Below, in pieces: positions 1 to 58,057 of a stretch of 58,057 nt of DNA. Each line of letters starts with the position of its first letter. Within the stretch, counting starts at the first letter, position 1. Origin of the DNA: a virus; the IMG/VR virus record IMGVR_UViG_3300018914_000025; one strand, written 5' to 3'. The position numbers and the translations under genes were made by a program. The notes beneath the pieces were generated by a model, which saw only the letters and a list, made by a program, of their open reading frames with translations, did no database searches and was not told the origin of the DNA.

Positions 1-127
1 AGCATTCTTCGCACAAGTATCTATGGACTTAGCCCATTCAATTTCCCTCCTAACTATTGTGTTTCGTCCACAATTCCAGCACATCCGTCACAAACATCAT
101 CCTGAGCAGCGCTATCGTCGAACTCAT
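1..127. repeat. Terminal direct repeat copy 1 (identical to 57931..58057); circular-assembly overlap
   Basis: Bases 1-127 recur base-for-base at 57931-58057 on direct reading. Confidence 0.95.
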
Positions 128-188
128 CCCCACAAGATGGGCAGATTTTTTTTCTTTCCTCATTGCCTATCCTCCCTCAATTCACCGA

Positions 189-1772
189 TTAAACCGTTAG
201 CGCCATCTGGCCGATCGGTTGCTTGTATCGTTCGAACGCCGCTGCTTTGCCGGTACCAGTGCAGTGTTCCGGCAGGTTTGCCCTGACCAGTGCCTCAGCG
301 AACGGCGGTGGCACTGAGTTTCCGCATCGTGCAACCTGCGCCGATTTCGGGTAAGATTTTCCGTCCGCATCCCGGTCGATGATGTAAGTGTCCGGGAATC
401 CCTGGGCGGCGAACAGCTCGTGTGGTTCCAGCATCCGCATGCCGATGTCGACAATTTGGTACTCACGGCCATGTACCGTGACCAACCCGAACCGATCTTT
501 GGTCACCACAGTATGTAACGGCTCGTCCAGTGTCTGACCGACTCCGGTCCCGTAGTACGCCATGAGGAACGCCCTGACTTCGCCGAAGTGATTCCCGCCG
601 GCCGTGATGGTCTGCAGTGGTTCCGCAAACGGCTGCCCAATGTTAGTCCCGCGCATCTTCACCAGATGGCTTGTCACGAGGGCGAACCGATTTCCGCCGG
701 CGGTTACGGTGTGCGCCGGTTCATCCAGTCGGGATCCCCGGGCCTCCCCCGGTGATGTCTCTCCGTAGTAACTGGAAAGGAACGCTGCGACCAGCTGACT
801 TTTCCCCATACCCCCAGCCGTAATGGTGCCGAGAGGCTCCTCCGCTTCCGGCGCGATAAATGGTTTTGGATTCTCGATCACAAACTTCTGAAGCCCCCGG
901 GCGATCCTACGCAGCGTGTTCTTCGCCAACGGTTTCTTCCGCTCGAAGATCGACGGGCACGGCAGCGACCAGTCGATGATCTCCGCAGCCGTTCGCCAAG
1001 GTTTCAGTTTCCCACTCTTCACCGCGGCGCTCTTCGGGTCTCCGTGCGTCGGCTCCGGCCAGACGATCGGTCGGCCATCACACCGGGCAACCAGGAAGAA
1101 CCGTTTGCGAATCGTCGGCGCGCCGTAGTCGCACGCCCGCAGCTCACGCCAATCAACCTGGTACCCTTGCCGACGGAGTGCGTTTACGAAGGTTCGGAAC
1201 GTTCTGCCCTTTTGATTCGGGTCCGGAATCATGAATCTTTGCTCCGTCGGTACATACTCGCCTGGCTCCGAAACAACTACGAGATCCTCTTCATCCTCGT
1301 CTCCAGGGATGATTTTCAACATCCGCCCGGTTTCTGGATCACACTTTGCGACAAGTGGCCCCCAGGTCGTGAACTCCTCGACGTTCTCCAGCATGATCAC
1401 CCGCGGCCGGACCGTTGCCGCCCACCGGAGTGCAACCCATGCGAGCCCGCGGATCTTCTTTTCCCGGGGCTTCCCGCCCTTTGCTTTGGAGAAGTGGGTG
1501 CAGTCCGGTGACAGCCAGCACAGCCCCACCGGGCGCCCCTGGGCTACCTCGCGAGGATCCACGTCCCACACTGATTCACAGTAGTGCTCCGTTTCTGGAT
1601 GGTTCGCGCGGTGCATTGCGATCGCTGCAGGGTCGTGGTTGATCGCGATATCAACCGATCTCCCTATGGCCATTTCAATTCCCGTCGATGCCCCGCCTCC
1701 GCCGGCAAAGTTGTCGACGATGATTTCTCTTGTAAAGTGCTTCTCCCGTGGATACCGCTGCCGCATACTCAT
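189..1772 (-). CDS. DNA (cytosine-5)-methyltransferase
   Basis: C5-MTase motifs in order: FAGGGGAS (I), SPDCTHFS (PC motif), MLENVEEF (ENV), RKRFFLVA, QGFP, GNSVPPPF. Start set at the ATG forming an ATGA overlap with the upstream ORF stop (ORF track extends to 1784). Confidence 0.9.
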   Translation of the reverse strand: MSMRQRYPREKHFTREIIVDNFAGGGGASTGIEMAIGRSVDIAINHDPAAIAMHRANHPETEHYCESVWDVDPREVAQGRPVGLCWLSPDCTHFSKAKGGKPREKKIRGLAWVALRWAATVRPRVIMLENVEEFTTWGPLVAKCDPETGRMLKIIPGDEDEEDLVVVSEPGEYVPTEQRFMIPDPNQKGRTFRTFVNALRRQGYQVDWRELRACDYGAPTIRKRFFLVARCDGRPIVWPEPTHGDPKSAAVKSGKLKPWRTAAEIIDWSLPCPSIFERKKPLAKNTLRRIARGLQKFVIENPKPFIAPEAEEPLGTITAGGMGKSQLVAAFLSSYYGETSPGEARGSRLDEPAHTVTAGGNRFALVTSHLVKMRGTNIGQPFAEPLQTITAGGNHFGEVRAFLMAYYGTGVGQTLDEPLHTVVTKDRFGLVTVHGREYQIVDIGMRMLEPHELFAAQGFPDTYIIDRDADGKSYPKSAQVARCGNSVPPPFAEALVRANLPEHCTGTGKAAAFERYKQPIGQMALTV

Positions 1773-2002
1773 CGACCCTCCCACTTCCTCTCTTCAGATC
1801 TCTGCTTCCGATACTCTTTTTGCAGCCCTGTGATCACCTGCAGCTGCTCGTTCATCCGCGCTGGATGATCGCAGTTCTCCTGGCACCACCGGACCTGCGA
1901 CACCCCGTTCTGCGGCGGGCAGAGCGTGCATTCGCGGCACTTATCGAGCATTTCCCCGAGCCTCAACCGGGCCGCCAGGAGGCGCTCCGCGACGTCCGTC
2001 AT
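1769..2002 (-). CDS. hypothetical small Cys-containing protein
   Basis: 77-aa ORF; 4-nt ATGA-type overlaps with both neighbouring genes suggest translational coupling. Confidence 0.55.
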   Translation of the reverse strand: MTDVAERLLAARLRLGEMLDKCRECTLCPPQNGVSQVRWCQENCDHPARMNEQLQVITGLQKEYRKQRSEERKWEGR

Positions 2003-2205
2003 CGAAACGCACCCCCTAGCTGCGCTCTCAACCGCTCCCGGATCTCCTCCGGCGACTCTTCCGATCGGAGCTCGATTTCCGGGATGGCCTCCAGATGCTC
2101 CACGTACATCCGAATCACGGCGGCCGCGCTCTGGTCCCTGACATCCTGGCTTGCTTCCAACCGCTGCAGGTGCTCGAAAACCTTGGCGCGAAGATCGATC
2201 TTCAT
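1999..2205 (-). CDS. hypothetical protein
   Basis: 68-aa ORF with 4-nt overlaps to both neighbours in a co-directional string. Confidence 0.55.
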   Translation of the reverse strand: MKIDLRAKVFEHLQRLEASQDVRDQSAAAVIRMYVEHLEAIPEIELRSEESPEEIRERLRAQLGGAFR

Positions 2206-2432
2206 TGCACGATCACCTCGTATTCCAGAATCACCGGGCAGTTCATAACCTCAGCGAGAGTGTTCCCCTCGGCATCTTTGATCGCATAATGCGTAAACAC
2301 ATGATCGTCATACTCCGTGCAATTATCCTGGATCTCCGCCACCGCCCGGCCGTTCATCGTGTCGCCTACCTGATAAACCAGCCATTTCGTTGAAAAGTGC
2401 GGTATTGCGAGGGCTCTGATTTTCCGTTTCAT
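2202..2432 (-). CDS. hypothetical protein
   Basis: 76-aa ORF, first gene after the intergenic region that holds palindrome site 1. Confidence 0.55.
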   Translation of the reverse strand: MKRKIRALAIPHFSTKWLVYQVGDTMNGRAVAEIQDNCTEYDDHVFTHYAIKDAEGNTLAEVMNCPVILEYEVIVQ

Positions 2433-2551
2433 AAAACCCGCCTCCTGTGCGCCTGATTTTCGCGTTTTTAACCCCTGGGGGTTAGCGCTATACCCGCCGA
2501 CCCCCGAAAATCGAAATTTGACCCGTTTCTGTCCGTCTGCGTATCATTCTC

Positions 2552-2566
2552 GATACGTTTCGTATC
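2552..2566. promoter_or_regulatory. GATAC-N5-GTATC palindrome, site 1 (GATACgtttcGTATC)
   Basis: Perfect half-sites in the intergenic region upstream of the 2432->189 gene string. Confidence 0.6.
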
Positions 2567-2593
2567 ATCGACTGCATCAAAACAGCTGCCCGG

Positions 2594-3271
2594 TTACTCC
2601 CCGGCTGTAGATCCGCTCTGAATCAAATACACGTTTCGCTGCTGCTTACCCCAACGCAGCGCTGTATCGAGATCCTCCACGTACAGGTCGATCTTCCGCC
2701 CTCGGACCGCGCCGCCCTTATCCTCGACAACGCGGAGCCCGATGCCCTCGATATACACCACGCTGCCCGGCGGCAGGATGCTGAGATCCGCTGCGATCGT
2801 CACGCCCTCCGCCGCAGGCCTACCGCTGTACGTGATCCCATATCCGGGGTCCCCCGGTCGCTTGCCGGTTGACTCGTAGCCTGCGGTGTACGCTGTTACT
2901 GTGAAAAGACCCAGATGAGTTCGATTACGGTGACCCCTGTCAGGAATCCGATGAGAAAACCCTTTAGCCGTGGGTTGCTTACCTGCGTGGACAGCGCCTG
3001 ACGCGCCTTGCGTTCTTTCAACCACGCTTTTAATATCTTGTCCCGTTCGGCGCGTGCCTGCGCCAACTCCTCCGCCAGCTTTCTCCGAACCGCGTCTCCC
3101 ATGTTCGCCCTCTCCTTTTTTGATTTCCGCAGAATTTGTTTGACTCGTTCCCGGTGCCGGTCTTGCTGATGCCGTTTGTACCCTTTCCGAACCTGGTGCT
3201 TTCCCATCGTAAGACCCCCATAGTGCGAGCAGCAGGTACGCTGCCGCCAGTATGCTCGTCCTTTTTGTCAT
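2594..3271 (-). CDS. Secreted or membrane-anchored 3D-domain protein (MltA/RlpA-like cell-wall-binding fold)
   Basis: C-terminus FTVTAYTAGYESTGKRPGDPGYGITYSG...IDLYV matches the 3D-domain pattern. N-terminus MTKRTSILAAAYLLLALWG looks like a signal or anchor. Its ATG forms an ATGA overlap with the Dam gene stop. Confidence 0.7.
   Translation of the reverse strand: MTKRTSILAAAYLLLALWGSYDGKAPGSERVQTASARPAPGTSQTNSAEIKKGEGEHGRRGSEKAGGGVGAGTRRTGQDIKSVVERTQGASGAVHAGKQPTAKGFSHRIPDRGHRNRTHLGLFTVTAYTAGYESTGKRPGDPGYGITYSGRPAAEGVTIAADLSILPPGSVVYIEGIGLRVVEDKGGAVRGRKIDLYVEDLDTALRWGKQQRNVYLIQSGSTAGE
2896..3207 (-). CDS. Alternative-frame ORF nested in the 3D-domain gene (charged coiled coil plus C-terminal TM helix)
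   Basis: 103-aa same-strand ORF with a GGGGG RBS about 8 nt upstream. Its sequence (AEELAQARAERDKILKAWLKERKARQAL...GFLIGFLTGVTVIELIWVF) looks more protein-like than the linker of the annotated frame. Confidence 0.3.
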   Translation of the reverse strand: MGKHQVRKGYKRHQQDRHRERVKQILRKSKKERANMGDAVRRKLAEELAQARAERDKILKAWLKERKARQALSTQVSNPRLKGFLIGFLTGVTVIELIWVFSQ

Positions 3272-3705
3272 GAACCCTCCTGTTTCGTGCCTCTGAAAAT
3301 CACAACAGCGCTGGGGAATGGTGCGTTCCACTTACTCCCCCCGAACTTTATTCGTCCTCGGATGAATCGAATTTCGCCCTTCATACAGTAGTCGTGCCAC
3401 CACCCGGCATCAGTACGAGCAGGTAACAAGCAAACAACAGTCGCACCCGCCTGAGAGGACTCATATGCTTTTTTGACCCACTTACTGATAGCACGTCCGT
3501 AAGGAGGATTCATCCAGCACACGCCGGTCCAATCCTGTTGCAGTCCATCTTTTTCCGGGGTGAAGTATTCCGCACATTTTGCGTTTTCTGGCAACGCACA
3601 AACGTCTAGCGTGAAGTGAAACTCTTGATTAAGTCTGTCAAAAAAATCTTGTGGGGTTGCCCAAACATCTGTATTTGAAGTGAACAAGCCTTTGTTTATT
3701 GCCAC
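3268..3705 (-). CDS. DNA N6-adenine methyltransferase (phage Dam type)
   Basis: WMNPPYGR catalytic motif in a small phage Dam-like protein. Start placed at a GTG 5 nt after AGGAGGGG, just past the upstream stop (ORF track ATG at 3747 is the alternative). Confidence 0.85.
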   Translation of the reverse strand: MAINKGLFTSNTDVWATPQDFFDRLNQEFHFTLDVCALPENAKCAEYFTPEKDGLQQDWTGVCWMNPPYGRAISKWVKKAYESSQAGATVVCLLPARTDAGWWHDYCMKGEIRFIRGRIKFGGSKWNAPFPSAVVIFRGTKQEGS

Positions 3706-3707
3706 AT

Positions 3708-4223
3708 TTACCCCTCCTGAAGAATTGCTTTGATCGCTTCCTGCCACTTTAATTTCGTGGGGTTGTCGCCCATGTACAGCCGGATGATGTTCTGCAACGC
3801 GATTTCGTTTTTCTGGATGAGGCCGCTGTTTACAAGCAGGGCGATCCAGTTATGCGGGGCGTACCGAGTAGCGTATTGAAAGAAACTGCGTTCTGATAAC
3901 GCACTCAGAGGCTCTACGGCTTTCAAGTAGATCAAGAACTGCACGGTGTAGTTAAAAAGATCGCCCACCGCGTTGTTGAGCCCTTCGCCTTTGACCTGCA
4001 GCTCGCCACGGGTCAACCAGGTGCGGATGCGGTCCAGCTTCTTCTCGACCTCCCACTCCCAGATCGGTCGGCCGTGCTTCATGAGACCCCTCATAAATCG
4101 CGAGTCGTAATCATGGTCTTTCTGAACGTGAATCTCTGTTTGCCGCGCCAGGAATTCGTCCCAGTCACGCGGCGGCTTATCCGCGGAGTATCGTGTTTTC
4201 GCTTCGGTATCCAAACTGCACAC
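3708..4223 (-). CDS. DUF1599/MazG-like helical protein (nucleotide-modification-associated), tentative
   Basis: Pattern KDHDYDSRF...KKLDRIRTW...DLFNYTVQFLIYL resembles DUF1599-type proteins; start uncertain. Confidence 0.4.
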   Translation of the reverse strand: MCSLDTEAKTRYSADKPPRDWDEFLARQTEIHVQKDHDYDSRFMRGLMKHGRPIWEWEVEKKLDRIRTWLTRGELQVKGEGLNNAVGDLFNYTVQFLIYLKAVEPLSALSERSFFQYATRYAPHNWIALLVNSGLIQKNEIALQNIIRLYMGDNPTKLKWQEAIKAILQEG

Positions 4224-4464
4224 CCCCTGGCGTATAATCGTGAAATTCCGCTGCTTCCTCCACCTTCAACTGCTGCAGGATGCGCTCGATGCGAACGTCC
4301 CCCAGCCCGAGCGTTTTGCGCGCCGCTTTGATCGTCATTTCAACCCCCAGCTGGTACGCAGCCTCTACCGCGACGCCCCACTCCTGCGGAGTAAACGACT
4401 TGCGCTGCGCGAGTTTCTGCGCGGCTTTTTCCCGCCGCCGGCGTTCTGCTCTGTTCATGCTCAT
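4177..4464 (-). CDS. hypothetical protein
   Basis: ORF starting MSMNRAERRR, with an ATGA overlap to the upstream gene stop. Confidence 0.5.
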   Translation of the reverse strand: MSMNRAERRRREKAAQKLAQRKSFTPQEWGVAVEAAYQLGVEMTIKAARKTLGLGDVRIERILQQLKVEEAAEFHDYTPGGVQFGYRSENTILRG

Positions 4465-4712
4465 CCCCACTTTCTGAAACAGGCGTCCAGCAGGCTTTTT
4501 GCGTAGCGCCCCATCGGACGGGTCTGCTGTGGCCCGGTTCGCTTGTCCCGGCGGTGGCGGCCCACCACCCAGGCAACGCGCAGCTGATTGAACTTCCCGG
4601 GAACCTTGGGCTGTACCCCGAAGGTCCCGACCACGATGCCCGGTTCGCGCTGGTGGATCATCGTGCTGATTTTCTTTGAATGCGTCTTCTTGGGAGCTGT
4701 AGTTCGTTGCAT
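4461..4712 (-). CDS. hypothetical basic protein
   Basis: Start at MQRTTAPKK preceded by AAGGAGAG; the longer ORF-track start would cover palindrome site 2. Confidence 0.5.
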   Translation of the reverse strand: MQRTTAPKKTHSKKISTMIHQREPGIVVGTFGVQPKVPGKFNQLRVAWVVGRHRRDKRTGPQQTRPMGRYAKSLLDACFRKWG

Positions 4713-4737
4713 TACAGTATCACTCTCCTTGTTGTTT

Positions 4738-4752
4738 GATACAATTCGTATC
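4738..4752. promoter_or_regulatory. GATAC-N5-GTATC palindrome, site 2 (GATACaattcGTATC)
   Basis: Perfect half-sites between the clamp-like gene and the next gene. Confidence 0.6.
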
Positions 4753-4770
4753 GCAATGAGCATACTTCTT

Positions 4771-5406
4771 CTAGCGTTTCACTGGCAGCAATAAAGCTGT
4801 GACGCCGTTGTCTGTCTTTAAAGCAAACGGACTCAATGGATTGTTGAAAACGATCTGAACGTGGTTCGGTTTGAAATCTTTAATCAGATTCAAAGCATCG
4901 ATCATGTATGAGGCATTGTAATAAACAGGTGTGTCACCCAGCGAATCCTGATCAATAACTGCGGGTAGTTCATGCTGGTACTCACTACGATCGTTTTTAG
5001 CCCCCATCAGGAACCGATCGGATCTTATCGCCATGTATGCGATAGGACCGTGCTTATCTTTCATCAACTCGGCTACCTTGTTGGCTTGAATCCACTCCCC
5101 AATGACCTCTTTTAACATCGCGGCACTGGAACATACCGTGACTGTCGTTCTCCATTCCACCGGGATAACTCGACTCGTATCAGGGTAATTACCATGAATC
5201 GGTGCTTTTGTCTTTACATCCAACACCACAGGCTCAGGGGCGGAATGCCCTTCTTCAATCACCACCAACCGGTGAGAATCTGTAACAATCAGAGATCCGT
5301 CAGGCGAGTGGTAAGCCCCTTTCAAAATAGGCCTTGCCTCACTTTTACCTGCAAATTTCACCGCGTGTTTCATCGCAATTTCATATCGTTCCCACTTCGT
5401 CAACAT
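4771..5406 (-). CDS. Sliding-clamp (DnaN)-like protein, short form
   Basis: RPILKGAYHSPDGSLIVTDSHRLVV resembles the DnaN N-terminal motif (..TDGHRLA). Start at MLTKWERY after GGAGG. The 211 aa length is well below a ~370-aa bacterial beta clamp. Confidence 0.5.
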   Translation of the reverse strand: MLTKWERYEIAMKHAVKFAGKSEARPILKGAYHSPDGSLIVTDSHRLVVIEEGHSAPEPVVLDVKTKAPIHGNYPDTSRVIPVEWRTTVTVCSSAAMLKEVIGEWIQANKVAELMKDKHGPIAYMAIRSDRFLMGAKNDRSEYQHELPAVIDQDSLGDTPVYYNASYMIDALNLIKDFKPNHVQIVFNNPLSPFALKTDNGVTALLLPVKR

Positions 5407-5419
5407 AAACCATTCCTCC

Positions 5420-5434
5420 GATACGTTTTGTATC
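5420..5434. promoter_or_regulatory. GATAC-N5-GTATC palindrome, site 3 (GATACgttttGTATC)
   Basis: Perfect half-sites between the polymerase stop and the clamp-like gene RBS. Confidence 0.6.
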
Positions 5435-5446
5435 ACGACGGGCGCA

Positions 5447-7828
5447 CTACACCCCTCGTTTTCCTTTCAGCCATTCCTCGACGTTCATTTTCTTGCCCCA
5501 GGCGTACCCGACGGACGCCTCGGCCTCGATCGGCACCGGGAAGTCCGGCAGCGGTGGCTTTTCCATCACAGACTTGATCCACGCGCAGGCTTTTTCCACT
5601 ACGTCCGGGTCGTCGTCCATTTCGAAGATGATCTCGTCATGGATCTGCGCGATCATGTCTGTTTTCCCGTGCTGGAGAGGACCGGTGCCCCGTGCGATCT
5701 CTTCGTACACCTCGTTCTGCGACCGCTTCATGATGTCTGCAGCCGACCCCTGGATCGGCGTGTTCGCTGCCTGCCGCGCAGCACTGGATCTGTCGTACTT
5801 GTTCGTGCTGTTGATCCCCGGCAGCATCCGGATGTAACCATAGATCGTCTGCACGTATCCATCCTCGCGGGCTTGCAGCGCGATCTCCTCCTGAAAGACT
5901 GGAATCTTCGGATACGATGCCTTTACCGCATTGACGATTGCCAGGCACTCATCCAGCGTCTTTCGGATCTTGTACTCGGTTTTGAACGTCTTTTGCAGGG
6001 CGTGCTCCGTGCCGCCGTAGCTGATTCCGAAGTTTCCGGCCTTCGCGTTCGTTCGCTCGACTTTCGTGATTTCGCTTTCTGGCTTTCCGGTCAGCGTCGA
6101 CGCTGTACGCTTGTGCATGTCCCCGCCGGTGCGGAAAATATCGATCATCACTTCATCGCCTGATTTCCAGGCCATCAGTCGCAGCTCGAAACCTGAGAAG
6201 TCGATGAAAAACAAGATTTTTCCGGGGCGCGGCACGTAGAAATTCCGGATTCCGAATTTGTCTTTGTCCAGCCGCGGCACGTTTTGGCCGTTCGGGTTGA
6301 AGCTGTTGCACCGCCCCGTCTCCGTAAACGGGCTGTACCCTGCGTGTATCCGGCCAGAGACCTCATTCAGGTACTTCTCTCGGCCAACGATGTGCGATGA
6401 CAGCAGCGTGCTGTACTTTTGGATGTTCTCCAGCTGGGTGATCAGCCGCAGCCCCTGCTCTTTGTACGGGTGCGGCGCCCGCCGGCGTATGCGTATCGCT
6501 TGCCGCTCCTCTTTGCTCAGGTCAGGGTCCTCGTCCGGATCTCTCGTTTCCCAGTCTTCCGGCAACTGTACTGCGAGGTACTTCTCTTCGTCGATCGTCT
6601 CCAGGTTGTTTTCGAGCATGAAGCGCATGTCGATCAGCGCTTCCTCATCCAGGCTGGGATCTCCGGTCTTTTCGCTCCACTTTGCGGCCGGCAGCTTCAT
6701 GTAATCGAAGATCAGGCTTTTGACCTCGCCCGTCTTCCCTGACTTCCCGGGGTTCAGGTCCAGATCGAATGTTTCTTTTGCGATCCGCTTGATCTCTTCG
6801 GCCGCCTGCTCCTGCATGATCTCGGCCTCTTCGCGTTTCTGCTGCGCGAGGTTCTGATCCCAACCCATGCCCCAGTACTCCATGAGCCCGATCACGCGGC
6901 CGAACGGCATTTCGATGTTATGGAGCCACTCCCAGTACATCGGGATCTGCTTCGCGACCTCTCCCCAGTACAGGTAGTGCTGGACGGCGTAGTCCGCGTC
7001 CTCCGCGCTGTAGATCAACCCGTCGCCCTGGGAAGCATCGATCTCGTCGAAGAACTTTGCACCGTGTTTCGCCAGCAGCTGTGAAAATTCATTCATTTCG
7101 ACTCCGAAGATCCGCTTTGTGGCCGGCTTCAGACCCCATCCTTTCGTCGGCTTCTTCGGGTCTTCAATTTTGTGCGGCGCCGCCACCTGCAGGCAACGTA
7201 CCCACATCACCAGAGGATCGGCCACCGGCATCATGATGTATTTCGCGTACTTGGCCGCGAACTTCGTTTCGAAAGCCAGGTTGACCGCGATTTTCACGAT
7301 CTTGTCGTTCCGGAAGAAGAACCGGTCCATGATGTCGAGGAACAGCCTTCGGGCTTCGTCTCGTGACAGCTGCGGCTCGAACACCTTCCCTACCTTGTGA
7401 CTGATCGGGACAACCCGGGATTCGTGCGGCGCCGCAGAGATTGATGCTGTGCATATGTCGGCTTTCCAGGGATCAAGAGGTGTTTTCAGGAACTCCTCTT
7501 TTCGCAGCATTTGTTCTTCCCAATCAAGTGCGAAATATTTTTGCCGTGTCTCTTCACTCGCGGCCGTCTCCCAGTCGAAGCCGCCGAGCCCCGTCTCCTG
7601 ACAACGCTGCAGGTACTCGATCAGCTCCTCTTTGGTGGTGATGGCCTTGTAGTCTTTCACCTGCTGCTGGGGCAGGGGCGGCCATTTGATGCCGAAGTCC
7701 CCGGGCTTACGCCTTTTTACCGTCTCCTCCAGCGTTTTGACAGGGATCTCTTTTCCGTCGAGCGTAACCTTCTTCGGCACTGTGCTGGCGAGCGTCTTCG
7801 GCTTTGCGAATAGTGATCCGAGATTCAT
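5447..7828 (-). CDS. Family A DNA polymerase with 3'-5' exonuclease domain
   Basis: Motif A DFSGFELRLMA, motif B RTNAKAGNFGISYG, motif C QIHDEIIFE; exo I-like FDWETA near the N-terminus. Confidence 0.95.
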   Translation of the reverse strand: MNLGSLFAKPKTLASTVPKKVTLDGKEIPVKTLEETVKRRKPGDFGIKWPPLPQQQVKDYKAITTKEELIEYLQRCQETGLGGFDWETAASEETRQKYFALDWEEQMLRKEEFLKTPLDPWKADICTASISAAPHESRVVPISHKVGKVFEPQLSRDEARRLFLDIMDRFFFRNDKIVKIAVNLAFETKFAAKYAKYIMMPVADPLVMWVRCLQVAAPHKIEDPKKPTKGWGLKPATKRIFGVEMNEFSQLLAKHGAKFFDEIDASQGDGLIYSAEDADYAVQHYLYWGEVAKQIPMYWEWLHNIEMPFGRVIGLMEYWGMGWDQNLAQQKREEAEIMQEQAAEEIKRIAKETFDLDLNPGKSGKTGEVKSLIFDYMKLPAAKWSEKTGDPSLDEEALIDMRFMLENNLETIDEEKYLAVQLPEDWETRDPDEDPDLSKEERQAIRIRRRAPHPYKEQGLRLITQLENIQKYSTLLSSHIVGREKYLNEVSGRIHAGYSPFTETGRCNSFNPNGQNVPRLDKDKFGIRNFYVPRPGKILFFIDFSGFELRLMAWKSGDEVMIDIFRTGGDMHKRTASTLTGKPESEITKVERTNAKAGNFGISYGGTEHALQKTFKTEYKIRKTLDECLAIVNAVKASYPKIPVFQEEIALQAREDGYVQTIYGYIRMLPGINSTNKYDRSSAARQAANTPIQGSAADIMKRSQNEVYEEIARGTGPLQHGKTDMIAQIHDEIIFEMDDDPDVVEKACAWIKSVMEKPPLPDFPVPIEAEASVGYAWGKKMNVEEWLKGKRGV

Positions 7829-7838
7829 GGAGTGCCTC

Positions 7839-8903
7839 CTACAGCAGGGCCTTCAGCAGATGGCGCATGTGCTCATTCTGTGACGTGAGGGCCTCGATTT
7901 TACGGGTCAGGGAGTCGACAACCTCTTTGTACGACTCAATTTCGACTACATGACGCTTTTTGATTTCCTGCAGCTCGTCCTTCAAATGATCGAAGCTGAT
8001 CTTCTCACGATTAGTGGGGCCCGCACTCGTAGTTTCAGATACAGCATCCGCGCTTTTCTTCAACAGCCCCCATCGCTTCTTCGCGTGGTAGACGGCCGCT
8101 TTTGTGACGTTACATAGTTTCGATATTTCCGCATCGGTTTTTCCTTCCGCGACTAGTCGCTCCAGGGTTTCTTTCTCCAATTTGGCTTTTGCCACTTCTT
8201 CTTCTCCTTTCACTCCACGGTATCTATTCAGCAACTCTCCGATTCTAGCTACTATTCTGGAAATGTGAGCCTGTGAGACTCCCATTTCCTTTGAAATTTC
8301 GTCCTGCGTCATTCCTGACATTTTAAGCCGAATGACCTTCTGATCTCTTTCATTCAGCGTTTGTAGGAACTCTGATACAAAAACAGAGGAATAGTCCTCC
8401 TCCACCGGTATTGTGTTGTAGACACTCGTTTTTTCGTTGTCCAGATGTTCGGGAGCAGCGTCAGCATAGACCAGGTTAGAGGCTTTGATGTATTTAAGCG
8501 CCGCCTCCACTTCACACATTGGCCGAACCAACCGCTCGGAGATCTCTTCTGCGCTCATCGATTCAAGCCCCTGGAGTTTTATTTGATTGGCGACCTCGTA
8601 AACCGGTCGGGAGGGCCGTAATAAAGCTCCTTTGTCGCGTAGAAATCTTAGAACCTCCCCCTGGATCATCGGAACCGCGTAGGTGGAGAATCTCTTTACT
8701 CCTTCAAACAACGTCGGGTCGTATCTGTCAAACGCCCGGATCAGTCCGACGCACCCCTCGCTGTAAATCTCGTCGTAATCAATACCTAAAGCTGCAGCAC
8801 GTCGCCTGAACTTTTGCGCCACCATGTGAACCAGTTTGAGGTGAGAAGGAATCACCTCGTCCTTATAGCCCAGGTGCGGGTTATAATCACGAATCGCTGA
8901 CAC
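7839..8903 (-). CDS. Sigma-70 family sigma factor with a C-terminal extension (extra HTH plus coiled coil)
   Basis: Region 2-like FSTYAVPMIQGEVLRFLRD and region 4.2-like MTQDEISKEMGVSQAHISRIVARI. About 130 further residues contain KLCNVTKAAVYHAKKRWG and a heptad-like tail. Confidence 0.85.
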   Translation of the reverse strand: MSAIRDYNPHLGYKDEVIPSHLKLVHMVAQKFRRRAAALGIDYDEIYSEGCVGLIRAFDRYDPTLFEGVKRFSTYAVPMIQGEVLRFLRDKGALLRPSRPVYEVANQIKLQGLESMSAEEISERLVRPMCEVEAALKYIKASNLVYADAAPEHLDNEKTSVYNTIPVEEDYSSVFVSEFLQTLNERDQKVIRLKMSGMTQDEISKEMGVSQAHISRIVARIGELLNRYRGVKGEEEVAKAKLEKETLERLVAEGKTDAEISKLCNVTKAAVYHAKKRWGLLKKSADAVSETTSAGPTNREKISFDHLKDELQEIKKRHVVEIESYKEVVDSLTRKIEALTSQNEHMRHLLKALL

Positions 8904-8914
8904 GTACTCACCCC

Positions 8915-11900
8915 CTAGTACTCGTCATCTATCTGATCAAAGATCCCGAGCTCGAAGCACTTCGCCACATACGCATGGAATCGGGGCGTTTTCTTGAATC
9001 CTCCTGTTGTCTTGACCACCATCCGCATCTTTGTCAGCAGGTTCACGATCGCCTTTGCCTCTTCTTTCTCAATCGCGAGCATCGCCTCAACGTCGCTGAC
9101 ACCCAGGTAGTTCTGCTGGGCAAACAGCTTGATGAAGTCGTAGAACTTGCCGTCATGCTTCAGCGTTTTCAGTCCACGCATTTCCTGCGTGAAGCGCTCG
9201 TATCGCTCGTCTGTCATTTCTTCCTCGCGGATCGCGAGCCGTGCGTAGTAGTTCAGGCCGCAGCCCGGTGCGTTGTAGATCGACTGCAGGTATGCTTCGA
9301 TGAACTCCACATGCCCCGGCCACACCACAATCCGCTCTCCCGACTCATCCACGCTGTGCGTGAGCGCCGCGAGCGCTACCGCCAGCCGCGCTATCTTGTT
9401 CCGCTGATCGGAAGGCGACACCAGTGGCACGTCGTTTGCGTTGCCGTAGATTTTGGAGAGGTTCGTGGACACCTGCAGGATCCGCTCAATTGAGTCACCC
9501 GCAAACACCACGTCATCCGGTGTCCGGGACCAGGCGAACAGGATATTGTTTTTCAGTGCTTCGGCTGTGAACTTCTGCGGGTAGAACCCCAGCTGCGCGT
9601 TATACTTTTCGGGACCGACGTCCGACGCGCGCATGAAGATCGCGAAGTCAAAACGACGGATGTCCTCGTTATTGAAAATGTCCTTCAGTGACTCTACGCC
9701 GTGCCCGTAGTCCGCCAGGCGCCGCCCCTTCGGCACGTTTCCGGATAGAATCGCCCGCACCCGGCAAGGCGTCTCCGCCGTTACAGCGCGTTTTACTTCG
9801 AGCTTTCCGTCGCTGCGGGCCAGCGTCATTTCGCCGTACTCGTCTTTCGTGATACCGGTATCCTCGTCAATCCAGATCAGCTCCCGGTCTGCCAGCGGCC
9901 AAGCCCCCCACACGATATACCAGGCGCCGGATGCTCCCGACTGCTCCATCTTGTAGGTCAGGCCTGTCCGGCTCGTCGACTCGGCGTTTACCCGCTGACC
10001 CAGCCGCACGAAGTTCATGATCGATTCGATCAGGGCTGACTTTCCGGTTCCTGTGTCGCCCACGATTTTCCCCTCAACCCAGCCCCTGATCGCTGTTGAG
10101 CTCCACGGTACTTTGAACCGCAGCACACTATGATATGTGAGCAGAACACCGAGGAGTGTCTCATCGCGTTCCACGATCCGGGTCACGTTGTACGTCAGGT
10201 CATCGCATAGCGTTTTGAGCTTCTGCTCGATCATTTCAGGGGTGTAGTTCTCCGGCTGGAAGCTCCGCAGCTGAGATTTGATTTCGTCCGTCAGCTGGAA
10301 CGATTCGACCACATCCTGCATCGGGGTCGCGTCTTTTACGATGATCGTCGACTCCTGATTTTTCGGATGCGGGAACACGTAACCGGTGATCTCGTAGTAC
10401 TTGTTTTCGGAGAGGTCGATACCGCCCACGCTGTACACGCGCCGCAGCACGTATTTTCCGGTAGATGGGTTTTCCTCCACCCGATCGGGCTCGGCCATCG
10501 GAATCACCAGCAGCTCCTCGACGTTCGTGGTTTCCACTTGCTCGACGTTGTACTTGTAGCACGACGGGATCCCGGAGATCTCCTTCAGTATCCCTTTGAT
10601 GTTGTCGTCCCCGACTCCGCACATCTGGATCAGCTCACGATCCTGGACACCGAGGTCTTTGTATGCCGTGTGACTCGGAATGTCGTACAGAGGGCAGTGG
10701 GTCTTCTTGCATCCGTCCCGACCCCAGCAGTGGTACTCGATGCGTTTGGTGACGATGTACGGAGTGTGCTTCTTCCCGGCGATCATGACACGGGTTTTGA
10801 TCAGCTTGCCGGTGAGATCCGCGTCACCTGTTTGTGAAAGGTGCAGGTTGATCGGCGCCTCTTCCGTGTCTTTCTTCCGCTTCACACAGGGGCAAAGGTC
10901 GCCGGCGCACGCGACGCGCTCGTACTCGTTGCTCCCGGGTGTTTTGGGGCCGTGCAGGCTCCGGATGAACGCGCAGCCGAATCGGTACTCATTGTCCTTG
11001 GAGTACACCGCGTCCACCACGCTGCGGGTATTGGCGATGCGCTGCTGTTTCTGATAGTGGCTGTTCGCGCTGGTGTGTTTTACGACCCACTCTTCGAGGA
11101 TCTTCAGCGTCTCTTCCTTGCTGTGACCTGCGTCTTTGTAGTAGCAGGCCAACTGCACGGTCGCCTGATTTCGATCCCCTTCCTTCTTCCAGCCTCCGTT
11201 CATGATGTCCTGAACGCATACAGGGGGGACGCCTTTCGTGAAGTGATACTCTTCTTTTTCGTGGCGGGCGTTTGCTGTCGCGGCGACCTCCAGGTACTCA
11301 CCGCGTTTATCTTTATAGAATTCTGCGGCCTTCTCTCGGAGACCGATCAGTTCTTTTCGTTGCTCATCTGTAAAGGGCAGGTCACGACGCGGCGCTTTCG
11401 CCAGCTCTTGGATCTGCTCGATCGTCATGGTGTCGAGTTCGGTTTTGCTCAGTTCGATTTTGTGAAGATTCGTTTTTTGATGCACGCTGTTCGGAAGCCG
11501 CAGCATCCGGGCGGATGTGTAGACCACCATGTCCAGCGAGGTGAGTTCGAGCCGGTGAATCAAGTACCCGGCGATGTGCTTGAAAATCTTGTGCAGGTTG
11601 TTTGATGGTTGAATACCAAAAACGCTGTAACTGATCAGGATGTGGAAGCCTTTGCTTCCTGAGAAGTAAATCTGCATGTCGGACTCTTGGACATCCAGTT
11701 CGTTGAGAAAGAAGTGTACCAGCTTTCGTGCGTCCGCCAGGCTGACAGAAGGATCTTCTGCGTGATCAAGGTCGAAGTACAGGGGGGCGATGAACGCCTC
11801 CCCTTTCTCCCGCACCTTGTTTGCAAAGCGCTGGATGGTAGCGAAGCAGTTGTAGTTGAATGCCACTTTCTGCTGCCACTCGGGAACGGCCGACTTCTCG

Positions 11901-12001
11901 ATCCGCTCCCATTCCCCGTTGCTTTTGCCCATTTGATCCGTAAACCTGACGTCCACGTACTTGAAGTCTTGAAGTTGTGGTTCCTTTTTTGCCCTTGCCA
12001 C
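8915..12001 (-). CDS. Fusion of archaeo-eukaryotic primase (AEP/prim-pol) and MCM-like AAA+ helicase
   Basis: AEP motifs FDLDH and YFSGSKGFHILI; Cys clusters (CAGDLCPC, HCWGRDGCKKTHC); Walker A GDTGTGKS, Walker B LIWIDED, and RRFDF resembling the MCM SRFD arginine-finger motif. Confidence 0.8.
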   Translation of the reverse strand: MARAKKEPQLQDFKYVDVRFTDQMGKSNGEWERIEKSAVPEWQQKVAFNYNCFATIQRFANKVREKGEAFIAPLYFDLDHAEDPSVSLADARKLVHFFLNELDVQESDMQIYFSGSKGFHILISYSVFGIQPSNNLHKIFKHIAGYLIHRLELTSLDMVVYTSARMLRLPNSVHQKTNLHKIELSKTELDTMTIEQIQELAKAPRRDLPFTDEQRKELIGLREKAAEFYKDKRGEYLEVAATANARHEKEEYHFTKGVPPVCVQDIMNGGWKKEGDRNQATVQLACYYKDAGHSKEETLKILEEWVVKHTSANSHYQKQQRIANTRSVVDAVYSKDNEYRFGCAFIRSLHGPKTPGSNEYERVACAGDLCPCVKRKKDTEEAPINLHLSQTGDADLTGKLIKTRVMIAGKKHTPYIVTKRIEYHCWGRDGCKKTHCPLYDIPSHTAYKDLGVQDRELIQMCGVGDDNIKGILKEISGIPSCYKYNVEQVETTNVEELLVIPMAEPDRVEENPSTGKYVLRRVYSVGGIDLSENKYYEITGYVFPHPKNQESTIIVKDATPMQDVVESFQLTDEIKSQLRSFQPENYTPEMIEQKLKTLCDDLTYNVTRIVERDETLLGVLLTYHSVLRFKVPWSSTAIRGWVEGKIVGDTGTGKSALIESIMNFVRLGQRVNAESTSRTGLTYKMEQSGASGAWYIVWGAWPLADRELIWIDEDTGITKDEYGEMTLARSDGKLEVKRAVTAETPCRVRAILSGNVPKGRRLADYGHGVESLKDIFNNEDIRRFDFAIFMRASDVGPEKYNAQLGFYPQKFTAEALKNNILFAWSRTPDDVVFAGDSIERILQVSTNLSKIYGNANDVPLVSPSDQRNKIARLAVALAALTHSVDESGERIVVWPGHVEFIEAYLQSIYNAPGCGLNYYARLAIREEEMTDERYERFTQEMRGLKTLKHDGKFYDFIKLFAQQNYLGVSDVEAMLAIEKEEAKAIVNLLTKMRMVVKTTGGFKKTPRFHAYVAKCFELGIFDQIDDEY

Positions 12002-12021
12002 GTAGACGCCCCCTTACTGTA

Positions 12022-12717
12022 TTACTCTGTGATTCCGTAGTCCGCTGGGTTGAACAGGCCAACCGGCTGGAAGGTGAGGCCGAGGTAAGACTCGTTGTCG
12101 GCATTTTTCCGCTCTTCCGAGTCGAGACGAACCACTACCCGGTTGATCCCCGTGCCTTTCGGGATATTCAGCGCTTTGAATTTGCCGTCGTACACCTTCA
12201 TCGCAAACTTGCCCCATGCAATGGTGTCTCCAGGCGCGAAGCTCATCAGGTAGATTTTCGGTCCCTCTTCGCCGGTCAGCGTTTGCACCGGAACCACCAG
12301 CGCATTGTAGCGCAGCTTGATGTCGTCTTCCGTGTAACGACTTGCAGCTTCCGGGTTTTCTGCGAGCCAGTTACGGAGCGCCTCGATGGCTTCTTCCTGC
12401 GTCTTCTCTGCTGTGATCAGCTCGCCTTTCTCCGGCGTGTTGTCTTTGCCCCAGAGCGTCCAGCGCTGCTCACCGTGGCCGACCACGACGTCGATCGTCT
12501 GGCCGTAGCTTACGGACTCGTCATCCTTCTCCACGAAGTTGCCCTTCTTGTTTAGCTTCAGCCATTCGCCCATCCGCACATAATCGAGATCCATGCCGGC
12601 ATTCGCTTCCATGAAGCCCTGCCGACGCTCCTCCAGCATGCGGGAAATATAGCTTTGGTTTGCTACTGCGACTGCTTTCGTTTCGTTCGTGGTTACAGCT
12701 GTTTGTTGGTTTTCCAT
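12022..12717 (-). CDS. hypothetical protein (replication module)
   Basis: 231-aa ORF in a co-directional string; no motif recognised. Confidence 0.55.
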   Translation of the reverse strand: MENQQTAVTTNETKAVAVANQSYISRMLEERRQGFMEANAGMDLDYVRMGEWLKLNKKGNFVEKDDESVSYGQTIDVVVGHGEQRWTLWGKDNTPEKGELITAEKTQEEAIEALRNWLAENPEAASRYTEDDIKLRYNALVVPVQTLTGEEGPKIYLMSFAPGDTIAWGKFAMKVYDGKFKALNIPKGTGINRVVVRLDSEERKNADNESYLGLTFQPVGLFNPADYGITE

Positions 12718-12738
12718 AGGTTTGTGACCTCCAAAGGG

Positions 12739-13362
12739 TTATTTTTTGAGAGTAATCAGTTCGGCGTAAGGCAGGGTTTCCATCCAGGCGGCGAAATCGC
12801 GCCACTCCTGCAGGCGGTGCAGCCTCCGGCTGTGGTACATGTTCTTCAGTACCTGGTAGTTTAGGGTGCAGGTTCGGCGGTAGTTGAAGGACTGTGGTAC
12901 ATGCTGAAGCAGCTTTCTCCACTCCGGCGACGGCTTCTTCTTACCTGTCGCCCACCATTCTTCGATTAATTGGTTAAGGTGTTCGATCAATAGTTGTTCT
13001 CGTATTCCTACTGAATCGAAGCTGAAGTCGTCTACCGTCAGATGCCGGCTGCCCATCTTGTGCATTTGTGACGTGCTGTTCTCGACCGTTCCGACTTTGT
13101 AGGTCGCCTGCTCACGCCACCAGTACTCCGGGGCTGTGATGTCCACGCTGACGAGGATCTGCCGCATGAATTTCGCGTGATCGTTTCCAGCACGCGCAAG
13201 TCCCAGGGCGAGCACATAGTCGTTCGGACCAAACTGGAATTCCAAGCCGTTCTCCGTCGGGATATATTGGCTGTCCATTTTGTCCCAAGACTCCCAGCTA
13301 TTCCGCATGCCACGGATCGCGTCGAGCCAGTTGTAGATTTTCAGGTGTTCAAACTGAATCAA
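12739..13362 (-). CDS. ThyX-like (Thy1-fold) protein without the canonical RHRxxS motif, tentative
   Basis: HAKFMRQILVSVDITAPEYWWREQATYKVGTVENSTSQMH parallels the ThyX core block layout, but the RHR/SQRY residues are replaced. Confidence 0.3.
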   Translation of the reverse strand: MIQFEHLKIYNWLDAIRGMRNSWESWDKMDSQYIPTENGLEFQFGPNDYVLALGLARAGNDHAKFMRQILVSVDITAPEYWWREQATYKVGTVENSTSQMHKMGSRHLTVDDFSFDSVGIREQLLIEHLNQLIEEWWATGKKKPSPEWRKLLQHVPQSFNYRRTCTLNYQVLKNMYHSRRLHRLQEWRDFAAWMETLPYAELITLKK

Positions 13363-13377
13363 TCTTTTTCACCCCCT

Positions 13378-14895
13378 TCACCAGCGAATGCCGCTGAGAA
13401 AATCTGCGATCTCGTCGCGTTCTGTTCTCGGCTTCTTTGGTACCTTCAGCCCCAGGCGTTTGTACACCGACCGGCGGCTGCTGTACTGGCTGCGGAACAC
13501 TCCGACGTTGTAGTCCACGTAGTCGAACCAGATCGCCTTTTTGTCGGGGTTCGCCGGGTCCGGCCGCATAATCCGGCCGATCTCTTGCTCCACCGCCGCT
13601 CCGTTTCGGCTGCCGGATGCATCCCCGCGTTTCGGTGTGACCATGTGCCCGATCGTCAGGTGTGGCATGTCCAGACCTTCCCGGGCAAGCTGCGTCGCGA
13701 TGAGGACGTCGACCTCTTTCCGATAGGCGGCATCGAGGATCTCCTTTCGCTCCTTCTTCGGCAGCTTCCCATGCACCACCGATACGCGCAATTTCCCTTT
13801 TGATACGTTTTGTATCATAGACTGCAGCAGATAGCCATACTCGACCCGTTCAGTCAGAACGATGCTGTAGTTTCCAGGCGCGTGCTTTACGATGTTCTCT
13901 GCTACCAGCTGGGCGCGCTTCTCGTCGTTGATCAGCGCCTCCATCAGGGCATTGTAGTTGAGGTCTTCCCCGCCGGCATCCACGCTGTCGATCTCGTTGC
14001 GGTCACTCGCCTGCTCGTAGTCGAATTCGGTGTACACGAACCGGATCTCCGGCTTGATCAGACGCCCTGACTCGTACAGTCCGTCACGCTTGATCTCGTA
14101 GACGATCGGACCCACCCCGGCGTACAGGTAGCACTCCAACTTGTCTTTTCGCTCCGGAGTCGCTGTGAGCCCCAGTACGTTGGCCGCCGGGAACTGCCCG
14201 GCCACTTCGAGAAACGCAGGTGCTGGGAAGTGGTGCGCCTCGTCGATCACCAGTGTTCCGATGATCGGTTTCAGCGTTTCGACCAGGTGTGGGTGTGCCT
14301 GCAGCGTTTGAACCGTTGCGACGATCAGCTTCCCGTCTCCCCACTCTTGCTTCCCGTCTCCGAGAATCCCGACTCTCCCGACGCCGAGCAAGTACCGCTC
14401 TGCGTTCTTCGCTGACTGATACATCAGGTCTTTTGTGTGGGTCAGCCAGAGCGCCGGCCGTCCCTTTTCCCAGATGTACCACATGCCCATCAGCGTCTTT
14501 CCGGACCCTGCGGGTGCGACCAGAACGCCGTTTTTCAAAAGGACGGCTTTGATCGCAGGGCGCTGGTCTTCCTTCGGGATGTACTTCGCGTTCCACTCCC
14601 CGAAGTCCACCTTCCACCCTTCCGTCAGCCGCTTTGTGACGACTTCGTGAGGGTTAATCCCGTGTTTCAGGAGGATGTCCACAAGGCTGACGTAGAACCC
14701 CCGCGGAACGATCAAGTCACCTCGGTCGTACGTGTAGAGCGTCAGCTTTTTATCGATGCCCCACGTCGGCCGCTTTTTCGACTTCCTTTCGATATACACG
14801 GGATTGTCCAGTGTCAGCGCTGCGGTGATCTCCTCCCGTAAGGGCACCGACGCTCCGCGAATCCGGATATTGTTGCTTACAAGTATCTGCAGCAC
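13378..14895 (-). CDS. SF2 DEAD/DEAH-box DNA helicase
   Basis: Walker A VAPAGSGKT, motif II VIDEAHHF, motif III GLTATP, then a C-terminal RecA-like domain. Confidence 0.85.
   Translation of the reverse strand: MLQILVSNNIRIRGASVPLREEITAALTLDNPVYIERKSKKRPTWGIDKKLTLYTYDRGDLIVPRGFYVSLVDILLKHGINPHEVVTKRLTEGWKVDFGEWNAKYIPKEDQRPAIKAVLLKNGVLVAPAGSGKTLMGMWYIWEKGRPALWLTHTKDLMYQSAKNAERYLLGVGRVGILGDGKQEWGDGKLIVATVQTLQAHPHLVETLKPIIGTLVIDEAHHFPAPAFLEVAGQFPAANVLGLTATPERKDKLECYLYAGVGPIVYEIKRDGLYESGRLIKPEIRFVYTEFDYEQASDRNEIDSVDAGGEDLNYNALMEALINDEKRAQLVAENIVKHAPGNYSIVLTERVEYGYLLQSMIQNVSKGKLRVSVVHGKLPKKERKEILDAAYRKEVDVLIATQLAREGLDMPHLTIGHMVTPKRGDASGSRNGAAVEQEIGRIMRPDPANPDKKAIWFDYVDYNVGVFRSQYSSRRSVYKRLGLKVPKKPRTERDEIADFLSGIRW
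13802..13816. promoter_or_regulatory. GATAC-N5-GTATC palindrome, site 4 (GATACgttttGTATC), intragenic
   Basis: Perfect half-sites inside the SF2 helicase ORF, where they encode ..IQNVS.. Confidence 0.5.
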
Positions 14896-15404
14896 TCCAC
14901 CACCCCTTTGAGATCGTATGTCGGCTCTGCTCGGCGAAGCCTCGGGATCGCGACCGCCAGGTACTTACCGGTTCGGGAGTGGTGTTCCAGCTCGTCGAGA
15001 GTGATGTACCAGCGCCCTTTCCGCTCCATGTACTTGATCGCTGGGATCAGGCGGATCGCAAACGCTTTGTCGAGCCCTTGCTCCGGATTGTGAAAGCTGA
15101 CGAACACCAGCCCCACATTCCGCTCGATTACTTCGTCGAAGTCGATGAGCCCGCGGACCTGATTCACTCTCAGAAAGGAGAGCTCGAACTTTTTCCCTTT
15201 CGTCCGCTTGTGCTCGGCGAGGATGTTCACGTCCTGCGTGATGATCAGTTCGTCTCCCGGGCGGGTTGTCGCCCCGTCGGGGATCCGCACGCGGTAGCAG
15301 TTGGGGATCTCAAACCAGCTGCGCCGCATTTCTGCCTGGAAGTCCTCGCCACGCTGCCGACGTTCCCGCTGCAGGTTTCGCTGGGTTTGGGTCTTGGGGT
15401 TCAT
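14877..15404 (-). CDS. PD-(D/E)XK-type nuclease (resolvase-like), tentative
   Basis: IITQDVNILAEHKRTKG fits a D..(E)xK nuclease core; sits between the helicase and SbcCD genes. Confidence 0.45.
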   Translation of the reverse strand: MNPKTQTQRNLQRERRQRGEDFQAEMRRSWFEIPNCYRVRIPDGATTRPGDELIITQDVNILAEHKRTKGKKFELSFLRVNQVRGLIDFDEVIERNVGLVFVSFHNPEQGLDKAFAIRLIPAIKYMERKGRWYITLDELEHHSRTGKYLAVAIPRLRRAEPTYDLKGVVECCRYL

Positions 15405-15407
15405 ACC

Positions 15408-15977
15408 CTATCTCCCCGCCAAGAAATTTAGCGTCGCGGCCTGCAGGCTTGCTTTCGCTCGCACGCTTTCACATGCGTCCTTTGTTGCGAACCAGCGATC
15501 ATTCGCCTGCATCGCGGCGACTTCCAGGGCTGCGAGTTGTGCTTCGACTTCTGCCAGCTGACGCCGCTCCTCGGCGCTCGCGTTTCGGCGGTAAGCGTCC
15601 CGCGCCGTCTCATTGGTGAGCGAGACCTTTTCGCCGTTTACGATTGCGTGCGCTTCTTTGCCCTCTCCGCGGATCTTCATGATCGCCTCGGATTCCGTCA
15701 ATTGGATCGCGGCTTCGAGTTGGGTTTTTCGCCGAAGCAGGTCAGCTTTTCCGCCAGACGCTTCAGACCTCAGGCGGCCGGCTTCCAGGATGTCACTGAC
15801 GCTCATATTCAGTTGCTCGAATGTATCACTTAGCTGCTTTGGGTGAATCACCGGTACATACTCGGCCGGGATCTGCCGGCCTGCAGACTGCAGCAGGATG
15901 TCTGCCGCCGCTTTCACTTGCTCGGGACCGTAGGTTTGGATCAGGTCTTGCAGCGCTTCTTTTGGGGATTGCATCAT
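15408..15977 (-). CDS. hypothetical protein
   Basis: 189-aa ORF with a 4-nt overlap to the upstream SbcD gene. Confidence 0.5.
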   Translation of the reverse strand: MMQSPKEALQDLIQTYGPEQVKAAADILLQSAGRQIPAEYVPVIHPKQLSDTFEQLNMSVSDILEAGRLRSEASGGKADLLRRKTQLEAAIQLTESEAIMKIRGEGKEAHAIVNGEKVSLTNETARDAYRRNASAEERRQLAEVEAQLAALEVAAMQANDRWFATKDACESVRAKASLQAATLNFLAGR

Positions 15978-16954
15978 ACCGTCAACCTCATTTCTTCGAT
16001 TTTTTCGAGTGCCAGGCGGACTACGCCGGGCGGCAAACCTTCCTGCTCACCGATCGTCTCGACGATCTGGTTCACGTCCAGCAACACCCGGGCACCGGTC
16101 TGCGTCTGAATCAGCGCGGCGAACTCTTCCATGTGATATTGCCGGGCCTGATCCGCTTCGATCTTACTGCGATCGAGCACTTCGCTGCCGGGCTTCGCGC
16201 TTTTCAGTGGGATTTTCTCCAGGTGCAGCCCCGTCTCTCTGTCGTAGGTGATCAGCAGCACCTGTATGGGCCTCTCAATCTCCTGCACGGACGCTGACAG
16301 GCGGGTCAGGCTGCCAATGTTGGCGAACACCTTGCCGTCCGCTCGGTGGTAAATATCGAACCCCAGATGATCGTGCCCGGTGAGCACCAGGTCGGCTTCC
16401 GTCTTTACGTTCCCGATGTACGTGTACCGGTCAAAAACAACGGGGTCGTGATCGAGCAGCATGCCGTGTGCGACGTGGATCTTGAACGAGTGCGGATTGT
16501 TGTTCTCTGGGCTGTAGCCGTAACCGTCTCGGTCAATCTTGTTCGTGTACGGGGTGAACGTGACCTGCACCTCGTCATTTCTGCCAAAGTACACGGCCTT
16601 CGCCGGGTCGTTGATGACGTGAAACTGCGGTACCAGGCGCTCCAGCAGGTGGAGCGACGTCCGCCAGTAGGTCTCCAGGTTGTAGCTGAAGAGGTCGTGG
16701 TTTCCGGCCGTCGTGTAGATCGGCACCGGGCTCTCCGCGAGCAGGTCCGCGAACTCCAGCAGTACGCTGTTGCTGGTGTCAGGACGGTCCCAGGTGTCTC
16801 CCGGTTCGAGCAGGGCATCCACCTGATGCTCTTTCGCCAGCTGGAAGATCTCCCGCATCTTTGCCTTTACCGCTTCTTTGTAGTCGTCGGTTCGGCTGCG
16901 TGGGCTGGTCCCGCGGAAGTGCGGGTCTCCGAAGTAGAGGAGTTTTACTGTCAT
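15974..16954 (-). CDS. sbcD: SbcD/Mre11-family metallophosphoesterase nuclease
   Basis: Calcineurin-like motifs in order: GDPHF, GDTWD, GNHD, HGM, GHDH. Confidence 0.85.
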   Translation of the reverse strand: MTVKLLYFGDPHFRGTSPRSRTDDYKEAVKAKMREIFQLAKEHQVDALLEPGDTWDRPDTSNSVLLEFADLLAESPVPIYTTAGNHDLFSYNLETYWRTSLHLLERLVPQFHVINDPAKAVYFGRNDEVQVTFTPYTNKIDRDGYGYSPENNNPHSFKIHVAHGMLLDHDPVVFDRYTYIGNVKTEADLVLTGHDHLGFDIYHRADGKVFANIGSLTRLSASVQEIERPIQVLLITYDRETGLHLEKIPLKSAKPGSEVLDRSKIEADQARQYHMEEFAALIQTQTGARVLLDVNQIVETIGEQEGLPPGVVRLALEKIEEMRLTV

Positions 16955-17229
16955 GACACAACCCCCTCACGGAGTTTCCGCCAGTGCTCCGGACTGTGTT
17001 TGCTTGTCTGCTGTACCCAGCCCTTCCCTTCGATGAAATCCTTTTTCCCTGCGTACACTTCGTCAGAATGATCGACATAGGACGGTTCCCCAGGGCAATC
17101 CGTAGTCAGCGATCCTTCAACTAGTCCGCATCTTATACATACCGCAAGGCCGCCGTCACACACGTTGCAGTGAGATTCTTTGCACGTGCCGTGACGTACC
17201 ACAAACTCGCAGGTAAAGTCGTGTTTCAT
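16951..17229 (-). CDS. Cys-rich small protein (putative zinc-binding)
   Basis: 92-aa ORF with CNVCDGGLAVCIRCG...DCPG; 4-nt overlaps on both sides. Confidence 0.5.
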   Translation of the reverse strand: MKHDFTCEFVVRHGTCKESHCNVCDGGLAVCIRCGLVEGSLTTDCPGEPSYVDHSDEVYAGKKDFIEGKGWVQQTSKHSPEHWRKLREGVVS

Positions 17230-17870
17230 ACCGCTGTCACCTCGCTTTTCCCGTTCTTCTGCGTCACTTCCAGCGACACGTCCCCGATCGTTGCCAGGTG
17301 AGCGTTATGCGTGATGAGCACGATCTGACGGCCGAACTTCTCGCTGTACTCCTTCAGGAAGTAGGCGACATTCGGCGCATACTCCTGTGATACATGTTTC
17401 CCTACTTCGTCGAGCATCAACGGCCCCTGAACCCCGGTCAACTCCCCGACCGCCAGCCGAAGCGCGAGGCTCACCACGTCGGCCACCCCGCCTCCCCGGT
17501 CGTAATCCGGCGGCTTCAACTGTGTTCGTACCCCTTCGCTTTCGAGGAAGTACTCAGCGACCGGCTGATTCCCTTTGACGTCGAGCTCGATTTCGAACCG
17601 GTAGTCCTTCCCGAACACGACTGACAGGGCGCTGGTGACGATCTCTTCGATTCGTGTCTTTGCCTGCTGCCGGGCGAAGTCGCTCGTTTTCTGCAAGAGG
17701 ATCTGCACCAGGTCATAAACCCCGAGCTTCTCCTCCGCGAACATCTTTCGCTGCAGGGCGTCCGCTCGCTGCTTCTCCAGCAGTTGTTTCTGCCCTTCCT
17801 TGGCAGCGATCCGCTGGGCTGCTTGTCTGACATCGGCTTTTGCTTTGTCGATGGCGTACATGGGGATCAC
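17226..17870 (-). CDS. SbcC/Rad50 C-terminal ATPase lobe (separate ORF)
   Basis: Signature-like RGGGVADVVSLALRLA, Walker B LMLDEVGKH, H-loop LITHN. Confidence 0.7.
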   Translation of the reverse strand: MIPMYAIDKAKADVRQAAQRIAAKEGQKQLLEKQRADALQRKMFAEEKLGVYDLVQILLQKTSDFARQQAKTRIEEIVTSALSVVFGKDYRFEIELDVKGNQPVAEYFLESEGVRTQLKPPDYDRGGGVADVVSLALRLAVGELTGVQGPLMLDEVGKHVSQEYAPNVAYFLKEYSEKFGRQIVLITHNAHLATIGDVSLEVTQKNGKSEVTAV

Positions 17871-18130
17871 TCCCCTTTCTTTGCCAGCATGTCCTGGACA
17901 ATAAGCTGGTTACAAAGATGTGTAAACTGAAGAAAATTTTTTTGATCTCCGGTCAGCTTGTTGTAAACCATCCCGCAACCCTTCACCAATCCGATAAAAA
18001 ACTCGGTTGCGTCGACCTCATCCAAGGTAAACTGATGATTTTCACTATCAGGGTCAAACAGGTCCATAAGGGCGTTATTTACAGCAAAAGCATACATCTC
18101 GTTTTTCGTAATGTTTTGCATATGATTCAC
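17867..18130 (-). CDS. hypothetical protein inserted between the SbcC pieces
   Basis: 87-aa ORF that is not coiled coil and is visibly more A/T-rich than its flanks; 4-nt overlaps. Confidence 0.45.
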   Translation of the reverse strand: MNHMQNITKNEMYAFAVNNALMDLFDPDSENHQFTLDEVDATEFFIGLVKGCGMVYNKLTGDQKNFLQFTHLCNQLIVQDMLAKKGE

Positions 18131-18360
18131 ACCCTCGGAATGAGACTTTCCACTCGCTGCAGATCCTGCTCGACCTGAGACTGCAGCTGTGCGATTACGT
18201 CCCCGATCGTATCCGGGGTCACGCCTTCTGCCATCATCTGCTGCTCGACTTCCTTCAGCTGTGCTTCGGCGTTCGCTTTTTGGGTTTCGGCTACCGTTTT
18301 TGCGGTGGCCGCTTTTTGCAGGTTGGTTTTCGCCAGATTGATTCGCATATTAATGTCCAC
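18127..18360 (-). CDS. Coiled-coil protein (possible returning coiled-coil arm of SbcC)
   Basis: 77-aa heptad-rich ORF immediately after the zinc-hook-bearing ORF. Confidence 0.45.
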   Translation of the reverse strand: MDINMRINLAKTNLQKAATAKTVAETQKANAEAQLKEVEQQMMAEGVTPDTIGDVIAQLQSQVEQDLQRVESLIPRV

Positions 18361-19768
18361 GGTGATTACCTCCCGTTATTGGTTGTTCGCAGATCGGGCA
18401 CACGGTCATGCCCGCCCAGATCTCGTCGAGTTCTTTTTGCGCTTGTGCTGCCGAAACGTCCGCAGCCTGAAGATGCCGCTCCGCGCTTTGCAGCGCGCTT
18501 TGTTTCGTGACGTACACGGTTCGTAGGGTACGCAATGATTCGAGGCGATTGCTGCTGGATTCCGCTTGCTGCAGCAGGCTCTCCGCTTCCGGGATCTTGC
18601 TGAACATTTCGACCCATTCACGCTGACGCTGTAACGCCGCGCGCGCCTCCGTGTGTCGTACCTGCAGGGTTCTCAGATTTGAAATGCGTTCCGCTGAACC
18701 CCCGACACTGTGAAGGACCGCTTCCGCAGCGTCCAAGTCCTTAGTCGCATGAAGAACGCCAGCCGCCCTACTTACATCATCTGAATGTTTTTGATATGAT
18801 GAGCGTAAGATATTAAGAGTAGACAACCTCTTGCTGTTTGCTTCGATGATCGACACCTCTGCTGCAATGTTGTCTACTTCCCGGTACCTGTCCAGTTCGT
18901 CGGAAAGCCTTGTTACTGTGGCGGTAACCTTTCCGTACTGGCGATAAAGGTCCAGCAGCGTGTCGTAGCGCTTCTGGGCTTTTTCTATGTCCTGCAGGTC
19001 TTCTTCCAAGTCTGGGATTACTGCCAGCTCTTCCAGGCGTCCGCCCAGCTCCTCCAGCAGTCTCGTCAGGTTCCAGTGCGTGATCTTGAAGTCCGAAAGC
19101 CGTTTGCTCTTGTCGTACGCCTTGTCGATCTCACTGACCAGGTACTCGCAGGCCTCCAGCTGTTGTTTGAGCACTTCCAGGTCGTTGAACTCCTGCAGCT
19201 GTGCATCGATCCGCTCGATGTCCTTCTCTGCCTGCGAGCGCTCCTGACGCGCTGCGTAGGTATCCTTTGCGACCGATTTTGTTGCCAGGTCGACCACTTC
19301 CGTACCGGCCAGCTTGCCGAGGATCTTGGCACCCGCACTCGCTGTCTCAGAGATCAAGAACGGCGCCTCCAGCTGGAACGCAAAATTCAACGCTGTTTCG
19401 AAGTCCCCGAATGTCTGCTTGGTGATCCCGAGAGCCTGCTTTACTTCCTCTGGTACTTCCGCCTTTTCGAAGGGCTCCGCGATCGTCGACAACTGATAGG
19501 TCGTCTTTCCTTTTCGGCGGGTCTTTGTTACCGTGACGCCGGTGTCCAGCAGGATCTCTACCTTCGCCTCCCCTACAGCCTCGTTCACAAACGCCTCCCC
19601 GGAGGGCTCCCCGAATGCTACCCATTTGAGCGCCCGGAGTATCGCCGTCTTCCCGCTGTCAGACGGTCCCGTGATCACGTTCAACCCTGGGCACAGCCGG
19701 ATGAAACTCGAAACATGTGACTGGAACCCCGTGATTCGGATTTCTTCAATCTGCGGCAAGGATCTCAC
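18350..19768 (-). CDS. sbcC: SbcC/Rad50 N-terminal ATPase lobe plus coiled coil, ending at the zinc hook
   Basis: Walker A ITGPSDSGKTAILRAL, a long coiled coil, and a CPIC (CxxC hook) 12 residues before the stop. Confidence 0.8.
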   Translation of the reverse strand: MRSLPQIEEIRITGFQSHVSSFIRLCPGLNVITGPSDSGKTAILRALKWVAFGEPSGEAFVNEAVGEAKVEILLDTGVTVTKTRRKGKTTYQLSTIAEPFEKAEVPEEVKQALGITKQTFGDFETALNFAFQLEAPFLISETASAGAKILGKLAGTEVVDLATKSVAKDTYAARQERSQAEKDIERIDAQLQEFNDLEVLKQQLEACEYLVSEIDKAYDKSKRLSDFKITHWNLTRLLEELGGRLEELAVIPDLEEDLQDIEKAQKRYDTLLDLYRQYGKVTATVTRLSDELDRYREVDNIAAEVSIIEANSKRLSTLNILRSSYQKHSDDVSRAAGVLHATKDLDAAEAVLHSVGGSAERISNLRTLQVRHTEARAALQRQREWVEMFSKIPEAESLLQQAESSSNRLESLRTLRTVYVTKQSALQSAERHLQAADVSAAQAQKELDEIWAGMTVCPICEQPITGGNHRGH

Positions 19769-19781
19769 CTCACTTCTGTTC

Positions 19782-19796
19782 GATAAAATTTGTATC
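19782..19796. promoter_or_regulatory. GATAC-N5-GTATC palindrome, site 5 (GATAAaatttGTATC, one mismatch)
   Basis: Lies 14 nt upstream of the SbcC N-terminal ORF start. Confidence 0.5.
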
Positions 19797-19877
19797 GATT
19801 TTTGAAACTTGCGAGACGATGTTCCGTATATCTCAGCAAGACCACCTCCTTTCGAGGTTACTTTTTATATCTTCTGC

Positions 19878-19892
19878 GATACTTTTTGTATC
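19878..19892. promoter_or_regulatory. GATAC-N5-GTATC palindrome, site 6 (GATACtttttGTATC)
   Basis: Perfect half-sites just downstream of the cro-like gene; the palindrome extends to GCGATAC..GTATCTTCGC. Confidence 0.6.
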
Positions 19893-19902
19893 TTCGCAGG
19901 CG

Positions 19903-20100
19903 TTAAAAAAGATCAGGGAACAGCTCTTCCTCTGATTTATCGTAGAATTTCGCCAGCTGCTTACTGAGTGCCCTGCTCGGGTTTCGGGTCCCGGCTTCCA
20001 GTTTTCTCAGATAAATTTCTGAGATATGGAGAGCTTGCGCGGCCGATGCCTGACTCAGATTTCGATTCAATCGGGCTTTTTTTAACGCTTCCCGCCTCAT
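19903..20100 (-). CDS. XRE-family HTH protein (Cro-like position)
   Basis: LKKARLNRNLSQASAAQALHISEIYLRKLEAG; divergent from the cI-like gene. Confidence 0.8.
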   Translation of the reverse strand: MRREALKKARLNRNLSQASAAQALHISEIYLRKLEAGTRNPSRALSKQLAKFYDKSEEELFPDLF

Positions 20101-20145
20101 AGCACACCTCCCTAGCTACAAATTGTGAAAATAACACTAGAAAAC

Positions 20146-20160
20146 GATACAAAATGTATC
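20146..20160. promoter_or_regulatory. GATAC-N5-GTATC palindrome, site 7 (GATACaaaatGTATC) in the divergent switch region
   Basis: Perfect half-sites directly abutting a TATAAT hexamer (20161-20166), between the divergent XRE genes. Confidence 0.65.
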
Positions 20161-20200
20161 TATAATGATAATCATGTACACATTGATCGGAGGGCTTATC

Positions 20201-20527
20201 ATGTTAGGTCAAAGACTGAAGGAATTGCGTGGATCTCGTACACAAGATGAAATTGCGGAAAAACTGGAGATTCCAAGGGCTCGGTACAGTCATTACGAGA
20301 ATGAGCGTAACAAACCGGAGCCTGAAATGCTTATCAAAATGGCGCTGCTGTTTGATACCAGCATTGATTACTTACTGGGGCTTACTGAGGAACGGTTCCC
20401 GACTTACCGCACCGCCGCTCATGACGATCGCGCCCGAGAAGATCGGGAATTCGTTCAGATATTCATGAACTTGTCTCCTGAGAAGAAACAGGCTCTTGTT
20501 CACCTGGTTAAGACCTTTGCTTGTTGA
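20201..20527 (+). CDS. XRE-family HTH repressor (cI-like position)
   Basis: MLGQRLKELRGSRTQDEIAEKLEIPRARYSHYENERNKPEPEMLIKMALLFDTSIDYLLG; GGAGGG RBS before this ATG (ORF track starts at 20165). Confidence 0.8.
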   Translation: MLGQRLKELRGSRTQDEIAEKLEIPRARYSHYENERNKPEPEMLIKMALLFDTSIDYLLGLTEERFPTYRTAAHDDRAREDREFVQIFMNLSPEKKQALVHLVKTFAC

Positions 20528-20690
20528 TGTTCTCTTCGATAACTTGGAAGTTGATTTCCGGATGCAGCTTCTCTAGCTCGTCCATTTCCTCAAACAGAGA
20601 ATTCATCTTCGCTTTCAGTTCTTCGATTTTGGCACGGAGGTTATTAACCTCTGTGCTTTTTTGTATGTATGATGCGATCGCGTTCTCCAT
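20508..20690 (-). CDS. Small coiled-coil protein in the aimX-equivalent position
   Basis: MENAIASYIQKSTEVNNLRAKIEELKAKMNSLFEEMDELEKL... after a GGGGG RBS; its 3' end overlaps the cI-like gene 3' end by 20 nt (convergent). Confidence 0.4.
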   Translation of the reverse strand: MENAIASYIQKSTEVNNLRAKIEELKAKMNSLFEEMDELEKLHPEINFQVIEENINKQRS

Positions 20691-20771
20691 GTTCAACCCC
20701 CAAATATACGAACGACTGTTCGTGTTTCTATTATCTCTAGTTATTGGAAGATCGTCAACCAATTTTTTGAG

Positions 20772-20787
20772 TTAACGGTTCCGTTAA
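20772..20787. promoter_or_regulatory. Perfect palindrome TTAACGGttCCGTTAA
   Basis: 7+2+7 palindrome between the pro-peptide terminator and the small downstream ORF. Confidence 0.35.
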
Positions 20788-20811
20788 TCTATCTGTCTCT
20801 ATCGTAACCCC

Positions 20812-20848
20812 ACTTTCCATCTTTACAAATAGCTAGAAGATGGAAAGT
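20812..20848. promoter_or_regulatory. 10-bp inverted repeat ACTTTCCATC-N17-GATGGAAAGT (candidate receptor operator)
   Basis: Perfect 10-bp arms with a 17-nt spacer and no T-tract on either side; lies downstream of the pro-peptide terminator. Confidence 0.4.
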
Positions 20849-20874
20849 TTCGTCACTCTTCGACATATTGTTTT

Positions 20875-20909
20875 TCCCAAAAGAGGAAGCATCGTACCGC
20901 GATGCTTCC
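20875..20909 (-). terminator. Rho-independent terminator after the pro-peptide gene
   Basis: Stem GGAAGCATCG/CGATGCTTCC (10 bp, 5-nt loop) followed on the minus strand by TCTTTTGGG. Confidence 0.75.
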
Positions 20910-20923
20910 TCCGTTCGGACTTC

Positions 20924-21076
20924 TTACCAACCGGGCCCCTCTTGGTTTGTTGTTACCGGAGTAGGCTCAGTGATCGGAAGTGGTGCGACGCCCCAGCCAG
21001 GTCCTTCTTGTGCAGAAGCGCTGACCGGAATAACGAGCGCGATCGCAAACAATACGAAAATCAAAAGTTTTTTCAT
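20924..21076 (-). CDS. Secreted signalling pro-peptide (50 aa) with two QEGPGW copies
   Basis: Hand translation: MKKLLIFVLFAIALVIPVSASAQEGPGWGVAPLPITEPTPVTTNQEGPGW*. AGGTGG RBS; signal peptide with an ASA-type cleavage site; terminator downstream; 74 nt after the RRNPP-like receptor. It falls below the ORF-track size cutoff. Confidence 0.7.
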   Translation of the reverse strand: MKKLLIFVLFAIALVIPVSASAQEGPGWGVAPLPITEPTPVTTNQEGPGW

Positions 21077-21124
21077 ACGATGCTACCACCTATCATGTGA
21101 ACTTGTTTCATGAAAATAGTAAAC

Positions 21125-21139
21125 GATACAATAAGCATC
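21125..21139. promoter_or_regulatory. GATAC-N5-GTATC palindrome, site 8a (GATACaataaGCATC, one mismatch)
   Basis: Between the receptor stop and the pro-peptide start. Confidence 0.5.
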
Positions 21140-21150
21140 GGTCAATCTAG

Positions 21151-22497
21151 TTATACGATACAAATTGTATCGTACTTTCTCGCCCTTTCGTACTCCTCCA
21201 TGGCAAATGTACATCTATCGATCTGTGCAGGTGTCGCGAAAGTAATATTTTTCAATAAAAGCGTCACACATCGGATAGTAACCACCGGCATCTTAAACCG
21301 GGCGGACAAGTCAATAGCATACAGCAGATCCTCAATAGCTGACCCCCCCATGCCAACATGAAAAAAATACTTTGACCTGTAATACCTGAAGTATGCAATG
21401 TATTTCGCGCTTAGTGGGTCGTTAAGCGAATGCAGCTGTCTAATTTCCGCATCAAAATCCGATAAAAATGCTGGGATCTGTTCATACTTTTCAAAATTTA
21501 CAAGGGACTTAATTACAGTTGTCAAATTTCTGCAACGGTTCGGCTGTTGCTTAATAAAGGCCATCAAGGCTTCAATGTTTTCCGTGTTTCCCGCAGAAAT
21601 CTCCACCGTCATTCGATTGACTGCAGCAAGGGAGCTGTAGAGATCACTTACTCCTTTTGAATACTCATCGATCAGCGCTAACGCTGTTTTGAAATCCTTT
21701 TTCTCTTCTGACACAGCGCCTAGATAGAAAAGTGCGCCTGCATACGATTCGACGTCCATACCGACCGCAATTCCAGCTAATTCCTTTGCGTATTTTTCCA
21801 CACCGCTCCAATGTTCGATTGCGTAAAATACCGCTAGAACACGTAGGTAAGCCTCCGTTTGCATTAGACCTTTCAGGTGTTTTAAATACTCTGTGAGTTT
21901 AACAGCTGCCTCATAAGCCGTGATCAAGTCATGATCCCTGACTATTAAAAAACTTCGATAAAAACTGACAGCGAGGTCTGGAGACATCCGATTTGACTCT
22001 TTCTCTATGACTTTGTTATAAAACCGCAGCGCCTCGTCATGATGACCTTTTCCGAACAGCGACTCCGCGATGGCGAAGATGATGTCGAGGTTTCCAGGGA
22101 TGGCTGTAAGCTCATTCATGGCCTCTTCTACAAGATCCGTCAAACCCAGCTCGTAGCATCGTACCACGAACTCCTCTGTTTTTTTGCGCAGCCGCTTCCC
22201 TCCCTTCCCCCAACACTCACCACTGAACAGGTGGTAAAAATACCCGGGTGGAAGTTCCAGCGCCTCTGTGACTGCATCCAGGACCTCCAGCGAGAATGTA
22301 CGACTGCCTCCCAGCATGCGGCTCAGATCCGACTGGCTCACATTTTTCTGCGCGGCAATGGAGACAGGCGACACCCCTCTTTCTCGCATCGCGTTTGTGA
22401 TTTCCTCCCGTAACGTGCTGTATCGGCGGTCACTCGTTAACGTCATCCCCAAAACAAAAAACCCCCTCGCTTGCCATCTTGTACACACATTATACAA
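21151..22497 (-). CDS. RRNPP-family (AimR/NprR/PlcR-like) peptide receptor: N-terminal HTH plus TPR-like repeats
   Basis: N-terminal XRE-type HTH (VSPVSIAAQKNVSQSDLSRMLGGSRTFSLEVLDAVTEAL), then about 370 aa of helix-repeat sequence rich in A/L/Y/E. The pro-peptide gene lies immediately downstream. The real start may be the internal MTLTSDRR (22446). Confidence 0.75.
   Translation of the reverse strand: MYNVCTRWQARGFFVLGMTLTSDRRYSTLREEITNAMRERGVSPVSIAAQKNVSQSDLSRMLGGSRTFSLEVLDAVTEALELPPGYFYHLFSGECWGKGGKRLRKKTEEFVVRCYELGLTDLVEEAMNELTAIPGNLDIIFAIAESLFGKGHHDEALRFYNKVIEKESNRMSPDLAVSFYRSFLIVRDHDLITAYEAAVKLTEYLKHLKGLMQTEAYLRVLAVFYAIEHWSGVEKYAKELAGIAVGMDVESYAGALFYLGAVSEEKKDFKTALALIDEYSKGVSDLYSSLAAVNRMTVEISAGNTENIEALMAFIKQQPNRCRNLTTVIKSLVNFEKYEQIPAFLSDFDAEIRQLHSLNDPLSAKYIAYFRYYRSKYFFHVGMGGSAIEDLLYAIDLSARFKMPVVTIRCVTLLLKNITFATPAQIDRCTFAMEEYERARKYDTICIV
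21157..21171. promoter_or_regulatory. GATAC-N5-GTATC palindrome, site 8b (GATACaaattGTATC)
   Basis: Perfect half-sites with extended arms TACGATAC..GTATCGTA; overlaps the last receptor codons (..DTICIV*). Confidence 0.6.
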
Positions 22498-22590
22498 GTG
22501 GCAATTGTTTACGAAAAGGGGTTTTTGCTCAAATGAAAAATATTTTTATCCTCATTCGTGAATACGAACGCCGTTTTTTCGTTTTTGTCT

Positions 22591-23328
22591 CTACCTTTTC
22601 AGCGTTTTCCGTACGGTCCCGACGCGATCGTCGGCCACTTTGATCCGGTTTCCGTTCGCGTCATCCGTGAAAGTGATCGTCTGGTCAAAACTGTGGTACT
22701 GGTCTATTTTGCTCAGGTTCGCGATGCAGGACCGGGACACTGTGATGAACCCGTGAGGCTCCAGATAGCCGCTGTACTGCCGCAGGGAAATGTCGGAAGG
22801 GTACACGTCTGCAGTGGTGTGGACGGTGATCTCCCGAGCTTTTGACTGGATGAACAGCACGTCGTCGATCGGCAGCTGCTGGACGGTCTCCCCTGCCACA
22901 GGAACATACACGCACCCGGCCGCTTCGAACCGGTCGTACATCAGTCGGCGCTGCACCCGCTGCAGAGCCCCCGGCAACGGGCTGTGATCATCGTACAGGT
23001 CGGTCTTGTCCACCACCTGGACCACCCCGATCTGCCGCAGTTCTGCCTGGTCTACAGCGTTTGTGTCCATCGTGACGACGATTGCCGGCATGCGGCCGCC
23101 GGATTTACGATACAACCTGTAGACGTCAAGTCCGGTCATACTGTCCTCATCCAGCTGGATGTCGAGGATCACAGCATCAAAATCTTCCGGTCGGTCTTCG
23201 ACGATCGCAAAGAACTCCCTCGAATTCCGTGCGATGTCAAACTGCTTGATCCCCAGCTGTTCAAGAAAGGCGGTTATTAACTTCTGGTGTGCAGGGTTGT
23301 CCTCCAGCACCAGGATTCGAAGATCCAT
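22591..23328 (-). CDS. Response regulator with LytTR DNA-binding domain (AgrA/ComE-like)
   Basis: Receiver domain (LVLEDN, AVILDIQL aspartate pocket) plus C-terminal LytTR-like LPIDDVLFIQSKAREITVHT...FITVSRSCIANLSKI. Confidence 0.9.
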   Translation of the reverse strand: MDLRILVLEDNPAHQKLITAFLEQLGIKQFDIARNSREFFAIVEDRPEDFDAVILDIQLDEDSMTGLDVYRLYRKSGGRMPAIVVTMDTNAVDQAELRQIGVVQVVDKTDLYDDHSPLPGALQRVQRRLMYDRFEAAGCVYVPVAGETVQQLPIDDVLFIQSKAREITVHTTADVYPSDISLRQYSGYLEPHGFITVSRSCIANLSKIDQYHSFDQTITFTDDANGNRIKVADDRVGTVRKTLKR

Positions 23329-23374
23329 CGCGATCCCTCCGGTTTATTAACTAAAAATAAATGACGACACTATG

Positions 23375-23389
23375 ATTGTACGATACAAT
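23375..23389. promoter_or_regulatory. Palindrome ATTGTAcgaTACAAT in a divergent intergenic region
   Basis: 6+3+6 palindrome between the response-regulator gene and the XRE gene at 23424. Confidence 0.35.
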
Positions 23390-23423
23390 GAGGAATACAT
23401 TTATTTCCTAACGGGAGGCACCC

Positions 23424-23660
23424 ATGCCCTATAGAGTAGGCCGGTGCCTGCTTGGATTGCGTCTCGCAGAGGCTGGGATGACCCCTGTACAACTCGCTGA
23501 AAAGGTTGGCATGAAACTTCCACAGATCTCGGCTTACATAAACAACAAACGGGTCATGTCCCTGCAGAACGCCCTGTCGATCGCGAGCGCCGTCGGCTGT
23601 CGTGTTGAAGATCTCTACGAGTTAGAGTACGTCAGCCCCAGAACCAAGCAGGAACCCTAA
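23424..23660 (+). CDS. XRE-family HTH protein
   Basis: LGLRLAEAGMTPVQLAEKVGMKLPQISAYINNKRVMSLQNALSIASAVG; GGGAGG RBS. Confidence 0.75.
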   Translation: MPYRVGRCLLGLRLAEAGMTPVQLAEKVGMKLPQISAYINNKRVMSLQNALSIASAVGCRVEDLYELEYVSPRTKQEP

Positions 23661-23714
23661 AGAGCAGCCGTTTGCGGCTGACTCCGGCCTACAGGTTAAC
23701 CAACCCGTTAACAC

Positions 23715-23895
23715 AAAATATATAATGCTCGGGATTTTGGGAGGGGGTACCTCCCCTGCACTCATTGTACCGTGTACAGGTGTATTGAAGAACCCCCCTC
23801 ACGAATCAGAGCTATTATATATTATATATATTATTAAATATAAAAATAAAATTATATATTATATAGTATATATCTATTACATGTAAAGTTCTTAC
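23715..23895. repeat. Imperfect inverted repeat, copy A (partner 56521..56701)
   Basis: Hand alignment with the reverse complement of 56521-56701. Shared blocks: AAAATATATAAT(C)GCTC-GATTTTGG-GGGGGTACC, GAACCCCCC, TTATATATTATATATA, TATATTATATAGTATATA, GTAAAG. Confidence 0.8.
23814..23880. other. ~67-bp almost pure A/T tract (candidate DNA-unwinding element)
   Basis: Read directly: ATTATATATTATATATATTATTAAATATAAAAATAAAATTATATATTATATAGTATATATCTATTAC. Confidence 0.6.
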
Positions 23896-23929
23896 TACAT
23901 ACAAGACACTGTACACAAGGGGTGCTGGG

Positions 23930-23990
23930 TTATCCACAATATCCACAACCGCTCTCGCTGAAAATAAAAAAGTTGTCCACAGGTGGACAA
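23930..23990. promoter_or_regulatory. DnaA-box cluster (4 boxes)
   Basis: TTATCCACA (23930, perfect consensus) abuts ATATCCACA (23939). TTGTCCACA (23973) faces TTGTCCACC on the other strand (23982-23990), together forming TTGTCCACAGGTGGACAA. Confidence 0.7.
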
Positions 23991-24290
23991 CTGGTAGAAT
24001 CTTCTGTTAGAATGAAGCCATCGAAAATTGAACGGGAAATGAGAAAGCCGACCGGTCTGATAAAGGGCTCCTACCCCCTAAATCAGCACCCGGACCACTG
24101 CTCGAACCAGTGACCAGGCTTTCCGATCGGCTACTTCTGTATCTATTTTACCCATTTTTCGTGATAGATACAAGGTTTTTGCCTCGGAAAAAGTATGTCA
24201 TTTTACGACATAGTGCCTAGTCACGCGACGCTGCATGTGCAGCTCTTGGGTGGCTAGGCTTTTTCTTTCCCCAGAAAGGGAGAGTAGAAC

Positions 24291-25232
24291 ATGTTGCAAC
24301 AACCACGCAAGCTCAAACGATTGGTCATCAAGGAGGAATTCCTGCAGCTCACCGGTGATTACATATCGGCGATCATCCTGCACCAATTCCTCTACTGGTC
24401 GAACTACGTCTACGAGGCTGACAAACTGGCGCTCGCTCAGTGGGAAAAAGAAAAAGCCGGCGGGCGCGAAACGAAAAAGCCCGAGATGCGGAACGGCTGG
24501 GTCTGGAAGAGCGCAAAGGAAATGAACGAGGAACTGTTGGAGATCGCCAGTGACAAAACGATCGAGCGCCGGATCAAAGGTTTGATCGAGCTCGGTGTGC
24601 TGGAGACCAGAAAAAATCCGAATAACCAGTGGGACAAGACCCTACAGTACCGGGTGCTGATCCCTGAACTTCAAAGGAAGCTGCAAGAGCTGGGTTACGC
24701 GCTGGAAGGATACCCGCTGCTCGTAGAATCTGCGCCGTTACCGAATCGTCAGGATGACGAATCGATTCAGAACGATGTTGACGAATCGATTGGACAGGAT
24801 GACGAATCAGTCGGACAACCTGTCTCCCCCATTGGACAAAATGACGAATCAATTGGACAGAATGACGAAGCAATAACAAATATTACTTCAAAAAGAACTA
24901 CAAAAGAGTCTTTCAAAAAATCTTTTGATGATGAATTAAATAAAAAAGAGGGGCAGGCCCCTCCCCCTGTTCGGCAGCTGAACGAAAAAATCATAAGCGC
25001 CTTTGAGGAAGTCGCGTTTACCCGTGGTTTTCCGCGAAAGTTCTTCCCGCAGGTTCGAGAAGCCTTGCTGCAGGCTGATTTCCTGCATGAATTCAGCGTG
25101 CTGTCTACAGCCTTAAACAAAACGATAAAAGCGATCGAGTCTGGATCCTGCACCGACCCGGCGGCCTACCTCCTAAAAGTTCTGGATAGCGATTACGATT
25201 CGTTCCGCCGATTGATGGGAGATCAGGTATAG
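24291..25232 (+). CDS. Putative replication initiator/organiser (winged-helix-like N-terminus, DESIGQ repeat linker)
   Basis: First gene after the DnaA-box/AT-rich element; carries internal 21-bp DNA iterons; N-terminus (..IERRIKGLIELGVLETRKNP..) looks like a wHTH. No catalytic motif recognised. Confidence 0.5.
   Translation: MLQQPRKLKRLVIKEEFLQLTGDYISAIILHQFLYWSNYVYEADKLALAQWEKEKAGGRETKKPEMRNGWVWKSAKEMNEELLEIASDKTIERRIKGLIELGVLETRKNPNNQWDKTLQYRVLIPELQRKLQELGYALEGYPLLVESAPLPNRQDDESIQNDVDESIGQDDESVGQPVSPIGQNDESIGQNDEAITNITSKRTTKESFKKSFDDELNKKEGQAPPPVRQLNEKIISAFEEVAFTRGFPRKFFPQVREALLQADFLHEFSVLSTALNKTIKAIESGSCTDPAAYLLKVLDSDYDSFRRLMGDQV
24756..24880. repeat. Iteron array inside the initiator-like gene (GACGAATCrrTyGGACA)
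   Basis: Copies start at 24756, 24780, 24801, 24843 and (degenerate) 24864, with a half-copy at 24831. Spacing is 24/21/42/21 bp. Confidence 0.75.
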
Positions 25233-25287
25233 TTCTCGCTTTCCGCGTCAATCCTTGTACCAAACGATTCGGAAAGGTCGGGATTGT

Positions 25288-25413
25288 ATGGCAAAGTGCG
25301 TACTTTGCGGAGAGAAGACATCAGCAAAAGGCTTTGCTGCACGCGGCGGGCAGTGCGTTCCGTGTCAGAAAGTGATGCGGAAGATGATCAACAGCCTAAA
25401 GAAACAGGGCTAA
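25288..25413 (+). CDS. Small zinc-ribbon protein (41 aa), tentative
   Basis: Hand translation: MAKCVLCGEKTSAKGFAARGGQCVPCQKVMRKMINSLKKQG* with two CxxC pairs and a GAAAGG RBS. Confidence 0.35.
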   Translation: MAKCVLCGEKTSAKGFAARGGQCVPCQKVMRKMINSLKKQG

Positions 25414-25739
25414 TCGAGAAACATATACTCGATCCGCTTGTTGTCCACGATCACGGGAGAGACGCGGTATTTCGGGTTTTTGTTGAACTTGTTCTGTACA
25501 TACTGCACGAAGTCCTGAGAGTTTACACAAGTCTTGATTATGTATTCTGCGAGGCTGGTTTTGGTCATCCCGCAGCTCGTCGCGAGCATTTCGAGTTTGG
25601 TGTGCGTGTCCGCGCAAAGACCCGGATTAACTCGGTGCTTTTTATCCGATCGGGTCTTTCTTACAGGTATGTGTTGGGCCTCCCCCACTCGTTTTTGCAC
25701 GGCAGATACCCCCTCTTTTGCTGCATATCTCAGTAACAC
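25410..25739 (-). CDS. Putative DNA-binding protein (ribbon-helix-helix-like), tentative
   Basis: 109-aa ORF; KKHRVNPGLCADTHTKLEMLATSCGMTKTSLAEYIIKTCV resembles a strand-helix-helix layout; palindrome in its upstream region. Confidence 0.35.
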   Translation of the reverse strand: MLLRYAAKEGVSAVQKRVGEAQHIPVRKTRSDKKHRVNPGLCADTHTKLEMLATSCGMTKTSLAEYIIKTCVNSQDFVQYVQNKFNKNPKYRVSPVIVDNKRIEYMFLD

Positions 25740-25746
25740 TGTTCAT

Positions 25747-25763
25747 GTGTTACGGTGTAACAC
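25747..25763. promoter_or_regulatory. Palindrome GTGTTACggtGTAACAC
   Basis: 7+3+7 perfect palindrome just upstream of the 25739 start. Confidence 0.4.
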
Positions 25764-25920
25764 TTTTACAGCATCCTATGAGGGGGTCCGCAGGGGTAGA
25801 ACAAAAAACCGCACCTCATCGGTACGGCTCGAAGAACTTTTCCCAGCTGTAATACCGGGCGGTGTTATGACGTCTTTCCCAGATACGATGCGCGAGATAC
25901 GCGAGCAGGATCGCGGTTTT

Positions 25921-26040
25921 CATGGTTTCAGCACCTCTCCTTCCCATGAATTGATGAGCGTAAGTGCTACTGTTTCGTCAAACCCATCTTCGTTTCGGGC
26001 GAGTTCAAGCAACAGGGAAATAAGCTCCCAATCAATCATA
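25921..26040 (-). CDS. Small ORF (39 aa) coupled to the replication-relaxation gene
   Basis: MIDWELISLLLELARNEDGFDETVALTLINSWEGEVLKP*. Its AAGGAGG RBS overlaps the upstream stop. The frame stays open and protein-like for 34 more codons after the TGA. Confidence 0.3.
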
Positions 26041-26053
26041 GTTTCACACCTCC

Positions 26054-26635
26054 TTAACCCGTTTTCCCCTGCTGCAGCAGGTCGGTGATGCTGCGGAGCT
26101 GATACACCCGGAACGGCAGGCCATCCGGCACCGGGATCCGGTACTCTGTCAGGATGATTAGCCAGGGAAACACCGGAAACAGACCTTTGTGGAACAGCGT
26201 GCGGTACCGGGCGAACTTATCCTGCCACACAGCCGGCGTGAACTGGTTACGTTGCACTTCGATAATCAGTGGCCGGCCTACCCAAACAGCGAACGCATCC
26301 GGCTCCGGTAACCCTTTTCCGTACTTCGGCTCCGGAACGAACGTCTCCGGCGGCCGCAGCTCCGCCAGCTGGTGGTACACGGCGGCGATCTCCAGATAGT
26401 GCGGGATCTTTTGAGAGTCCTTTTTGATTGGGGACGGCTTCACCGCGTAGACGAACGGAGCGCGCGTGGTGATCACTTCCACCTCCCCGCGGTCCCGCAG
26501 GCGGCGAAGTACCCGGTTGGCCGCGTTCACGCCGTCCCTGACACCTTTGAAATGCAGCTTGATGATGTCGTCCCGGGATAGGCACCGGAAGCGCTCCAGG
26601 TCTTTCAGGATTGCTTTGTCACGTTGTTGTCGCAT
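26054..26635 (-). CDS. Replication-relaxation family protein (Replic_Relax-like wHTH)
   Basis: N-terminus ILKDLERFRCLSRDDIIKLHF...ANRVLRRLRDRGEVEVI matches the family pattern; sits directly after an FtsK/SpoIIIE ATPase, as is typical. Confidence 0.65.
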   Translation of the reverse strand: MRQQRDKAILKDLERFRCLSRDDIIKLHFKGVRDGVNAANRVLRRLRDRGEVEVITTRAPFVYAVKPSPIKKDSQKIPHYLEIAAVYHQLAELRPPETFVPEPKYGKGLPEPDAFAVWVGRPLIIEVQRNQFTPAVWQDKFARYRTLFHKGLFPVFPWLIILTEYRIPVPDGLPFRVYQLRSITDLLQQGKTG

Positions 26636-28047
26636 GTGGCAGCAGCCTCCCCGTTCATGAGTTCTTCCACGAGTCTCCGCAGCTCGTCGCTTTCCTGTTT
26701 GGTCAGCTCAACCTCTGGCGTGATTTCCGGGTTGACCCGGACATACAGTGGTTTCTTTTTGTGGCCGGCATAGCGCCGCCGTACCTCATCCAGCTGGGCG
26801 CGCGCCTCCTGCGGCGAGATCCACGGCGTCTGAACTTCATCCATGTCCAGCGCTGCCTTCACGTAGCAGCGTCCCTTCACATTGATGTGTGCCGCATCCG
26901 GTGTACCCAGAAACATCGTGCTGTTCATGTCGTCGCTCATTCGGTAGGAGATCCGGACGTTCAGGTTGTTCTTCAGCTTACCGTCCATCACTTCCCGGTC
27001 AACCCGCTGCTGGGAGAGGATCAAGAAGATGCCGAGGCTTCGCCCCATCTGGCCGATCTCCTCCAGCACTTCATGCACCGCAGTCTCCCCTTCCAGACTG
27101 GCGACTTCATCGATGCACACCACGACAAACGGCAATCGCTCTCCGGTCATTTCCTCGTATTCCTGCTGATCGATTGCTCCGGCTTCATAAAACAGCTCCT
27201 GCCGGTACACCAGGATGTTGTGAACCTCGGCCAGCATGGCCGCCACTTCTGCCCGGCGAACTGCGATCTTCCCCTCAACGTGCGGCACGCTGCGGTACAT
27301 CCCGAACTCCGACATCTTCATATCGCCAAGGAACAGCCGGAGCCGATCCGGCGAATACGTCTGCAGCCAGCTGTTGAGCATACAGCGCAGGGCCGTTGAC
27401 TTCCCCCACCCGGTAACGCCCACCAGACCGACGTGCGGCTGCTTCTGCAGGTCGATCGCCACGCTGCCGCCGTCGGACTCCCCGACGTACAGCGCGAACC
27501 CGCCGGCGCTCTCCATCGCTTTCTGTGCGACCTCCAGCGAGTACGGAATCGTTCCGGGTAGCGCCACGGGAACTGCCAGCCGGTAACGCCCGGCGCCGTC
27601 GTTGATCAGTTTGGCTGTCGAACCGAACACATTTTGGAACACCCATGAGCGCTGTTCAATCATGGCCGGGTCCATCCCGGTCGGCAGCTTCAACGATACG
27701 GATATGCCCTGCTCGTTCTGCGTCACGCGCTCGATCGTCGGGAATACCCGGTACGGCTTCATCTTTCCGTCTCCCAGATCCCGGCGCTCTCTGGTCAGAT
27801 GGATGCCAGCCTGGATGAACGCGTCTGTGAGGCGCTCTTTTACCCGGACGGTTGGGTCAATCAGCCGCGGCAACCGGAGCGCGCCGTAGGCGGCCACAGA
27901 GGCCCCTGTGAGCGTTTTGGCGAGCAGATAGACACCATCAGCCACCCACCGGGTCGGTGCGCCCGCCAGCGTTCCTCCGAACAGCTCCAGAAACACATCC
28001 CGGCATAGATCCTCCAGCTCGTTGTCGAGCCACTTGAAAACATTCAC
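26605..28047 (-). CDS. FtsK/SpoIIIE-family DNA translocase ATPase
   Basis: Walker A GLVGVTGWGKST, Walker B FVVVCIDEVASL, followed by RSLGIFLILSQQR. Confidence 0.9.
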   Translation of the reverse strand: MNVFKWLDNELEDLCRDVFLELFGGTLAGAPTRWVADGVYLLAKTLTGASVAAYGALRLPRLIDPTVRVKERLTDAFIQAGIHLTRERRDLGDGKMKPYRVFPTIERVTQNEQGISVSLKLPTGMDPAMIEQRSWVFQNVFGSTAKLINDGAGRYRLAVPVALPGTIPYSLEVAQKAMESAGGFALYVGESDGGSVAIDLQKQPHVGLVGVTGWGKSTALRCMLNSWLQTYSPDRLRLFLGDMKMSEFGMYRSVPHVEGKIAVRRAEVAAMLAEVHNILVYRQELFYEAGAIDQQEYEEMTGERLPFVVVCIDEVASLEGETAVHEVLEEIGQMGRSLGIFLILSQQRVDREVMDGKLKNNLNVRISYRMSDDMNSTMFLGTPDAAHINVKGRCYVKAALDMDEVQTPWISPQEARAQLDEVRRRYAGHKKKPLYVRVNPEITPEVELTKQESDELRRLVEELMNGEAAATCDNNVTKQS

Positions 28048-28172
28048 ACAATTCAGCCCCCTTCGGCCCCGAACTCCCGCGGCGCGCTCCGCTTGCCACG
28101 TTCGTTCTTAACAAATAGTCGCTTCCTCGCTGTCATGCGGCTTTGAGGCTTGATTACTGCTGTAGGCTTATG

Positions 28173-28209
28173 GCGGTAGGTAGTGCATCAATTGGTGCGG
28201 TAGCTAGTG
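28173..28209. repeat. Two 13-bp direct repeats GCGGTAG(G/C)TAGTG, 24 bp apart
   Basis: Copies at 28173-28185 and 28197-28209 in the 268-bp non-coding region upstream of the FtsK-like gene. Confidence 0.5.
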
Positions 28210-28315
28210 TGGTAACAGCGTATGGGGGTCCGATTGTCCATAATTCCGATTTTTCTCGGGGATTCGCTGTATTTTTTTCGGATATTTGGTCAAGGCTGGC
28301 TACTGAGGTGATGAA

Positions 28316-28540
28316 ATGTTTGGACTCGGGAAGAAAAGATCAAAATTGGGAAAGTGGCTGGACGATCGGGGAATCAGACAATCATGGTTGGCGCAGCAAT
28401 CGAGGGTCAGCGAGGACACGATCACAGCTCTTTGCAGGGATGATCATAAGCTGCCGTCCGGTACGACGATGAAAAAGATTCTGCAGGCGCTCCGGAAGGT
28501 TGATCCGAAAGTGAAGCAGGAGGATTTCTGGACAATGTGA
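28316..28540 (+). CDS. Small HTH DNA-binding protein
   Basis: LGKWLDDRGIRQSWLAQQSRVSEDTITALCRD; terminator follows. Confidence 0.6.
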   Translation: MFGLGKKRSKLGKWLDDRGIRQSWLAQQSRVSEDTITALCRDDHKLPSGTTMKKILQALRKVDPKVKQEDFWTM

Positions 28541-28543
28541 AAG

Positions 28544-28571
28544 CCGATCAAATGATCGGTCTTTATTTTTT
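28544..28571 (+). terminator. Rho-independent terminator
   Basis: CCGATCA aa TGATCGG hairpin followed by TCTTTATTTTTT. Confidence 0.6.
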
Positions 28572-28698
28572 ATGGCAATTGTTTTGTAGTTTTAATAAAA
28601 CTATAATAAAAAACTGTTGCCAAATGCTTCTTGCGGGGGTAATATTGAATCAATAGTAGAATTTTAATAAAAATACATTGAATTCGGAGGGGTATTAC

Positions 28699-29715
28699 AT
28701 GATAGTTTTGGGGATCGACCACGGAAATGGAAATGTAAAGGGGTACAGCGCGGAAAAATCACTGCTGCTTCCGTCTGCTTACGCAAGACCAGAGGACTTC
28801 AGCGAGGAGGGGCTGGCAAAGAAAGAATTGGACCTGCATCAGTATAGCTCCGCTAAGTTTGAAGGGGAGACCTATCTGTGGGGCAAAGATGTGCTGGAGG
28901 CTAGCAAGCTCATTACTACATACGCAGCTCAAAATCGATATGCGGAAAAGTCGTACCGACTGCTTTCCGAGTTTGCGATCGCGTCTTTGCTGCCTTCAGG
29001 GCAAGGGAACACTTTTGACAATGTAATGCTGGTAACAGGCTGCCCAAGCCGTGAGAAGGGGACTAAATCGGAAGAGAATCTGAAAAACGTATTCGCTGGC
29101 GGTCATGTGGTAAAGGTTGACGGGCGCGATTTGGTCATCCATGTAACAAGCGTTGTTGTTCTCCCACAGCCTCTTGGAACGGTGGCGTCGTTGTATCTTG
29201 ATGTCCAGGGTTACGTTCTCGACGATAGCTACGAGGAGAGCTATGTAGCCGTCATCGACATCGGCAGTGGCACCACGGACATCGACGGCATCAAAGCGCT
29301 GAATCGTCAAATCGAGGATACCGATACTATTCCGATGGGCATGTTTGATGCTTATCAAAAGATTGCAGATTACGTCAATGATCAAATGCCGGAGGCGCTG
29401 GCGACGCCTGACAAAGTGGAGCGTCAAATTCTGAATGGCTCCGATTCGTATAAAGTTAGCCAACGAGCAAGTGTAGATATAACTGACATCAAATCGAAGG
29501 CGTTCCGAGAGCTTGCTGAGGATCTGACCAACGGCATAAACAAACGCTGGAAAAATCGGGCGAAGTTTGACAAACTGCTGCTCACTGGAGGCGGTGCGAA
29601 ACCGCTGGCTGACCACTTCAAGAATTGGGATAAAGATGTAATCGTAGTGGAGAATGCACAGCAAGCAAACGCCGCAGGGTTTTATCGATACGGAGTCATG
29701 ATGGCTAGGGGGTAA
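28699..29715 (+). CDS. parM: ParM/StbA-like actin-fold partition ATPase
   Basis: Phosphate-1 VLGIDHGNGNVKG, phosphate-2 VIDIGSGTTD, adenosine-motif LLLTGGGA; GGAGGGG RBS before this ATG. Confidence 0.85.
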   Translation: MIVLGIDHGNGNVKGYSAEKSLLLPSAYARPEDFSEEGLAKKELDLHQYSSAKFEGETYLWGKDVLEASKLITTYAAQNRYAEKSYRLLSEFAIASLLPSGQGNTFDNVMLVTGCPSREKGTKSEENLKNVFAGGHVVKVDGRDLVIHVTSVVVLPQPLGTVASLYLDVQGYVLDDSYEESYVAVIDIGSGTTDIDGIKALNRQIEDTDTIPMGMFDAYQKIADYVNDQMPEALATPDKVERQILNGSDSYKVSQRASVDITDIKSKAFRELAEDLTNGINKRWKNRAKFDKLLLTGGGAKPLADHFKNWDKDVIVVENAQQANAAGFYRYGVMMARG

Positions 29716-29718
29716 ATT

Positions 29719-29949
29719 ATGGCAAATCGCATTTACCAACTATCATTGAATGAGGATCTCGATAAGGACATACTGGAGATCTTGGACTCGTTGCCGCGAT
29801 CCCGAAAAGCTGAATGGGTCCGGCAAATGATTCGAAACGGGATGAAGCTTGAAAGAGGGGAACTGGCGGTAGTCCCCGCTGTACAGCCAACAATAAACCC
29901 AGATCCGCCGGTCCAGAAAAAGAAGGGGAAGCCCTTTGGAATAGAATAA
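29719..29949 (+). CDS. ParR-like ribbon-helix-helix partition adaptor, tentative
   Basis: 76-aa ORF 3 nt after parM; N-terminus RIYQLSLNEDLDKDILEIL fits a beta-strand plus helix; basic tail. Confidence 0.55.
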   Translation: MANRIYQLSLNEDLDKDILEILDSLPRSRKAEWVRQMIRNGMKLERGELAVVPAVQPTINPDPPVQKKKGKPFGIE

Positions 29950-29954
29950 GTCCT

Positions 29955-29985
29955 GAAACCCGGATCTCCCCGGGTTTTTTCTTTT
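29955..29985 (+). terminator. Rho-independent terminator after the partition genes
   Basis: GAAACCCGG..CCGGGTTT hairpin followed by TTTTTCTTTTTC. Confidence 0.8.
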
Positions 29986-30064
29986 TCAAAAATTGATGCA
30001 CTTTCGACAAAATTCGAGTATATTCGATATTGTTATTAACTTCGCGGAGGCGTTAACCTACAGC

Positions 30065-31405
30065 ATGAATATACTCAATTTTTTGTTCATTGCAGTGCCA
30101 GAAGGGCTAGTTTCAATCGCGCTGGGGATGTCCGTGTTCAACATGTCGGTAAGACAAAACGTGAAGGGGTGGCTTGCTGCAGGTGTTTTGTTCGGGGGCG
30201 GCAGCTTCACTCTGACAGCGATGCACGTTCCATATGAGCCGAAAATCTTCACGTTGTTCCTGTACTTGTGCCTGCTGGTGTACATCCTCGTCGTACGCAA
30301 GGTGTGGCTTGCTGTATTGATCTCCTGTACGGCGTACGCCGCGGTGAATGCCGCTGAGTTCATCATCCTGGAGGCGTTCAACGTATTCCGGATCAGCCTC
30401 GATGCGATCCTGGCGAATCCCGTGTACCTGTATTTGGCTGTATGGTCTTATCTCTTCATCCTACTCACCGTGACAATCGTTCTCCGAAAACTCCGCTTCG
30501 ACCTGCAAAACCTGTTTCCCAAGAAAGAGATCAACCGCTATCTGCTGTGGATGGTGTTGGCCGGGGGAGTGGAATTTTTCATCCTGTCAGTCCTTCTTAC
30601 TCGATACTTCCTGCAGCAAACGAACACATCAAGCATGCTCACAGTACTGAACGTCCCGGTACTGCTTGTAACGAGTTTTGTGCTCTTCATCGCGTTGATC
30701 TTCCTGTTCCGCAAGTACCTGATGCTGACCGTCGACAGGGCCGTGGAAGAGGCCGAGGCTCCGTACACGAAAAACCTGACCGATCTCTCTATTGCAGTCC
30801 GATCGATCAAACACGACTCCATGTCGCACTACCAGACGATCCTGGGATTCATCAAGCTGCGGCGGTATGACATGGTGGAAGAATACATACGGCACCTCGC
30901 TGACGAGGCCCGTGACCTGATCAAGATTGTGCAGGAGGTAAAAAACCCGGTTGTCGCAGCGCTGTTGTACGGGAAAATGCAACAGTTTACAGCTAATCAG
31001 ATCGACTTCCAGGTCCGGATACAAGAGGGCATTTCCCAGCTGGAGGGCTGGCGCGACATCGACATCGCCAAGGTGCTGGGGAACCTGCTGGATAACGCCG
31101 TGATGGCCGCTCTGAAGGTCGACGAGAGTGTCCGGTATATCCGGATGGAATGGGGCGTTGTCGGAGGGGATGAGTACCTGTACATCGAAAACAGTGGGCC
31201 GACGATCGGCCCCGATCAACTGGACCGGATCTTCGACCTCGGCTATACGACCCGCGAGTCGGGAAGGGGAGGGGTAGGCCTGGCTGTCGTAAAGGCCGTC
31301 GTCACCAAGTACAAGGGGACCGTCAAAGTTCGCTCGGAAGACGGACTGACGAGCTTCACAATCACAGTCCCAGCTGGGGAGAAAACAAAAACCGCTTCGG
31401 CATAG
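30065..31405 (+). CDS. AgrC/ComD-like (HPK10-type) membrane sensor histidine kinase
   Basis: About 6 predicted TM helices; H-box SIKHDSMSHYQTILGFI, N-box LGNLLDNAVMAA, G-box GRGGVGLAVVKAVV. Start at MNILNF after GCGGAGG (ORF track starts at 29993). Confidence 0.9.
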   Translation: MNILNFLFIAVPEGLVSIALGMSVFNMSVRQNVKGWLAAGVLFGGGSFTLTAMHVPYEPKIFTLFLYLCLLVYILVVRKVWLAVLISCTAYAAVNAAEFIILEAFNVFRISLDAILANPVYLYLAVWSYLFILLTVTIVLRKLRFDLQNLFPKKEINRYLLWMVLAGGVEFFILSVLLTRYFLQQTNTSSMLTVLNVPVLLVTSFVLFIALIFLFRKYLMLTVDRAVEEAEAPYTKNLTDLSIAVRSIKHDSMSHYQTILGFIKLRRYDMVEEYIRHLADEARDLIKIVQEVKNPVVAALLYGKMQQFTANQIDFQVRIQEGISQLEGWRDIDIAKVLGNLLDNAVMAALKVDESVRYIRMEWGVVGGDEYLYIENSGPTIGPDQLDRIFDLGYTTRESGRGGVGLAVVKAVVTKYKGTVKVRSEDGLTSFTITVPAGEKTKTASA

Positions 31406-31420
31406 GCCGGGCGGTTTTCT
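31388..31420. terminator. Bidirectional terminator between convergent units
   Basis: AAACCGC...GCGGTTT hairpin with T-runs on both strands (TTTTCTTC on plus, TTTTTGTTTTC on minus). Confidence 0.65.
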
Positions 31421-31762
31421 TCAAGTCTTTTCGACTTTCACGATTCGGGCAACGTCAATCCACCAGAAATCGTCATCGTTTACCAGCTTGATCTGCCGGC
31501 GAGAGGCGTCAATACGCTGTACCCATCCCCACGCGCGCTCAATGCGGCCAAGGTGCCCTTTGATCGGCTTGAACCAAGAGACGCTCACCGCGAAGTCGTG
31601 CCGCACCGAATCGTACAGCGTGAGGTTCATTTCGGCGAGCTCGTCGTCCTCCAGGATAGGCTGCGTGACCAGCGTCTTTTCATAAGCATGCTGCGCGAGC
31701 GCTTCGGCATGCTCCGGAAGGAAAAAGGCCATCGAGCCGAAGATGTCATCAATTTTTCCCAT
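31421..31762 (-). CDS. YolD-like protein
   Basis: FFLPEHAEAL...PILEDDELAEMNLTLYDS...VSVSWF...GRIERAWGWVQRID...IKLVND...IDVARIVKVE matches the YolD-like pattern. Confidence 0.6.
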   Translation of the reverse strand: MGKIDDIFGSMAFFLPEHAEALAQHAYEKTLVTQPILEDDELAEMNLTLYDSVRHDFAVSVSWFKPIKGHLGRIERAWGWVQRIDASRRQIKLVNDDDFWWIDVARIVKVEKT

Positions 31763-31946
31763 GACGTTCCTCCAGCCAGCCGATCGAAATCAAGTCGCGA
31801 ATGACTTCCTCCGGGCACTCAGACCGTCTACCAGAGCGAATATACTCCATCGCCACCAGATGCTGCGGCGTCAATACAGGCAGGAGCTCCAGACGGCCGT
31901 CAACAACAGCACTGATTCTTTCCATGAGACCACCCTTTACGAACAT
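31749..31946 (-). CDS. hypothetical protein
   Basis: 65-aa ORF overlapping the YolD-like gene start by 14 nt. Confidence 0.4.
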   Translation of the reverse strand: MFVKGGLMERISAVVDGRLELLPVLTPQHLVAMEYIRSGRRSECPEEVIRDLISIGWLEERHGKN

Positions 31947-31993
31947 TTGTTCCTATTGTAGACCACGGAAAGAAAAAAAGAAAGCCCCACTTT

Positions 31994-32299
31994 TCAGTGG
32001 GACCACCCGCCTCCGGGATCCAGTTGCATTTTGTCGTGGGGTGCGCCTCCGTTACCTTCTGGAGGACCGGAGAGCAGGGGAGTGTATCCCCGCCCTTCAT
32101 CCAAAAGCAAACGGCCATAACCAGGACCACCATCTGAAAACACGCGATCGTATCCGGGTCCGTCATCCAGCAAGAGTCGACCATACCCAGGACCGGAATC
32201 CAGAGAGACTCGATCGTGCCCGGGACCACCGTCAAGCTGCCAACCAGGGCCGCCATCGAGACTCCAGCCGGTCCCGCCTTCCATCCGTGCTTCTACCAT
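31994..32299 (-). CDS. Gly/Pro repeat protein with about 7 degenerate D-G-G-P-G-[WY] units
   Basis: MVEARMEGGTGWSLDGGPGWQLDGGPGHDRVSLDSGPGYGRLLLDDGPGYDRVFSDGGPGYGRLLLDEGRGY...DPGGGWSH; AAGGCGGTGA RBS; no signal peptide. Confidence 0.5.
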   Translation of the reverse strand: MVEARMEGGTGWSLDGGPGWQLDGGPGHDRVSLDSGPGYGRLLLDDGPGYDRVFSDGGPGYGRLLLDEGRGYTPLLSGPPEGNGGAPHDKMQLDPGGGWSH

Positions 32300-32353
32300 A
32301 CTATCACCGCCTTTTTTCTCTATCATACAGCTATGCCAGAAAATAGAAAAGAG

Positions 32354-32376
32354 CCCCCGGGAAAAAACCCCGGGGG
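32354..32376 (-). terminator. Rho-independent terminator after the lysis cassette
   Basis: Minus strand CCCCCGGGG-TTTTTT-CCCGGGGG followed by CTCTTTTCTATTTTC. Confidence 0.7.
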
Positions 32377-32381
32377 TCGGC

Positions 32382-32564
32382 TTACTTTTTACGAGAAACG
32401 TAGACAGCGCGCAGGGCGGCCGCTACAGCGATGAGCGCTGCGGCACCGTTGGCGATTACGTTGACGTCCGCGTCAGTGATGACATGGACACCAAAGGCGT
32501 CCAGGGACACTTTTACAGCGCCCAGGACGCCCGCAATTTTGAGAGCGAGATCCGCTTTTTTCAT
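32382..32564 (-). CDS. Small two-TM membrane protein (holin-like)
   Basis: 60 aa: LALKIAGVLGAVKVSL...VIANGAAALIAVAAALRAVYV with a basic C-terminus; adjacent to the endolysin. Confidence 0.45.
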   Translation of the reverse strand: MKKADLALKIAGVLGAVKVSLDAFGVHVITDADVNVIANGAAALIAVAAALRAVYVSRKK

Positions 32565-32575
32565 GGAGGATCCTC

Positions 32576-33193
32576 CTATCGATTTTGAGGTCGCTGGCCC
32601 GAGACTATCCGCAAGATGTCGGCGATCTCCCCGATCATTTTGCGCTTGCTCTCAGGTTCTTCGTAATACTCTTCTTTCAGCCAGGTGATATACTGATTCG
32701 CTTTCTCGACTGACAGGATCGGCGCTGGTGTCTCTTTGGCAAAATACTGCTGCAGATAGGCGATCGGATCCGTGTCAGACCCCCAGCCGCCGCTCGGTGA
32801 ACACTTCAGTCGAACCTCGTAATGCAGGTGCGGCCCCGTGCAGTGAGAAGGGGGCGTCATGCCCTGGTTGCCGATGATCTGGCCGTACGCTACGTGATCG
32901 CCGACCTTTACAGCGATGTGGTCAAGGTGAGCGTACATATGCTGCACGCCGTACTTGTCCTTGATGGCTACGACCTTTCCGAAGTTTCCGTATCCGGTGC
33001 CTGTAACGCCTGCAGGGATTTCGTCAGCAAAGATTACGACACCCGGGACAAACGCTTCGATCGGCGCGTTTCGACCTCCGGATTTCTTCACCAGATCAAT
33101 CCCGGTGTGTTTCTCTGACTTGCCACTGACCGGCGAAGTCCTGGGGCCGTATGGGCTGGTTACGCGATACGTGTTGAGAAGATCAAGACTCAT
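32576..33193 (-). CDS. Peptidase M23 endolysin
   Basis: M23 zinc motifs HTGIDL and HLHYEV; lies between holin-like genes. Confidence 0.8.
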   Translation of the reverse strand: MSLDLLNTYRVTSPYGPRTSPVSGKSEKHTGIDLVKKSGGRNAPIEAFVPGVVIFADEIPAGVTGTGYGNFGKVVAIKDKYGVQHMYAHLDHIAVKVGDHVAYGQIIGNQGMTPPSHCTGPHLHYEVRLKCSPSGGWGSDTDPIAYLQQYFAKETPAPILSVEKANQYITWLKEEYYEEPESKRKMIGEIADILRIVSGQRPQNR

Positions 33194-33567
33194 GGGGCGT
33201 TGCTCCCTTCTGTAGGGTATTCTTCAGGCTGCGCGGCTTTCTGTCGGCGTCTTGGTAAAATGTCGCCGAGGCGGGAGGCGGTGCGGTCCACAAAGTAACC
33301 GCCGAGAATCGTCCACATCCCCCAGCTGTACACTTCAAAGAATGTCACGTCCTTGTCTGTGAGCGTGCCGCCAAGCACCTTGCGAACCATCACCCATGAC
33401 ACAACGAAGTACGAGGATGTGAACAGGATCGCCAGAAAGTCGGTGATGGTGAGGCCGTCCCGGTCGTTCCAGAATCCACGCAGCTTTCCCGTTTTGACGG
33501 CGTAGGCAAGGGCAGCGAGCGACAGCAGGACGGCCAGCGCCGCCCCAATTTGACCGAATGTAACCAT
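33190..33567 (-). CDS. Holin (three-TM membrane protein)
   Basis: 125 aa with three hydrophobic helices and a charged C-terminus; 4-nt overlap with the endolysin gene. Confidence 0.55.
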   Translation of the reverse strand: MVTFGQIGAALAVLLSLAALAYAVKTGKLRGFWNDRDGLTITDFLAILFTSSYFVVSWVMVRKVLGGTLTDKDVTFFEVYSWGMWTILGGYFVDRTASRLGDILPRRRQKAAQPEEYPTEGSNAP

Positions 33568-33579
33568 GCTGCAGCCTCC

Positions 33580-33921
33580 TTACTTGCCGTTTTGTACGAT
33601 GACCGTTCCCAGCAGTGCCAGGATGATGGCACCGCCGACGAGTTTAACGAGCCACCCGGACCAATTTCGCTGCTGTTTTTTCACGTCGGCTACCTCATCC
33701 TCAATGGCCGATATTTTGTCTTCGAGGTTCTTCAGCTGTTGCTCGCGTGCGATGTTCAGCGCCTGGGACTCAACGCGGGTCAAGTACACCTGGTCCAGCG
33801 CTCCGAGGCGCACATTCAGTTGTTCAATGCTGGATTTGATCTCTGTCACTTGTTTCAATTGTTCTTCCATGCGCGCCAACCGCTCCAGCACCAAACTGTC
33901 GTTTTGTCGTCTATCTTCCAT
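33580..33921 (-). CDS. XhlA-like protein (coiled coil plus C-terminal TM)
   Basis: Coiled-coil N-terminus and TM WLVKLVGGAIILALLGTVIV; occupies the PBSX xhlA position ahead of the holin and lysin. Confidence 0.6.
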   Translation of the reverse strand: MEDRRQNDSLVLERLARMEEQLKQVTEIKSSIEQLNVRLGALDQVYLTRVESQALNIAREQQLKNLEDKISAIEDEVADVKKQQRNWSGWLVKLVGGAIILALLGTVIVQNGK

Positions 33922-33978
33922 CGGCCCTTGCTCCTTCCAAAAGAATAAAGCCCCCGATCGGTTCGGGGGCCGTCTGTA

Positions 33979-34239
33979 TTACGCGGTCGGGTAAGGCCCG
34001 ATCTTCGCTACAGTCTGATCATACTCTTGCTGGTTGATCCAGCTGTTTGCCCAGGCCTTATCCAGTTGTATGGTACGATTCTCGGCGGTCGCGTACGGGT
34101 CAATCGTGAAGTTGTCTGCAGCGTACTGCTTGATCTCTTCGTGGTACGTGGTGTTGACATCTGAGAACCGCTTTGTGCCGTCTACATAGATTTGAAAGGC
34201 GTACCCGCGCACCATCCGCTGTCGAACTGTTTCTGCCAT
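33979..34239 (-). CDS. hypothetical protein (post-fibre small gene)
   Basis: Start at MAETVRQ after AAGGAGG (ORF track extends to 34308). Confidence 0.5.
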   Translation of the reverse strand: MAETVRQRMVRGYAFQIYVDGTKRFSDVNTTYHEEIKQYAADNFTIDPYATAENRTIQLDKAWANSWINQQEYDQTVAKIGPYPTA

Positions 34240-34258
34240 TCCGCATTCCTCCTTTTGT

Positions 34259-34672
34259 CTACGCCAAGTCGTTGGAGACAAGGGTCTCCATGATGAACAA
34301 GACATCATCCTGCAGCGCCGAGTCGCGCTGTTTCAGGGCATCGTTTTCCGTTTTCAGCTTGGTGTTTTCTTTTTTCAGCGCTTGAAGTTCGGTTTCCAAC
34401 TCTTCCAGTTTGCTCGGCGATTGTGAGGGCATAATGTCCACTGTGATGAAGGTGGGAACACCGTCAACCAATTGCACCGAACACCCCCTATCTACCATCT
34501 GTCTATATTGTTCTTTCGTTATCTCCACATACCCATAGTCATCAAACGCACCCCCGTGGTTAGGAATTACGTTGTTATCAATCTCCCAGCGCGGAGAATA
34601 GCTTTCGTCAGGTGTTTCAATTGAAGTAGACATTATCCGGAAATCAGACTTTCGATAGACTACAAATTTCAT
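34259..34672 (-). CDS. hypothetical tail-fibre-associated protein with C-terminal coiled coil
   Basis: Start at MKFVVYRK after GGAGGTGG; 4-nt overlap with the fibre gene stop. Confidence 0.55.
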   Translation of the reverse strand: MKFVVYRKSDFRIMSTSIETPDESYSPRWEIDNNVIPNHGGAFDDYGYVEITKEQYRQMVDRGCSVQLVDGVPTFITVDIMPSQSPSKLEELETELQALKKENTKLKTENDALKQRDSALQDDVLFIMETLVSNDLA

Positions 34673-36261
34673 CCTTCCACCTCCCAATAACATGCACCAA
34701 CGCTAAGAGTCGCCGTCGATGTAGACCCGTTTCTAAATACGATGATAAGGTTAGAACCCGAAATATAAACTTCGGTCAAGCCTGTTGCGCTTGCGTTTAC
34801 TCCTTCGCTGATGTAGGTGTTTCTTGATCCTAATCTGGCGTCACCTAGCGCTTTTGAGTAAAACTGGGATGTGGGTGTACTCGTTACCTCTACCGACGTC
34901 GCTTTTGTGGAATCGGTATTGAAGTATACGGTTGCCCAGGTGCTGCTGGAACCGTGCCGAATGACAAGCCGCCCTTTCTTTCCAGCAAACCCAATAGGTA
35001 TTGTTTTTGTGTAAGTCGTATTCGCCGCAACTTGTGTGGTTGTATCCGACCAAAATCCTGATGCGTTTTGATTCACTTCTGCCCCCGCCTGGATTCCTTG
35101 CAACTTGGTGTAGTCGGCGGCACTCATAAACCCGGATGCGCTGGATGTGGCTACCGCGTGCGCCGCGCCTCCGGTGCCGACGTGTGCCGCAGGCGCGAAT
35201 TGCGTGGTGTCAACGGAAATCGTAATTTCATCCGTTGCAGAATCGGCGGTCATAAGGATAGCTGTTCCTTCTCTTAATGTCGCTGTATCCTGTTTGGAGT
35301 CTGCGGCCACGCTACCCTTAGATGTTCCGGCGTTGTTTTTAACGGCGATTGTTGCAAACGTGGTTACATCAGATGGGTCGACTCTGACCCACGGCCCCCA
35401 GACGGCTCCGTTGGTATTGCTTCCCACGGCCCTCTGCCAGACTTCCGATGTCGATGACCCATCGTGCACCGTCACCCGTTGTACTCCCCATGAGGGGGAT
35501 GCAGTCTTGTACGTCTCCACACAGAAGGAAGAGGTGGTTTTGCCCAACCAGGAATTGACGGAGCCCTGTGCATAAAAAACGGATACACCATCCGGATAGT
35601 CCGACATAGGTGCCGATTCCGTGAAGGCATTCAGTGCCAATCTATTAACCTGTTTACTGGTTACGTTGTGTGGGTTGTTCGTGGACGACAGGTGATTAGA
35701 TAGGTCCGTCCATAACTGTTTAATCGTTTTTACAGGATCGGTCTTCCAGTCTGTTTCTCCGGTGATCGCTTTAAATCGGTTGGCGAAGAACGAAAGGAAT
35801 TTCGGCCACTTCGCAGTGTTGCTCGATGGGACCTGAGCCTGATCTACTGTCAAAGTCTCATTCAGGATATTCCGGCGATCAGCATAAGAAAGCACCGTTG
35901 TAGCGTTTGTCGTGAAATACCAAAGGGGGCACACGCCGTCAGCAACCGCTTGTGACGTCGACTTCTTGATTGCGCCGTCAGTGTCCAGGTAGATGTACTG
36001 CCCTTGATTCGCGTTGAGCGCGATCGATCCGGCTGGAACAGAGAACCGCTGGCCCTTCACGTAAGCGACGCCAGCCGCCCAGGTTGCAGTCAACCCGGAA
36101 TAGTTGAAAGTCAGGCCGGAGACAACGAAGCTGCCGCCCAGTTCGTTCGCCAGGTCTTTGATTAGCTGGTGCGCATCTTCGATCCCTGTCTCAATTCGGT
36201 TATAGTCCGTTTCCATGACCGGATCGTCCGGGCCCCAGTTCTTCTTTGCTTGATAGGTCAT
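34669..36261 (-). CDS. Tail fibre / receptor-binding protein
   Basis: SGFMSAADYTKLQGI matches the phage fibre-repeat motif (G.MS..D..KL..I); lies after the baseplate genes. Confidence 0.75.
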   Translation of the reverse strand: MTYQAKKNWGPDDPVMETDYNRIETGIEDAHQLIKDLANELGGSFVVSGLTFNYSGLTATWAAGVAYVKGQRFSVPAGSIALNANQGQYIYLDTDGAIKKSTSQAVADGVCPLWYFTTNATTVLSYADRRNILNETLTVDQAQVPSSNTAKWPKFLSFFANRFKAITGETDWKTDPVKTIKQLWTDLSNHLSSTNNPHNVTSKQVNRLALNAFTESAPMSDYPDGVSVFYAQGSVNSWLGKTTSSFCVETYKTASPSWGVQRVTVHDGSSTSEVWQRAVGSNTNGAVWGPWVRVDPSDVTTFATIAVKNNAGTSKGSVAADSKQDTATLREGTAILMTADSATDEITISVDTTQFAPAAHVGTGGAAHAVATSSASGFMSAADYTKLQGIQAGAEVNQNASGFWSDTTTQVAANTTYTKTIPIGFAGKKGRLVIRHGSSSTWATVYFNTDSTKATSVEVTSTPTSQFYSKALGDARLGSRNTYISEGVNASATGLTEVYISGSNLIIVFRNGSTSTATLSVGACYWEVEG

Positions 36262-36545
36262 GTCGTTCCTCCTTTCGCCTCGATCGTAAAGGTGAAGTCA
36301 AATTGCTGGTTTGCGGGCATAGTGATGTTGACCGGCTTGTTGACGATCACCTTACCATCGGCCGTTTTCAGTTTCAGATTCGTCACCGCGGTCACATTTT
36401 GGATGGTTCCCGTCCGGACTGTCACGACCTTTCCAGCGACGGAAACCTGCGCCACCGGGACGTCCGTGCTATCGTTCAACGTCACCGTGGTGGCCCGGGC
36501 TTGAATGTCCTGGGCCACCAGTTGTAAATAGTCGTCATGTATCAT
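36258..36545 (-). CDS. hypothetical baseplate/fibre-associated protein
   Basis: 95-aa ORF with 4-nt overlaps on both sides. Confidence 0.55.
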   Translation of the reverse strand: MIHDDYLQLVAQDIQARATTVTLNDSTDVPVAQVSVAGKVVTVRTGTIQNVTAVTNLKLKTADGKVIVNKPVNITMPANQQFDFTFTIEAKGGTT

Positions 36546-37114
36546 ACAACGACCTCACTTCCTCTCATCATCGGAGCTAGACCTACGCGCATTTCCCGCA
36601 CGGTTCGGTACCGCTTGGTGGACATCGTAACGGTATCCACCAGCTGGATTGCTTCACTCCCTGTAAACCGAAGGTCGATTCCTACCGCGTGAACCGGGCG
36701 GATCTTCTCAAACGACGTCACCAGCTTGTTGAGATCGACCGTATCCTCTTGTTTGAAGGTGTACCGGATGCGTTTGGTAGTGAACAACTCCTCTACCGTC
36801 ACGATTTTCAGAGAGGAGGCGTCGAGCCCCAGATTTCGAAGTACGGCAGGCGTAAACGAAACCCGTGACCAATACTTTTCCATCAAGGCTTGACGTCGCT
36901 GATTATCCGGCATGAACTGCTTCCTTCCGAAGTAGATCCAGTCCCACACGTCCAGCGAATAGGTAGCCGTCATCGGGAAAAACTGATCGCGCAGCTCGTT
37001 GATCTTTTTCTGCTGCTCGGACAATTCAAGATCAGCCGCCTCGAAGTGGTACTCCGCGATCTTGTTTTCGTACCAGTAGGGCGGCAGCATCCGTCGGTAT
37101 TTTTCTATGATCAT
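36542..37114 (-). CDS. XkdU-like (DUF2313) baseplate protein
   Basis: N-terminus MIIEKYRRMLPPYWYEN and its position after baseplate J, as in PBSX. Confidence 0.6.
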   Translation of the reverse strand: MIIEKYRRMLPPYWYENKIAEYHFEAADLELSEQQKKINELRDQFFPMTATYSLDVWDWIYFGRKQFMPDNQRRQALMEKYWSRVSFTPAVLRNLGLDASSLKIVTVEELFTTKRIRYTFKQEDTVDLNKLVTSFEKIRPVHAVGIDLRFTGSEAIQLVDTVTMSTKRYRTVREMRVGLAPMMRGSEVVV

Positions 37115-37926
37115 GTGCTCACCACCAAATTGAGGGAGACAACCTGCCCACTCGGCACGGTTACGTTTGCAGTGCCGCCGTTCAGCGTGTAATTGGAGTA
37201 GTCCTCCACCCCATCCACAAAAAAGAGCGCCGAGATCTGTTGATACACCAGATTCGAGCGCCCTTTGATGTATTCTTTTATGCGGCTGGTCAACAGCGCG
37301 GTAACATCGCTCAGGACTGCTCCTGCAGTCAGGATCAGGGTCACGGAAACCGTCAGGGTAAACACGGTCGCCGGATGAACCTGCAGGTCATGGAGCGCGA
37401 TACGTTTTGGCTCCAGCGCGGCTTTTACTTGATCGGCAAACGCCTGCGTCGCTGGCTGACCATTGATGTCCGTGATGTAAATGTCGATCGAAAGGTCATG
37501 CCGCTGCTTTTCAAGTGCAATCGCTCCACCCACTCCGTTGACCGCCATCGCCCACGCCTCATAGTCCTGACGCCGGCCGTTTCCTTCTTCAGTACGGGCA
37601 CGTTGGATCAGACGCTCCCGATATGGGTCATCAAGCTCCCCGTCCTTCCGGGGGAGGCCAAGAAAAACGCCGTGTGCATCGAGGTATTCTCCATCAGCCC
37701 AGGGGAGAAACCCTTGCAGGAATGCGTATTCCAGCAGTTGCTGCTGCTCACTGATTTCCTTCGCGACTGGGTACAGCAGGTCGTAAAAAATCTCCCCCTC
37801 TTCCGTGGCTGGGGGCGTTTCTCCGCGCGCTTGTGCGATCTCCGTCAGGTTGTTTACGATCCGCTGGTAAACTTCGTCAGGTGTTTCCCGTATCAAAGGC
37901 ATTTCAGGTTTTACAATCGGCGCCAT
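37111..37926 (-). CDS. Baseplate J-like protein (XkdT position)
   Basis: Size and synteny; EIFYDLLYPVAKE...LDAHG pattern. Confidence 0.6.
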   Translation of the reverse strand: MAPIVKPEMPLIRETPDEVYQRIVNNLTEIAQARGETPPATEEGEIFYDLLYPVAKEISEQQQLLEYAFLQGFLPWADGEYLDAHGVFLGLPRKDGELDDPYRERLIQRARTEEGNGRRQDYEAWAMAVNGVGGAIALEKQRHDLSIDIYITDINGQPATQAFADQVKAALEPKRIALHDLQVHPATVFTLTVSVTLILTAGAVLSDVTALLTSRIKEYIKGRSNLVYQQISALFFVDGVEDYSNYTLNGGTANVTVPSGQVVSLNLVVST

Positions 37927-38348
37927 GCACTCACCTCCGTTTTCAACGTGCCGCGTACTCCTTCGATCTGGAGAGAGAAGCGAATGGAGTTTTCTTCAAA
38001 GCGAATGTCCAGCACCTCCGCGCGGTCAACCTCACTATGCGCCTCCAGTGCTTCCTCCGCCTGTGTCTTGATCACCGGCAAAGAAATAAGTGAGCGCATT
38101 TTTCCGATGTCACTCAGGAAGTCCACTCCTACTTTGTCGGTGTAGATCTCGTATGCAAAGCGCTTAGTGTTCAAGATTTTCTTTGCGATCTCCTCCAGGT
38201 ACTCCTGATAAGTCTCGGTTTTCAGAAGCCTGCCGTCCGGACCTGCGATAAATTGGCGCGTAGCCCAATCCATTTTGTAGGTCCACGGGATCGGCGGATT
38301 TTCAGGCGAGGCGAGATCCGCGTCGGTGATGTTCAATTCCGGAAACAT
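37911..38348 (-). CDS. XkdS-like (DUF2634) baseplate protein
   Basis: 145 aa; synteny with the PBSX tail module. Confidence 0.5.
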   Translation of the reverse strand: MFPELNITDADLASPENPPIPWTYKMDWATRQFIAGPDGRLLKTETYQEYLEEIAKKILNTKRFAYEIYTDKVGVDFLSDIGKMRSLISLPVIKTQAEEALEAHSEVDRAEVLDIRFEENSIRFSLQIEGVRGTLKTEVSAWRRL

Positions 38349-38597
38349 CTACCCCACCTCCCCCAGTACCAAGTACTGTCCGCTCGTGCAACGAAGCAGC
38401 GCGTACCGCTTCCCTACGTCCAGTACGGTGATCTCGTCTCTTTTCATCTTGACGATCTCTTCCGGTTCCAACGGTTCAGGATCTTCGTCCAACTTGATCG
38501 ACAGGGGGGAAGCCGAGATCAGTGTGCCGAATTCTACCTGTGTGTCTGTGATGCCGCGGCGGGCTTCCCCCAATATCATCGAAACAGCTTCATGCAC
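38349..38597 (-). CDS. XkdR-like (DUF2577) small tail protein
   Basis: 82 aa; synteny. Confidence 0.5.
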   Translation of the reverse strand: MHEAVSMILGEARRGITDTQVEFGTLISASPLSIKLDEDPEPLEPEEIVKMKRDEITVLDVGKRYALLRCTSGQYLVLGEVG

Positions 38598-38598
38598 G

Positions 38599-39549
38599 TT
38601 ACCCCCTCCTCTCCAGCTGCAGATCCATCGTGTACTCCCCGCCCTTCCAGTGGGCGTTGCAGGACGTCACGATCCAGTCGGTTGTCGTTTTGTTGTCTTT
38701 TTCGAGTATCTTGATCATCCACCCGGCGCGGATCTTCGCCGCACCGGGGTCCGAATGATGCACCGTGATCGATCGGGTTTTCGGGATCTTCGAGAGCGTA
38801 CTCAATTGTCGTGATGCGATCCCGCTCAGATCGGTGCTCTCGCCCGCGTCGATGATCTTGTGCATGCGACCGATCTGCTTGACGAGCTTGCTGTCTTCTT
38901 TCGTTACGCTGCCAAGCTGCTGATCCCCCTTGTACCGCTCCACGGTGACGACCGTGTACACACCCTCCAGGTTTTCGCCGGTGCTGCTCTTCTCCAGCAT
39001 GGTTGCCCGCAGGATTGGGACGTAAGTGTTCCCTCCTTCCGGAAGGACATACAATTTGTCGCGCTGGGCCTGCACGAAGTAGCGTATGCCGGTTTTCTCG
39101 TACGCCTGCTCCGTAAGGCTGGTGTACAGCGCGGAGTAGGATTGAGTCGGCAGACGGTCCTTTACGGTGAACCCGAACGCCGGACAACTGAAGTTTATGC
39201 CCGTCGCTTTGATGATCCGCTCCAGCTCCTTTCCTGCGTCACCGTTCAGCCTTGGTCGGCTCACGTCGTTCTGGGCCAGATACCAGGCGATCTCATACGC
39301 ATTGGCCTGCAGGTCGAGCGTTTTGTCATCACGTTCCGGGCGGATGATCGTCCCGTGAAAAAACTGGTCTCTCTCGTTCAAGTCCTTCGCAAACAGCATT
39401 AGGAATCCGGCAGCCTCCAGCTGTGGGGCTTCTTTGATCCGGATGTCACAGGTTTGGGCGATCTGGCCGCGGGATGACGACCATGATAATTCCAGAGCAG
39501 AAGGGGTGAGTTCGATTCGCGTTGATCCTTTGCCGTAGATTGCTCTCAT
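38599..39549 (-). CDS. XkdQ-like tail/baseplate hub protein
   Basis: 316 aa; synteny downstream of the tape measure. Confidence 0.55.
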   Translation of the reverse strand: MRAIYGKGSTRIELTPSALELSWSSSRGQIAQTCDIRIKEAPQLEAAGFLMLFAKDLNERDQFFHGTIIRPERDDKTLDLQANAYEIAWYLAQNDVSRPRLNGDAGKELERIIKATGINFSCPAFGFTVKDRLPTQSYSALYTSLTEQAYEKTGIRYFVQAQRDKLYVLPEGGNTYVPILRATMLEKSSTGENLEGVYTVVTVERYKGDQQLGSVTKEDSKLVKQIGRMHKIIDAGESTDLSGIASRQLSTLSKIPKTRSITVHHSDPGAAKIRAGWMIKILEKDNKTTTDWIVTSCNAHWKGGEYTMDLQLERRG

Positions 39550-39562
39550 GCTCTCACCTCAA

Positions 39563-40156
39563 TCATGACAGTCGACTAGCACGAAACGCGGCCAGCTTCG
39601 ACTCGATGCGGCGTTTCTGCTCCGCCTGAATCGCTTGACTTACAAGGGAGCCGGTGGTGGTCGTTTTTTTCGCTTTCTTGCCGGAAGTGTTCGGGCGTTT
39701 TTTTGACATTTGCCCTATGATTTTCGAAACTTCCAGCAGGGTTTTTGAGTTGGTCCAGATGATGAACTCCTCTTTGATGAAAAGAGGCAGCTCGATCGTT
39801 CCGTGGAAATCCACGTTCCTCCCTACGAACCTGCCGTCACAAGGGCCGACGATGACATTCCAGGCGAGGTCTAGCTCGTCGATCGTGAGCAGCACTTCAG
39901 ATCCGCTCAGGCGGTCCAATCCCGCCAGCCACGGGCGCGGCCCCTGGTAACCTTCCACCTCGATGTAGTCAGCTGTCGGATCCCCCGGTAGGACAAAATC
40001 AAAGGAGACGACCTTTGGCCGCCTCCCTGTGGGTCTTGTCTTTGAGGTTAACACGATCGAGGTAGTGGTCTCTGTCTCGTTACCGAAGCCGCGGAACTGG
40101 ATCTCTCCGGGAGTGACGGGAAATGTCAGGCGATACTTACCCTGTAGTCGAATCAC
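39563..40156 (-). CDS. Tail protein (XkdP position, no LysM seen)
   Basis: 197 aa; 4-nt overlap with the tape-measure gene. Confidence 0.5.
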   Translation of the reverse strand: MIRLQGKYRLTFPVTPGEIQFRGFGNETETTTSIVLTSKTRPTGRRPKVVSFDFVLPGDPTADYIEVEGYQGPRPWLAGLDRLSGSEVLLTIDELDLAWNVIVGPCDGRFVGRNVDFHGTIELPLFIKEEFIIWTNSKTLLEVSKIIGQMSKKRPNTSGKKAKKTTTTGSLVSQAIQAEQKRRIESKLAAFRASRLS

Positions 40157-42441
40157 TTCGGAACACCCCCCATACGAGTTGGGACGCCGCCGCTGGTATC
40201 AATCGCTCTGATGAACGCTTTCTGAACATCGTTGGTGATCTTGTTCTGCACGAGTGGCGAATCAAGCATCTTCAGCATGCTGGGCACGTCTTGGAGAACG
40301 CCGTCCGCGCGCAGTTCGATTTTGATTTCTGGGTTCATGGTGACGGTCGGCGGCTTGTTTGCTACGACAGGAGTGGATGCTACTGGCACCGGTGGTTTTT
40401 CCGCAGGCTGTCGACCCCACCAGTCCTTCGCTTTATCGAATATCGCACCACCGCCCCAGGCACCGAGTACGCCACCAACAGCAGCGCCGACGGCGGTGCC
40501 TATGCCCGGGATGATTGAACCGAGAGCAGCCCCGGCGGCCGCTCCGCCCAGCCCACCGGCCGCCTCTGATCCAACCTTTCCGGCGGCTTCGGCTTTATCT
40601 TCTGCCGTCAGGATCTGGCCGGCACCAATCAGGGCGCCGAGGTACGGCAGTTTTTTGATGGCCGATCCGCCAAAAGTTTTCAGCGATTCTCTCGTCGGAA
40701 GCATGCCGGTGATTCGGTCTTTCATGCCGCCAAGAAGCCCTTTTTTGACGGTTTCTTCAACCGGAGCCAGACCGTCAAGCGCGCGCTTTGCGTCTGCTGA
40801 TGACATCCATTTACGAGCAGGGACATCCGGTACATCCTTTTTCCACATCTTCGGATTCCACCATTTCTTTTTGCCGCCGATGTCCGGCCCGCCGTCCCCG
40901 CCCATTGACTTTGCGGCGGCCTCCAGTGCCCGGGCTGCCCGCAGGTGGGCGGTGGCGGATTTAATCAGTAACAAACCACCACCAATAATCGCAGCCGAGG
41001 CAGCTGCGATCTCAATTCCGTATCGAGTAGTGTCAGACATGTTATTGAAGACATTAGCCAAAGCTGTAGCCTTTTCGGATAGGAAGGCAAGGGCTGGAGT
41101 AGCATCCTGAGCTACCTTTGAACCAAAATCCATTACAGCCTGTTTTGCTTCGTTTTGCGCCTTTTGATACTCGAAAAGAGGGTTGTTCTCGGTCGCGAGT
41201 TTGTATGCCCGGTTCATTTCGTCCCCGATTTCAGGTCTGATTTGACCGGTCGCCAGTTTTCCGGCGTACTCCAGCAGGGGGGCGAAGTGTCTTCCCAGGT
41301 CCTCCCCCGGACCCGCGCCGAGCTCGTTCAAGATCTGCTGTCTGACGTTCTTGTCTTGGATGGTGGCGAGTGTCAGCATCATGCGACCCATCGCCGCCTG
41401 GTTATCTGCTCGGTTCTCCGAATGAATGAGTTTGTTTATTTCTGCGGCTTCTTTGGTGGCTAGTTCCAAGGCTTTTTCTGCCTTCATGCCCTGTGTTTCG
41501 TACCCGGTTTTCAGTACGTTCGTCAGGTCGCCTTGGTTTGTCAGCTTGAGCGTGGTCTCTTTCAGCGAATCAAACGCTTTGTCGTCTGACCAGATCCCCA
41601 TTTTTCCGATCTGACCTACAAGGGCGGCCATCTTTTCCGGCGTGTCCAGGAATTTGCTCGTCTGAACACTGTACTCAATGATGGAATCGACAAACTCTTC
41701 CTTGAAGTCCTTCAAATTGTTTGCCATGTACTGCAAGGAGTTGCCAAGTCGCTTTGCGTCATCCACCCCAGTATTCTCCCGGAGAACGGCCATCATTTTC
41801 AGATGTTCCTCTGGAGCGTACCGGGTGGTCACACCCAACTTTGTGGCTGCTTCCGCGTATGCGCCGGCATTTTTGCCGTTATACTTCTCACTTTTTGAGA
41901 TTGTTGCCATAGCTTCCGCTCGGTTCATGTACGGATTGTTTAAGAGAAGTTCCTTCGTCTTCTGATCAAACGTTTGCATTTCTTGCTCAGTTTTGCCTTT
42001 TACTGAATACAGCGCGCGTTCGCGGAATGCTGCCTCTGCTTCTGACATCATGTTGCCGACATTTGAACCGATTGTAATGGCTGCCGCAATACCACCCAGA
42101 GCAAGAAGCTGCTGACGAATGTCGGTGATTTCCTGAGTGGCCTGATTGTCTACCTCTACCCGGGGCTTTTCGTTCATGCTACCCAGCCGATTCAGTTCCG
42201 ATCGAAGGTCATGGATCTCTCGCTGCGCGCGTTCCAGATCACGTACCATGTCTCTTGACATCTTCTCTGAGGCATCTGCCATACGTCCAATACCCTGCAA
42301 GGCTTTTCTTGTTTCATCATCAAGACCGCCCATCGCTTGACGGGATTTTTGTACTTCGCGCTGAACTTTCACCAGTTCCGGTGATATTTGATTTCTTGCT
42401 TCAAGCAAAGCTGTAATTTTTGACACCTTACTCACCCCCAC
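40153..42441 (-). CDS. Tail tape measure protein
   Basis: 762 aa, helical, with Gly/Ala-rich hydrophobic stretches (GGLGGAAAGAALGSIIPGIGTAVGAAVGGVLGAWGGG); position after the chaperone genes. Confidence 0.85.
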   Translation of the reverse strand: MGVSKVSKITALLEARNQISPELVKVQREVQKSRQAMGGLDDETRKALQGIGRMADASEKMSRDMVRDLERAQREIHDLRSELNRLGSMNEKPRVEVDNQATQEITDIRQQLLALGGIAAAITIGSNVGNMMSEAEAAFRERALYSVKGKTEQEMQTFDQKTKELLLNNPYMNRAEAMATISKSEKYNGKNAGAYAEAATKLGVTTRYAPEEHLKMMAVLRENTGVDDAKRLGNSLQYMANNLKDFKEEFVDSIIEYSVQTSKFLDTPEKMAALVGQIGKMGIWSDDKAFDSLKETTLKLTNQGDLTNVLKTGYETQGMKAEKALELATKEAAEINKLIHSENRADNQAAMGRMMLTLATIQDKNVRQQILNELGAGPGEDLGRHFAPLLEYAGKLATGQIRPEIGDEMNRAYKLATENNPLFEYQKAQNEAKQAVMDFGSKVAQDATPALAFLSEKATALANVFNNMSDTTRYGIEIAAASAAIIGGGLLLIKSATAHLRAARALEAAAKSMGGDGGPDIGGKKKWWNPKMWKKDVPDVPARKWMSSADAKRALDGLAPVEETVKKGLLGGMKDRITGMLPTRESLKTFGGSAIKKLPYLGALIGAGQILTAEDKAEAAGKVGSEAAGGLGGAAAGAALGSIIPGIGTAVGAAVGGVLGAWGGGAIFDKAKDWWGRQPAEKPPVPVASTPVVANKPPTVTMNPEIKIELRADGVLQDVPSMLKMLDSPLVQNKITNDVQKAFIRAIDTSGGVPTRMGGVPK

Positions 42442-42488
42442 ATCGTATTACATGGTAAAATGTTCCTAAAAACTACGGAGGGAACGGC

Positions 42489-42710
42489 ATGGATTTCCTG
42501 AAAGCTATTCCGACGTTTTTTTACTTCCTTTTCCGGCTCTTTATTAAAATGGCGATGTATTTTTGGTTAATCGTTTTTCTCGGTATCATTACAGCTATCA
42601 TCACGTCAGTTATGGTTGGGATGTTCAAAATGCCCGAAGTCCTCAGCTGGGTTTTAGCTGGTTCTTTTGTTGGGCTAACCTATCTCGGATACCGACTCAA
42701 TAAAAAGTGA
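42489..42710 (+). CDS. Small three-TM membrane protein, antisense insert in the tail operon
   Basis: MDFLKAIPTFFYFLFRLFIKMAMYFWLIVFLGIITAIITSVMVGMF...; GGAGGGAA RBS; TGGTAAAAT extended -10-like box upstream. Confidence 0.55.
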   Translation: MDFLKAIPTFFYFLFRLFIKMAMYFWLIVFLGIITAIITSVMVGMFKMPEVLSWVLAGSFVGLTYLGYRLNKK

Positions 42711-42744
42711 CTCTCTCCCCAGCCGTCACCCGCTCGGGAGAGAG
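42711..42744. terminator. Hairpin CTCTCTCCC-N16-GGGAGAGAG between convergent genes
   Basis: 9-bp stem; the minus-strand side is followed by TCACTTTTTATT. Confidence 0.3.
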
Positions 42745-42751
42745 GGAGAAG

Positions 42752-43299
42752 CTATTCGTTTCGTTGCTTCTCCATCTCCTCGATCTCGTAGACCTGGCAC
42801 GCCATGATAAACAGCTTTTGCTTGTACGGATCCACGTCGATGTCGAGAAGGTCCGACGGCAGCCCCCTGCCTTTCAGGTAGGCGTAACACATGTGCCAGG
42901 CTTCACCGTCGGTCCTTATCAGTTTTTTGCTTCTTCCACCGCATCCGCCTCAGTCTGCCCCGTGTTCACTCGGCGGACAGCATCCAGCAGCTTCGTGTAC
43001 CCTTCTGGGTTGTGCTCAAACAGCTTGGCCGGAAGCTCGAACTTGTCCGCCGCACCGTAGGCTTTCAGCAGCTCAGGATCTTTCCATGGAAAATCGTGCT
43101 CGGTGGCCTTCACGATCCGGGCATCGTTATAGCGATACCAGTCGATCTTGTCGCCTCGATCCGCCATCCGCTCACATTGTCGGAGCTCAATCAGTGTCAG
43201 TTGGCGGACTTTCCACTCGTCACCGTCAATATCGACGGTGATTTCTTTGCGTTGTACCGGTTCAGAGGCTTTCGCCAGAAACTTTTCCAACTTGCTCAT
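42752..43299 (-). CDS. Tail assembly chaperone, -1 frameshift fusion product (gpGT-like)
   Basis: A -1 slip at A_AAA_AAC enters an open frame: LIRTDGEAWHMCYAYLKGRGLPSDLLDIDVDPYKQKLFIMACQVYEIEEMEKQRNE*. Confidence 0.6.
42919..43299 (-). CDS. Tail assembly chaperone (XkdN / gpG-like)
   Basis: 126 aa between the tube and tape-measure genes; ends at a slippery heptamer. Confidence 0.7.
   Translation of the reverse strand: MSKLEKFLAKASEPVQRKEITVDIDGDEWKVRQLTLIELRQCERMADRGDKIDWYRYNDARIVKATEHDFPWKDPELLKAYGAADKFELPAKLFEHNPEGYTKLLDAVRRVNTGQTEADAVEEAKN
42922..42928 (-). promoter_or_regulatory. Slippery heptamer A_AAA_AAC (programmed -1 frameshift site)
   Basis: Read on the minus strand as GCA AAA AAC TGA, with the heptamer immediately before the zero-frame stop. 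Confidence 0.6.
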
Positions 43300-43310
43300 A
43301 TGCTCATCCC

Positions 43311-43757
43311 CTATTCTTCGTAATCAGGCAGTTTGTCGATGAAGTCAGCCGGCTTGTTGCTGCGACCCTTGATCTCGTATGTGGCGTTATCGTTGCCTTC
43401 CGCCTTGGCCTCCCAAAGCGTGATCTCCTCTGGGTTGAGGTAGATGTCGGAGATCCGCACGCGCTCCGCGTTGCCCGTTTCTTTGTCTAGGGTTTCACCG
43501 ATGATGAACGGAAGGACCGGCGTTTTGCCTTTCGTCAACTGATCTACGCAGTAGTATTTCAGCGCGGCGTTGACCGAGGAGATCCGGAGCGTAACTTCGT
43601 TGTACCAGCTGTCAACGGTCTGGACAGGTCCTTTCTGCAACCGGTTCACGTCGCCGTACTGTACTTTCAGCACGACCCGCCCTTCCAGCGTTCCTTCGAT
43701 GGGATCACCGTTGTCGTCGTACACCTGGCAGTTTTTTAGCTTGATGTCGCGTTGCAT
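43311..43757 (-). CDS. Tail tube protein (XkdM-like)
   Basis: 148 aa immediately after the sheath gene. Confidence 0.7.
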   Translation of the reverse strand: MQRDIKLKNCQVYDDNGDPIEGTLEGRVVLKVQYGDVNRLQKGPVQTVDSWYNEVTLRISSVNAALKYYCVDQLTKGKTPVLPFIIGETLDKETGNAERVRISDIYLNPEEITLWEAKAEGNDNATYEIKGRSNKPADFIDKLPDYEE

Positions 43758-43760
43758 CTA

Positions 43761-45101
43761 TTACAGCACCTCCCACTCGACGTCAAAGTTTTCGATGGCA
43801 TCCAGAGGTCTCGCCGACAGTTTGAAGCCGCGGCGGTCGCCGGTTCCGTTTTTCTTGTCCGTGAAGGACCATCCGGCATCAATTGCGCCTTGCTCTTCAC
43901 GTATCTCCATGTACTTTTTCACCGCACCGACAAAGGTAGCGCCGCCCAGGTCGTTGTTGTCCAGCTTCCCTTTGTACTTCTTACCTACAGCGGTGATGTC
44001 GTTCACGATCTGATCGAGCGTCATGGAAACACGGATCTTCCCGTAGTCCTCACGATCATTCGGCCCCAGCGTGGAAAGCGTATTTACGGCGCTCTCGATG
44101 ATGTACACGTCCCCGTCGCGTGTAGCGATCAGCGTACCGGTACTGAGTGCGTTCAGGATCTCACTGTGCCCCCAGTCCTTTTTGGTTTTCTTCAGGGGGA
44201 CAATGACAGCTGTCAGGGACTGATCTGCAGGTGTGGCAGCGAGCATGCCCGCCACCCAGGCGGCCCACTGCGTGCTGTTGTAGTCCTTTCCGTTGTTGTG
44301 GGTGCCCGCGATCGCGCAGTTGACCACGTACCGCGCATTCATGGATACGGAGCGTTCCGTGTGCTTTGTCATGTCAGCGTCATCGGCCTCTTTACCGCCG
44401 ATTACCAGCGTGCTCAATTTTTTCGAGAGAGTGCGACGATCCGCGATGAACTGTTTCGCCGCTGCTTGAACCGCCGCGTCATCAGACGGGAGATACATCG
44501 CATCAAAGTCCGATCCGGAAACCGCGTTGAAGATTTTCGTAAAGTCCGCAGCTGTCAGTGGGGCGTTTCCGGAGGTCCCGTTCGTAAATTGCGCGTCTGC
44601 GACGTCGCTGACCGACGTGTCCCCCAGCTTCTTCGCACGCACAAAGTCAGAAGAAGCTGTTTTCGTCACCAGCTCTGTAGCATCGGCAAACGAGAACTTC
44701 TCCAGGATGCCTGTTGCGTCTTTTACCTGCAGCTCCTTTTTCCCGGGCTCTGCGGAAGAAGCAAGGATCGTCACGCGCAGGTTGTTTCCGTAGGTTCCGG
44801 GGTAACGGGCCGCGATTTCGATTGCGCCGTCCTGCACGTACTTTGCAGCAGTCTCGTTCCCGTTTGTTACACGGTATCCGAGGACTGTAGCACCGCCCTC
44901 TGCAGCCAGCTCGATGGTATCGACCAGACCGAGCGTTTCTTTATAGCGCTCTTCGTATCCCGTCATCCGTACGATGGTGTTGGGGGCTCCCCACTCAGCC
45001 TGATAGGGGACGAGCACGACACCGCTTTTCGGGAGCACGCGCTCTTGCGCCTTTGCAATGAGGTCGACCGTGACCCCCGGTCTTTGCCGCTGAATCGTCA
45101 T
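43761..45101 (-). CDS. Contractile tail sheath protein (XkdK-like)
   Basis: 446 aa; position before the tube gene; N-terminus QRQRPGVTVDL typical of sheath proteins. Confidence 0.8.
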   Translation of the reverse strand: MTIQRQRPGVTVDLIAKAQERVLPKSGVVLVPYQAEWGAPNTIVRMTGYEERYKETLGLVDTIELAAEGGATVLGYRVTNGNETAAKYVQDGAIEIAARYPGTYGNNLRVTILASSAEPGKKELQVKDATGILEKFSFADATELVTKTASSDFVRAKKLGDTSVSDVADAQFTNGTSGNAPLTAADFTKIFNAVSGSDFDAMYLPSDDAAVQAAAKQFIADRRTLSKKLSTLVIGGKEADDADMTKHTERSVSMNARYVVNCAIAGTHNNGKDYNSTQWAAWVAGMLAATPADQSLTAVIVPLKKTKKDWGHSEILNALSTGTLIATRDGDVYIIESAVNTLSTLGPNDREDYGKIRVSMTLDQIVNDITAVGKKYKGKLDNNDLGGATFVGAVKKYMEIREEQGAIDAGWSFTDKKNGTGDRRGFKLSARPLDAIENFDVEWEVL

Positions 45102-45304
45102 CGGTTGTCACCGCCTTTGTATTTGCTCAATCTTTGTTTGACCTCATCCTCGGAGACCAACTGTCCGGCCGTTACACCAAAAAGAGCGCCGGCCACCTCA
45201 AACCTTTCGGCTTTCAGGTATGCAGCGCTCTCGATCCAGTCCTGTTTGGTGCGCTTGATCTCAGAGGATTCGACGGCCTTTGGTTTTGGTGCCATCAGGT
45301 CCAT
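45098..45304 (-). CDS. hypothetical head-tail protein
   Basis: 68 aa; 4-nt overlap with the sheath gene. Confidence 0.5.
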   Translation of the reverse strand: MDLMAPKPKAVESSEIKRTKQDWIESAAYLKAERFEVAGALFGVTAGQLVSEDEVKQRLSKYKGGDNR

Positions 45305-45747
45305 TCCCCCTCAATGTCAAATGTGTTGATTTTCTCGGCAGTATCCTTCGGAATCGATACGGTGTACTCGTATCGGAAGGTGATCTCGGTCCTGTCTTTC
45401 CGCTCCGTACGAACACGGAATGACGTGCTGTCTATGTTGATGTAGAGCCCGTCCGTCTTCCCCCGAAAGCTATACCGCTCTTTTCGAAGAAGCTGCCGCA
45501 GGGGTTCGCTGCTGATCGGCTGGTACACTCCGTTCACCTTCGGGTGATGGAGCACGATACCGGCATCCGCGATCACTTTGTAGGACGTGAGCGTATTCCC
45601 TCTTTCCGTGACGCTCTGCGTTTGAATGAACGCGATTGGCGGATTGAACTTCGCGGCCAGCCACTCGTCGAGACTGTCCAGGATGGAGAGCTCCGGATAC
45701 GCCTCGTTTACCAGATCGATCATGCAAGAGAGTTCGCGGTCCATCAC
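45295..45747 (-). CDS. Tail completion / head-tail joining protein (XkdJ position)
   Basis: 150 aa; synteny. Confidence 0.5.
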   Translation of the reverse strand: MMDRELSCMIDLVNEAYPELSILDSLDEWLAAKFNPPIAFIQTQSVTERGNTLTSYKVIADAGIVLHHPKVNGVYQPISSEPLRQLLRKERYSFRGKTDGLYINIDSTSFRVRTERKDRTEITFRYEYTVSIPKDTAEKINTFDIEGEWT

Positions 45748-46226
45748 TTCACCAGCCTTTCCAGTTCTGCCTGCAGCAGTTTTTCGATGAGAGCCTGCAT
45801 GCCACCCCTGAAGTTCTCCAGAGCGATGTCGAAGTATTTGCGTCCGATGAAGGAACGGGGCCGGGCCCAGAACCCAGTTTTTGCGCTCGGATCGTAAACG
45901 AACCCGCCCTCGGCCTTCCAGTACCCCGGAACGAAATAGCCTTTCTCGATCGTGTATCCGTCGTTCATGTACTCCGCGTAGGTCAGGTTTGAACCGACTT
46001 CGAGCGTTAGGGTGTTGCGGTCTCCGTCAAACTCCCAGACGTTACTCTCGCCGCCCTGCGTGAATGATTGCCACAGGGCACCGGTGTCGATGATGTCCTG
46101 TCTGCGGATCTCCTCCACGACATGATTCAAAAGTTCTTCCCCGAGCACGTACACGATCCGTTGCAAGAGCTCGGGGAGATCTTTATCGAAAGCCTTCAGC
46201 CGGGCTTCAAACTGCTGGAAGTTCAC
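45744..46226 (-). CDS. HK97 gp10-like head-tail joining protein (XkdI position)
   Basis: 160 aa; synteny; 4-nt overlaps. Confidence 0.5.
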   Translation of the reverse strand: MNFQQFEARLKAFDKDLPELLQRIVYVLGEELLNHVVEEIRRQDIIDTGALWQSFTQGGESNVWEFDGDRNTLTLEVGSNLTYAEYMNDGYTIEKGYFVPGYWKAEGGFVYDPSAKTGFWARPRSFIGRKYFDIALENFRGGMQALIEKLLQAELERLVK

Positions 46227-46549
46227 TGCTCAGATCCCCGCTTTCCCTGTATAGCCGTGACCGCCAGAAACTGCCGGCCGGGCTTGACGTCTACAACGAC
46301 AAAAACGCCGCGGGTCCCCAGCGTCAGACGATCGCCTATACGAACGTCCTCCGTAATGGGGCACCCCAGCGACGCTTTGAACTCCCATTCCACCGGATCA
46401 GTACCCTGCCGATTCCATGAGCTTTGCACGTCTCGAACGCAGCAGCAGATGATGCGAGGCGGTGCGTCCGTTGACGTCACCCGGTTACGATTGTCCGTGA
46501 TGGTTTCGGTGCGTTGGAGCGTAATCTGTTCGGTCATCCGATGGATCAT
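46223..46549 (-). CDS. Head-tail adaptor (XkdH position)
   Basis: Start set at MIHRMTEQ, which forms an ATGA overlap with the upstream stop (ORF track extends to 46606). Confidence 0.5.
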   Translation of the reverse strand: MIHRMTEQITLQRTETITDNRNRVTSTDAPPRIICCCVRDVQSSWNRQGTDPVEWEFKASLGCPITEDVRIGDRLTLGTRGVFVVVDVKPGRQFLAVTAIQGKRGSEQ

Positions 46550-46926
46550 AGCAGGCTCACCTTCAGTTGCCCGCCGTCCCGTGTCTCCGCTGTGAAGGCC
46601 AGCCATTGCCGGAGCATCGAATCAACAAGGGGGCTGCCGGTGGTGATCGTTGCACGCTCAATTGACCAGGAGTATCCTTGATCAGACTCGGCTGTAATCC
46701 CGCGGGCTTCCGCACCCAGCGTTGCTTCGTTATCGGTCAATGCCATCGCTTCAACCAAACGGAAATGCGCGATCTCCAGCCGGGTATCGCTTTCGTCGAA
46801 CGGTCGGGAAGTGAAGAGCTCAATGCGGACTTTGGCCTCGTCAATCAGGTAAGAAAGCCGCTCAGGCGTTTTATCCTGAACGGCTTTCGTGATGCTCTGC
46901 TGCTTAACCTTATCAGGAGTCAGCAT
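46546..46926 (-). CDS. gp6-like head-tail connector
   Basis: 126 aa; LSYLIDEAKVRIELFTSRPF pattern and its position after the capsid gene. Confidence 0.55.
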   Translation of the reverse strand: MLTPDKVKQQSITKAVQDKTPERLSYLIDEAKVRIELFTSRPFDESDTRLEIAHFRLVEAMALTDNEATLGAEARGITAESDQGYSWSIERATITTGSPLVDSMLRQWLAFTAETRDGGQLKVSLL

Positions 46927-46931
46927 AGAGT

Positions 46932-47120
46932 CTACTCCTGCTCAGACTTCTTCGGTCGGCCAGTAGGCTTCTCTTCTTCGGTTTTGATAACCTCGAAGTC
47001 AGCCCGATTCTTCAACTTTTCAAGCGTCTCCGTATTGACCTTTACTGGTTGATCCTTCAGGAATCGGTACCCGTACATCTTTACGGAGTGGTTCGTGCCG
47101 ACAAACTTAACGTATGCCAT
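46932..47120 (-). CDS. hypothetical small head protein
   Basis: 62-aa ORF abutting the capsid gene. Confidence 0.5.
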   Translation of the reverse strand: MAYVKFVGTNHSVKMYGYRFLKDQPVKVNTETLEKLKNRADFEVIKTEEEKPTGRPKKSEQE

Positions 47121-48055
47121 TAGAACACCACCCCTTCGACGTAGGCCACGGCCGCCGGCTCTTCGAAGATTGGGTCGAAGTCGGAGTGGATCGCGTAGAA
47201 ACGCTTGTCAGCGTAGATCGCTTCCCGGCCTTCCGTGGTCTTACGGATCTGCATGTCGTAGGTGTGAACCATGACGAAGTTCGGCTGGTAGGTGTAGAGG
47301 ATTGCGCCCTCTTTCATGTGCGGCACCTCTACCACATCGTAGGAGTTGATTTTCTTCACGCCGCCCGTGATCTGCAGCTGAACAGCCGCGCTGTTGTCCA
47401 TTTCAGCCAGCTTTTGCAGGCGTTGGCTGAAGGTGTTCGGGTGCATGAAGAACTTGAAGGTTCCGCCGGAACGGTACCGGGTCGGGATAGCACGCTCCAG
47501 CTCGAACAGGATGCCCGTTTTCTCCGCAGTGGAGAGGGTAGCCCAATCCAGATAGTTACCGTTCGTTTTCGCCAGCTTCAACCAGCCGTCATTGATTTTC
47601 AGGAAGTCGTAGTCCGGGTCAGTATTGGGAGTCGCTGTGTCACCGTTGAAGCCGATGTCCTGCATGTTGTCCCCGTAGTTAAGGGTCATATGACGCAGGA
47701 TAATATCCTCCGCGTTTTGACCGCGTACGCGCTGTGTTTGACGGATGAATTCCTCCGTGATCTCAAACGGCAGCACAACAGGCGTGACCGAGTACGGTAC
47801 TTGCGGGAATACCGGCGCCTTTGTGTTGGTAGCCGCCACGTTTTCCGCTTTCGGTCGGAGGTTACGTCCCGTCACACCGATCTTGTCGATCGTCCCCTGT
47901 GCAGACGTGCGGGTTTCATGACGGATCCCGCGCAGAAAGTCCGTAGAATCATAAGCCAATTCCATGAACTTGTTGACTTCTTTGTAGTTGAGAGCAGTCG
48001 AATCAAGCGACGTTACGACGGTAGATTTCGCGATAAATTCTTGGTTAGCTGTCAT
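47120..48055 (-). CDS. Major capsid protein (XkdG position)
   Basis: 311 aa following the XkdF-like protease/scaffold gene. Confidence 0.75.
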   Translation of the reverse strand: MTANQEFIAKSTVVTSLDSTALNYKEVNKFMELAYDSTDFLRGIRHETRTSAQGTIDKIGVTGRNLRPKAENVAATNTKAPVFPQVPYSVTPVVLPFEITEEFIRQTQRVRGQNAEDIILRHMTLNYGDNMQDIGFNGDTATPNTDPDYDFLKINDGWLKLAKTNGNYLDWATLSTAEKTGILFELERAIPTRYRSGGTFKFFMHPNTFSQRLQKLAEMDNSAAVQLQITGGVKKINSYDVVEVPHMKEGAILYTYQPNFVMVHTYDMQIRKTTEGREAIYADKRFYAIHSDFDPIFEEPAAVAYVEGVVF

Positions 48056-48069
48056 GTGGGTTGTCCTCC

Positions 48070-49263
48070 TTACAGCTTGCCCGCAAACAGGCCGGCTTCT
48101 TTTTGGATTTGGTCAGGATCTTCTGGCGGTTGGGCACTGATACCGCGTGCGCTCTTGATCAGCTGCACATCTTTGTTCAGGGCTTCCAGTTGCTTGGTGA
48201 TCGGCTCCAGCGCTTTCGTGATGTCATCGGCTGCGGCTGGGGTTTCCTCCGCTTGGCCAGCGCCTTTCTTCAGCTCTGCTACTTCGCCAGTGAGCGTCTT
48301 CACCTGTTCTACCAGTGGTTCCAGTGCTTTTTGGATGTCTTCAGCTTTCATGTCGTTGTCCTCCTTGTCTTCTACCTCGGAAAGGATTTCCGAGAGCGCT
48401 GCTTGCGCGTTTTTGAGTTTTTCCAGGCGTGCGGCAGAGATCTTCTTCCCAGCCTTTTCGATTTCCGCCGGCGGTTCCCCGATCGACTTCATGATGTTGT
48501 CACTGGTGAGCAGCTCTTGCAGGATGCTCGCCAGATCTTCAATGGCCTCCCGGATAACCGCTGCGTCGGTTTCGAATTCGTACCGGTCTGTCTGCCAGTT
48601 ATAGCGACGTACGACCCGCTCGAAAGCGTACCAGGCCTCCCAGAACCCGGCTTCCTTCCGGGACTGCTCAAAGCGATCCTTGACCGCTCCTTTTCGGATG
48701 CCTGTCAGGTCGGCGAGCGCCTTTGCGATTGAACGCAAAAGCCCCTTCTCTACCGCATCACTCTCGGTAGCAGAAGAGGCTTCATCCAATTTCACGCGCT
48801 TGCCGATCCCCCACATTGAGAAACCGGTGATCTCCCCTTTTTCGATGGCCGACCAGGTGTCTTCATTCGTGACTTTTACCCCGGCCACCCAGGAGCCTTT
48901 CTTGATCGTCTGATCTCCCAGCTGCATGTCGCAGGGGGCAATGTACGATTCGACCACGAAGCCCTCGTCGGCCTCCAGGTCGTGCTGTTTGTCGATGTTG
49001 TAGATGCTTTTCGCTTGCATGAAACCGTGCGCGGCTTTCTCGATCTCCTCGGCGGTCATCATGTCCCCGTGCGCGTCCACGACGTCCGGCTGGTACACCA
49101 CACCGTATACGATCTGCTTCGGCTTGTCGGCTTTCGCGATCACGATGCTTTTCTGCACCGGCTCCCCGCCTTCTTCCTTGATGATGGCGAACGGTACACC
49201 GTTGGCGCCTTTATCAACCAGGGAAATGTGGGTGATTTTCGCGTCCTTCAATTCGTACGGCAT
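48070..49263 (-). CDS. XkdF-like prohead protease/scaffold protein
   Basis: N-terminus ITHISLVDKGANGVPFAIIKE is characteristic of XkdF-type domains; coiled-coil C-terminal half. Confidence 0.7.
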   Translation of the reverse strand: MPYELKDAKITHISLVDKGANGVPFAIIKEEGGEPVQKSIVIAKADKPKQIVYGVVYQPDVVDAHGDMMTAEEIEKAAHGFMQAKSIYNIDKQHDLEADEGFVVESYIAPCDMQLGDQTIKKGSWVAGVKVTNEDTWSAIEKGEITGFSMWGIGKRVKLDEASSATESDAVEKGLLRSIAKALADLTGIRKGAVKDRFEQSRKEAGFWEAWYAFERVVRRYNWQTDRYEFETDAAVIREAIEDLASILQELLTSDNIMKSIGEPPAEIEKAGKKISAARLEKLKNAQAALSEILSEVEDKEDNDMKAEDIQKALEPLVEQVKTLTGEVAELKKGAGQAEETPAAADDITKALEPITKQLEALNKDVQLIKSARGISAQPPEDPDQIQKEAGLFAGKL

Positions 49264-49341
49264 TCCTCGTTCACCTCCTTTCCACAGTGAATTTTCTTCG
49301 TCAGGAATAGCATAAACACCGCCTGCCTTTCCGGAAATGAA

Positions 49342-49365
49342 AAAGACGTCACGATTGCGACGTCT
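49342..49365 (-). terminator. Rho-independent terminator after the candidate immunity gene
   Basis: AAGACGTC-N8-GACGTCTT hairpin followed on the minus strand by TTTCATTTCC; spans the gene stop. Confidence 0.55.
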
Positions 49366-49636
49366 TGATTTTATCGAGGTTTTCCGATACTACTTCACGA
49401 AGCCGCTTTTCCTCGATTAGATGGGGATCGGCTTCTCGTACCTTCGGCTCGGGTTGATAGTAGGCGGCCACATCCCGAATTGCATCCAGGAACGCATAGC
49501 AGGGATCGTCAAACAGGTCCTCTTCATGATCAAACAGGTAACCCTCGTATTCATCGACGAACACGTCAGCCTGCAGATCCCCTGAGAGGAACTTTTCTGC
49601 TAACGCTATCAAGTGCTGCGTATGCTTATTCGTCAT
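49349..49636 (-). CDS. Small acidic protein, candidate immunity partner of the MuF C-terminal domain
   Basis: 95 aa; overlaps the MuF gene stop by 11 nt; acidic (DEYEGYLFDHEEDLFDDPCYAFLDAIRD). Confidence 0.5.
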   Translation of the reverse strand: MTNKHTQHLIALAEKFLSGDLQADVFVDEYEGYLFDHEEDLFDDPCYAFLDAIRDVAAYYQPEPKVREADPHLIEEKRLREVVSENLDKIKTSQS

Positions 49637-50795
49637 CCTCTATCAACTCCTTCCATTCAGCCTTCGGTCTCTTTGTGGGGACAAAGTTTTTAATCTCTCC
49701 GTTGTCGGCGGCAAAGTGAACCGAGACACCGTTTAAGAACTTCACGACCGTCCCGTTGGCTTCCAAGTATGTTTTCCCGTTTTGAATCGCATCAATTACG
49801 TCATCGACAGACTTTATCCGGCCGTTATTGATGTGCCCGTGCAAACGGTTGAGCGCGTGCTCTAGCGCGTGATACCCGGTGTCTTCTTTGATGCGCTCGT
49901 GTGTACCCGTCAACTTTTGCCGGTAGGTTTCACTGTGCCCGGGATGACGAACTTCGAACACGTCTTCGACGATAACCGATTGCATGGTACATCGACAGTT
50001 TATGATCTGTCGGGTACTCCCATTCGGATCTCCTGGAAACATCAAGTCCTCACGGCCAACACGAAACGGTTTGTCGATAGGCATTGTTTGGCCGTTCGCT
50101 ACCCGGTGGTCAGCGCGTGTGCGCTTGTTGTTCGCGGATCTCCAGCGTTTTTTCTTCACGACACCCGACTGTCTCCATCCTTCGAGCTTGCCCCCATTCG
50201 CTGCCGCTGTAGTCATCGTGCGCGAAATTCGCAGCGCGCGCGTCATACTGAAGGGGCCTACCTCACCGCTAGCAGCCTGTCTGCTTACTTCTTTTACCAG
50301 TATAGCACGTTCTGCGGGTGTCTTGCCTCCCTCAATTGCTGCGCTGAAGGCATTCAGCAGATGCGTACGTGAGGTTTCATTCATGTCAGGAACAAGTTTT
50401 TCCAGGTGTTTCGTGAATTTCGCGGCCGCCTTGTTCGCAGTGTTCCACTTCGCCTCATCATTCACCGCCACAGCCTCGGATTTTCCGGCAAGCTCGAACA
50501 GAGGGAGAAAGGCTTTTTTCATCGCCTCTTTGAACTTATCCTGAAAGAGTTCACTTGACTGCACCCGCAGAATAACTTTCAGTAACTCATCTGGATCCGT
50601 CAGCAGATCATCGCTCAGTTCCTGTATAGCCGCGTCCAACTCGGCTCCCTGCAGTTGTAACAGCTCGGCGATCGCGTCCTCGCCTTCCTTGTACAACTTC
50701 TCCAGCGTCATCCGCTCTGCGTTTGTCAGATCAAGGCTATCGAGGAAGTCGTCATCTTCTGCCTTCACGATAAATTCCAGACACGCCCTACACAT
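49626..50795 (-). CDS. SPP1 gp7 / Mu F-like minor head protein with about 110 extra C-terminal residues
   Basis: MuF core ends at the typical ..PGDPNGSTRQIINCRCTM; an unrelated C-terminal domain follows. Confidence 0.8.
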   Translation of the reverse strand: MCRACLEFIVKAEDDDFLDSLDLTNAERMTLEKLYKEGEDAIAELLQLQGAELDAAIQELSDDLLTDPDELLKVILRVQSSELFQDKFKEAMKKAFLPLFELAGKSEAVAVNDEAKWNTANKAAAKFTKHLEKLVPDMNETSRTHLLNAFSAAIEGGKTPAERAILVKEVSRQAASGEVGPFSMTRALRISRTMTTAAANGGKLEGWRQSGVVKKKRWRSANNKRTRADHRVANGQTMPIDKPFRVGREDLMFPGDPNGSTRQIINCRCTMQSVIVEDVFEVRHPGHSETYRQKLTGTHERIKEDTGYHALEHALNRLHGHINNGRIKSVDDVIDAIQNGKTYLEANGTVVKFLNGVSVHFAADNGEIKNFVPTKRPKAEWKELIEDDE

Positions 50796-52287
50796 GATGA
50801 TTCGCCACCGTTACCCGCAGGAGTCGTTTTGCGATTGCAGCGACCTCTTCCTGTGGGTCTACTGGAGCCATACCCATATTTACGCTCATCGCGGCAGTAA
50901 GTTTCGCAACAGGCGTGTCGAGGTATCCAGGCTCGTAGTCCTCTTCGTTGATCGGTCGCCCCATGACTTCCTCTGCAATCGGAATCAGGTCGCGTACGCG
51001 GAGCACGCCGCGGTCTGCCAGATAGTCCAGCAGGTGTTTGCGTTCTTCCGGATCTCGAATCTCCGGCCCGCGCAGTTTGACCTTTACGCGATGAATGCCG
51101 ATGGCCGGCAGCAGTGCTTTGTTGAACACCTTGTCGGCGATCCAGTTCCGATACGGGATGAACACCTGCTCCTCCGTGATCTGTCGGGCAGTGTTGGCCG
51201 TGGCCCGGTTGTAATCCGACGACATGCCGGCGTAGATTGGCGGCAGGCGGAACTGCGAGAGCGCCTTTTCGCGCTGCTTGGCGTCGTACTCCTGGAAAAG
51301 ACCGTCCTGCTGGAGAACATCCTGCAGCTTCTCGAAGCGCGCGGTCGGCTTCAGTACCTTCGTATCCTCACCCTGCAGGACCTCTGTTCCGAACACCTCA
51401 ATCAGCATCCAGGCGCCGTCGTTCTCCGGGTTGGACGCCGCTTTGATCTGCTCCACCGACTCCTGCGTGAGCGTGCCCCCCTCCGCCACTACAGCGATCG
51501 GGACCTTCTTTCCGCTCTTGAAATACTTGTAGTTCAGCTCCTCTGCCATCCGGGAGCCGAGTATCCCCGGGGTGTTCCCCACCCATCGCGGCTCCGCATA
51601 AACGGACGTCGCGTCATTCAGCTTCAGGTGTAGGATCTGCGAGACATCCGGTCGACTCAACGGCAAAAACTGCTCGAACTCCACTTTCTGCGTCTTTTTC
51701 TTCTGGACGTACTTGCGTGTCCGGACCGGCATCAGCACTTCTTTCACTTCGCCGCTTTTGCTGAGATACGGGATGCGAAGATTTTCTTGGATCTGGGTTT
51801 CGGCTGCCGCGCGTATGTACTCGGAGTCCGCCGGGTAAACCGTCGGCGTATCCGCTCCGGCCGCCCAGGTGACCTCCAGATACCCGTTCCCGGTGCTTTC
51901 CAGCTCCCGAACTAGGTGCTTGACGATCTCCTCGGGCGTCGTCAGGGGGTTCATGATCTGCAGGAACTCTTCCGCCCGCGCCCACTCTTCGTCAGCCAGG
52001 GCTTTCTGCTTCGGGTCATCCAGGTCGATTCGCTCGTCGTACTCCAGCTGGATGCCAAAGTCCGCGACGTTCGTCGCGTACGCTTCGATACACTGCGGCA
52101 AGATGTTCGACTGGCTCACGATGGCTTTCAGCTGGTTCGGGGAGTAATCCGGCTGCACCAGCCCGTCATAGTCGCCCAGGAATACGTCCTCGATCTGGCG
52201 CGTCGCGGCTCCCTTGTTGCTGTTGTCGGCCTTGAAAATCGTGACCCGTACGTCGTTTCCGTGCGGCCGTTGTTTCGGTTCGCTCAT
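50788..52287 (-). CDS. Portal protein
   Basis: 499 aa directly after the large terminase gene. Confidence 0.85.
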   Translation of the reverse strand: MSEPKQRPHGNDVRVTIFKADNSNKGAATRQIEDVFLGDYDGLVQPDYSPNQLKAIVSQSNILPQCIEAYATNVADFGIQLEYDERIDLDDPKQKALADEEWARAEEFLQIMNPLTTPEEIVKHLVRELESTGNGYLEVTWAAGADTPTVYPADSEYIRAAAETQIQENLRIPYLSKSGEVKEVLMPVRTRKYVQKKKTQKVEFEQFLPLSRPDVSQILHLKLNDATSVYAEPRWVGNTPGILGSRMAEELNYKYFKSGKKVPIAVVAEGGTLTQESVEQIKAASNPENDGAWMLIEVFGTEVLQGEDTKVLKPTARFEKLQDVLQQDGLFQEYDAKQREKALSQFRLPPIYAGMSSDYNRATANTARQITEEQVFIPYRNWIADKVFNKALLPAIGIHRVKVKLRGPEIRDPEERKHLLDYLADRGVLRVRDLIPIAEEVMGRPINEEDYEPGYLDTPVAKLTAAMSVNMGMAPVDPQEEVAAIAKRLLRVTVANHHV

Positions 52288-52290
52288 GTC

Positions 52291-53967
52291 CTACCTCCTT
52301 TCCTTGACGCTGATGCGCTTCGTCACGCTGCGTCGTTCAGTGTTTACTGCTGCACGTTTCTTTTTGCTCGCGCTGACGGCCATTTCCAGAGCGTCCGGCC
52401 CGTCATCTTTTTTCGCTTTCGGGAAACCCTCCAGCTGTTCCAGAAACACCCGCGGCAACCCCTTGGCAAACCGCAGGTACTTGTTTTTGATGTCCGGTTG
52501 CAGGCGTGTGATCCTCAGTTCCTTGTCAGATGTTTGTTTCAGCTCCGAAATCGGCAGGTAAACGCCGTCTCTCATCGCTCGTTTTTTAATCTCATGGGCA
52601 AAGAACTCCTGAAACTGCACCGTCTCAACGACGAATTCCTCGTATTTCAAACCGTGCTCTGCGTAAAACTTCGCTCTTGAAAGCATGTCTTGGATGATTT
52701 TATCTGGGTGCCGAACTTCCAGATCCGCAAAAATACACCAGAGCTGCCCAGTTCTCTTGTGTTTTGCCACGTCCACGATCGCAGAATAGTCGCCGTTCTT
52801 CGCTTTTTTCCCGAGCGAAGGGTCGCATGCTCCGTAAATCAAAAAATCCCGCCTCAGTTCTTCCAAGGTGGGACCCGGTTCCGGTTCAATCAAGCCGTGG
52901 AACAAGCATTGCGACTTGTCGATCGGATCATTCTGCAGCTCGGAATAGAAAGCTGTCTCTGAAGCCAGCCGTGCGAGCATCAGGCTGTAGTAGGTGTGCT
53001 TTTCGGGCCACAGCACCTCTGTACCGCGCAGCATTTCCTCTCGGTTCGCAGTAAAGAACGCCTCGGCATCAGCCATTCGATTCGGGTTGTCTAGATCGAG
53101 AGCGATCCTTCGCCATTCATCCCAGAGATCCTCCCGCTCGGCAAAAGAGATAACCGCACGGTACACTTTGCTATCAAACAGGGGATTGTCGATGATCCTC
53201 TTCAGCACTGAATCGCTTTCCAGAATGGTTCCCATTACCACGATGTCCGTCAGCGACTTACCGCCCAACCCGGTACCACCGGCGCGCATTACAGCTTTCA
53301 GGAACCATTCCTCGTATGCCCAGCGCTTCTGCTCATCGGACTTGACGTTTTTGTCGTTCTCGATGTCATCCAGGATAATCAAGTCCGGCCGGTAGTTTTT
53401 GTACTTCAGACCGCGGATCTTACCGCCAATACCTTTCGCAATCAGACATACGCCGTTCGACGTCTCCATTTCGGTCACGTTCCACGTAGGGCCGCGGAGG
53501 TCGCCAAAGTCTTCCCGAATCCGCTCGTTTTCGTCCAATTCGGTCTGAATCGCATCGAGGTACCCGCTTGCCTGGTCCTCAGAGTCCGACGTCAAGACGA
53601 TAAAATGTCGCAGCTCGTAGCAGGTGCAATACAACGGCAGCCCCAGCGTCAACTGTGTTGACTTGGCATGCTCCCGGGGAGCCGCCCGAACAAGCCGCGT
53701 ACCGCCGCCTCTCTCCACCAGCTTATGCAGGTCTGAAAACACTTCAAGATGATGCCGCGAAAACGGCTGATAGAAATAATGGGGGAGGTAGGCTTTGCAG
53801 AAATACTCCATGTCCAATTCAGCCAATTGTCTCCGCAGGCCCTTCTTCCCTGTCAGCTGGACGTTAGGAGCACTGAGCAAGCCGTCGATCGTCTCATCGT
53901 CAAAGTGCCGTTTGAGATATTCGTTTAACTGCTCCAGTTCCCACGTTTCCAACCTCTGTACCTCCAA
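52291..53967 (-). CDS. Terminase large subunit
   Basis: ATPase motifs AAPREHAKST and LIILDD; C-terminal nuclease half; position before the portal gene. Confidence 0.9.
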   Translation of the reverse strand: MEVQRLETWELEQLNEYLKRHFDDETIDGLLSAPNVQLTGKKGLRRQLAELDMEYFCKAYLPHYFYQPFSRHHLEVFSDLHKLVERGGGTRLVRAAPREHAKSTQLTLGLPLYCTCYELRHFIVLTSDSEDQASGYLDAIQTELDENERIREDFGDLRGPTWNVTEMETSNGVCLIAKGIGGKIRGLKYKNYRPDLIILDDIENDKNVKSDEQKRWAYEEWFLKAVMRAGGTGLGGKSLTDIVVMGTILESDSVLKRIIDNPLFDSKVYRAVISFAEREDLWDEWRRIALDLDNPNRMADAEAFFTANREEMLRGTEVLWPEKHTYYSLMLARLASETAFYSELQNDPIDKSQCLFHGLIEPEPGPTLEELRRDFLIYGACDPSLGKKAKNGDYSAIVDVAKHKRTGQLWCIFADLEVRHPDKIIQDMLSRAKFYAEHGLKYEEFVVETVQFQEFFAHEIKKRAMRDGVYLPISELKQTSDKELRITRLQPDIKNKYLRFAKGLPRVFLEQLEGFPKAKKDDGPDALEMAVSASKKKRAAVNTERRSVTKRISVKERR

Positions 53968-53992
53968 ATTAAAAAGCAGGGATGAACCCTGC

Positions 53993-54694
53993 TTATGTCT
54001 TGTTATGTAATTCTCTCCAGCACCAGAAGGTAGAAAATTTTACCGCGTTGTTCGCGCTCCTGCGGTTGTTGCTGCACCAATATACATACTGCTCGTACTG
54101 GTCCGGTGCTATTCCGTGAAGGTTTGCGAGGTACTCGATCAATACCTGCCACCTCTCGGAATCTATCTTACGGGCGACCTCCGGCTTCTTTACCCACTCA
54201 AAAGGGTTTTGATTGTCCTTATCCATGTTTAACAAACTGGACATCGGAACCATGTTCCCTTTATAGGTACCACCGTGCCCCCAGGATACCGGTATGAAGT
54301 GATCAAACTCGATGTCGATCTTCTCCCCGGTAAGCGCACAGCCGCCGAAGTGGTCGTATATTTCTTTAGCTACTTTCTGGTTCCAATAGTAAGGCAGTAA
54401 ACTCTCTGATTTGGACCGTTTCGCTTTTGTAAAACCTCTTTGTACGGCTTTATCGGCGCCGTGCGCTGAATCCTGCAAAGTTTCCGCATACGCCAGTGCA
54501 TCCATCTCTCGACCGAAAGCTATATACTCCGGATCATCTGAAAAACTTAGCCGATCTACCGATTTTTGCAGTTGGGCCATTTCATACTCATGTAAGCCGG
54601 CTTTTACGCTTTCTAGTCCGTACCGTTTTACTAATTCAAGAAATGCAGCAAATTCGGGCGAGTCAACCGAAGGCCGAGATCTTCGATTCATCAC
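53993..54694 (-). CDS. HNH endonuclease
   Basis: EFDHFIPVSWGHGGTYKGNMVPMSSLLN (H-N-H core) in a 233-aa protein next to terL. Confidence 0.8.
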   Translation of the reverse strand: MMNRRSRPSVDSPEFAAFLELVKRYGLESVKAGLHEYEMAQLQKSVDRLSFSDDPEYIAFGREMDALAYAETLQDSAHGADKAVQRGFTKAKRSKSESLLPYYWNQKVAKEIYDHFGGCALTGEKIDIEFDHFIPVSWGHGGTYKGNMVPMSSLLNMDKDNQNPFEWVKKPEVARKIDSERWQVLIEYLANLHGIAPDQYEQYVYWCSNNRRSANNAVKFSTFWCWRELHNKT

Positions 54695-55248
54695 TTACCG
54701 CCTATCTTTTTGATGTATCTGTACAAGGTGGCTTTGCTTATGCCGGTAGCCTCCACGATCTCGGGAACGCTCATGTTTCCAGCGTTGTATAGTTGGACCG
54801 CGGCCTCAATTTTGCGCTTGTCTGCTTTTGGTCTTCCGCCCACACGCCCGCGTGCGCGCGCCGCTTTCAGACCAGCCTGGGTGCGTTCGGCAATGATGTC
54901 ACGTTCCAGCTCGGCGATGCTCGCCATCGTTCGGAAGAAGAACTTTCCGACTGGCGTGGTGGTGTCGATGCCATCGACCAGGGAGATAAATTCAATACCG
55001 TTCTCCTCCAGCTGTTTCGTCAATTCCAGCAGTTTGAAAGTGGAGCGTCCCAGACGGTCGAGCTTGTAGACAACAAGCGCGTCACCCGGCCGTAATTGAT
55101 CGAGCAGCCGTGCCAGTTCCGGTCGATCGTCTCGCTTGCCGCTCATCTTTTCGGTGAAGATTTTCTCACACCCGGCCGCCTTCAGAGCATCCAGCTGTGA
55201 ATCCAGATTCTGGTCCAAGGTACTGACCCGAGCATAACCGAATTTCAT
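54691..55248 (-). CDS. Small serine recombinase (resolvase/invertase family)
   Basis: MKFGYARVSTLDQ catalytic-serine motif, DRLGRS, and a C-terminal HTH (VPEIVEATGISKATLYRYI); about 185 aa. Confidence 0.9.
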   Translation of the reverse strand: MKFGYARVSTLDQNLDSQLDALKAAGCEKIFTEKMSGKRDDRPELARLLDQLRPGDALVVYKLDRLGRSTFKLLELTKQLEENGIEFISLVDGIDTTTPVGKFFFRTMASIAELERDIIAERTQAGLKAARARGRVGGRPKADKRKIEAAVQLYNAGNMSVPEIVEATGISKATLYRYIKKIGGK

Positions 55249-55344
55249 AGCGCCCAACCCCCAACCCTATATTTGTTGAGTTAAGAGTATCAAAAATGTT
55301 ACGTTTTGGCAACTATGAAATGAGACTATTTTTTGATTCTAAAA

Positions 55345-55388
55345 ATACGGTCAAACCGAGGCCGTAGGCCTCAAAATTTGAACCGTAT
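55345..55388. promoter_or_regulatory. 44-bp imperfect palindrome upstream of the recombinase gene (candidate res/crossover site)
   Basis: ATACGGTCAAACCGAGGCCgtaGGCCTCAAAATTTGAACCGTAT; outer 7-bp and inner 6-bp arms are perfect. Confidence 0.4.
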
Positions 55389-55402
55389 CAGAAAGAATCG
55401 TT

Positions 55403-55990
55403 TTAGATACTGTCCGGGTCAGGCGTCTCGCCGGCGGTCTCTTTCTTCCGCAGCTCCCGCAGCCGGTTCACGATCTGCGCGTCTTCCTCGGGGTCTCGGT
55501 TGATCTTAATCTCCTGCTTGTCGGTAAACAGGGCCAGGTGTCGGCCAATCAACTCCAGGGCCTTTTGCGGATCCGTGCGTTTGATCACCAAACCGTGCTG
55601 CCCTTCCCTGATCTCCGTGATCAGCGTACCGTCTACCTCGGAGGCGTCCTTCAGCCTTAATACCCGGTGCTGCTCGTAAATGGGCTCTCCTTCGGGAGTC
55701 TCTCCCACCTTTACGAATTTTTCGTCCCAGTAAACGAAGTCCCGAATATCAGAGAAAGCCTGCCGTGCGAGTTGATGCAGTACCCGATCGGCGGTAATCT
55801 CCGTTCGCTTCGCGCGTTCTGCCATAGCCTTCTGGATGGCTTCTTGGATATAAGGTTTTCCAAGGTTTTCGCTACCGATTACAGAGGCCGTAACGGGGCT
55901 GTAACCAGCACGGATAGCCGCCTGTGTAGCGTTCAGATCAATCAGGTACTCTTGAACAAAGGCTTTTTGTTTCGGTGTTAAATCTGCCAT
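55403..55990 (-). CDS. Terminase small subunit (P27/Terminase_2 type)
   Basis: LTPKQKAFVQEYLIDLNATQAAIRAGYS is the hallmark N-terminus. Confidence 0.9.
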   Translation of the reverse strand: MADLTPKQKAFVQEYLIDLNATQAAIRAGYSPVTASVIGSENLGKPYIQEAIQKAMAERAKRTEITADRVLHQLARQAFSDIRDFVYWDEKFVKVGETPEGEPIYEQHRVLRLKDASEVDGTLITEIREGQHGLVIKRTDPQKALELIGRHLALFTDKQEIKINRDPEEDAQIVNRLRELRKKETAGETPDPDSI

Positions 55991-56086
55991 TTCACCACCC
56001 CCTGTCTACCAAAATAAAAAACCCGCCGCATTTCGCGAGCGAGTTCGTCTGTTCTGCATAGTAAATCCAACTTACCATAAATATAC

Positions 56087-56101
56087 GATAATATTCGTAT
56101 A
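56087..56101. promoter_or_regulatory. Degenerate GATAC-N5-GTATC-like palindrome (GATAAtattcGTATA)
   Basis: Two mismatches; lies within TATACGAtaatatTCGTATA between the ArpU-like gene and terS. Confidence 0.3.
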
Positions 56102-56105
56102 GCTG

Positions 56106-56504
56106 TCAAGGGTTTTCGCTACAGATTTTATCATAGACGGCCTTAACAGCCAGGGCCTTGCCGTTTACGTGCCGGTAGATGTGGTCGATCGCCTGATTAC
56201 AGCGTGTGCGGTACTTCTGCTCCGACATCCCCAGCGCTTGCAAGGTCTTCTTCAGAGGCGGTTTGATGATCCAGCGTGCCTTCACCACCAGTTGCAACTC
56301 CCGGGGCAGGGCCTTGATCGCTGCGTCCAGCATGATCTTGTTCAGGTGTGTGCTGGTAACGCCGTCGTACGGCTTCGGACCGCTGTTACACGGAAGCGCA
56401 TCGACAGGAGAGTCTCGCATCTGCAGCGATTGGTAGTTCTCCAGCCAGAAACGCACAACCTTCTTCGAAACATAACCCTCTACACGTATAGACAGAAAAA
56501 CCAC
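56106..56504 (-). CDS. ArpU/RinA-like late-gene transcriptional activator (sigma region-4-like), tentative
   Basis: 132 aa immediately upstream of terS; LPRELQLVVKARWI...TLQALGMSEQKYRTRCNQAIDHI resembles ArpU-family proteins. Confidence 0.5.
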   Translation of the reverse strand: MVFLSIRVEGYVSKKVVRFWLENYQSLQMRDSPVDALPCNSGPKPYDGVTSTHLNKIMLDAAIKALPRELQLVVKARWIIKPPLKKTLQALGMSEQKYRTRCNQAIDHIYRHVNGKALAVKAVYDKICSENP

Positions 56505-56520
56505 CTCCTGTAAGTAAAGT

Positions 56521-56701
56521 ACTCTTTACTTAATAGTATTATATACTATATAATATAATATTTATAATTTATAATATATAATATTATATATAATATATAA
56601 GAGAGAGTTTTCGCAGGGGGGGTTCATCATTACACACACTGTACGTGTACTTTGTACTAGGTGGGTACCCCCCTCCAAAATCGGAGCGATTATATATTTT
56701 T
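56521..56701. repeat. Imperfect inverted repeat, copy B (partner 23715..23895), includes a ~75-bp A/T tract
   Basis: Its reverse complement aligns by hand with 23715-23895; the A/T tract spans about 56523-56600. Confidence 0.8.
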
Positions 56702-56783
56702 TCTCTCAACCGCTGCAAACCACCGAAACCCGCCTACGATTGGAACGTATTAACAGGAAGTCCAATTAAAGGGGGTTTTCTCT

Positions 56784-57350
56784 ATGAAAGACAAGAACAT
56801 GTTTTTCACAAGCATCATCAATCTGGAGCTGTGGGACAAAGCCGGCTGGAAAGCAGCTGTATTCGGCGGCTCTCCTGACAGACCGCCTGTTCTCGGCATC
56901 GGATTCACAAACAAAGCCGCTGCAGAGCAGATTTTCAAGGAATGGCGGCAGCGTTTCGGAGCTGTAGACACCCACGACGAAATCCGAGTCTCGATCATCG
57001 AAGGTCCCATCCCTGGGGAAGACGACGGCTACACGGTTCACATCAACACGGACGTCGACGGCCTGATCCGCCGCACCCAGGCAGAAGGTCGCGACATCAC
57101 AGACGATCTGATCACCGTGATCGGACGATTCATCCGCATGAATCCCGCACCCGGCTCCAAGAACCTGGAGGCCTTCAAAAAGGAGTACGAAAAGCATCAG
57201 TCGTATTACTTGGTGCCTTGTTTCTTCGACCGTGCTGGCGTGGCGCTGATGTTCGACTACGCGATCGCGAAAAAGAAGATCCTGTTCCGGCAGTCAGCAG
57301 ACGTCACTCCGAACGACCTGGATTACGTCGTGTTCAGAACTCAACAGTAG
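56784..57350 (+). CDS. hypothetical protein (isolated plus-strand gene)
   Basis: 188-aa ORF with an AAAGGGGG RBS and a terminator downstream; no motif recognised. Confidence 0.6.
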   Translation: MKDKNMFFTSIINLELWDKAGWKAAVFGGSPDRPPVLGIGFTNKAAAEQIFKEWRQRFGAVDTHDEIRVSIIEGPIPGEDDGYTVHINTDVDGLIRRTQAEGRDITDDLITVIGRFIRMNPAPGSKNLEAFKKEYEKHQSYYLVPCFFDRAGVALMFDYAIAKKKILFRQSADVTPNDLDYVVFRTQQ

Positions 57351-57355
57351 ACCCA

Positions 57356-57385
57356 AGAGAGGCGAGGTTCGACCCCCGCCTCTCT
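57356..57385 (+). terminator. Rho-independent terminator
   Basis: AGAGAGGCG-N12-CGCCTCTCT followed by TTGTGT. Confidence 0.55.
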
Positions 57386-57419
57386 TTGTGTCGGCCTACT
57401 TTCCTGATGTAATGTTTTG

Positions 57420-57635
57420 TTAAATGTAGACGTCCCTCGGCTGGGCCCCGCGGTATGGGGAAACCAGACCCTCCTGCTCCATTCGCTCGATCAAACGCGC
57501 TGCATAGGTGTACCCGCATCTCAGCTTCCGCTGTAACATTGTGGCCGAGCACTGCTTTGTTTCCTTTACGATCTCTACGGCCCTTTGGTATGTGCCTTCA
57601 AAATCTTCTGGATACATGCGCTGGTATTCATTCAT
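57420..57635 (-). CDS. Stand-alone FtsK-gamma-like winged-helix protein
   Basis: CSATMLQRKLRCGYTYAARLIERMEQEGLVSP matches the FtsK gamma domain pattern (S.LQRR..IGY.RAARLID.ME..G.V); GGAGGG RBS before MNEYQ. Confidence 0.75.
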   Translation of the reverse strand: MNEYQRMYPEDFEGTYQRAVEIVKETKQCSATMLQRKLRCGYTYAARLIERMEQEGLVSPYRGAQPRDVYI

Positions 57636-57670
57636 CCTGATTCCCTCCATTTAACAAATCGTGTGTGGTG

Positions 57671-57781
57671 TTAAGCCCAGATCAGCCAGCCAAGAAATAG
57701 CCCTGCGCTGAGTCCTGCCAAGCCTACTGAAGCCGCCAATACAAGAATTACTTTTGCGATGCCTTCTCCAAATTCCAGCAT
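57671..57781 (-). CDS. Small single-TM peptide (36 aa), tentative
   Basis: Hand translation: MLEFGEGIAKVILVLAASVGLAGLSAGLFLGWLIWA*; AAAGGGGA RBS. Confidence 0.35.
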   Translation of the reverse strand: MLEFGEGIAKVILVLAASVGLAGLSAGLFLGWLIWA

Positions 57782-57802
57782 CTTAGGTTCCCCTTTCCTG
57801 AA

Positions 57803-57946
57803 TTACCGCTGTGTTAAATTTGACCGTTCCTCATCTGCTCCACGCGATTTCATGTCTTTGCCACAATCAGGGCATTCGATTACGATCACGCTTACAGCAG
57901 TTGAACTTCCCCTCACCTTGAGGGAAACCCAGCATTCTTCGCACAA
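57803..57946 (-). CDS. Small zinc-ribbon ORF (CEEC...CPDC), TTG start, tentative
   Basis: Hand translation: (M)CEECWVSLKVRGSSTAVSVIVIECPDCGKDMKSRGADEERSNLTQR*; start and RBS are weak. Confidence 0.25.
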   Translation of the reverse strand: MCEECWVSLKVRGSSTAVSVIVIECPDCGKDMKSRGADEERSNLTQR

Positions 57947-58057
57947 GTATCTATGGACTTAGCCCATTCAATTTCCCTCCTAACTATTGTGTTTCGTCCA
58001 CAATTCCAGCACATCCGTCACAAACATCATCCTGAGCAGCGCTATCGTCGAACTCAT
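57931..58057. repeat. Terminal direct repeat copy 2 (identical to 1..127)
   Basis: Direct comparison with bases 1-127. Confidence 0.95.

What the first reader, a model, noticed from the sequence alone, without database searches (positions are those of the whole stretch)
2552..21171. A 15-bp palindrome GATAC-W5-GTATC recurs at least nine times, only in the early/regulatory arm (operator or stoperator-like network)
Sites read directly are at 2552, 4738, 5420, 13802, 19782 (one mismatch), 19878, 20146, 21125 (one mismatch) and 21157. A degenerate copy lies at 56087. The spacer is always 5 nt and A/T-rich. A C or T usually precedes GATAC. Seven sites sit in short intergenic gaps ahead of gene blocks. 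These gaps precede the MTase string, the clamp-like gene, the SbcC operon, the cro/cI divergent promoter next to a TATAAT, and the pro-peptide gene. One site lies inside the helicase ORF and one overlaps the receptor stop. My scan of the 24-56 kb structural region found no full sites. Dyad symmetry suggests a dimeric HTH repressor, and four XRE proteins are encoded. One such protein could silence the whole early arm and gate the pro-peptide gene.
Basis: seen in the sequence. Interest (0 to 1): 0.62.

Follow-up and report, generated by a model that had tools for sequence, protein, structure and literature searches.

The report
Xre-type repressor operators spread along early operon
The repeated 15-bp palindrome is the binding site of this phage-plasmid's own Xre/CI-type repressor, a well-known kind of switch, but here four extra copies sit far from the switch between and inside early genes, where they most likely act as extra brakes on transcription.

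Summary
GATAC-N5-GTATC occurs 7 times exactly (0.01 expected) and 9 times with up to one mismatch (0.9 expected), all between 2552 and 21171. Seven of the nine sites lie in the 6% of the window that is non-coding.

The motif is the operator of the PBSX Xre repressor family. Every homologue of the cI-like gene (20201-20527) that carries the recognition helix RARYSHYEN has clustered GATA[C/A]-N5-[G/T]TATC dyads beside it, and the last dyad abuts the repressor gene's TATAAT. This includes Bacillus subtilis Xre itself. Homologues with other helices have other dyads. The motif also occurs in relatives that lack the RRNPP receptor.

In 19 of 20 surveyed virus records that carry this operator, all exact sites lie within about 350 bp; the twentieth has one stray site. 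This 57.9-kb circular phage-plasmid instead has:
- operators inside three promoter spacers: PcI, the pro-peptide promoter, and weakly a promoter ahead of terS;
- four exact sites 6-17.6 kb down the early operon with no sigma-A promoter nearby, of which two flank an inserted clamp-like gene and one is written in rare codons inside the helicase gene.

The repressor-operator assignment is well supported by comparison. A roadblock ("stoperator-like") role for the distal sites is inference only. I rate it a new variant of a known kind, of moderate interest.

The parts
20201..20527 (+). cI-like Xre-family repressor gene (108 aa), the proposed binder of the dyad
   Evidence: Pfam HTH_3 at 6e-12. Recognition helix PRARYSHYENE is shared with all homologues that have GATA[C/A]-type operators, including PBSX Xre. 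Closest solved structure is the ICEBs1 Xre-family regulator 7t8i.
19903..20100 (-). cro-like HTH gene (65 aa), first gene of the early operon; probably binds the same operators
   Evidence: Pfam HTH_3 at 9e-13. Homologues lie divergent to the repressor gene in L001, L002, L164 and L165, with a conserved helix ISE[IV]Y[LV]RK and C-terminus LFPD[LI]F.
20146..20160 (.). Main operator between cro and cI. It fills the spacer of PcI (TAGAAA-17-TATAAT, 20138-20166, + strand) and overlaps the weak candidate Pcro.
   Evidence: The same 'operator abutting TATAAT' arrangement is seen in L001, L164, L165, L166, L177 and PBSX-like contigs.
19878..19892 (.). Operator 10 nt after the cro stop, 268 bp from the main operator; the family's conserved 'downstream' operator
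   Evidence: Equivalent sites lie 240-270 bp from the switch in L001, L002, L164, L165, L177 and the surveyed virus records.
19857..19871 (.). Degenerate partner site (two mismatches), 21 bp from 19878; doubtful
   Evidence: Weight-matrix score is only 8.0 bits.
19782..19796 (.). One-mismatch operator (GATAA half-site) just upstream of the ribosome-binding site of the SbcC-like gene
   Evidence: GATAA is an accepted half-site in relatives, and the site scores 26.0 bits.
21125..21139 (.). One-mismatch operator filling the spacer of the pro-peptide promoter (TTGACC-18-TACTAT, 21145-21116, - strand)
   Evidence: A pair at the same 32-bp spacing is conserved in L001 (10871/10903) and L180 (1568/1600).
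21157..21171 (.). Operator just upstream of the -35 of the pro-peptide promoter; also encodes D-T-I-C-I at the receptor's C-terminus
   Evidence: The L001 receptor also ends in DTICIV with the same operator.
13802..13816 (.). Distal operator inside the helicase gene, codons (M)IQNVS
   Evidence: It uses the disfavoured codons ATA, CAA, GTA and TCA; the probability of this codon set given the peptide is about 5e-4. Relatives read MVEKLA at this position and have no dyad.
5420..5434 (.). Distal operator between the PolA stop and the GGAGG ribosome-binding site of the clamp-like gene
   Evidence: The clamp-like gene is absent at this position in Pol-module relatives G003-G007.
4738..4752 (.). Distal operator between the clamp-like gene stop and the ribosome-binding site of the 83-aa gene
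2552..2566 (.). Distal operator between the 3D-domain gene and the block of small ORFs plus the C5-methyltransferase, a block absent in relatives
   Evidence: A + strand promoter-like TTGACC-18-TATCAT ends 4 nt before it.
56087..56101 (.). Weak operator (two mismatches) in the spacer of TTGACA-18-TATATT (56109-56080, - strand) ahead of terS
   Evidence: 13.3 bits.
56118..56132 (.). Weak partner operator 31 bp from 56087
   Evidence: 14.2 bits.

Best explanation
GATAC-N5-GTATC is the operator of the element's own Xre-type repressor, the 108-aa HTH protein encoded at 20201-20527. It is probably shared with the divergent 65-aa Cro-like protein.

Inferred mode of binding: a dimer places its two recognition helices (RARYSHYE) on the two GATAC half-sites, which lie one helical turn apart.

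Shown by sequence position: at three promoters the 15-bp site fills the spacer between the -35 and -10 boxes. These are PcI (and the overlapping early promoter), the promoter of the secreted pro-peptide gene, and, more weakly, a strong promoter ahead of terS. A bound repressor there would exclude RNA polymerase.

Inferred for the remaining sites: a further site 268 bp away, after cro, is a conserved feature of the family. Five more sites (19782, 13802, 5420, 4738, 2552) lie inside the roughly 20-kb leftward early transcription unit, mostly in the few short gaps just ahead of ribosome-binding sites, with no promoter beside them. These most likely serve as auxiliary operators where bound repressor blocks elongating polymerase. 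That would keep the replication, clamp-like and methyltransferase genes silent while the element lives as a plasmid prophage.
For: Statistics:
- 7 exact sites against 0.01 expected, and 9 against 0.9 with one mismatch.
- 7 of 9 sites lie in the 6% of the window that is non-coding.

Co-occurrence and covariation:
- L001, L002, L164, L165, L166, L177 and L180 have 3-5 GATA[C/A]-N5-[G/T]TATC dyads around their cI/cro homologues, the last dyad abutting TATAAT.
- About 72 of 120 virus contigs found with GATAC-N5-GTATCTATAAT have 2-5 clustered sites, and 47 have an adjacent ORF with the helix RA[RK]YSxYE.
- The roughly 30-kb contigs among them encode a protein that public sources name B. subtilis Xre.
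- Homologues with other helices have other dyads; for example, L007 (SRATYAQYE) has GTTGC-N5-GCAAC.
- The RRNPP receptor is absent from L002, L164, L165 and L166, which still carry the motif.
- A matrix trained only on relatives ranks the window's nine sites first.

Promoter positions.

Distal sites look selected and are not at promoters:
- The helicase site is written in rare codons, P about 5e-4.
- There is no good sigma-A promoter on the - strand beside any distal site.
- In 19 of 20 surveyed virus records with this operator, all exact sites lie in one cluster of about 350 bp or less; G015 has one stray site.
Against: - No binding or expression data exist.
- The switch region has only one operator where most relatives have three or four, so the switch logic may differ from the family norm.
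- The candidate early promoter is weak (8 of 12 matches, by eye), so the assumption that one long transcript crosses all distal sites is unproven.
- A phage sigma factor (7839-8903) could use promoters that the scans do not recognise.
- Site 2552 sits 4 nt after a + strand promoter-like sequence, so at least that site might be an ordinary promoter operator.
Confidence: 0.6

Rival explanations
1. The distal sites are ordinary operators of internal promoters that the scans cannot see, for example promoters read by the phage sigma factor, or weak sigma-A promoters. The repressor would then control several separate transcription units, as phage P1's C1 repressor does, rather than blocking elongation.
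For: The three clearest promoters in the network all carry the operator in their spacer. A + strand TTGACC-18-TATCAT ends 4 nt before site 2552. A sigma factor gene lies in the early arm. P1, also a phage-plasmid, has 22 dispersed C1 operators (PMC8546580).
Against: No -35/-10 pair in either orientation flanks 4738, 5420, 13802, 19782 or 19878. Sites 5420 and 4738 lie in gaps of 40 and 58 bp directly against ribosome-binding sites, leaving no room for a promoter downstream of the site.
Confidence: 0.2
2. The distal sites have little regulatory role of their own. They are leftovers of recombination between phages of the same immunity type, or they came in with inserted gene cassettes, and so mark module boundaries.
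For: Sites 5420 and 4738 bracket a clamp-like gene that Pol-module relatives lack. Site 2552 sits at the border of a methyltransferase block that relatives lack. Sites 19782 and 19878 sit at the border between the immunity module (shared with L001) and the replication module (shared with G003-G007).
Against: The helicase site is not at a module border and is kept in rare codons. Other inserted genes (sigma factor, 12739-13362) have no flanking sites. Four perfect 10-base matches would decay without selection. Short gaps are also the only non-coding space available.
Confidence: 0.08
3. The distal sites act as looping anchors or a repressor reservoir that raises repressor occupancy at the main switch, rather than as roadblocks.
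For: The family already uses a second operator 240-270 bp away and pairs at 21-33 bp, which suggests cooperative binding.
Against: Distances of 6-17.6 kb are long for useful looping. The repressor has only about 40 residues beyond the HTH, and no oligomerisation domain was detected. Placement directly ahead of ribosome-binding sites is not explained.
Confidence: 0.08
4. The dyad is the box of the RRNPP-type peptide receptor (21151-22452), or it works as an RNA hairpin in the early transcript.
For: Two sites lie between the receptor and pro-peptide genes, where PlcR-type boxes are found. On the early-gene sense strand the six sites from 2552 to 19878 have A-rich spacers and can form 5-bp hairpins of -4 to -7 kcal/mol.
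Against: The motif is present with cI/cro in L002, L164, L165, L166 and PBSX-like elements that have no receptor. The half-site bases are invariant rather than showing compensatory changes. Many family sites lie in untranscribed promoter DNA. There is no Rfam match.
Confidence: 0.04

Closest known systems
[quoted passage not shown] 1990; McDonnell and McConnell 1994, cited in PMC11172241; the operator description is from my memory, as the paper was not readable here)
   Same: Same recognition helix (SRARYSHYEN) and the same 15-bp dyad GATAC-N5-GTATC. The repressor gene is divergent from the lytic genes, and the last operator abuts the repressor gene's -10 box.
   Different: PBSX-type elements and the other family members surveyed keep 3-5 sites within about 350 bp. 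This element has only one site in the switch itself. It adds sites at a quorum-peptide promoter, weak sites ahead of terS, and four exact sites 6-17.6 kb away inside the early operon. The proteins share only the HTH half.
Stoperators of Cluster A mycobacteriophages (L5 gp71 type; PMC9283540, PMC6550527)
   Same: Repressor sites occur both at promoters and in short intergenic gaps inside transcription units, where they are thought to stop elongation. Here five sites have that placement.
   Different: Stoperators are asymmetric 13-mers bound by a monomer with two DNA-binding domains. There are more than twenty of them over the whole genome, and they are strictly oriented with transcription. Here the sites are symmetric dyads for an HTH_3 protein, few in number, and confined to one arm. 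The repressors are unrelated.
C1 repressor of phage-plasmid P1, with 22 dispersed operators (PMC8546580)
   Same: It is a plasmid prophage whose single repressor controls sites scattered over many kilobases. This element also carries an actin-like partition system; no integrase was found among the proteins scanned.
   Different: P1 operators are asymmetric 17-mers placed at promoters of separate operons. Here most distal sites have no promoter, and the protein family differs.
Lactococcal phage TP901-1 CI with operators OR, OL and OD (PMC7250872)
   Same: It is a Firmicutes phage switch with divergent promoters plus an extra operator a few hundred bp downstream inside or after the first early gene, like 19878 here. 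The operator layout of TP901-1 is from my memory; only the abstract of PMC7250872 was seen.
   Different: There are no operators many kilobases away, and the operator sequence and protein architecture differ.

Membership tests
PBSX Xre-type repressor/operator switch | XRE (HTH_3) repressor with recognition helix RARYSHYEN | tested here: met
   The window protein reads PRARYSHYENE. It aligns with Xre and seven other homologues that have the same helix.
PBSX Xre-type repressor/operator switch | 15-bp dyad GATAC-N5-GTATC directly upstream of the repressor gene, abutting its -10 box | tested here: met
   20146-20160 is followed directly by TATAAT. The same arrangement is seen in relatives.
PBSX Xre-type repressor/operator switch | Three or four tandem operators 28-35 bp apart in the divergent region | tested here: not met
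   Only one site lies in 20101-20200, and nothing else there scores above about 4 bits. L001 and L180 share this reduced layout.
PBSX Xre-type repressor/operator switch | An extra operator 240-270 bp away beyond the divergent early gene | tested here: met
   19878 lies 268 bp from 20146. Equivalent sites occur in relatives.
PBSX Xre-type repressor/operator switch | The repressor binds the dyads | not testable with these tools
   This needs EMSA, footprinting or ChIP.
Mycobacteriophage stoperator system | Repressor sites in short intergenic gaps inside transcription units, away from promoters | tested here: met
   2552, 4738, 5420, 19782 and 19878 lie in gaps of 40-161 bp with no flanking promoter.
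Mycobacteriophage stoperator system | Asymmetric 13-bp site bound by a monomeric two-domain repressor | tested here: not met
   The site is a symmetric dyad. The protein is a 108-aa HTH_3 protein with no similarity to that family's description (PMC9283540).
Mycobacteriophage stoperator system | Site orientation follows the direction of transcription | tested here: inconclusive
   The half-sites are symmetric. The spacers of the six sites 2552-19878 are A-rich on the early-gene sense strand, but this could simply reflect strand composition.
Mycobacteriophage stoperator system | Bound repressor stops elongating polymerase | not testable with these tools
P1 C1-type dispersed operator regulon | Each dispersed operator sits at a promoter of its own operon | tested here: not met
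   Only 20146, 21125/21157 and 56087 are at promoter-like sequences. The distal early-arm sites are not, with 2552 a possible exception on the opposite strand.

The most novel reading that the evidence does not exclude
A symmetric, dimeric Xre-type repressor has been recruited as a multi-site elongation roadblock along a 20-kb early operon of a Firmicutes phage-plasmid. This would be an independent, convergent invention of the 'stoperator' strategy so far described for monomeric repressors of actinobacteriophages. The same repressor would also gate a quorum-peptide promoter and the late promoter.
Probability: 0.4. Interest if true: 0.6.

Novelty: new variant of a known kind. Interest (0 to 1): 0.45.

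Why it matters
The motif and repressor belong to the founding member of the XRE family, so the basic switch is not new. Three points are useful.

1. The same operator and recognition helix are shared by PBSX-like elements and many Bacillales prophages. This defines a very broad immunity type and predicts cross-repression between resident prophages and incoming phages.

2. This element shows how such a switch can be extended, to a communication-peptide promoter, to the late promoter, and to sites inside an operon. If the distal sites are roadblocks, stoperator-like silencing is not limited to actinobacteriophages or to asymmetric monomer sites.

3. The sites flank recently acquired genes (a clamp-like gene and methyltransferases). 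This suggests a simple way for a plasmid prophage to keep new and possibly harmful cargo silent.

Tried and rejected
- Near-identity search of the early arm against GenBank phages gave only a methyltransferase fragment.
- No whole genome is held for the window.
- Relatives of the PolA module (L008-L018, whole records G003-G007) were searched for any repeated dyad that might be 'their' equivalent network. None was convincing. TACG-N-CGTA (24 copies in G007) and CGCAGCTGCG (6 copies in G003) look like composition or coding effects and were not pursued.
- All other contigs carrying the clamp-like protein are 100% identical copies of this element, so conservation of the distal sites could not be tested.
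- The closest repressor homologue anywhere in the protein collection is only 57% identical.
- An apparent excess of extra half-sites near the distal sites was not significant (P = 0.13).
- A one-mismatch site in the L001 genome lies inside a long ORF and looks like chance.
- The RNA reading was checked: hairpins are weak, and there is no Rfam family or tRNA.
- The Aneurinibacillus plasmid CP080765.1 could be checked only over 20 kb, where its layout is canonical; the full record is not held.
- The 1994 Xre DNA-binding paper (PMC196788) is not held, and no open paper contains the operator string.


Full report
**1. The observation**

The pattern GATAC-N5-GTATC occurs seven times exactly in the 58,057-base window, at 2552, 4738, 5420, 13802, 19878, 20146 and 21157. 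Dinucleotide-preserving shuffles give 0.01. Allowing one mismatch adds 19782 and 21125, making nine sites against 0.91 expected; no shuffle exceeds four. With two mismatches there are 34 against 15.

The spacer is always five bases and mostly A/T, and C or T precedes each site. Single half-sites (GATAC or GTATC, 120 in all) are spread evenly over the window, so it is the dyad that is special.

With a curated gene list, 6.2% of the window is non-coding, and only 2.7% of the early arm 1-19768 is. Seven of the nine sites are entirely non-coding (P about 1e-7). In the early arm they occupy the three largest internal gaps plus the gap after cro.

**2. The setting**

The window is a JGI metagenome contig whose ends overlap by 127 bases, so the element is a 57,930-bp circle. 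Identical copies occur in sister samples. Pfam shows an actin-like partition ATPase, an FtsK-like protein and a relaxase-like protein, and no integrase among the 30 proteins scanned.

On the minus strand the gene order is as follows:
- a 65-aa Cro-like HTH gene (19903-20100);
- SbcCD-like genes;
- a helicase;
- a primase-MCM fusion;
- a sigma factor (7839-8903);
- a family A DNA polymerase;
- a clamp-like protein (4771-5406);
- small genes and methyltransferases;
- then, across the coordinate origin, an ArpU-like regulator, terS and the structural genes.

Divergent from cro lies a 108-aa HTH_3 protein, the cI-like gene (20201-20527). Further right lie a 50-aa secreted pro-peptide gene (20924-21076, minus strand), a 433-aa HTH-plus-TPR receptor, a LytTR regulator and a fourth XRE gene.

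**3. What the dyad is**

*Closest homologue.* The closest virus-contig homologue of the cI-like protein (L001, 52% identity) has the whole regulatory module and the same dyads at the same places:
- one abutting TATAAT ahead of its cI;
- one 269 bp away after cro;
- a pair 32 bp apart between the receptor and the pro-peptide gene.

L180 is the same.

*Homologues without the receptor.* L002, L164 (Cytobacillus), L165, L166 (Aneurinibacillus) and L177 (a 69-kb Aneurinibacillus plasmid with the same partition ATPase) match only in the HTH half. They still have three to five GATA[C/A]-N5-[G/T]TATC dyads, spaced 28-35 bp apart between cro and cI, with the last one abutting TATAAT and one more about 240-270 bp away. 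Tblastn finds no receptor in L002, L164, L165 or L166, and none is among L177's called genes.

*Covariation.* All these proteins share the recognition helix [ST]RARYSHYENE. Homologues with other helices have other dyads:
- L003: ARTTYAMYE;
- L007: SRATYAQYE, with GTTGC-N5-GCAAC of the same 5-5-5 geometry;
- L027 and L167.

About 72 of them carry two to five clustered exact sites, and 47 have an ORF with RA[RK]YSxYE next to them. The roughly 30-kb contigs among them encode a 113-aa protein that public sources name 'HTH-type transcriptional regulator Xre' of the Bacillus subtilis group. This is the PBSX repressor that gave the XRE family its name. Four of these dyads lie directly upstream of it.

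*Independent scoring.* A weight matrix built only from relatives' sites ranks the window's nine sites first, at 16-26.5 bits.

I conclude, with high confidence but without binding data, that the dyad is the operator of the window's Xre-type repressor, probably shared with Cro. It is not the box of the peptide receptor. From memory, Xre was shown in 1994 to bind four sites next to its gene. I could not read that paper, and no open paper contains the operator string.

**4. What is unusual here**

I searched 20 virus records that carry the exact operator (G001 and G008-G027; most are at least 89% complete, and G022 is 51%). In 19 of them all three to five exact sites lie within about 350 bp. One record shows the cluster twice, in two identical copies. 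G015 has a single stray site with a GC-rich spacer. G002, which uses the GATAA variant, is likewise confined.

The window differs in three ways.

*First, a reduced switch.* The switch itself has only one operator (as in L001 and L180). It fills the spacer of PcI (TAGAAA-17-TATAAT) and overlaps a weak candidate early promoter.

*Second, operators in other promoters.*
- Site 21125 fills the spacer of TTGACC-18-TACTAT, which reads into the pro-peptide gene, with 21157 just upstream.
- The next-best matrix hits, 56087 and 56118, lie 31 bp apart.
- Site 56087 fills the spacer of TTGACA-18-TATATT, the best promoter-like sequence found in the three stretches scanned. That promoter is followed by a terminator-like hairpin and then terS.

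*Third, distal sites.* Four exact sites lie 6-17.6 kb from the switch along the direction of early transcription, and 19782 lies just ahead of the SbcC-like gene.

**5. The distal sites**

None has a -35/-10 pair around it on the coding strand, and the whole early arm is poor in sigma-A-like promoters (4 found against 7.4 expected).

- *Site 5420.* It lies 12 bases after the polymerase stop and directly against the GGAGG of the clamp-like gene.
- *Site 4738.* It lies between the clamp-like stop and the ribosome-binding site of the next gene.
- *Comparison with relatives (G003-G007).* These share the SbcC-to-polymerase-to-3D-domain module at 41-76% protein identity, but they lack:
  - the clamp-like gene at this position (only G005 has a weak 25% match, elsewhere in its genome);
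  - the sigma gene;
  - the block to the left of 2552.

  So 5420 and 4738 bracket an insertion, and 2552 marks the border of another.
- *Site 13802.* It lies inside the helicase C-terminal domain and reads ATG ATA CAA AAC GTA TCA (MIQNVS). Relatives have MVEKLA there and no dyad. The codons used are minority codons in this element (ATA is 9% of Ile codons, TCA 15% of Ser, GTA 20% of Val, CAA 30% of Gln). The joint probability given the peptide is about 5e-4, which points to selection on the DNA.
- *Site 21157.* Likewise, this site is the codons DTICI at the receptor's end, a C-terminus shared with L001 despite 47% overall identity.

Four perfect ten-base matches where 0.01 is expected, together with this placement and codon evidence, make chance or neutral relics unlikely.

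**6. Mechanism**

*Shown by sequence and comparison:*
- which protein family goes with the dyad;
- where the sites sit relative to promoters and genes.

*Inferred:*
- A dimer binds each dyad.
- At PcI/Pcro, the pro-peptide promoter and the terS promoter, it excludes RNA polymerase.
- The site after cro and the pairs at 21-32 bp allow cooperative binding.
- The promoter-less sites inside the early operon stop polymerases that escape or start spuriously, much as stoperators are proposed to do in Cluster A mycobacteriophages (PMC9283540).

Such a backstop would suit a plasmid prophage that must keep a lytic replication module, a clamp-like protein and several methyltransferases off while its separate plasmid replication and partition genes stay on. 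Cro could use the same sites to shut down early transcription late in infection.

I put about 0.85-0.9 on the operator assignment and about 0.45 on the roadblock role.

**7. Rivals**

- *Internal promoters not seen by my scans.* These could be read by the phage sigma factor, or be like the + strand promoter-like sequence ending 4 nt before 2552. The network would then resemble P1 C1, which has 22 dispersed operators (PMC8546580).
- *Looping anchors, or relics of module exchange.* These are possible but explain less.
- *Receptor box.* This is contradicted by relatives that lack the receptor.
- *RNA hairpin.* This is weak for three reasons:
  - the stems never vary;
  - the free energies are small;
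  - no RNA family matches.

**8. Novelty**

The motif and its repressor are a known kind: the PBSX Xre switch, widespread in Bacillales. The spread of that operator to distant promoter-less positions, to a quorum-peptide promoter and to the late promoter was seen in no other surveyed family member. I know of no description of it. I therefore rate this a new variant of a known kind, of moderate interest, pending binding and transcript data.

Noticed in passing
window 56021-56109 (- strand): The best sigma-A-like promoter found in the three stretches scanned (TTGACA-18-TATATT) is followed about 40 nt later by a terminator-like hairpin with a T-run, and then by terS. This layout recalls late promoters controlled by antitermination. 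An ArpU-like regulator gene (56106-56504) ends inside the promoter.
   Followed up: partly
window 21154-21171; L001 10897-10917: The operator doubles as the last codons (DTICI, then V and stop) of the RRNPP receptor. The same C-terminus and operator are kept in L001, where the receptor is only 47% identical overall.
   Followed up: partly
window 4771-5406, 7839-8903, 189-2432, 3268-3747, 12739-13362: The clamp-like gene, sigma factor gene, C5-methyltransferase block, Dam-like gene and a 207-aa gene are absent from the five relatives that share the replication module, so they look like insertions. The 3D-domain/Dam region is called differently by JGI (split small genes), which may mean frameshifts.
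   Followed up: partly
window 2518-2547 (+ strand): A promoter-like TTGACC-18-TATCAT (10 of 12 matches) points rightwards, antisense to the 3D-domain gene, and ends 4 nt before operator 2552. It may be a repressor-controlled antisense promoter.
   Followed up: no
G007 (L041-L043) and G006 (L038-L040), whole records: TACG-N-CGTA occurs 24 and 13 times, mostly as TACGGCGTA, far above the roughly one expected. It may be a coding or composition effect rather than a site.
   Followed up: no
G003 (L029-L031) at 9159, 10015, 13117, 17519, 28955, 35767: The 10-bp palindrome CGCAGCTGCG occurs six times, dispersed over a 54.8-kb relative. It is unexplained.
   Followed up: no
window 1-127 and 57931-58057: The two ends of the window are the same 127 bases, so the element is a 57,930-bp circle. 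The early operon runs across the coordinate origin into the late genes on the same strand.
   Followed up: yes
L001 10657-10821; window 20924-21076: The pro-peptides of both elements end in, and contain a second copy of, [QE][ED]GPGW. The likely mature signal is therefore conserved between elements whose receptors are 47% identical.
   Followed up: no

What the first reader, a model, noticed from the sequence alone, without database searches (positions are those of the whole stretch)
20924..22497. Phage-borne RRNPP-type receptor plus an unannotated 50-aa secreted pro-peptide carrying two QEGPGW copies (arbitrium-like cassette with a different peptide)
The 448-aa ORF has an XRE-type HTH followed by about 370 aa of TPR-like helical repeats. 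That is the AimR/NprR/PlcR architecture. Seventy-four nt downstream on the same strand lies an ORF below the 60-aa cutoff of the ORF track, with an AGGTGG RBS. It reads MKKLLIFVLFAIALVIPVSASA|QEGPGWGVAPLPITEPTPVTTNQEGPGW*. It has a Sec signal peptide with an AxA-type cleavage site. The predicted secreted 28-mer begins and ends with the same hexapeptide, so one precursor could give two mature signals. A strong terminator follows. The cassette lies about 0.4 kb from the divergent cro/cI-like pair. The order receptor -> peptide -> terminator -> small gene mirrors aimR-aimP-aimX. The peptide, however, is unlike the SAIRGA/GMPRGA-type arbitrium peptides.
Basis: partly seen in the sequence, partly recalled or inferred. 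Interest (0 to 1): 0.88.

Follow-up and report, generated by a model that had tools for sequence, protein, structure and literature searches.

The report
Phage peptide-signalling cassette with double-headed propeptide
A temperate phage carries, beside its lysis/lysogeny switch, a peptide receptor and a small secreted precursor that should yield two identical six-residue signals, so it is a credible non-arbitrium case of phage "talk", but of a kind already predicted in bulk by others.

Summary
Both ORFs lie on the minus strand. They are a 433-aa receptor (HTH plus TPR-like superhelix, 21151-22452) and, 74 nt downstream, a 50-aa ORF (20924-21076). The small ORF has an AGGTGG ribosome-binding site, a Sec-type signal ending ASA, and QEGPGW both right after the cleavage site and at the C-terminus. 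A strong hairpin follows.

The window is a whole 58-kb myovirus-like plasmid-prophage contig. Its receptor relatives sit on Brevibacillus "plasmids" and in Brevibacillus phage Emery.

The key new evidence is comparative. Five related elements keep the same module, and each has its own hexapeptide twice in the same "bookend" layout: EDGPGW, HGGIGW, DIGERP, DNGPKW. Within each gene the two copies differ only by synonymous changes (21 synonymous, 0 non-synonymous), so both copies are under selection.

The receptor belongs to the AloR clade of RRNPP receptors of Paenibacillaceae, not to AimR. Its downstream small gene is not Spo0E-like. In this lineage the peptide promoter carries two copies of the palindrome that also marks the cI/cro region.

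Function in lysis/lysogeny is inferred, not shown. Phage-borne non-AimR RRNPP systems and multi-copy propeptides are already described. I class this as a new variant of a known kind, of moderate interest.

The parts
21151..22452 (-). RRNPP-type receptor gene (433 aa; the mechanical ORF extends to 22497): N-terminal XRE-type HTH, then about 9 TPR-like repeats, then a disordered C-terminal tail
   Evidence: AlphaFold2 model pLDDT 92.4. Full-length homology to AloR-type proteins.
22478..22498 (-). Inverted repeat CTTGTA-N9-TACAAG over the TATAAT -10 box (22489-22494) of the presumed receptor promoter; a candidate autoregulatory site
   Evidence: Conserved in L003, L004 and L009 (alignment A5). 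The binding protein is unknown.
21156..21172 (.). Palindrome CGATACAAATTGTATCG (site A). It overlaps the last receptor codons (DTICIV), about 55 bp upstream of the presumed start of the peptide transcript
   Evidence: Same place in L003 and in L004 (sequence read). The encoded tail is disordered in both models, so the conservation is likely at the DNA level.
21116..21145 (-). Peptide-gene promoter TTGACC-18-TACTAT, with palindrome site B (21124-21140, CGATACAATAAGCATCG) inside the spacer
   Evidence: Sites A and B are 32 bp apart centre to centre.
21086..21091 (-). AGGTGG ribosome-binding site, 9 nt before the ATG
20924..21076 (-). 50-aa propeptide gene: Sec-type signal (aa 1-22, ...VSASA|), QEGPGW copy 1 (20993-21010), 16-aa spacer, QEGPGW copy 2 (20927-20944), stop
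   Evidence: Orthologous small ORFs in L003, L009, L001, L016, L017. Codon comparison.
20875..20919 (-). Intrinsic-terminator-like hairpin (13-bp core stem) followed by CUUUUGGG
   Evidence: Hairpin conserved in L003 and L009 (A4).
20813..20847 (.). Inverted repeat CTTTCCATCTT-N13-AAGATGGAAAG between the terminator and the small-ORF promoter; a candidate receptor operator (widely spaced half-sites)
   Evidence: Read. Partly conserved in L003 and L009 (A4). The assignment is speculative.
20703..20758 (-). Promoter of the downstream small gene (TTGACG-17-GATAAT, 20730-20758), followed by the conserved palindrome ACGAAC-N4-GTTCGT (20706-20725) at about +1
20508..20696 (-). Small downstream ORF (60-62 aa, coiled-coil-like). 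It sits in the aimX/spo0E position, converges on the 3' end of cI and overlaps it
   Evidence: Not Spo0E-like, whereas the positive control L019 is.
20201..20527 (+). cI-like repressor (HTH_3, no peptidase domain)
   Evidence: 38-43% identical to annotated phage repressors, including phig1e Cpg and Emery gp64.
19903..20100 (-). cro-like HTH gene, first gene of the leftward early operon
19781..20161 (.). Three further copies of the CGATAC-N5-GTATCG palindrome: 20145-20161 in the cI/cro intergenic region (inside the spacer of the cI promoter), and 19877-19893 and 19781-19797 after cro
   Evidence: L003 has matching sites at 7063 and 7332.
22591..23328 (-). LytTR-family response regulator directly upstream of the receptor on the same strand. 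The linkage is conserved in L003, L004, L009, L016 and L017

Best explanation
This is a peptide quorum-sensing cassette of the RRNPP type (AloR clade). It is built into the immunity region of a temperate, plasmid-like myovirus of Brevibacillus or a close relative.

Proposed steps (all inferred unless marked otherwise):
1. The 50-aa product is exported by Sec and cut after ASA.
2. Extracellular proteases release two identical hexapeptides, QEGPGW, from the two ends of the 28-mer.
3. The hexapeptide is taken up by the host oligopeptide permease.
4. It binds the TPR groove of the HTH receptor.
5. By analogy with AloR13 and AimR, the free receptor switches on the small downstream gene, which runs into the 3' end of cI. 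Bound peptide switches it off. High peptide, meaning many recent infections or many lysogens, would then favour repressor action and lysogeny.
6. In this lineage the peptide gene has its own promoter with two copies of the immunity operator. Signal output is therefore tied to the cI/Cro state.

Shown here: the gene anatomy, the fold, the homology, the conserved module, and selection on both peptide copies.
Inferred: processing, uptake, binding, the DNA target and the direction of the effect.
For: Phage identity.

Receptor fold: pLDDT 92.4, HTH plus TPR-like repeats.

AloR-clade homology:
- E 1e-43 to the pBRLA33 receptor whose peptide ends HGVGG.
- E 1e-20 to 7e-22 to AloR16.
- hhalign probability 100%, E 2.5e-48.

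The family is small: 211 clusters at 50% identity among 1.84 billion proteins.

The module [HTH]<->[LytTR regulator]->receptor->peptide->small ORF<-cI, cro-> is kept in L003, L004 (contig ends after the receptor), L009 and L016. L017 keeps it with the peptide gene inverted. Emery (L001) keeps it without the LytTR regulator.

Peptides, each present twice in the same layout:
- QEGPGW (window)
- EDGPGW (L003, L009)
- HGGIGW (Emery)
- DIGERP (L016)
- DNGPKW (L017)

The two copies differ at 2-5 of 6 codons, always synonymously.

Relatives that do not carry the phage immunity module (one short metagenomic contig and two megaplasmids) end in single copies...NNEGTGW...FGEGW...VGEGW. This places the active part at the C-terminus.

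AloR13 precedent: adding the peptide lowers expression of the gene just downstream (PMC7425212).

Operator motif:
- 12 sites against about 2 expected; 0 of 100 shuffles reach 12.
- Emery's cI/cro sites have the same architecture, GATAG-N5-CTATC, and are confined to its cI/cro region.
Against: - There is no experimental datum of any kind for this subfamily.
- SignalP could not be run. The signal peptide is judged by eye and by conservation.
- The receptor's DNA site is not identified.
- The small downstream ORFs are unrelated in sequence between lineages. The target may therefore be a transcript, or something else.
- The palindrome at the peptide promoter is absent from the same place in Emery and was not found in L016 or L017. 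That coupling is specific to this lineage.
- Structure comparison with AimR or Rap is no better than with generic TPR proteins (TM about 0.42, E about 1e-3).
- In L017 the peptide gene is inverted, so co-transcription with the receptor is not required.
Confidence: 0.6

Rival explanations
1. The cassette is a genuine receptor-peptide pair, but it reprograms the host (sporulation, competence or other density-dependent traits) for the benefit of the plasmid-prophage. It does not set the phage's own lysis/lysogeny choice.
For: - Many AloR systems sit upstream of spo0E-like genes and regulate them (PMC7425212).
- Close relatives on small Brevibacillus plasmids have Spo0E genes downstream.
- Bernard et al. 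proposed sporulation hijack for phage-borne RRNPP systems (10.1101/2021.07.15.452460; PMC10075063).
- This element lives as a plasmid-like prophage with ParM, so long-term residence is expected.
Against: - The downstream small ORFs of the phage versions are not Spo0E-like, while the control is.
- The cassette is always wedged against cI/cro in six elements.
- In this lineage its promoter carries the immunity-region palindrome.
Confidence: 0.2
2. The CGATAC-N5-GTATCG palindromes are the receptor's own operators, not those of cI/Cro. The receptor would then directly control cI, cro, the early operon and its own peptide gene (a feedback loop), and would be the master switch.
For: - Two sites flank or overlap the peptide promoter, and one is embedded in the receptor's last codons. 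This arrangement is conserved in L003 and L004.
- Several RRNPP regulators (ComR, Rgg, PlcR) bind palindromes at their peptide gene's promoter. This rests on established knowledge of those families.
- The receptor HTH is nearly invariant among the three closest homologues.
Against: - Emery has sites of the same architecture (GATAG-N5-CTATC) only in its cI/cro region, and none near its receptor or peptide genes.
- Emery's cI is a homologue of the window's cI (38% identity).
- Site B lies in the promoter spacer, which is a repressor-type position.
- cI, cro and the receptor are all about 50-58% identical between the window and L003. Co-variation therefore cannot separate them.
Confidence: 0.2
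3. The secreted peptide is sensed outside the cell by the phage-encoded histidine kinase (29993-31405), which signals through the LytTR regulator beside the receptor (an Agr/Com-like circuit). The TPR protein would have another role.
For: - The LytTR regulator is tightly linked to the receptor in five related elements.
- A GHKL kinase of the peptide-sensing type is on the phage and on two related plasmids.
- Emery carries AgrB.
Against: - The kinase has no match on the DP1.3A element, which keeps the regulator, receptor and double peptide.
- Emery keeps the receptor and double peptide without a LytTR neighbour.
- Known kinase-sensed pheromones use AgrB or double-glycine exporters, not Sec signals (established knowledge).
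- Relatives that do not carry the phage module pair the receptor with the peptide alone.
Confidence: 0.06
4. The 50-codon ORF is a chance ORF, and the repeat is a recent slippage duplication with no function.
For: The ORF is below usual gene-calling length. It is absent from the gene table held here (PLSDB) for the RefSeq record of the closest isolate element.
Against: - Six orthologous ORFs with the same layout exist, with five different hexapeptides.
- The copies show 21 synonymous and 0 non-synonymous differences.
- The ORF has a ribosome-binding site, its own promoter and a terminator.
Confidence: 0.02

Closest known systems
AloR-AloP systems of Paenibacillaceae (Voichek et al. 2020, PMC7425212)
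   Same: - Full-length homology of the receptor (HTH plus about 9 degenerate TPRs).
- A Sec-signal propeptide just downstream.
- A glycine-rich C-terminal hexapeptide (SHGRGG, HGVGG, and HGLGGW in AloP16).
- A small regulated gene next door.
- Paenibacillaceae hosts, with frequent carriage on plasmids.
- Some AloP13 variants also repeat the motif (FGHGNGN...YGHGNGH; supplement).
   Different: - Only 24-27% identical to typical AloR.
- Peptides end in GxGW, or are unrelated (DIGERP).
- Both ends of the pro-region carry the signal.
- The downstream gene is not Spo0E-like.
- The cassette sits in a phage immunity region next to cI/cro and a LytTR regulator.
Arbitrium (AimR-AimP-AimX) of Bacillus phages (Erez 2017; Stokar-Avihail 2019)
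   Same: - Phage-borne.
- Order receptor -> peptide -> terminator -> small gene.
- Located beside the lysogeny control region.
- Six-residue mature signal expected.
- AimR and AloR are placed in one structural clan (PMC12700828).
- Some AimP precursors also hold several copies (PMC9765709).
   Different: - No detectable sequence similarity to AimR.
- Structural match no better than to any TPR protein.
- The peptide lacks the xxxxGG/A or DPG motif.
- The repressor here is a classic cI/cro pair.
- The peptide promoter carries immunity-type operators.
- The host family is different.
Phage- and plasmid-borne candidate RRNPP systems catalogued by RRNPP_detector (Bernard et al. 2021/2023, PMC10075063), including Paenibacillaceae cluster 8
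   Same: The same idea, that non-AimR receptor-propeptide pairs occur on Brevibacillus phages and plasmids. The pBRLA33 plasmid named there carries one AloR-type relative of this receptor.
   Different: - The pBRLA33 system with a DPG-type peptide, presumably cluster 8, shows no significant similarity to the window receptor.
- Neither Emery nor GPGW/GIGW peptides were found in the supplementary text held here.
- The bookend layout, its co-variation and the operator coupling are not described there, as far as I could read.
Multi-copy Phr/NprX/PapR/AimP propeptides (Even-Tov 2016; Felipe-Ruiz 2022, PMC9765709)
   Same: One precursor carries two or more copies of the mature signal.
   Different: - Here the first copy begins exactly at the signal-peptidase site and the second ends the protein.
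- This exact layout recurs in all five phage-type lineages examined, with five different sequences.

Membership tests
RRNPP (receptor-propeptide quorum sensing) | Cytoplasmic receptor with a TPR-type peptide-binding superhelix | tested here: met
   AlphaFold2 pLDDT 92.4, about 18 paired helices. Weak Pfam TPR hits. TPR proteins, including AimR and Rap, appear among Foldseek hits. No signal peptide or membrane segment was seen in the translated sequence.
RRNPP (receptor-propeptide quorum sensing) | [quoted passage not shown] | tested here: met
   HTH_31 and HTH_26 below cut-off. PHROG repressor families at 5.5e-8. The profile hits solved C-protein and HipB HTH domains at about 1e-6.
RRNPP (receptor-propeptide quorum sensing) | Adjacent small gene for a Sec-exported propeptide with the mature signal at the C-terminus | tested here: met
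   The sequence has an MKK n-region, a 13-residue hydrophobic core and ASA at -3 to -1. The ORF is conserved in six elements. SignalP itself was not available.
RRNPP (receptor-propeptide quorum sensing) | Mature peptide is imported and binds the receptor, changing its activity | not testable with these tools
   Needs binding assays, or co-folding with a multimer predictor.
AloR-AloP | Receptor homologous to AloR of Paenibacillus polymyxa and relatives | tested here: met
   BLASTP to AloR16 of P. jamilae: 24% over 390 aa, E 7e-22. hhalign probability 100%, E 2.5e-48. E 1e-43 to 1e-32 to receptors paired with HGVGG/HGMGG peptides.
AloR-AloP | Host in Paenibacillaceae | tested here: met
   The closest isolate relative is on a Brevibacillus sp. 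DP1.3A plasmid. 31 of 35 plasmid hits are Paenibacillus or Brevibacillus. The host of the window itself is inferred.
AloR-AloP | spo0E-like gene immediately downstream (seen in many, not all, Alo loci) | tested here: not met
   No SpoOE-like match even at E up to 10 for the window, L003, Emery, L016 or L017 small ORFs. The control L019 matches at 4.5e-9.
AloR-AloP | At least 30% identity over at least 80% of length to known members (the clustering rule of Bernard et al.) | tested here: not met
   24-27% identity to AloR16 and to the receptors paired with HGVGG-type peptides. By that rule this is a sister subfamily.
Arbitrium (AimR-AimP-AimX) | Receptor homologous to AimR | tested here: not met
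   No AimR match in NCBIfam. No AimR match by profile against PDB sequences. Foldseek to AimR gives E about 6e-4 and TM 0.42, below generic TPR proteins.
Arbitrium (AimR-AimP-AimX) | Mature peptide of the xxxxGG/A (or DPG) type | tested here: not met
   The peptides are QEGPGW, EDGPGW, HGGIGW, DIGERP and DNGPKW.
Arbitrium (AimR-AimP-AimX) | Phage-borne receptor -> peptide -> small downstream gene, next to the lysogeny module | tested here: met
Arbitrium (AimR-AimP-AimX) | Peptide concentration sets the lysis/lysogeny choice | not testable with these tools
   Needs infection assays.

The most novel reading that the evidence does not exclude
A second, independently recruited phage communication system. 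An AloR-derived receptor would be wired into a classic cI/cro switch. Each precursor would deliver two signal molecules from its two ends. In this lineage the immunity repressor (or Cro) would itself gate signal production through operators on the peptide promoter. The receptor would act through a small transcript that converges on cI. The phage would then count infections with a circuit that differs from arbitrium in receptor lineage, signal code and wiring.
Probability: 0.35. Interest if true: 0.7.

Novelty: new variant of a known kind. Interest (0 to 1): 0.55.

Why it matters
Arbitrium is still the only phage peptide-communication system with experimental proof, and it is confined to Bacillus phages with AimR. 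This module gives a tractable second case.

- A cultured phage (Emery) and three sequenced Brevibacillus isolates with plasmid-prophages carry it.
- The candidate signals are explicit: five hexapeptides.
- The repressor/operator context is readable.

It would allow tests of three questions:
- whether density sensing evolved repeatedly in phages from bacterial RRNPP stock;
- whether doubling the signal per precursor matters;
- how a communication module is plugged into a cI/cro switch.

On the practical side, the propeptide is missing from the gene table held here for the RefSeq record of the closest isolate element, and its receptor is called "hypothetical protein". The module is therefore easy to overlook in annotation.

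Tried and rejected
- Near-identity DNA search of the 8-kb region against phage records: no match.
- The search for related loci with the 40- and 9-sequence receptor alignments: failed for lack of a conserved stretch.
- The 3-sequence alignment found one viral contig and nothing in the GTDB genomes.
- AloP13 was too short to use as a query; AloP16 worked.
- Searching the supplements of Bernard 2023 for Emery, AGR47394, GIGW or GPGW: nothing in the held text, which may be truncated.
- Sequence profile against PDB chains: only generic TPR and HTH hits, no RRNPP member.
- Foldseek with either model does not single out AimR, Rap, PlcR or NprR above eukaryotic TPR proteins. The fold supports "TPR receptor" but cannot assign a subfamily.
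- First palindrome search used the wrong spacing and gave 0 hits; corrected.
- I tried to decide whether cI/Cro or the receptor binds the palindrome. Comparing the window with L003 failed because all regulators are about equally diverged.
- Looking for palindromes in L008, which has no phage module on its short contig, gave nothing usable.
- Repeat searches in L016 and L017 found cI/cro-region repeats but none shared with the peptide promoter.
- Spo0E identity of the downstream ORF: rejected.
- SecTim467 gp69 is a distant homologue (22%), but no secreted small ORF follows it.
- Co-folding of receptor and peptide was not possible with the single-chain predictor.
Full report
**1. What is in the sequence**

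Both ORFs of the finding are real and lie on the minus strand.
- The long ORF runs 21151-22497 from an upstream TTG.
- The JGI gene call (433 aa) and the two closest homologues (432 aa) start at the position of TTG 22452.
- Exactly 74 nt after its stop comes a 50-codon ORF (20924-21076).
- That ORF is preceded by AGGTGG, 9 nt from the ATG.
- Its product is MKKLLIFVLFAIALVIPVSASA|QEGPGWGVAPLPITEPTPVTTNQEGPGW.
- It has a basic n-region, a 13-residue hydrophobic core and ASA at -3 to -1, a textbook signal-peptidase I site. This is judged by eye, because SignalP was not available.
- The hexapeptide QEGPGW starts at the predicted cleavage site and is also the C-terminus.
- A hairpin with a 13-bp core stem follows (-28.5 kcal/mol, z = -4.35). 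Its U tract is short.

**2. The element**

The window is an entire 58,057-bp metagenomic contig (JGI 3300018891). It encodes:
- terminase, portal, head protease, tail sheath and tape measure;
- DNA polymerase, a primase/MCM protein and a sigma factor;
- a ParM/Alp7A-type actin, FtsK and a replication-relaxation protein.

This is a temperate myovirus that probably persists as a plasmid.
- Its primase is about 70% identical to those of Bacillus phages vB_BboS-125 and phBC6A51.
- The regulatory module points to Brevibacillus. The closest isolate copy of the receptor (47% identity) is on a 44.6-kb circular "plasmid" of Brevibacillus sp. DP1.3A, which is also an IMG/VR viral contig.
- In the gene table held here for that RefSeq record, the receptor is "hypothetical protein" and the propeptide is not listed.

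**3. The receptor**

- Pfam sees only sub-threshold HTH and TPR signals.
- With three sequences AlphaFold2 gave pLDDT 77.6.
- With 40 family members it gave pLDDT 92.4 and pTM 0.87: a five-helix HTH domain, a linker, about 18 paired helices and a disordered last seven residues.
- Foldseek finds TPR superhelices in general (LGN, APC subunits). It also finds AimR at E 6e-4 (TM 0.42) and a Rap at 1e-3. That supports the fold class but cannot assign a subfamily.
- In the viral structure library the only real match is a 425-aa protein at TM 0.71 and 28% identity. By its length it is probably Emery gp60.
- An exhaustive HMMER search finds just 211 clusters (50% identity) at E <= 1e-3 among 1.84 billion proteins.
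- Plasmid hits are almost all Paenibacillus and Brevibacillus.

I recovered AloR16 of the P. polymyxa group through its published propeptide (sequences from the supplement of PMC7425212).
- The window receptor aligns to it over 390 residues (24% identity, E 7e-22).
- The family profile matches it with probability 100% (E 2.5e-48).
- Receptors paired with HGVGG/HGMGG peptides and Spo0E genes, the canonical Alo pattern, match at 1e-43 to 1e-32.
- The other pBRLA33 system, with a DPG-type peptide, is presumably "cluster/subfamily 08" of Bernard et al. and Moi et al. It shows no significant similarity.

The receptor is therefore an AloR-clade protein. By the 30%-identity rule it forms a sister subfamily. 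It shows no detectable sequence homology to AimR.

**4. The propeptide: the strongest result**

The same small ORF follows the receptor in every element that carries the phage-type module. Each has its own hexapeptide, present twice in the same bookend layout:

| Element | Pro-region |
|---|---|
| window | SASA\|QEGPGW-16 aa-QEGPGW* |
| L003, L009 | ANA\|EDGPGW-20 aa-EDGPGW* |
| phage Emery gp61 | VSA\|HGGIGW-8 aa-HGGIGW* |
| B. borstelensis S8 plasmid (L016) | ASA\|DIGERP-13 aa-DIGERP* |
| Brevibacillus sp. HD3.3A linear plasmid (L017) | ASA\|DNGPKW-17 aa-DNGPKW*, gene inverted |

- Within each gene the two copies differ at 2-5 of the 6 codons, and every difference is synonymous. The total is 21 synonymous and 0 non-synonymous differences over six genes.
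- That rules out a recent slippage duplication or ongoing gene conversion. It shows selection for identity of both copies at the peptide level.
- Relatives that do not carry the phage module end in a single copy...NNEGTGW...FGEGW...VGEGW.
- More distant relatives end in ...HGVGG or ...HGMGG. This links the set to AloP13 (SHGRGG) and AloP16 (HGLGGW).
- Multi-copy propeptides are known in Rap, NprR, PlcR and AimR systems (PMC9765709).
- The AloP13 table of Voichek et al. contains a repeated example. The principle is therefore not new. The fixed bookend layout across five phage-type lineages is.

**5. Wiring**

The module order is kept in L003, L009 and L016. The order is: [HTH gene] <-> [LytTR response regulator] -> receptor -> propeptide -> terminator -> small ORF, then convergent cI, then divergent cro and the early operon.
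- L004 shows its upstream part, up to the end of its short contig.
- L017 keeps the order with the peptide gene inverted.
- Emery keeps it from the receptor onward, but has an XRE gene in place of the LytTR regulator.

The palindrome CGATAC-N5-GTATCG occurs 12 times in the window against about 2 expected (0 of 100 shuffles reach 12). Five copies are clustered:
- one in the cI/cro intergenic region, inside the spacer of the cI promoter;
- two after cro;
- two, 32 bp apart, at the peptide gene. One of these is in the spacer of its TTGACC-18-TACTAT promoter. The other is embedded in the last receptor codons (DTICIV).

Further points on the palindrome:
- The DTICIV tail is disordered in the models yet conserved among homologues that are 48% identical overall. 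The DNA site, not the protein, appears to be what is conserved.
- L003 has the sites at the same four kinds of place.
- Emery's cI is 38% identical to the window's. Its cI/cro region holds four sites of the same architecture (GATAG-N5-CTATC), and Emery has none at its peptide gene.
- I therefore assign the palindrome to cI and/or Cro. I read the two sites at the peptide promoter as immunity control of signal production, specific to the window/L003/L009 lineage.
- The alternative, that the receptor binds them, is kept as a rival at 0.2. The window-L003 comparison cannot decide, because all the regulators are about 50-58% identical.

The receptor's own target is not identified. Three inverted repeats are conserved between the window and L003/L009 and are listed as candidates:
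- one over the -10 box of the receptor promoter;
- one between the terminator and the small-ORF promoter;
- one at +1 of the small-ORF transcript.

The small ORF (20508-20696):
- has a good promoter (TTGACG-17-GATAAT);
- overlaps the 3' end of cI convergently;
- is not Spo0E-like;
- is not conserved in sequence between lineages, so the transcript may matter more than the protein.

**6. Mechanism proposed**

Export by Sec, cleavage after ASA and release of two QEGPGW molecules per precursor are inferred from the anatomy and from selection on both copies. Uptake by Opp and binding in the TPR groove are inferred from the family.

In AloR13 and in AimR, peptide binding switches off an activator of the gene just downstream (PMC7425212; established knowledge for AimR). 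By analogy the free receptor would drive the small ORF against cI, and accumulated peptide would relieve this and favour lysogeny or its maintenance. Signal output would be shut or opened by cI/Cro through the promoter operators.

Confidence:
- that this is a working receptor-peptide pair: about 0.85;
- that it acts on the phage's lysis/lysogeny behaviour: about 0.55;
- in the direction and the target: low.

**7. Rivals**

- Host manipulation in the Alo/Spo0E manner: 0.2.
- The receptor as the binder of the palindromes: 0.2. This is a sub-question, not exclusive of the main model.
- Extracellular sensing through the phage histidine kinase and the LytTR regulator: 0.06. This is weakened because the kinase has no match on the DP1.3A element and Emery has no LytTR regulator beside its receptor.
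- A chance ORF: 0.02.

**8. Novelty and score**

Already in the literature:
- phage-encoded RRNPP systems outside AimR (10.1101/2021.07.15.452460; PMC10075063);
- the AloR family (PMC7425212);
- the AloR/AimR structural clan (PMC12700828);
- multi-copy propeptides (PMC9765709).

Not found in what I could read:
- this subfamily with its GxGW, DIGERP and NGPKW codes;
- the conserved bookend precursor with proof of selection on both copies;
- its fixed place against cI/cro in a set of Brevibacillus plasmid-prophages and phage Emery;
- the immunity-type operators on the peptide promoter.

I class it as a new variant of a known kind. Interest is 0.55. A specialist would find it a good, testable second model for phage communication rather than a surprise.

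Noticed in passing
window 2551-2567, 4737-4753, 5419-5435, 13801-13817: Further copies of the immunity-type palindrome (mostly TGATAC-N5-GTATCA) lie at gene junctions or inside genes of the leftward replication operon, far from cI/cro. They may be extra repressor sites or internal promoters.
   Followed up: no
window 22591-23328 (-) and 29993-31405 (+): The phage encodes a LytTR response regulator directly upstream of the receptor. Seven kb away it encodes a GHKL histidine kinase with a SpoOB-type helical domain. The regulator-receptor linkage is conserved in five related elements. The kinase is on two of the related plasmids but has no match on the DP1.3A element. Emery instead carries AgrB and a possible AgrD. 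These phages may run two signalling systems.
   Followed up: partly
window 26054-29715: A ParM/Alp7A-like actin, an FtsK/SpoIIIE ATPase and a replication-relaxation protein are present. Relatives are deposited as circular or linear plasmids of Brevibacillus. The element is likely a plasmid-prophage rather than an integrating phage. I did not search the window for an integrase. One relative is annotated with a site-specific integrase.
   Followed up: partly
window 20508-20696 versus 20201-20527 and 20631-20657: The small ORF downstream of the peptide gene overlaps the 3' end of cI on the opposite strand. The best terminator for cI lies inside that ORF. Transcription of the small ORF would be antisense to the end of the cI message.
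   Followed up: no
window 20773-20790 and 23693-23721: GTTAACGGAACCGTTAAC lies just upstream of the -35 box of the small-ORF promoter. A related GTTAAC-containing sequence lies downstream of the third HTH gene. In L003 the matching place has GTTAA repeats 21 bp apart, a spacing typical of LytTR/AgrA sites. This may be a LytTR regulator input to the small-ORF promoter.
   Followed up: no
L001 (Emery) 3837-3852 and 3868-3883: Two perfect 16-bp palindromes (TCAGTTGTAAACTGAC and its mirror form) lie 32 bp apart, between the divergent XRE gene gp59 and the receptor gene gp60. They are a separate operator pair at the receptor promoter.
   Followed up: no
L018 (B. laterosporus pBRLA33) 793-2229 and 2480-3965: Two unrelated receptor-propeptide pairs sit in tandem on one 32-kb plasmid. 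One has a DYDPGY-ending peptide and the other a YEHGVGG-ending peptide. This matches the "two languages" plasmid mentioned by Bernard et al.
   Followed up: partly
L021, plasmids CP062263/CP062264: Plasmids labelled Brevibacterium sp. JNUCC-42 (Actinomycetota) carry AloR-type receptors with an HGVGG peptide and a Spo0E gene, typical of Brevibacillus. The organism label looks like a naming error.
   Followed up: no
window 7839-8903 and 189-1784: The phage encodes its own sigma factor and a large DNA methyltransferase in the early/replication operon.
   Followed up: no

What the first reader, a model, noticed from the sequence alone, without database searches (positions are those of the whole stretch)
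23715..23895. ~180-bp imperfect inverted-repeat pair (23715-23895 and 56521-56701), each ending in a ~70-bp A/T tract
The reverse complement of 56521-56701 aligns with 23715-23895 through conserved blocks: AAAATATATAAT(C)GCTC-GATTTTGG-GGGGGTACC, GAACCCCCC, TTATATATTATATATA, TATATTATATAGTATATA and GTAAAG. The copies lie about 32.6 kb apart one way round the circle and about 25 kb the other. Each A/T end points into a major unit. Copy A leads to the DnaA boxes and the initiator/maintenance genes (plus strand). Copy B leads to the ArpU-like gene, terS and the structural genes (minus strand). Those two units converge at the bidirectional terminator at 31388-31420. Possible roles include duplicated promoter/UP or architectural elements, a second (lytic) unwinding element, or recombination sites for the small serine recombinase at 54691-55248. 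In the last case about 33 kb could invert. None of these is established.
Basis: seen in the sequence. Interest (0 to 1): 0.62.

Follow-up and report, generated by a model that had tools for sequence, protein, structure and literature searches.

The report
Conserved inverted palindrome–A/T-tract pair in phage
The two inverted ~190-bp repeats are real, and the same rigidly built pair (a three-block palindrome next to a pure A/T tract) brackets the late genes in all 13 related Bacillus/Brevibacillus phages examined, so it is a lineage-wide DNA signal, most likely a pair of replication-origin-like sites, not a site for the nearby recombinase.

Summary
Copy A (23715-23895, +) and copy B (56521-56702, -) align at 78% identity. 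This is far above dinucleotide-preserving shuffles (z=19.7 for the non-A/T half, 6.6 for the A/T half).

The window is a circular 57.9-kb Brevibacillus-type phage-plasmid of the phBC6A51 / vB_BboS-125 group, which encodes an AEP-primase–MCM helicase and a family-A DNA polymerase. All 13 genomes of this group that I examined carry exactly two copies. The copies are always inverted, 23-33 kb apart, with their A/T tracts facing the arc that holds the ArpU-like gene and the late genes.

Each copy has a fixed geometry: ATATATAA, 22 nt to the end of a G4-7 run (then TA), 45-48 nt between the runs, then TA and a C4-7 run, 22 nt, TTATATAT, then an 80-115-nt A/T tract on one side only. Only three blocks are dyad-symmetric. 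The spacers between them are equal in length but not complementary. This looks like a two-fold protein-binding site on duplex DNA, not a selected hairpin.

The small serine recombinase is absent from relatives, and no inversion isomers were seen. No σA promoter or canonical terminator is conserved.

Best reading (about 0.4): paired origin-like elements, each a binding site plus an unwinding element, for the phage replisome. SPP1 oriL/oriR is the closest precedent. Main rival (about 0.3): a transcription boundary module. The function has not been tested.

The parts
23715..23726 (+). Copy A, left outer block (AAAATATATAAT)
   Evidence: It pairs in register with the right outer block in 84% of cells across 24 instances.
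23727..23742 (+). Copy A, left spacer with T-rich middle block (GATTTTGG at 23733-23740)
   Evidence: The middle block (i=10-12) is 72% complementary.
23743..23749 (+). Copy A, G-core GGGGGTA
   Evidence: The four inner G:C positions are invariant in 24/24 instances.
23750..23790 (+). Copy A, central non-palindromic spacer (41 nt; contains GTACAG)
   Evidence: The spacer between GTA and the C-core is 41-44 nt in the 13 instances listed.
23791..23798 (+). Copy A, C-core AACCCCCC
23815..23822 (+). Copy A, right outer block TTATATAT (22 nt after the first C)
23804..23887 (+). Copy A, A/T tract (at least 93% A/T). It faces the DnaA boxes (23930-23947, 23973-23991) and rep (24291-25232).
23858..23887 (-). 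Copy A, σ70-like promoter-like site pointing outward (TTTACA-18-TATAAT, 11/12)
Evidence: It is not conserved in relatives.
56689..56702 (-). Copy B, left outer block (AAAAAATATATAAT)
56666..56673 (-). Copy B, G-core GGGGGGTA
56625..56665 (-). Copy B, central spacer (41 nt; contains GTACAG)
56616..56624 (-). Copy B, C-core AACCCCCCC
56593..56600 (-). Copy B, right outer block TTATATAT
56523..56611 (-). Copy B, A/T tract, facing the ArpU-like gene
56512..56554 (+). Copy B, distal palindromes (GTAAAGTACTCTTTAC at 56514-56529; AGTATTATATACT at 56535-56547) and an outward promoter-like site (TTTACT-18-TATAAT, 56525-56554)
56106..56504 (-). ArpU-like late-regulator candidate (phrog_23784; weak σ region-4-like match) directly downstream of copy B
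8915..12001 (-). AEP primase–MCM helicase (BcMCM homologue, 65-71% identical in all relatives); candidate trans-acting partner
54691..55257 (-). Small serine recombinase; not a conserved partner of the pair

Best explanation
The two repeats are the two copies of a cis-acting DNA element that defines the phBC6A51 / vB_BboS-125 group of temperate phages and phage-plasmids.

Each copy has two parts. The first is a ~103-bp two-fold-symmetric site: ATATATAA, a T-rich block and a G4-7TA block on each arm, around a 45-48-bp asymmetric centre. The second is an 80-115-bp pure A/T tract on one side.

I read each copy as an origin-like unit. An oligomeric phage replication protein would bind the symmetric site. 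The best candidate is the AEP-primase–MCM helicase, or a partner encoded in the same conserved early arm. The A/T tract would be the stretch that melts. Because the copies are inverted, each DNA strand carries one copy in a given sense.

This arrangement suits two schemes. In one, forks start inward from each copy, or each copy primes the strand displaced by a fork from the other. In the other, as proposed for SPP1, one copy fires and the other stalls the fork. That would trigger the switch to recombination-dependent concatemer synthesis, using the Holliday-junction resolvase and SbcCD-like nuclease that the phage encodes.

In this window the plasmid rep/DnaA-box module was inserted next to copy A's A/T tract and may share it as its unwinding element.

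Shown here: anatomy, conservation, copy number, orientation, and co-occurrence with the replisome. Inferred: protein binding, melting, and any origin or barrier activity.
For: 1. The pair is universal in the group. There are exactly two inverted copies in the window, G001-G008, vB_BboS-125, phBC6A51, PHBA67-T and B. velezensis plasmid p3. The reversed-pattern control gave 0.

2. The geometry is rigid. ATATAW lies 22 nt from the last G in 20/23 instances. The last G to first C distance is 45-48 nt. Complementarity is confined to three blocks (93%, 72%, 84%), with spacers at chance level (28-32%). The outer block drops to 18-23% when the register is shifted by 1. This pattern fits dyad-symmetric recognition of duplex DNA, not selection for a stable hairpin.

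3. Neither strand folds consistently better than the other.

4. In the seven genomes scanned (window, G003-G008), the tracts beside the elements are the only A/T tracts (at least 93% A/T over 60 nt or more). G005's second tract falls just under the cut-off. The two tracts are close in length within most genomes.

5. The primary sequence of the blocks is conserved across phages whose late genes are only 22-34% identical. The best-conserved proteins are the replisome: primase–MCM 65-71%, PolA 54-65%.

6. Orientation follows the element, not local transcription. In vB_BboS-125 all genes are on one strand, yet the copies are inverted (PMC6375668).

7. The related plasmid HD3.3A shares rep and the rep leader but lacks the primase–MCM. 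It also lacks the element.

8. BcMCM, the 69%-identical homologue from phBC6A51, primes on the template T36-CCTG-T20 (PMC3273815). On the strand where the centre is T-rich in most relatives (not in this window), 18/23 centres carry CTG.

9. There is a precedent. SPP1 has two origins, each with repeats and an A/T-rich unwinding element, and fork stalling at the second has been proposed (PMC6316719, PMC3485210). This group encodes a Holliday-junction resolvase and SbcCD-like proteins.
Against: GC skew follows gene strand only and shows no break at the elements.

Copy 1 always lies 20-75 nt upstream of the ArpU-like gene. The ArpU-like gene and the primase–MCM occur in exactly the same phages. 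So linkage to the replisome cannot be separated from linkage to the late regulator.

The CTG motif varies in position, and the instances are not independent.

The centres of the window's own copies are not A/T-rich.

No initiator with a known origin-binding domain was identified.

Two unidirectional origins facing each other would leave the early arc to be replicated some other way.
Confidence: 0.4

Rival explanations
1. A transcription boundary or regulatory module. Both copies bind the same phage regulator, for example the ArpU-like σ4-like protein. The A/T tract carries or potentiates promoters for the units that begin beside the element: ArpU plus the late genes at copy 1; int, rep/par, the RHH-ParM operon or the recombinase at copy 2. 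The element also insulates the late arc from read-through.
For: A transcription unit starts beside every copy: the ArpU-like gene at copy 1 in 13/13 genomes; int in G003/G004; rep in the window; the RHH gene in G005-G008 and vB_BboS-125; the recombinase in phBC6A51. The ArpU-like gene has no other obvious promoter region. Genome-specific palindromes that look like operators sit in or beside the A/T tracts and occur only at the two elements. The window has σ70-like hexamers conserved in both copies. The AAGTAAAG..CTTTACTT palindrome of copy B also overlaps the -35 of the RHH-gene promoter in vB_BboS-125.
Against: No σA-like promoter is conserved at the element in relatives, in either direction. 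The window's promoter-like sites point away from ArpU and rep. In genomes where all genes share one strand, the two boundaries are crossed by RNA polymerase in the same direction, yet the copies are inverted. In those genomes copy 2 has no gene on its A/T side, and vB_BboS-125 already has an annotated terminator after the holin gene. Even so, the full architecture and the tract length are kept. The invariant G-core, the fixed 22-nt and 45-48-nt spacings and the non-pairing symmetric spacers are not what a terminator or leader hairpin needs.
Confidence: 0.3
2. Recombination sites. Crossing-over between the inverted copies flips the 25-33-kb arc, either as a switch or, as in the yeast 2-micron plasmid, to turn theta replication into a multimer-producing mode. 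The enzyme would be the small serine recombinase in this window, or the phage's general recombination enzymes.
For: The repeats are inverted and split the circle into two arcs. Within each genome the two copies are more alike than orthologous copies between genomes (centres 65% identical within the window against 40-51% between genomes), and their A/T tracts are close in length. This implies gene conversion between copies over evolutionary time. In this window an origin-like DnaA-box region abuts one repeat. The phages encode a Holliday-junction resolvase and SbcCD-like proteins.
Against: The small serine recombinase is not conserved with the pair. All 13 genomes, and every assembly of this phage checked across a copy, are in the same isomer, with ArpU next to the end of the early arm. 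The longest perfect matches between the window's copies are about 16-18 nt, which is short for homologous exchange. The element is far larger and differently built than hix/gix/res sites.
Confidence: 0.08
3. Architectural or silencing sites. A nucleoid-associated protein that prefers A/T DNA, or a phage protein, binds both copies and bridges them. This would make the late arc a separate loop that is kept silent in the plasmid or prophage state.
For: The two A/T tracts are unique in each genome scanned. They face inward and bracket the late genes in the circular form. The two copies are kept alike.
Against: In integrated prophages of the G003 type, attP lies inside the arc, so the bracket is broken in the lysogen. 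Nothing identifies a bridging protein. The precise dyad site is unnecessary for generic A/T binding.
Confidence: 0.1

Closest known systems
Bacillus phage SPP1 oriL / oriR (PMC6316719, PMC3485210)
   Same: A Bacillus siphovirus with two origin sequences of similar build, each with initiator-binding repeats and an A/T-rich unwinding element. They lie far apart on the circle, and one sits in a late intergenic region. A/T islands are the strongest compositional feature of the genome. The second site has been proposed to stall the fork and trigger recombination-dependent concatemer synthesis, using a phage Holliday-junction resolvase.
   Different: The SPP1 repeats are direct AB boxes bound by gp38, and the replisome uses a DnaB-type helicase with host polymerases. 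Here the site is a tripartite dyad with G/C cores. The replisome is an AEP-primase–MCM with PolA. The copies are strictly inverted and bracket the late genes. No binding or origin activity has been shown here.
Viral and archaeal origins for SF3/MCM-type helicases (SV40 core origin; archaeal ORB repeats with G-strings; PMC4010727 for the archaeal case; SV40 from my own knowledge)
   Same: These origins have inverted, G-rich recognition repeats of fixed geometry, combined with an A/T-rich unwinding stretch and an MCM-class or SF3 hexameric helicase.
   Different: In archaea the A/T unwinding region lies between the inverted ORBs, which are bound by Orc1/Cdc6. Here the pure A/T tract is outside the dyad, on one side, and no Orc1/Cdc6 homologue was seen among the proteins scanned. 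The resemblance is a lead, not a test.
Lambda nutL/nutR and HK022 putL/putR (my own knowledge)
   Same: Two related copies in opposite orientation at the heads of two transcription units, each a linear box followed by a hairpin.
   Different: Those act as RNA and must be transcribed in the box-to-hairpin direction. Here copy 2 is antiparallel to transcription in several genomes. The 'hairpin' has large symmetric non-pairing spacers and a 41-44-nt centre. Rfam finds nothing.
Hin/Gin/Cin invertase sites and res sites of small serine recombinases (my own knowledge)
   Same: Inverted repeats in a replicon that encodes a small serine recombinase.
   Different: Those sites are about 26-34 bp (res about 120 bp with three subsites), lie next to the recombinase gene and travel with it. 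Here the recombinase is 1.3 kb from copy B, is absent from relatives that keep the pair, and no isomers are seen.

Membership tests
Recombination sites of a small serine recombinase (invertase/resolvase) | The sites co-occur with the recombinase gene across relatives | tested here: not met
   PF00239 is absent from G003, G004 and G005, which all keep the pair. G006/G007 carry only large integrase-type enzymes.
Recombination sites of a small serine recombinase (invertase/resolvase) | Both orientations of the intervening segment are found | tested here: not met
   All 13 genomes and the independent assemblies of this phage show the same isomer.
Intrinsic (Rho-independent) terminator | G+C-rich stem, loop of 3-8 nt, U-run directly after the stem | tested here: not met
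   The terminator scan finds none at either copy. The centre is 41-44 nt. The nearest U-rich run is about 14-17 nt from the core, and only in the outward sense.
σ70/σA promoter with UP element | -35 and -10 hexamers at 16-18 nt, conserved in position across relatives | tested here: not met
   The window has outward sites scoring 11/12 and 10/12 at the same relative position in both copies. Among the 24 instances from other genomes, only two isolated 10/12 sites appear, and neither is at a conserved position.
Structured RNA (Rfam families; nut/put-like antitermination RNA) | Match to a curated model, or helices kept by compensatory change with a consistent transcribed strand | tested here: not met
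   There is no Rfam hit at gathering score, and only one chance-level hit at E=1. Neither strand folds better. The spacers within the 'stem' are symmetric and unpaired. Copy 2 is antiparallel to transcription in vB_BboS-125 and G005-G008.
Phage replication origin of the 'binding repeats + A/T-rich unwinding element' kind | Conserved repeated or symmetric recognition sequence of fixed geometry | tested here: met
Phage replication origin of the 'binding repeats + A/T-rich unwinding element' kind | Adjacent A/T-rich stretch that is the easiest to melt in the genome | tested here: met
   The tracts beside the elements are the only ones with at least 93% A/T in the seven genomes scanned.
Phage replication origin of the 'binding repeats + A/T-rich unwinding element' kind | Bound by the replicon's initiator; supports initiation in vivo or in vitro | not testable with these tools
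   Needs EMSA or footprinting, marker-frequency analysis, 2D gels or a plasmid origin assay.
Phage replication origin of the 'binding repeats + A/T-rich unwinding element' kind | Co-occurs with its replication proteins | tested here: inconclusive
   The element is present wherever the primase–MCM is present and absent from plasmid HD3.3A, which lacks it. However, the ArpU-like gene has the same distribution.

The most novel reading that the evidence does not exclude
The pair is a strand-specific origin system for an archaeo-eukaryotic-type primase–MCM / PolA replisome in bacteria, with one initiation site per DNA strand. Each site would consist of a dyad loading site, a CTG priming motif at the centre of the template strand (pyrimidine-rich in most relatives) and a one-sided unwinding tract ahead of the 3'-5' helicase. 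Each copy would prime the strand displaced by the fork from the other, as at mitochondrial OH/OL. Alternatively, one copy would act as a programmed fork barrier that converts theta replication into concatemer synthesis. This would also give BcMCM, a long-studied enzyme with no known origin, its natural substrate.
Probability: 0.2. Interest if true: 0.8.

Novelty: new variant of a known kind. Interest (0 to 1): 0.62.

Why it matters
The phBC6A51-type primase–MCM (BcMCM) is a biochemical model for MCM helicases. I found no described origin or cis element for it. The BcMCM paper I searched uses only generic templates such as M13 ssDNA and oligonucleotides (PMC3273815). The vB_BboS-125 genome paper does not mention the element (PMC6375668).

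A 103-bp site with invariant cores, present exactly twice per genome, gives a concrete DNA substrate to test for loading, priming or fork arrest.

The pair also marks the two borders of the late-gene cassette. That cassette differs greatly between phages that share the same early arm. The elements may therefore explain how whole late modules are exchanged.

For annotation, the motif ATATAW-N22-G|-N45-48-|C-N22-WTATAT followed by an A/T tract is a simple signature of this phage and phage-plasmid group.

Tried and rejected
- **Rfam.** A gathering-score scan of the whole window and an E-value scan of 23650-24320 found nothing usable.
- **Phage DNA searches.** The repeat region and the late arm gave no match. 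An exact-motif scan of IMG/VR gave 0. The same kind of scan of species-representative genomes gave 16 chance hits, none in Bacillales.
- **Relatives found through rep or the ArpU-like protein alone in IMG/VR.** None. An alignment-based query was needed.
- **Loose pattern over 401 Bacillales genomes.** Hits were at control level, with only G002 real, so the element is rare outside this phage group. In IMG/VR about 10% of the matches to the stricter pattern were real elements.
- **GC and AT skew.** It follows gene strand only and says nothing about replication direction.
- **Fold energies of the two strands.** No consistent preference.
Rejected, because the gene is not found in relatives.
- **Immunity operators.** The genome-specific palindromes are not repeated at the cI/cro switch.
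- **FtsK KOPS/SRS, chi, parS, cos/pac, telomere-resolvase site.** Considered from memory. Rejected on sequence or on copy-number and orientation logic. Not tested further.
- **The look-up of sequencing runs.** It was closed, so no read-level test for isomers, transcription starts or depth profiles could be run.
- **Earlier scan notes searched by sequence.** Nothing similar.

Full report
**1.

The two stretches read as described. The repeat finder reports five overlapping inverted pairs between exactly these two places. The G/C-containing motif GATTTTGGNNGGGGGTACC occurs only at these two places even with three mismatches allowed (0.1 expected).

Against dinucleotide-preserving shuffles, the local alignment score has z=19.7 for the half without the A/T tract and z=6.6 for the A/T half. 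The contig closes on itself (127-bp terminal overlap), so the genome is a 57,930-bp circle.

**2. What the replicon is**

The window is JGI metagenome contig Ga0193610_1000100. The same phage appears in ENA and Logan assemblies. Its features are:
- terS, portal and other structural genes on the minus strand;
- a ParM/Alp7A-type partition ATPase, an FtsK-like protein, an AgrC-like kinase and a DnaD-like rep behind DnaA boxes on the plus strand;
- an early arm encoding an AEP-primase–MCM helicase fusion, a family-A DNA polymerase, a DEAD-box helicase, SbcCD-like proteins and a Holliday-junction resolvase.

The primase–MCM is 69-71% identical to those of Bacillus phage vB_BboS-125, prophage phBC6A51 (the source of the biochemically studied BcMCM) and PHBA67-T.

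**3. The pair is a hallmark of the whole group**

Homologues of the ArpU-like gene (43-50% identity; phrog_23784) were fetched from IMG/VR, species genomes and a plasmid. Wherever enough upstream sequence was held, each had the same module upstream.

A pattern search of the complete records found exactly two copies, inverted, 23-33 kb apart, in G001 and G003-G008. The reversed-pattern control gave zero. The same holds for:
- vB_BboS-125, phBC6A51 and PHBA67-T;
- Sutcliffiella horikoshii, where the second copy is on another contig;
- B. velezensis plasmid p3, where the second copy is at 34167-34343.

That makes 13 of 13 genomes.

The Brevibacillus plasmid HD3.3A shares the rep gene, its leader and the regulator genes. 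It has neither the element, nor the primase–MCM, nor the ArpU-like gene.

In the seven genomes scanned, the only A/T tracts (at least 93% A/T over 60 nt or more) are those beside the elements. G005's second tract falls just under the cut-off. Within most genomes the two tracts are close in length. In the circular form both tracts face the arc that holds the ArpU-like gene and the late genes.

**4. Anatomy**

I anchored 24 instances on the inner ends of the G-run and C-run and compared the two arms position by position. Complementarity is confined to three blocks:

| Region | Positions | Watson-Crick |
|---|---|---|
| Core | 0-5 | 93% |
| Spacer | 6-9 | 28% (chance level) |
| Middle T-rich / A-rich block | 10-12 | 72% |
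| Spacer | 14-21 | 32% (chance level) |
| Outer block ATATATAA / TTATATAT | 22-29 | 84% (18-23% if the register is slid by one) |

ATATAW ends 22 nt before the last G in 20 of 23 instances. The last G and the first C are 45-48 nt apart. The centre is not palindromic. In most relatives it is A-rich on the strand that runs towards the A/T tract, whatever the local direction of transcription. The window's own centres are not A/T-rich.

A hairpin under selection for pairing would not keep symmetric 4-nt and 8-nt unpaired spacers of fixed length. A two-fold symmetric protein-binding site on duplex DNA would. Neither strand folds consistently better as RNA.

Further palindromes specific to each genome lie in or beside the A/T tract, in both copies and nowhere else in the genome.

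**5. What the flanks say**

Copy 1 always sits 20-75 nt upstream of the ArpU-like gene. The context of copy 2 varies:
- between cI and int, co-oriented with both (G003, G004);
- between the last late gene and a divergent ribbon-helix-helix gene that leads to ParM, antiparallel to all local genes (G005-G008, vB_BboS-125);
- next to the recombinase gene (phBC6A51, PHBA67-T);
- between an XRE gene and the DnaA-box/rep module (this window).

vB_BboS-125 has all its genes on one strand (PMC6375668), yet its copies are inverted. It also has an annotated terminator between the holin gene and copy 2. So the inverted arrangement is a property of the DNA elements themselves, not a by-product of divergent transcription.

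**6.

*Recombinase sites.* The small serine recombinase is not conserved with the pair. All genomes and assemblies show one isomer. This option is disfavoured. However, the two copies within a genome are more alike than orthologues between genomes, so occasional gene conversion between them is likely.

*Promoter/UP.* The window has promoter-like hexamers conserved in both copies. They point outward through the tract, and nothing comparable is conserved in relatives.

*Terminator.* Not met.

*Known RNA.* None.

*Unwinding or architectural element.* Compatible with everything seen.

**7. Most likely mechanism**

I favour, at about 0.4, a pair of origin-like units made of a dyad binding site plus a one-sided unwinding tract, serving the conserved phage replisome. 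The reasons are:
- sequence-specific, geometry-specific conservation that tracks the most conserved proteins;
- independence from the direction of transcription;
- the unique A/T tracts;
- the SPP1 precedent of two origins with A/T-rich unwinding elements, the second proposed to stall the fork and trigger recombination-dependent concatemer synthesis (PMC6316719, PMC3485210);
- the presence of a Holliday-junction resolvase and SbcCD-like genes here.

One speculative refinement follows from the biochemistry. BcMCM primes on a T-rich template containing CCTG (PMC3273815). On the strand that would be the template, 18 of 23 centres carry CTG, and in most relatives that strand is T-rich. An MCM moving 3'-5' on that strand would enter the A/T tract first. 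Because the copies are inverted, each would lie on the strand displaced by a fork from the other.

The main rival, at about 0.3, is a shared transcription-control module, since a transcription unit starts beside every copy. The primase–MCM and the ArpU-like gene have identical distributions, so comparative data cannot separate the two readings.

**8. Limits**

No reads could be examined. GC skew is uninformative. Nothing here shows binding, melting, initiation, pausing or transcription. The instances are phylogenetically related, so the counts are not independent events.

Noticed in passing
window 24015-24290: The 270-nt untranslated leader between the DnaA-box promoter and rep is 71.6% identical to Brevibacillus sp. 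HD3.3A plasmid NZ_CP085875, with no CDS under it. It folds into a shared structure that ends in a terminator-like hairpin (GCCTAGTCAC...GTGGCTAGGCTTTTTCT) just before the rep RBS. It is a candidate attenuator or antisense-RNA target controlling rep.
   Followed up: partly
window 23973-24013: The perfect palindrome TTGTCCACAGGTGGACAA (two facing DnaA-box-like 9-mers) overlaps a promoter-like site (TGGACA-18-TAGAAT with a TG extension). The same arrangement is kept in the HD3.3A plasmid. rep transcription is probably gated by DnaA.
   Followed up: partly
window 7839-8903: A σ70-family protein (regions 2 and 4 plus an extra HTH) sits between PolA and the primase–MCM. No homologue was detected in six related genomes, so it is an insertion specific to this phage.
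   Followed up: partly
window 53993-55257: A small serine recombinase and an HNH/endonuclease VII-like ORF are wedged between terS and terL. Neither was detected in the relatives checked. Their target is unknown.
   Followed up: partly
L086 (vB_BboS-125 ~40,020-40,060); L037, L032, L034-L036 upstream of copy 1: Three or four tandem ~10-bp iteron-like units (for example GACGGAATAC GGCCGAATAT GACGGAATTC) lie 30-40 nt outside the box of copy 1 in several relatives. They are not at copy 2 and are not obvious in this window. They could be binding sites for a packaging or regulatory protein.
   Followed up: no
window 56512-56531; L084 (vB_BboS-125 ~9,790-9,815): The palindrome AAGTAAAG-N-CTTTACTT at the distal end of copy B's A/T tract recurs as a perfect 12+12 palindrome over the -35 of the ribbon-helix-helix gene promoter in vB_BboS-125. 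This suggests an operator shared across distant members.
   Followed up: no
window early arm 2594-19768 versus late arm 31421-56000: Early-arm proteins are 41-71% identical to relatives and syntenic. Late-arm proteins are mostly undetectable or 22-34% identical, and the packaging genes downstream of ArpU differ between members. The two elements therefore bracket an exchangeable late-gene cassette.
   Followed up: partly
window 57420-57650: A free-standing 76-aa FtsK-gamma (KOPS-reading) domain protein is encoded near copy B. It is not found in relatives.
   Followed up: no
L030, L031 (Logan contigs of ArpU-like homologues): Short-read contigs break 55-86 nt upstream of the ArpU-like gene, and L030 starts inside an A/T tract. 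The tract is evidently an assembly breakpoint, so the element will often be missing from fragmentary viral contigs.
   Followed up: no
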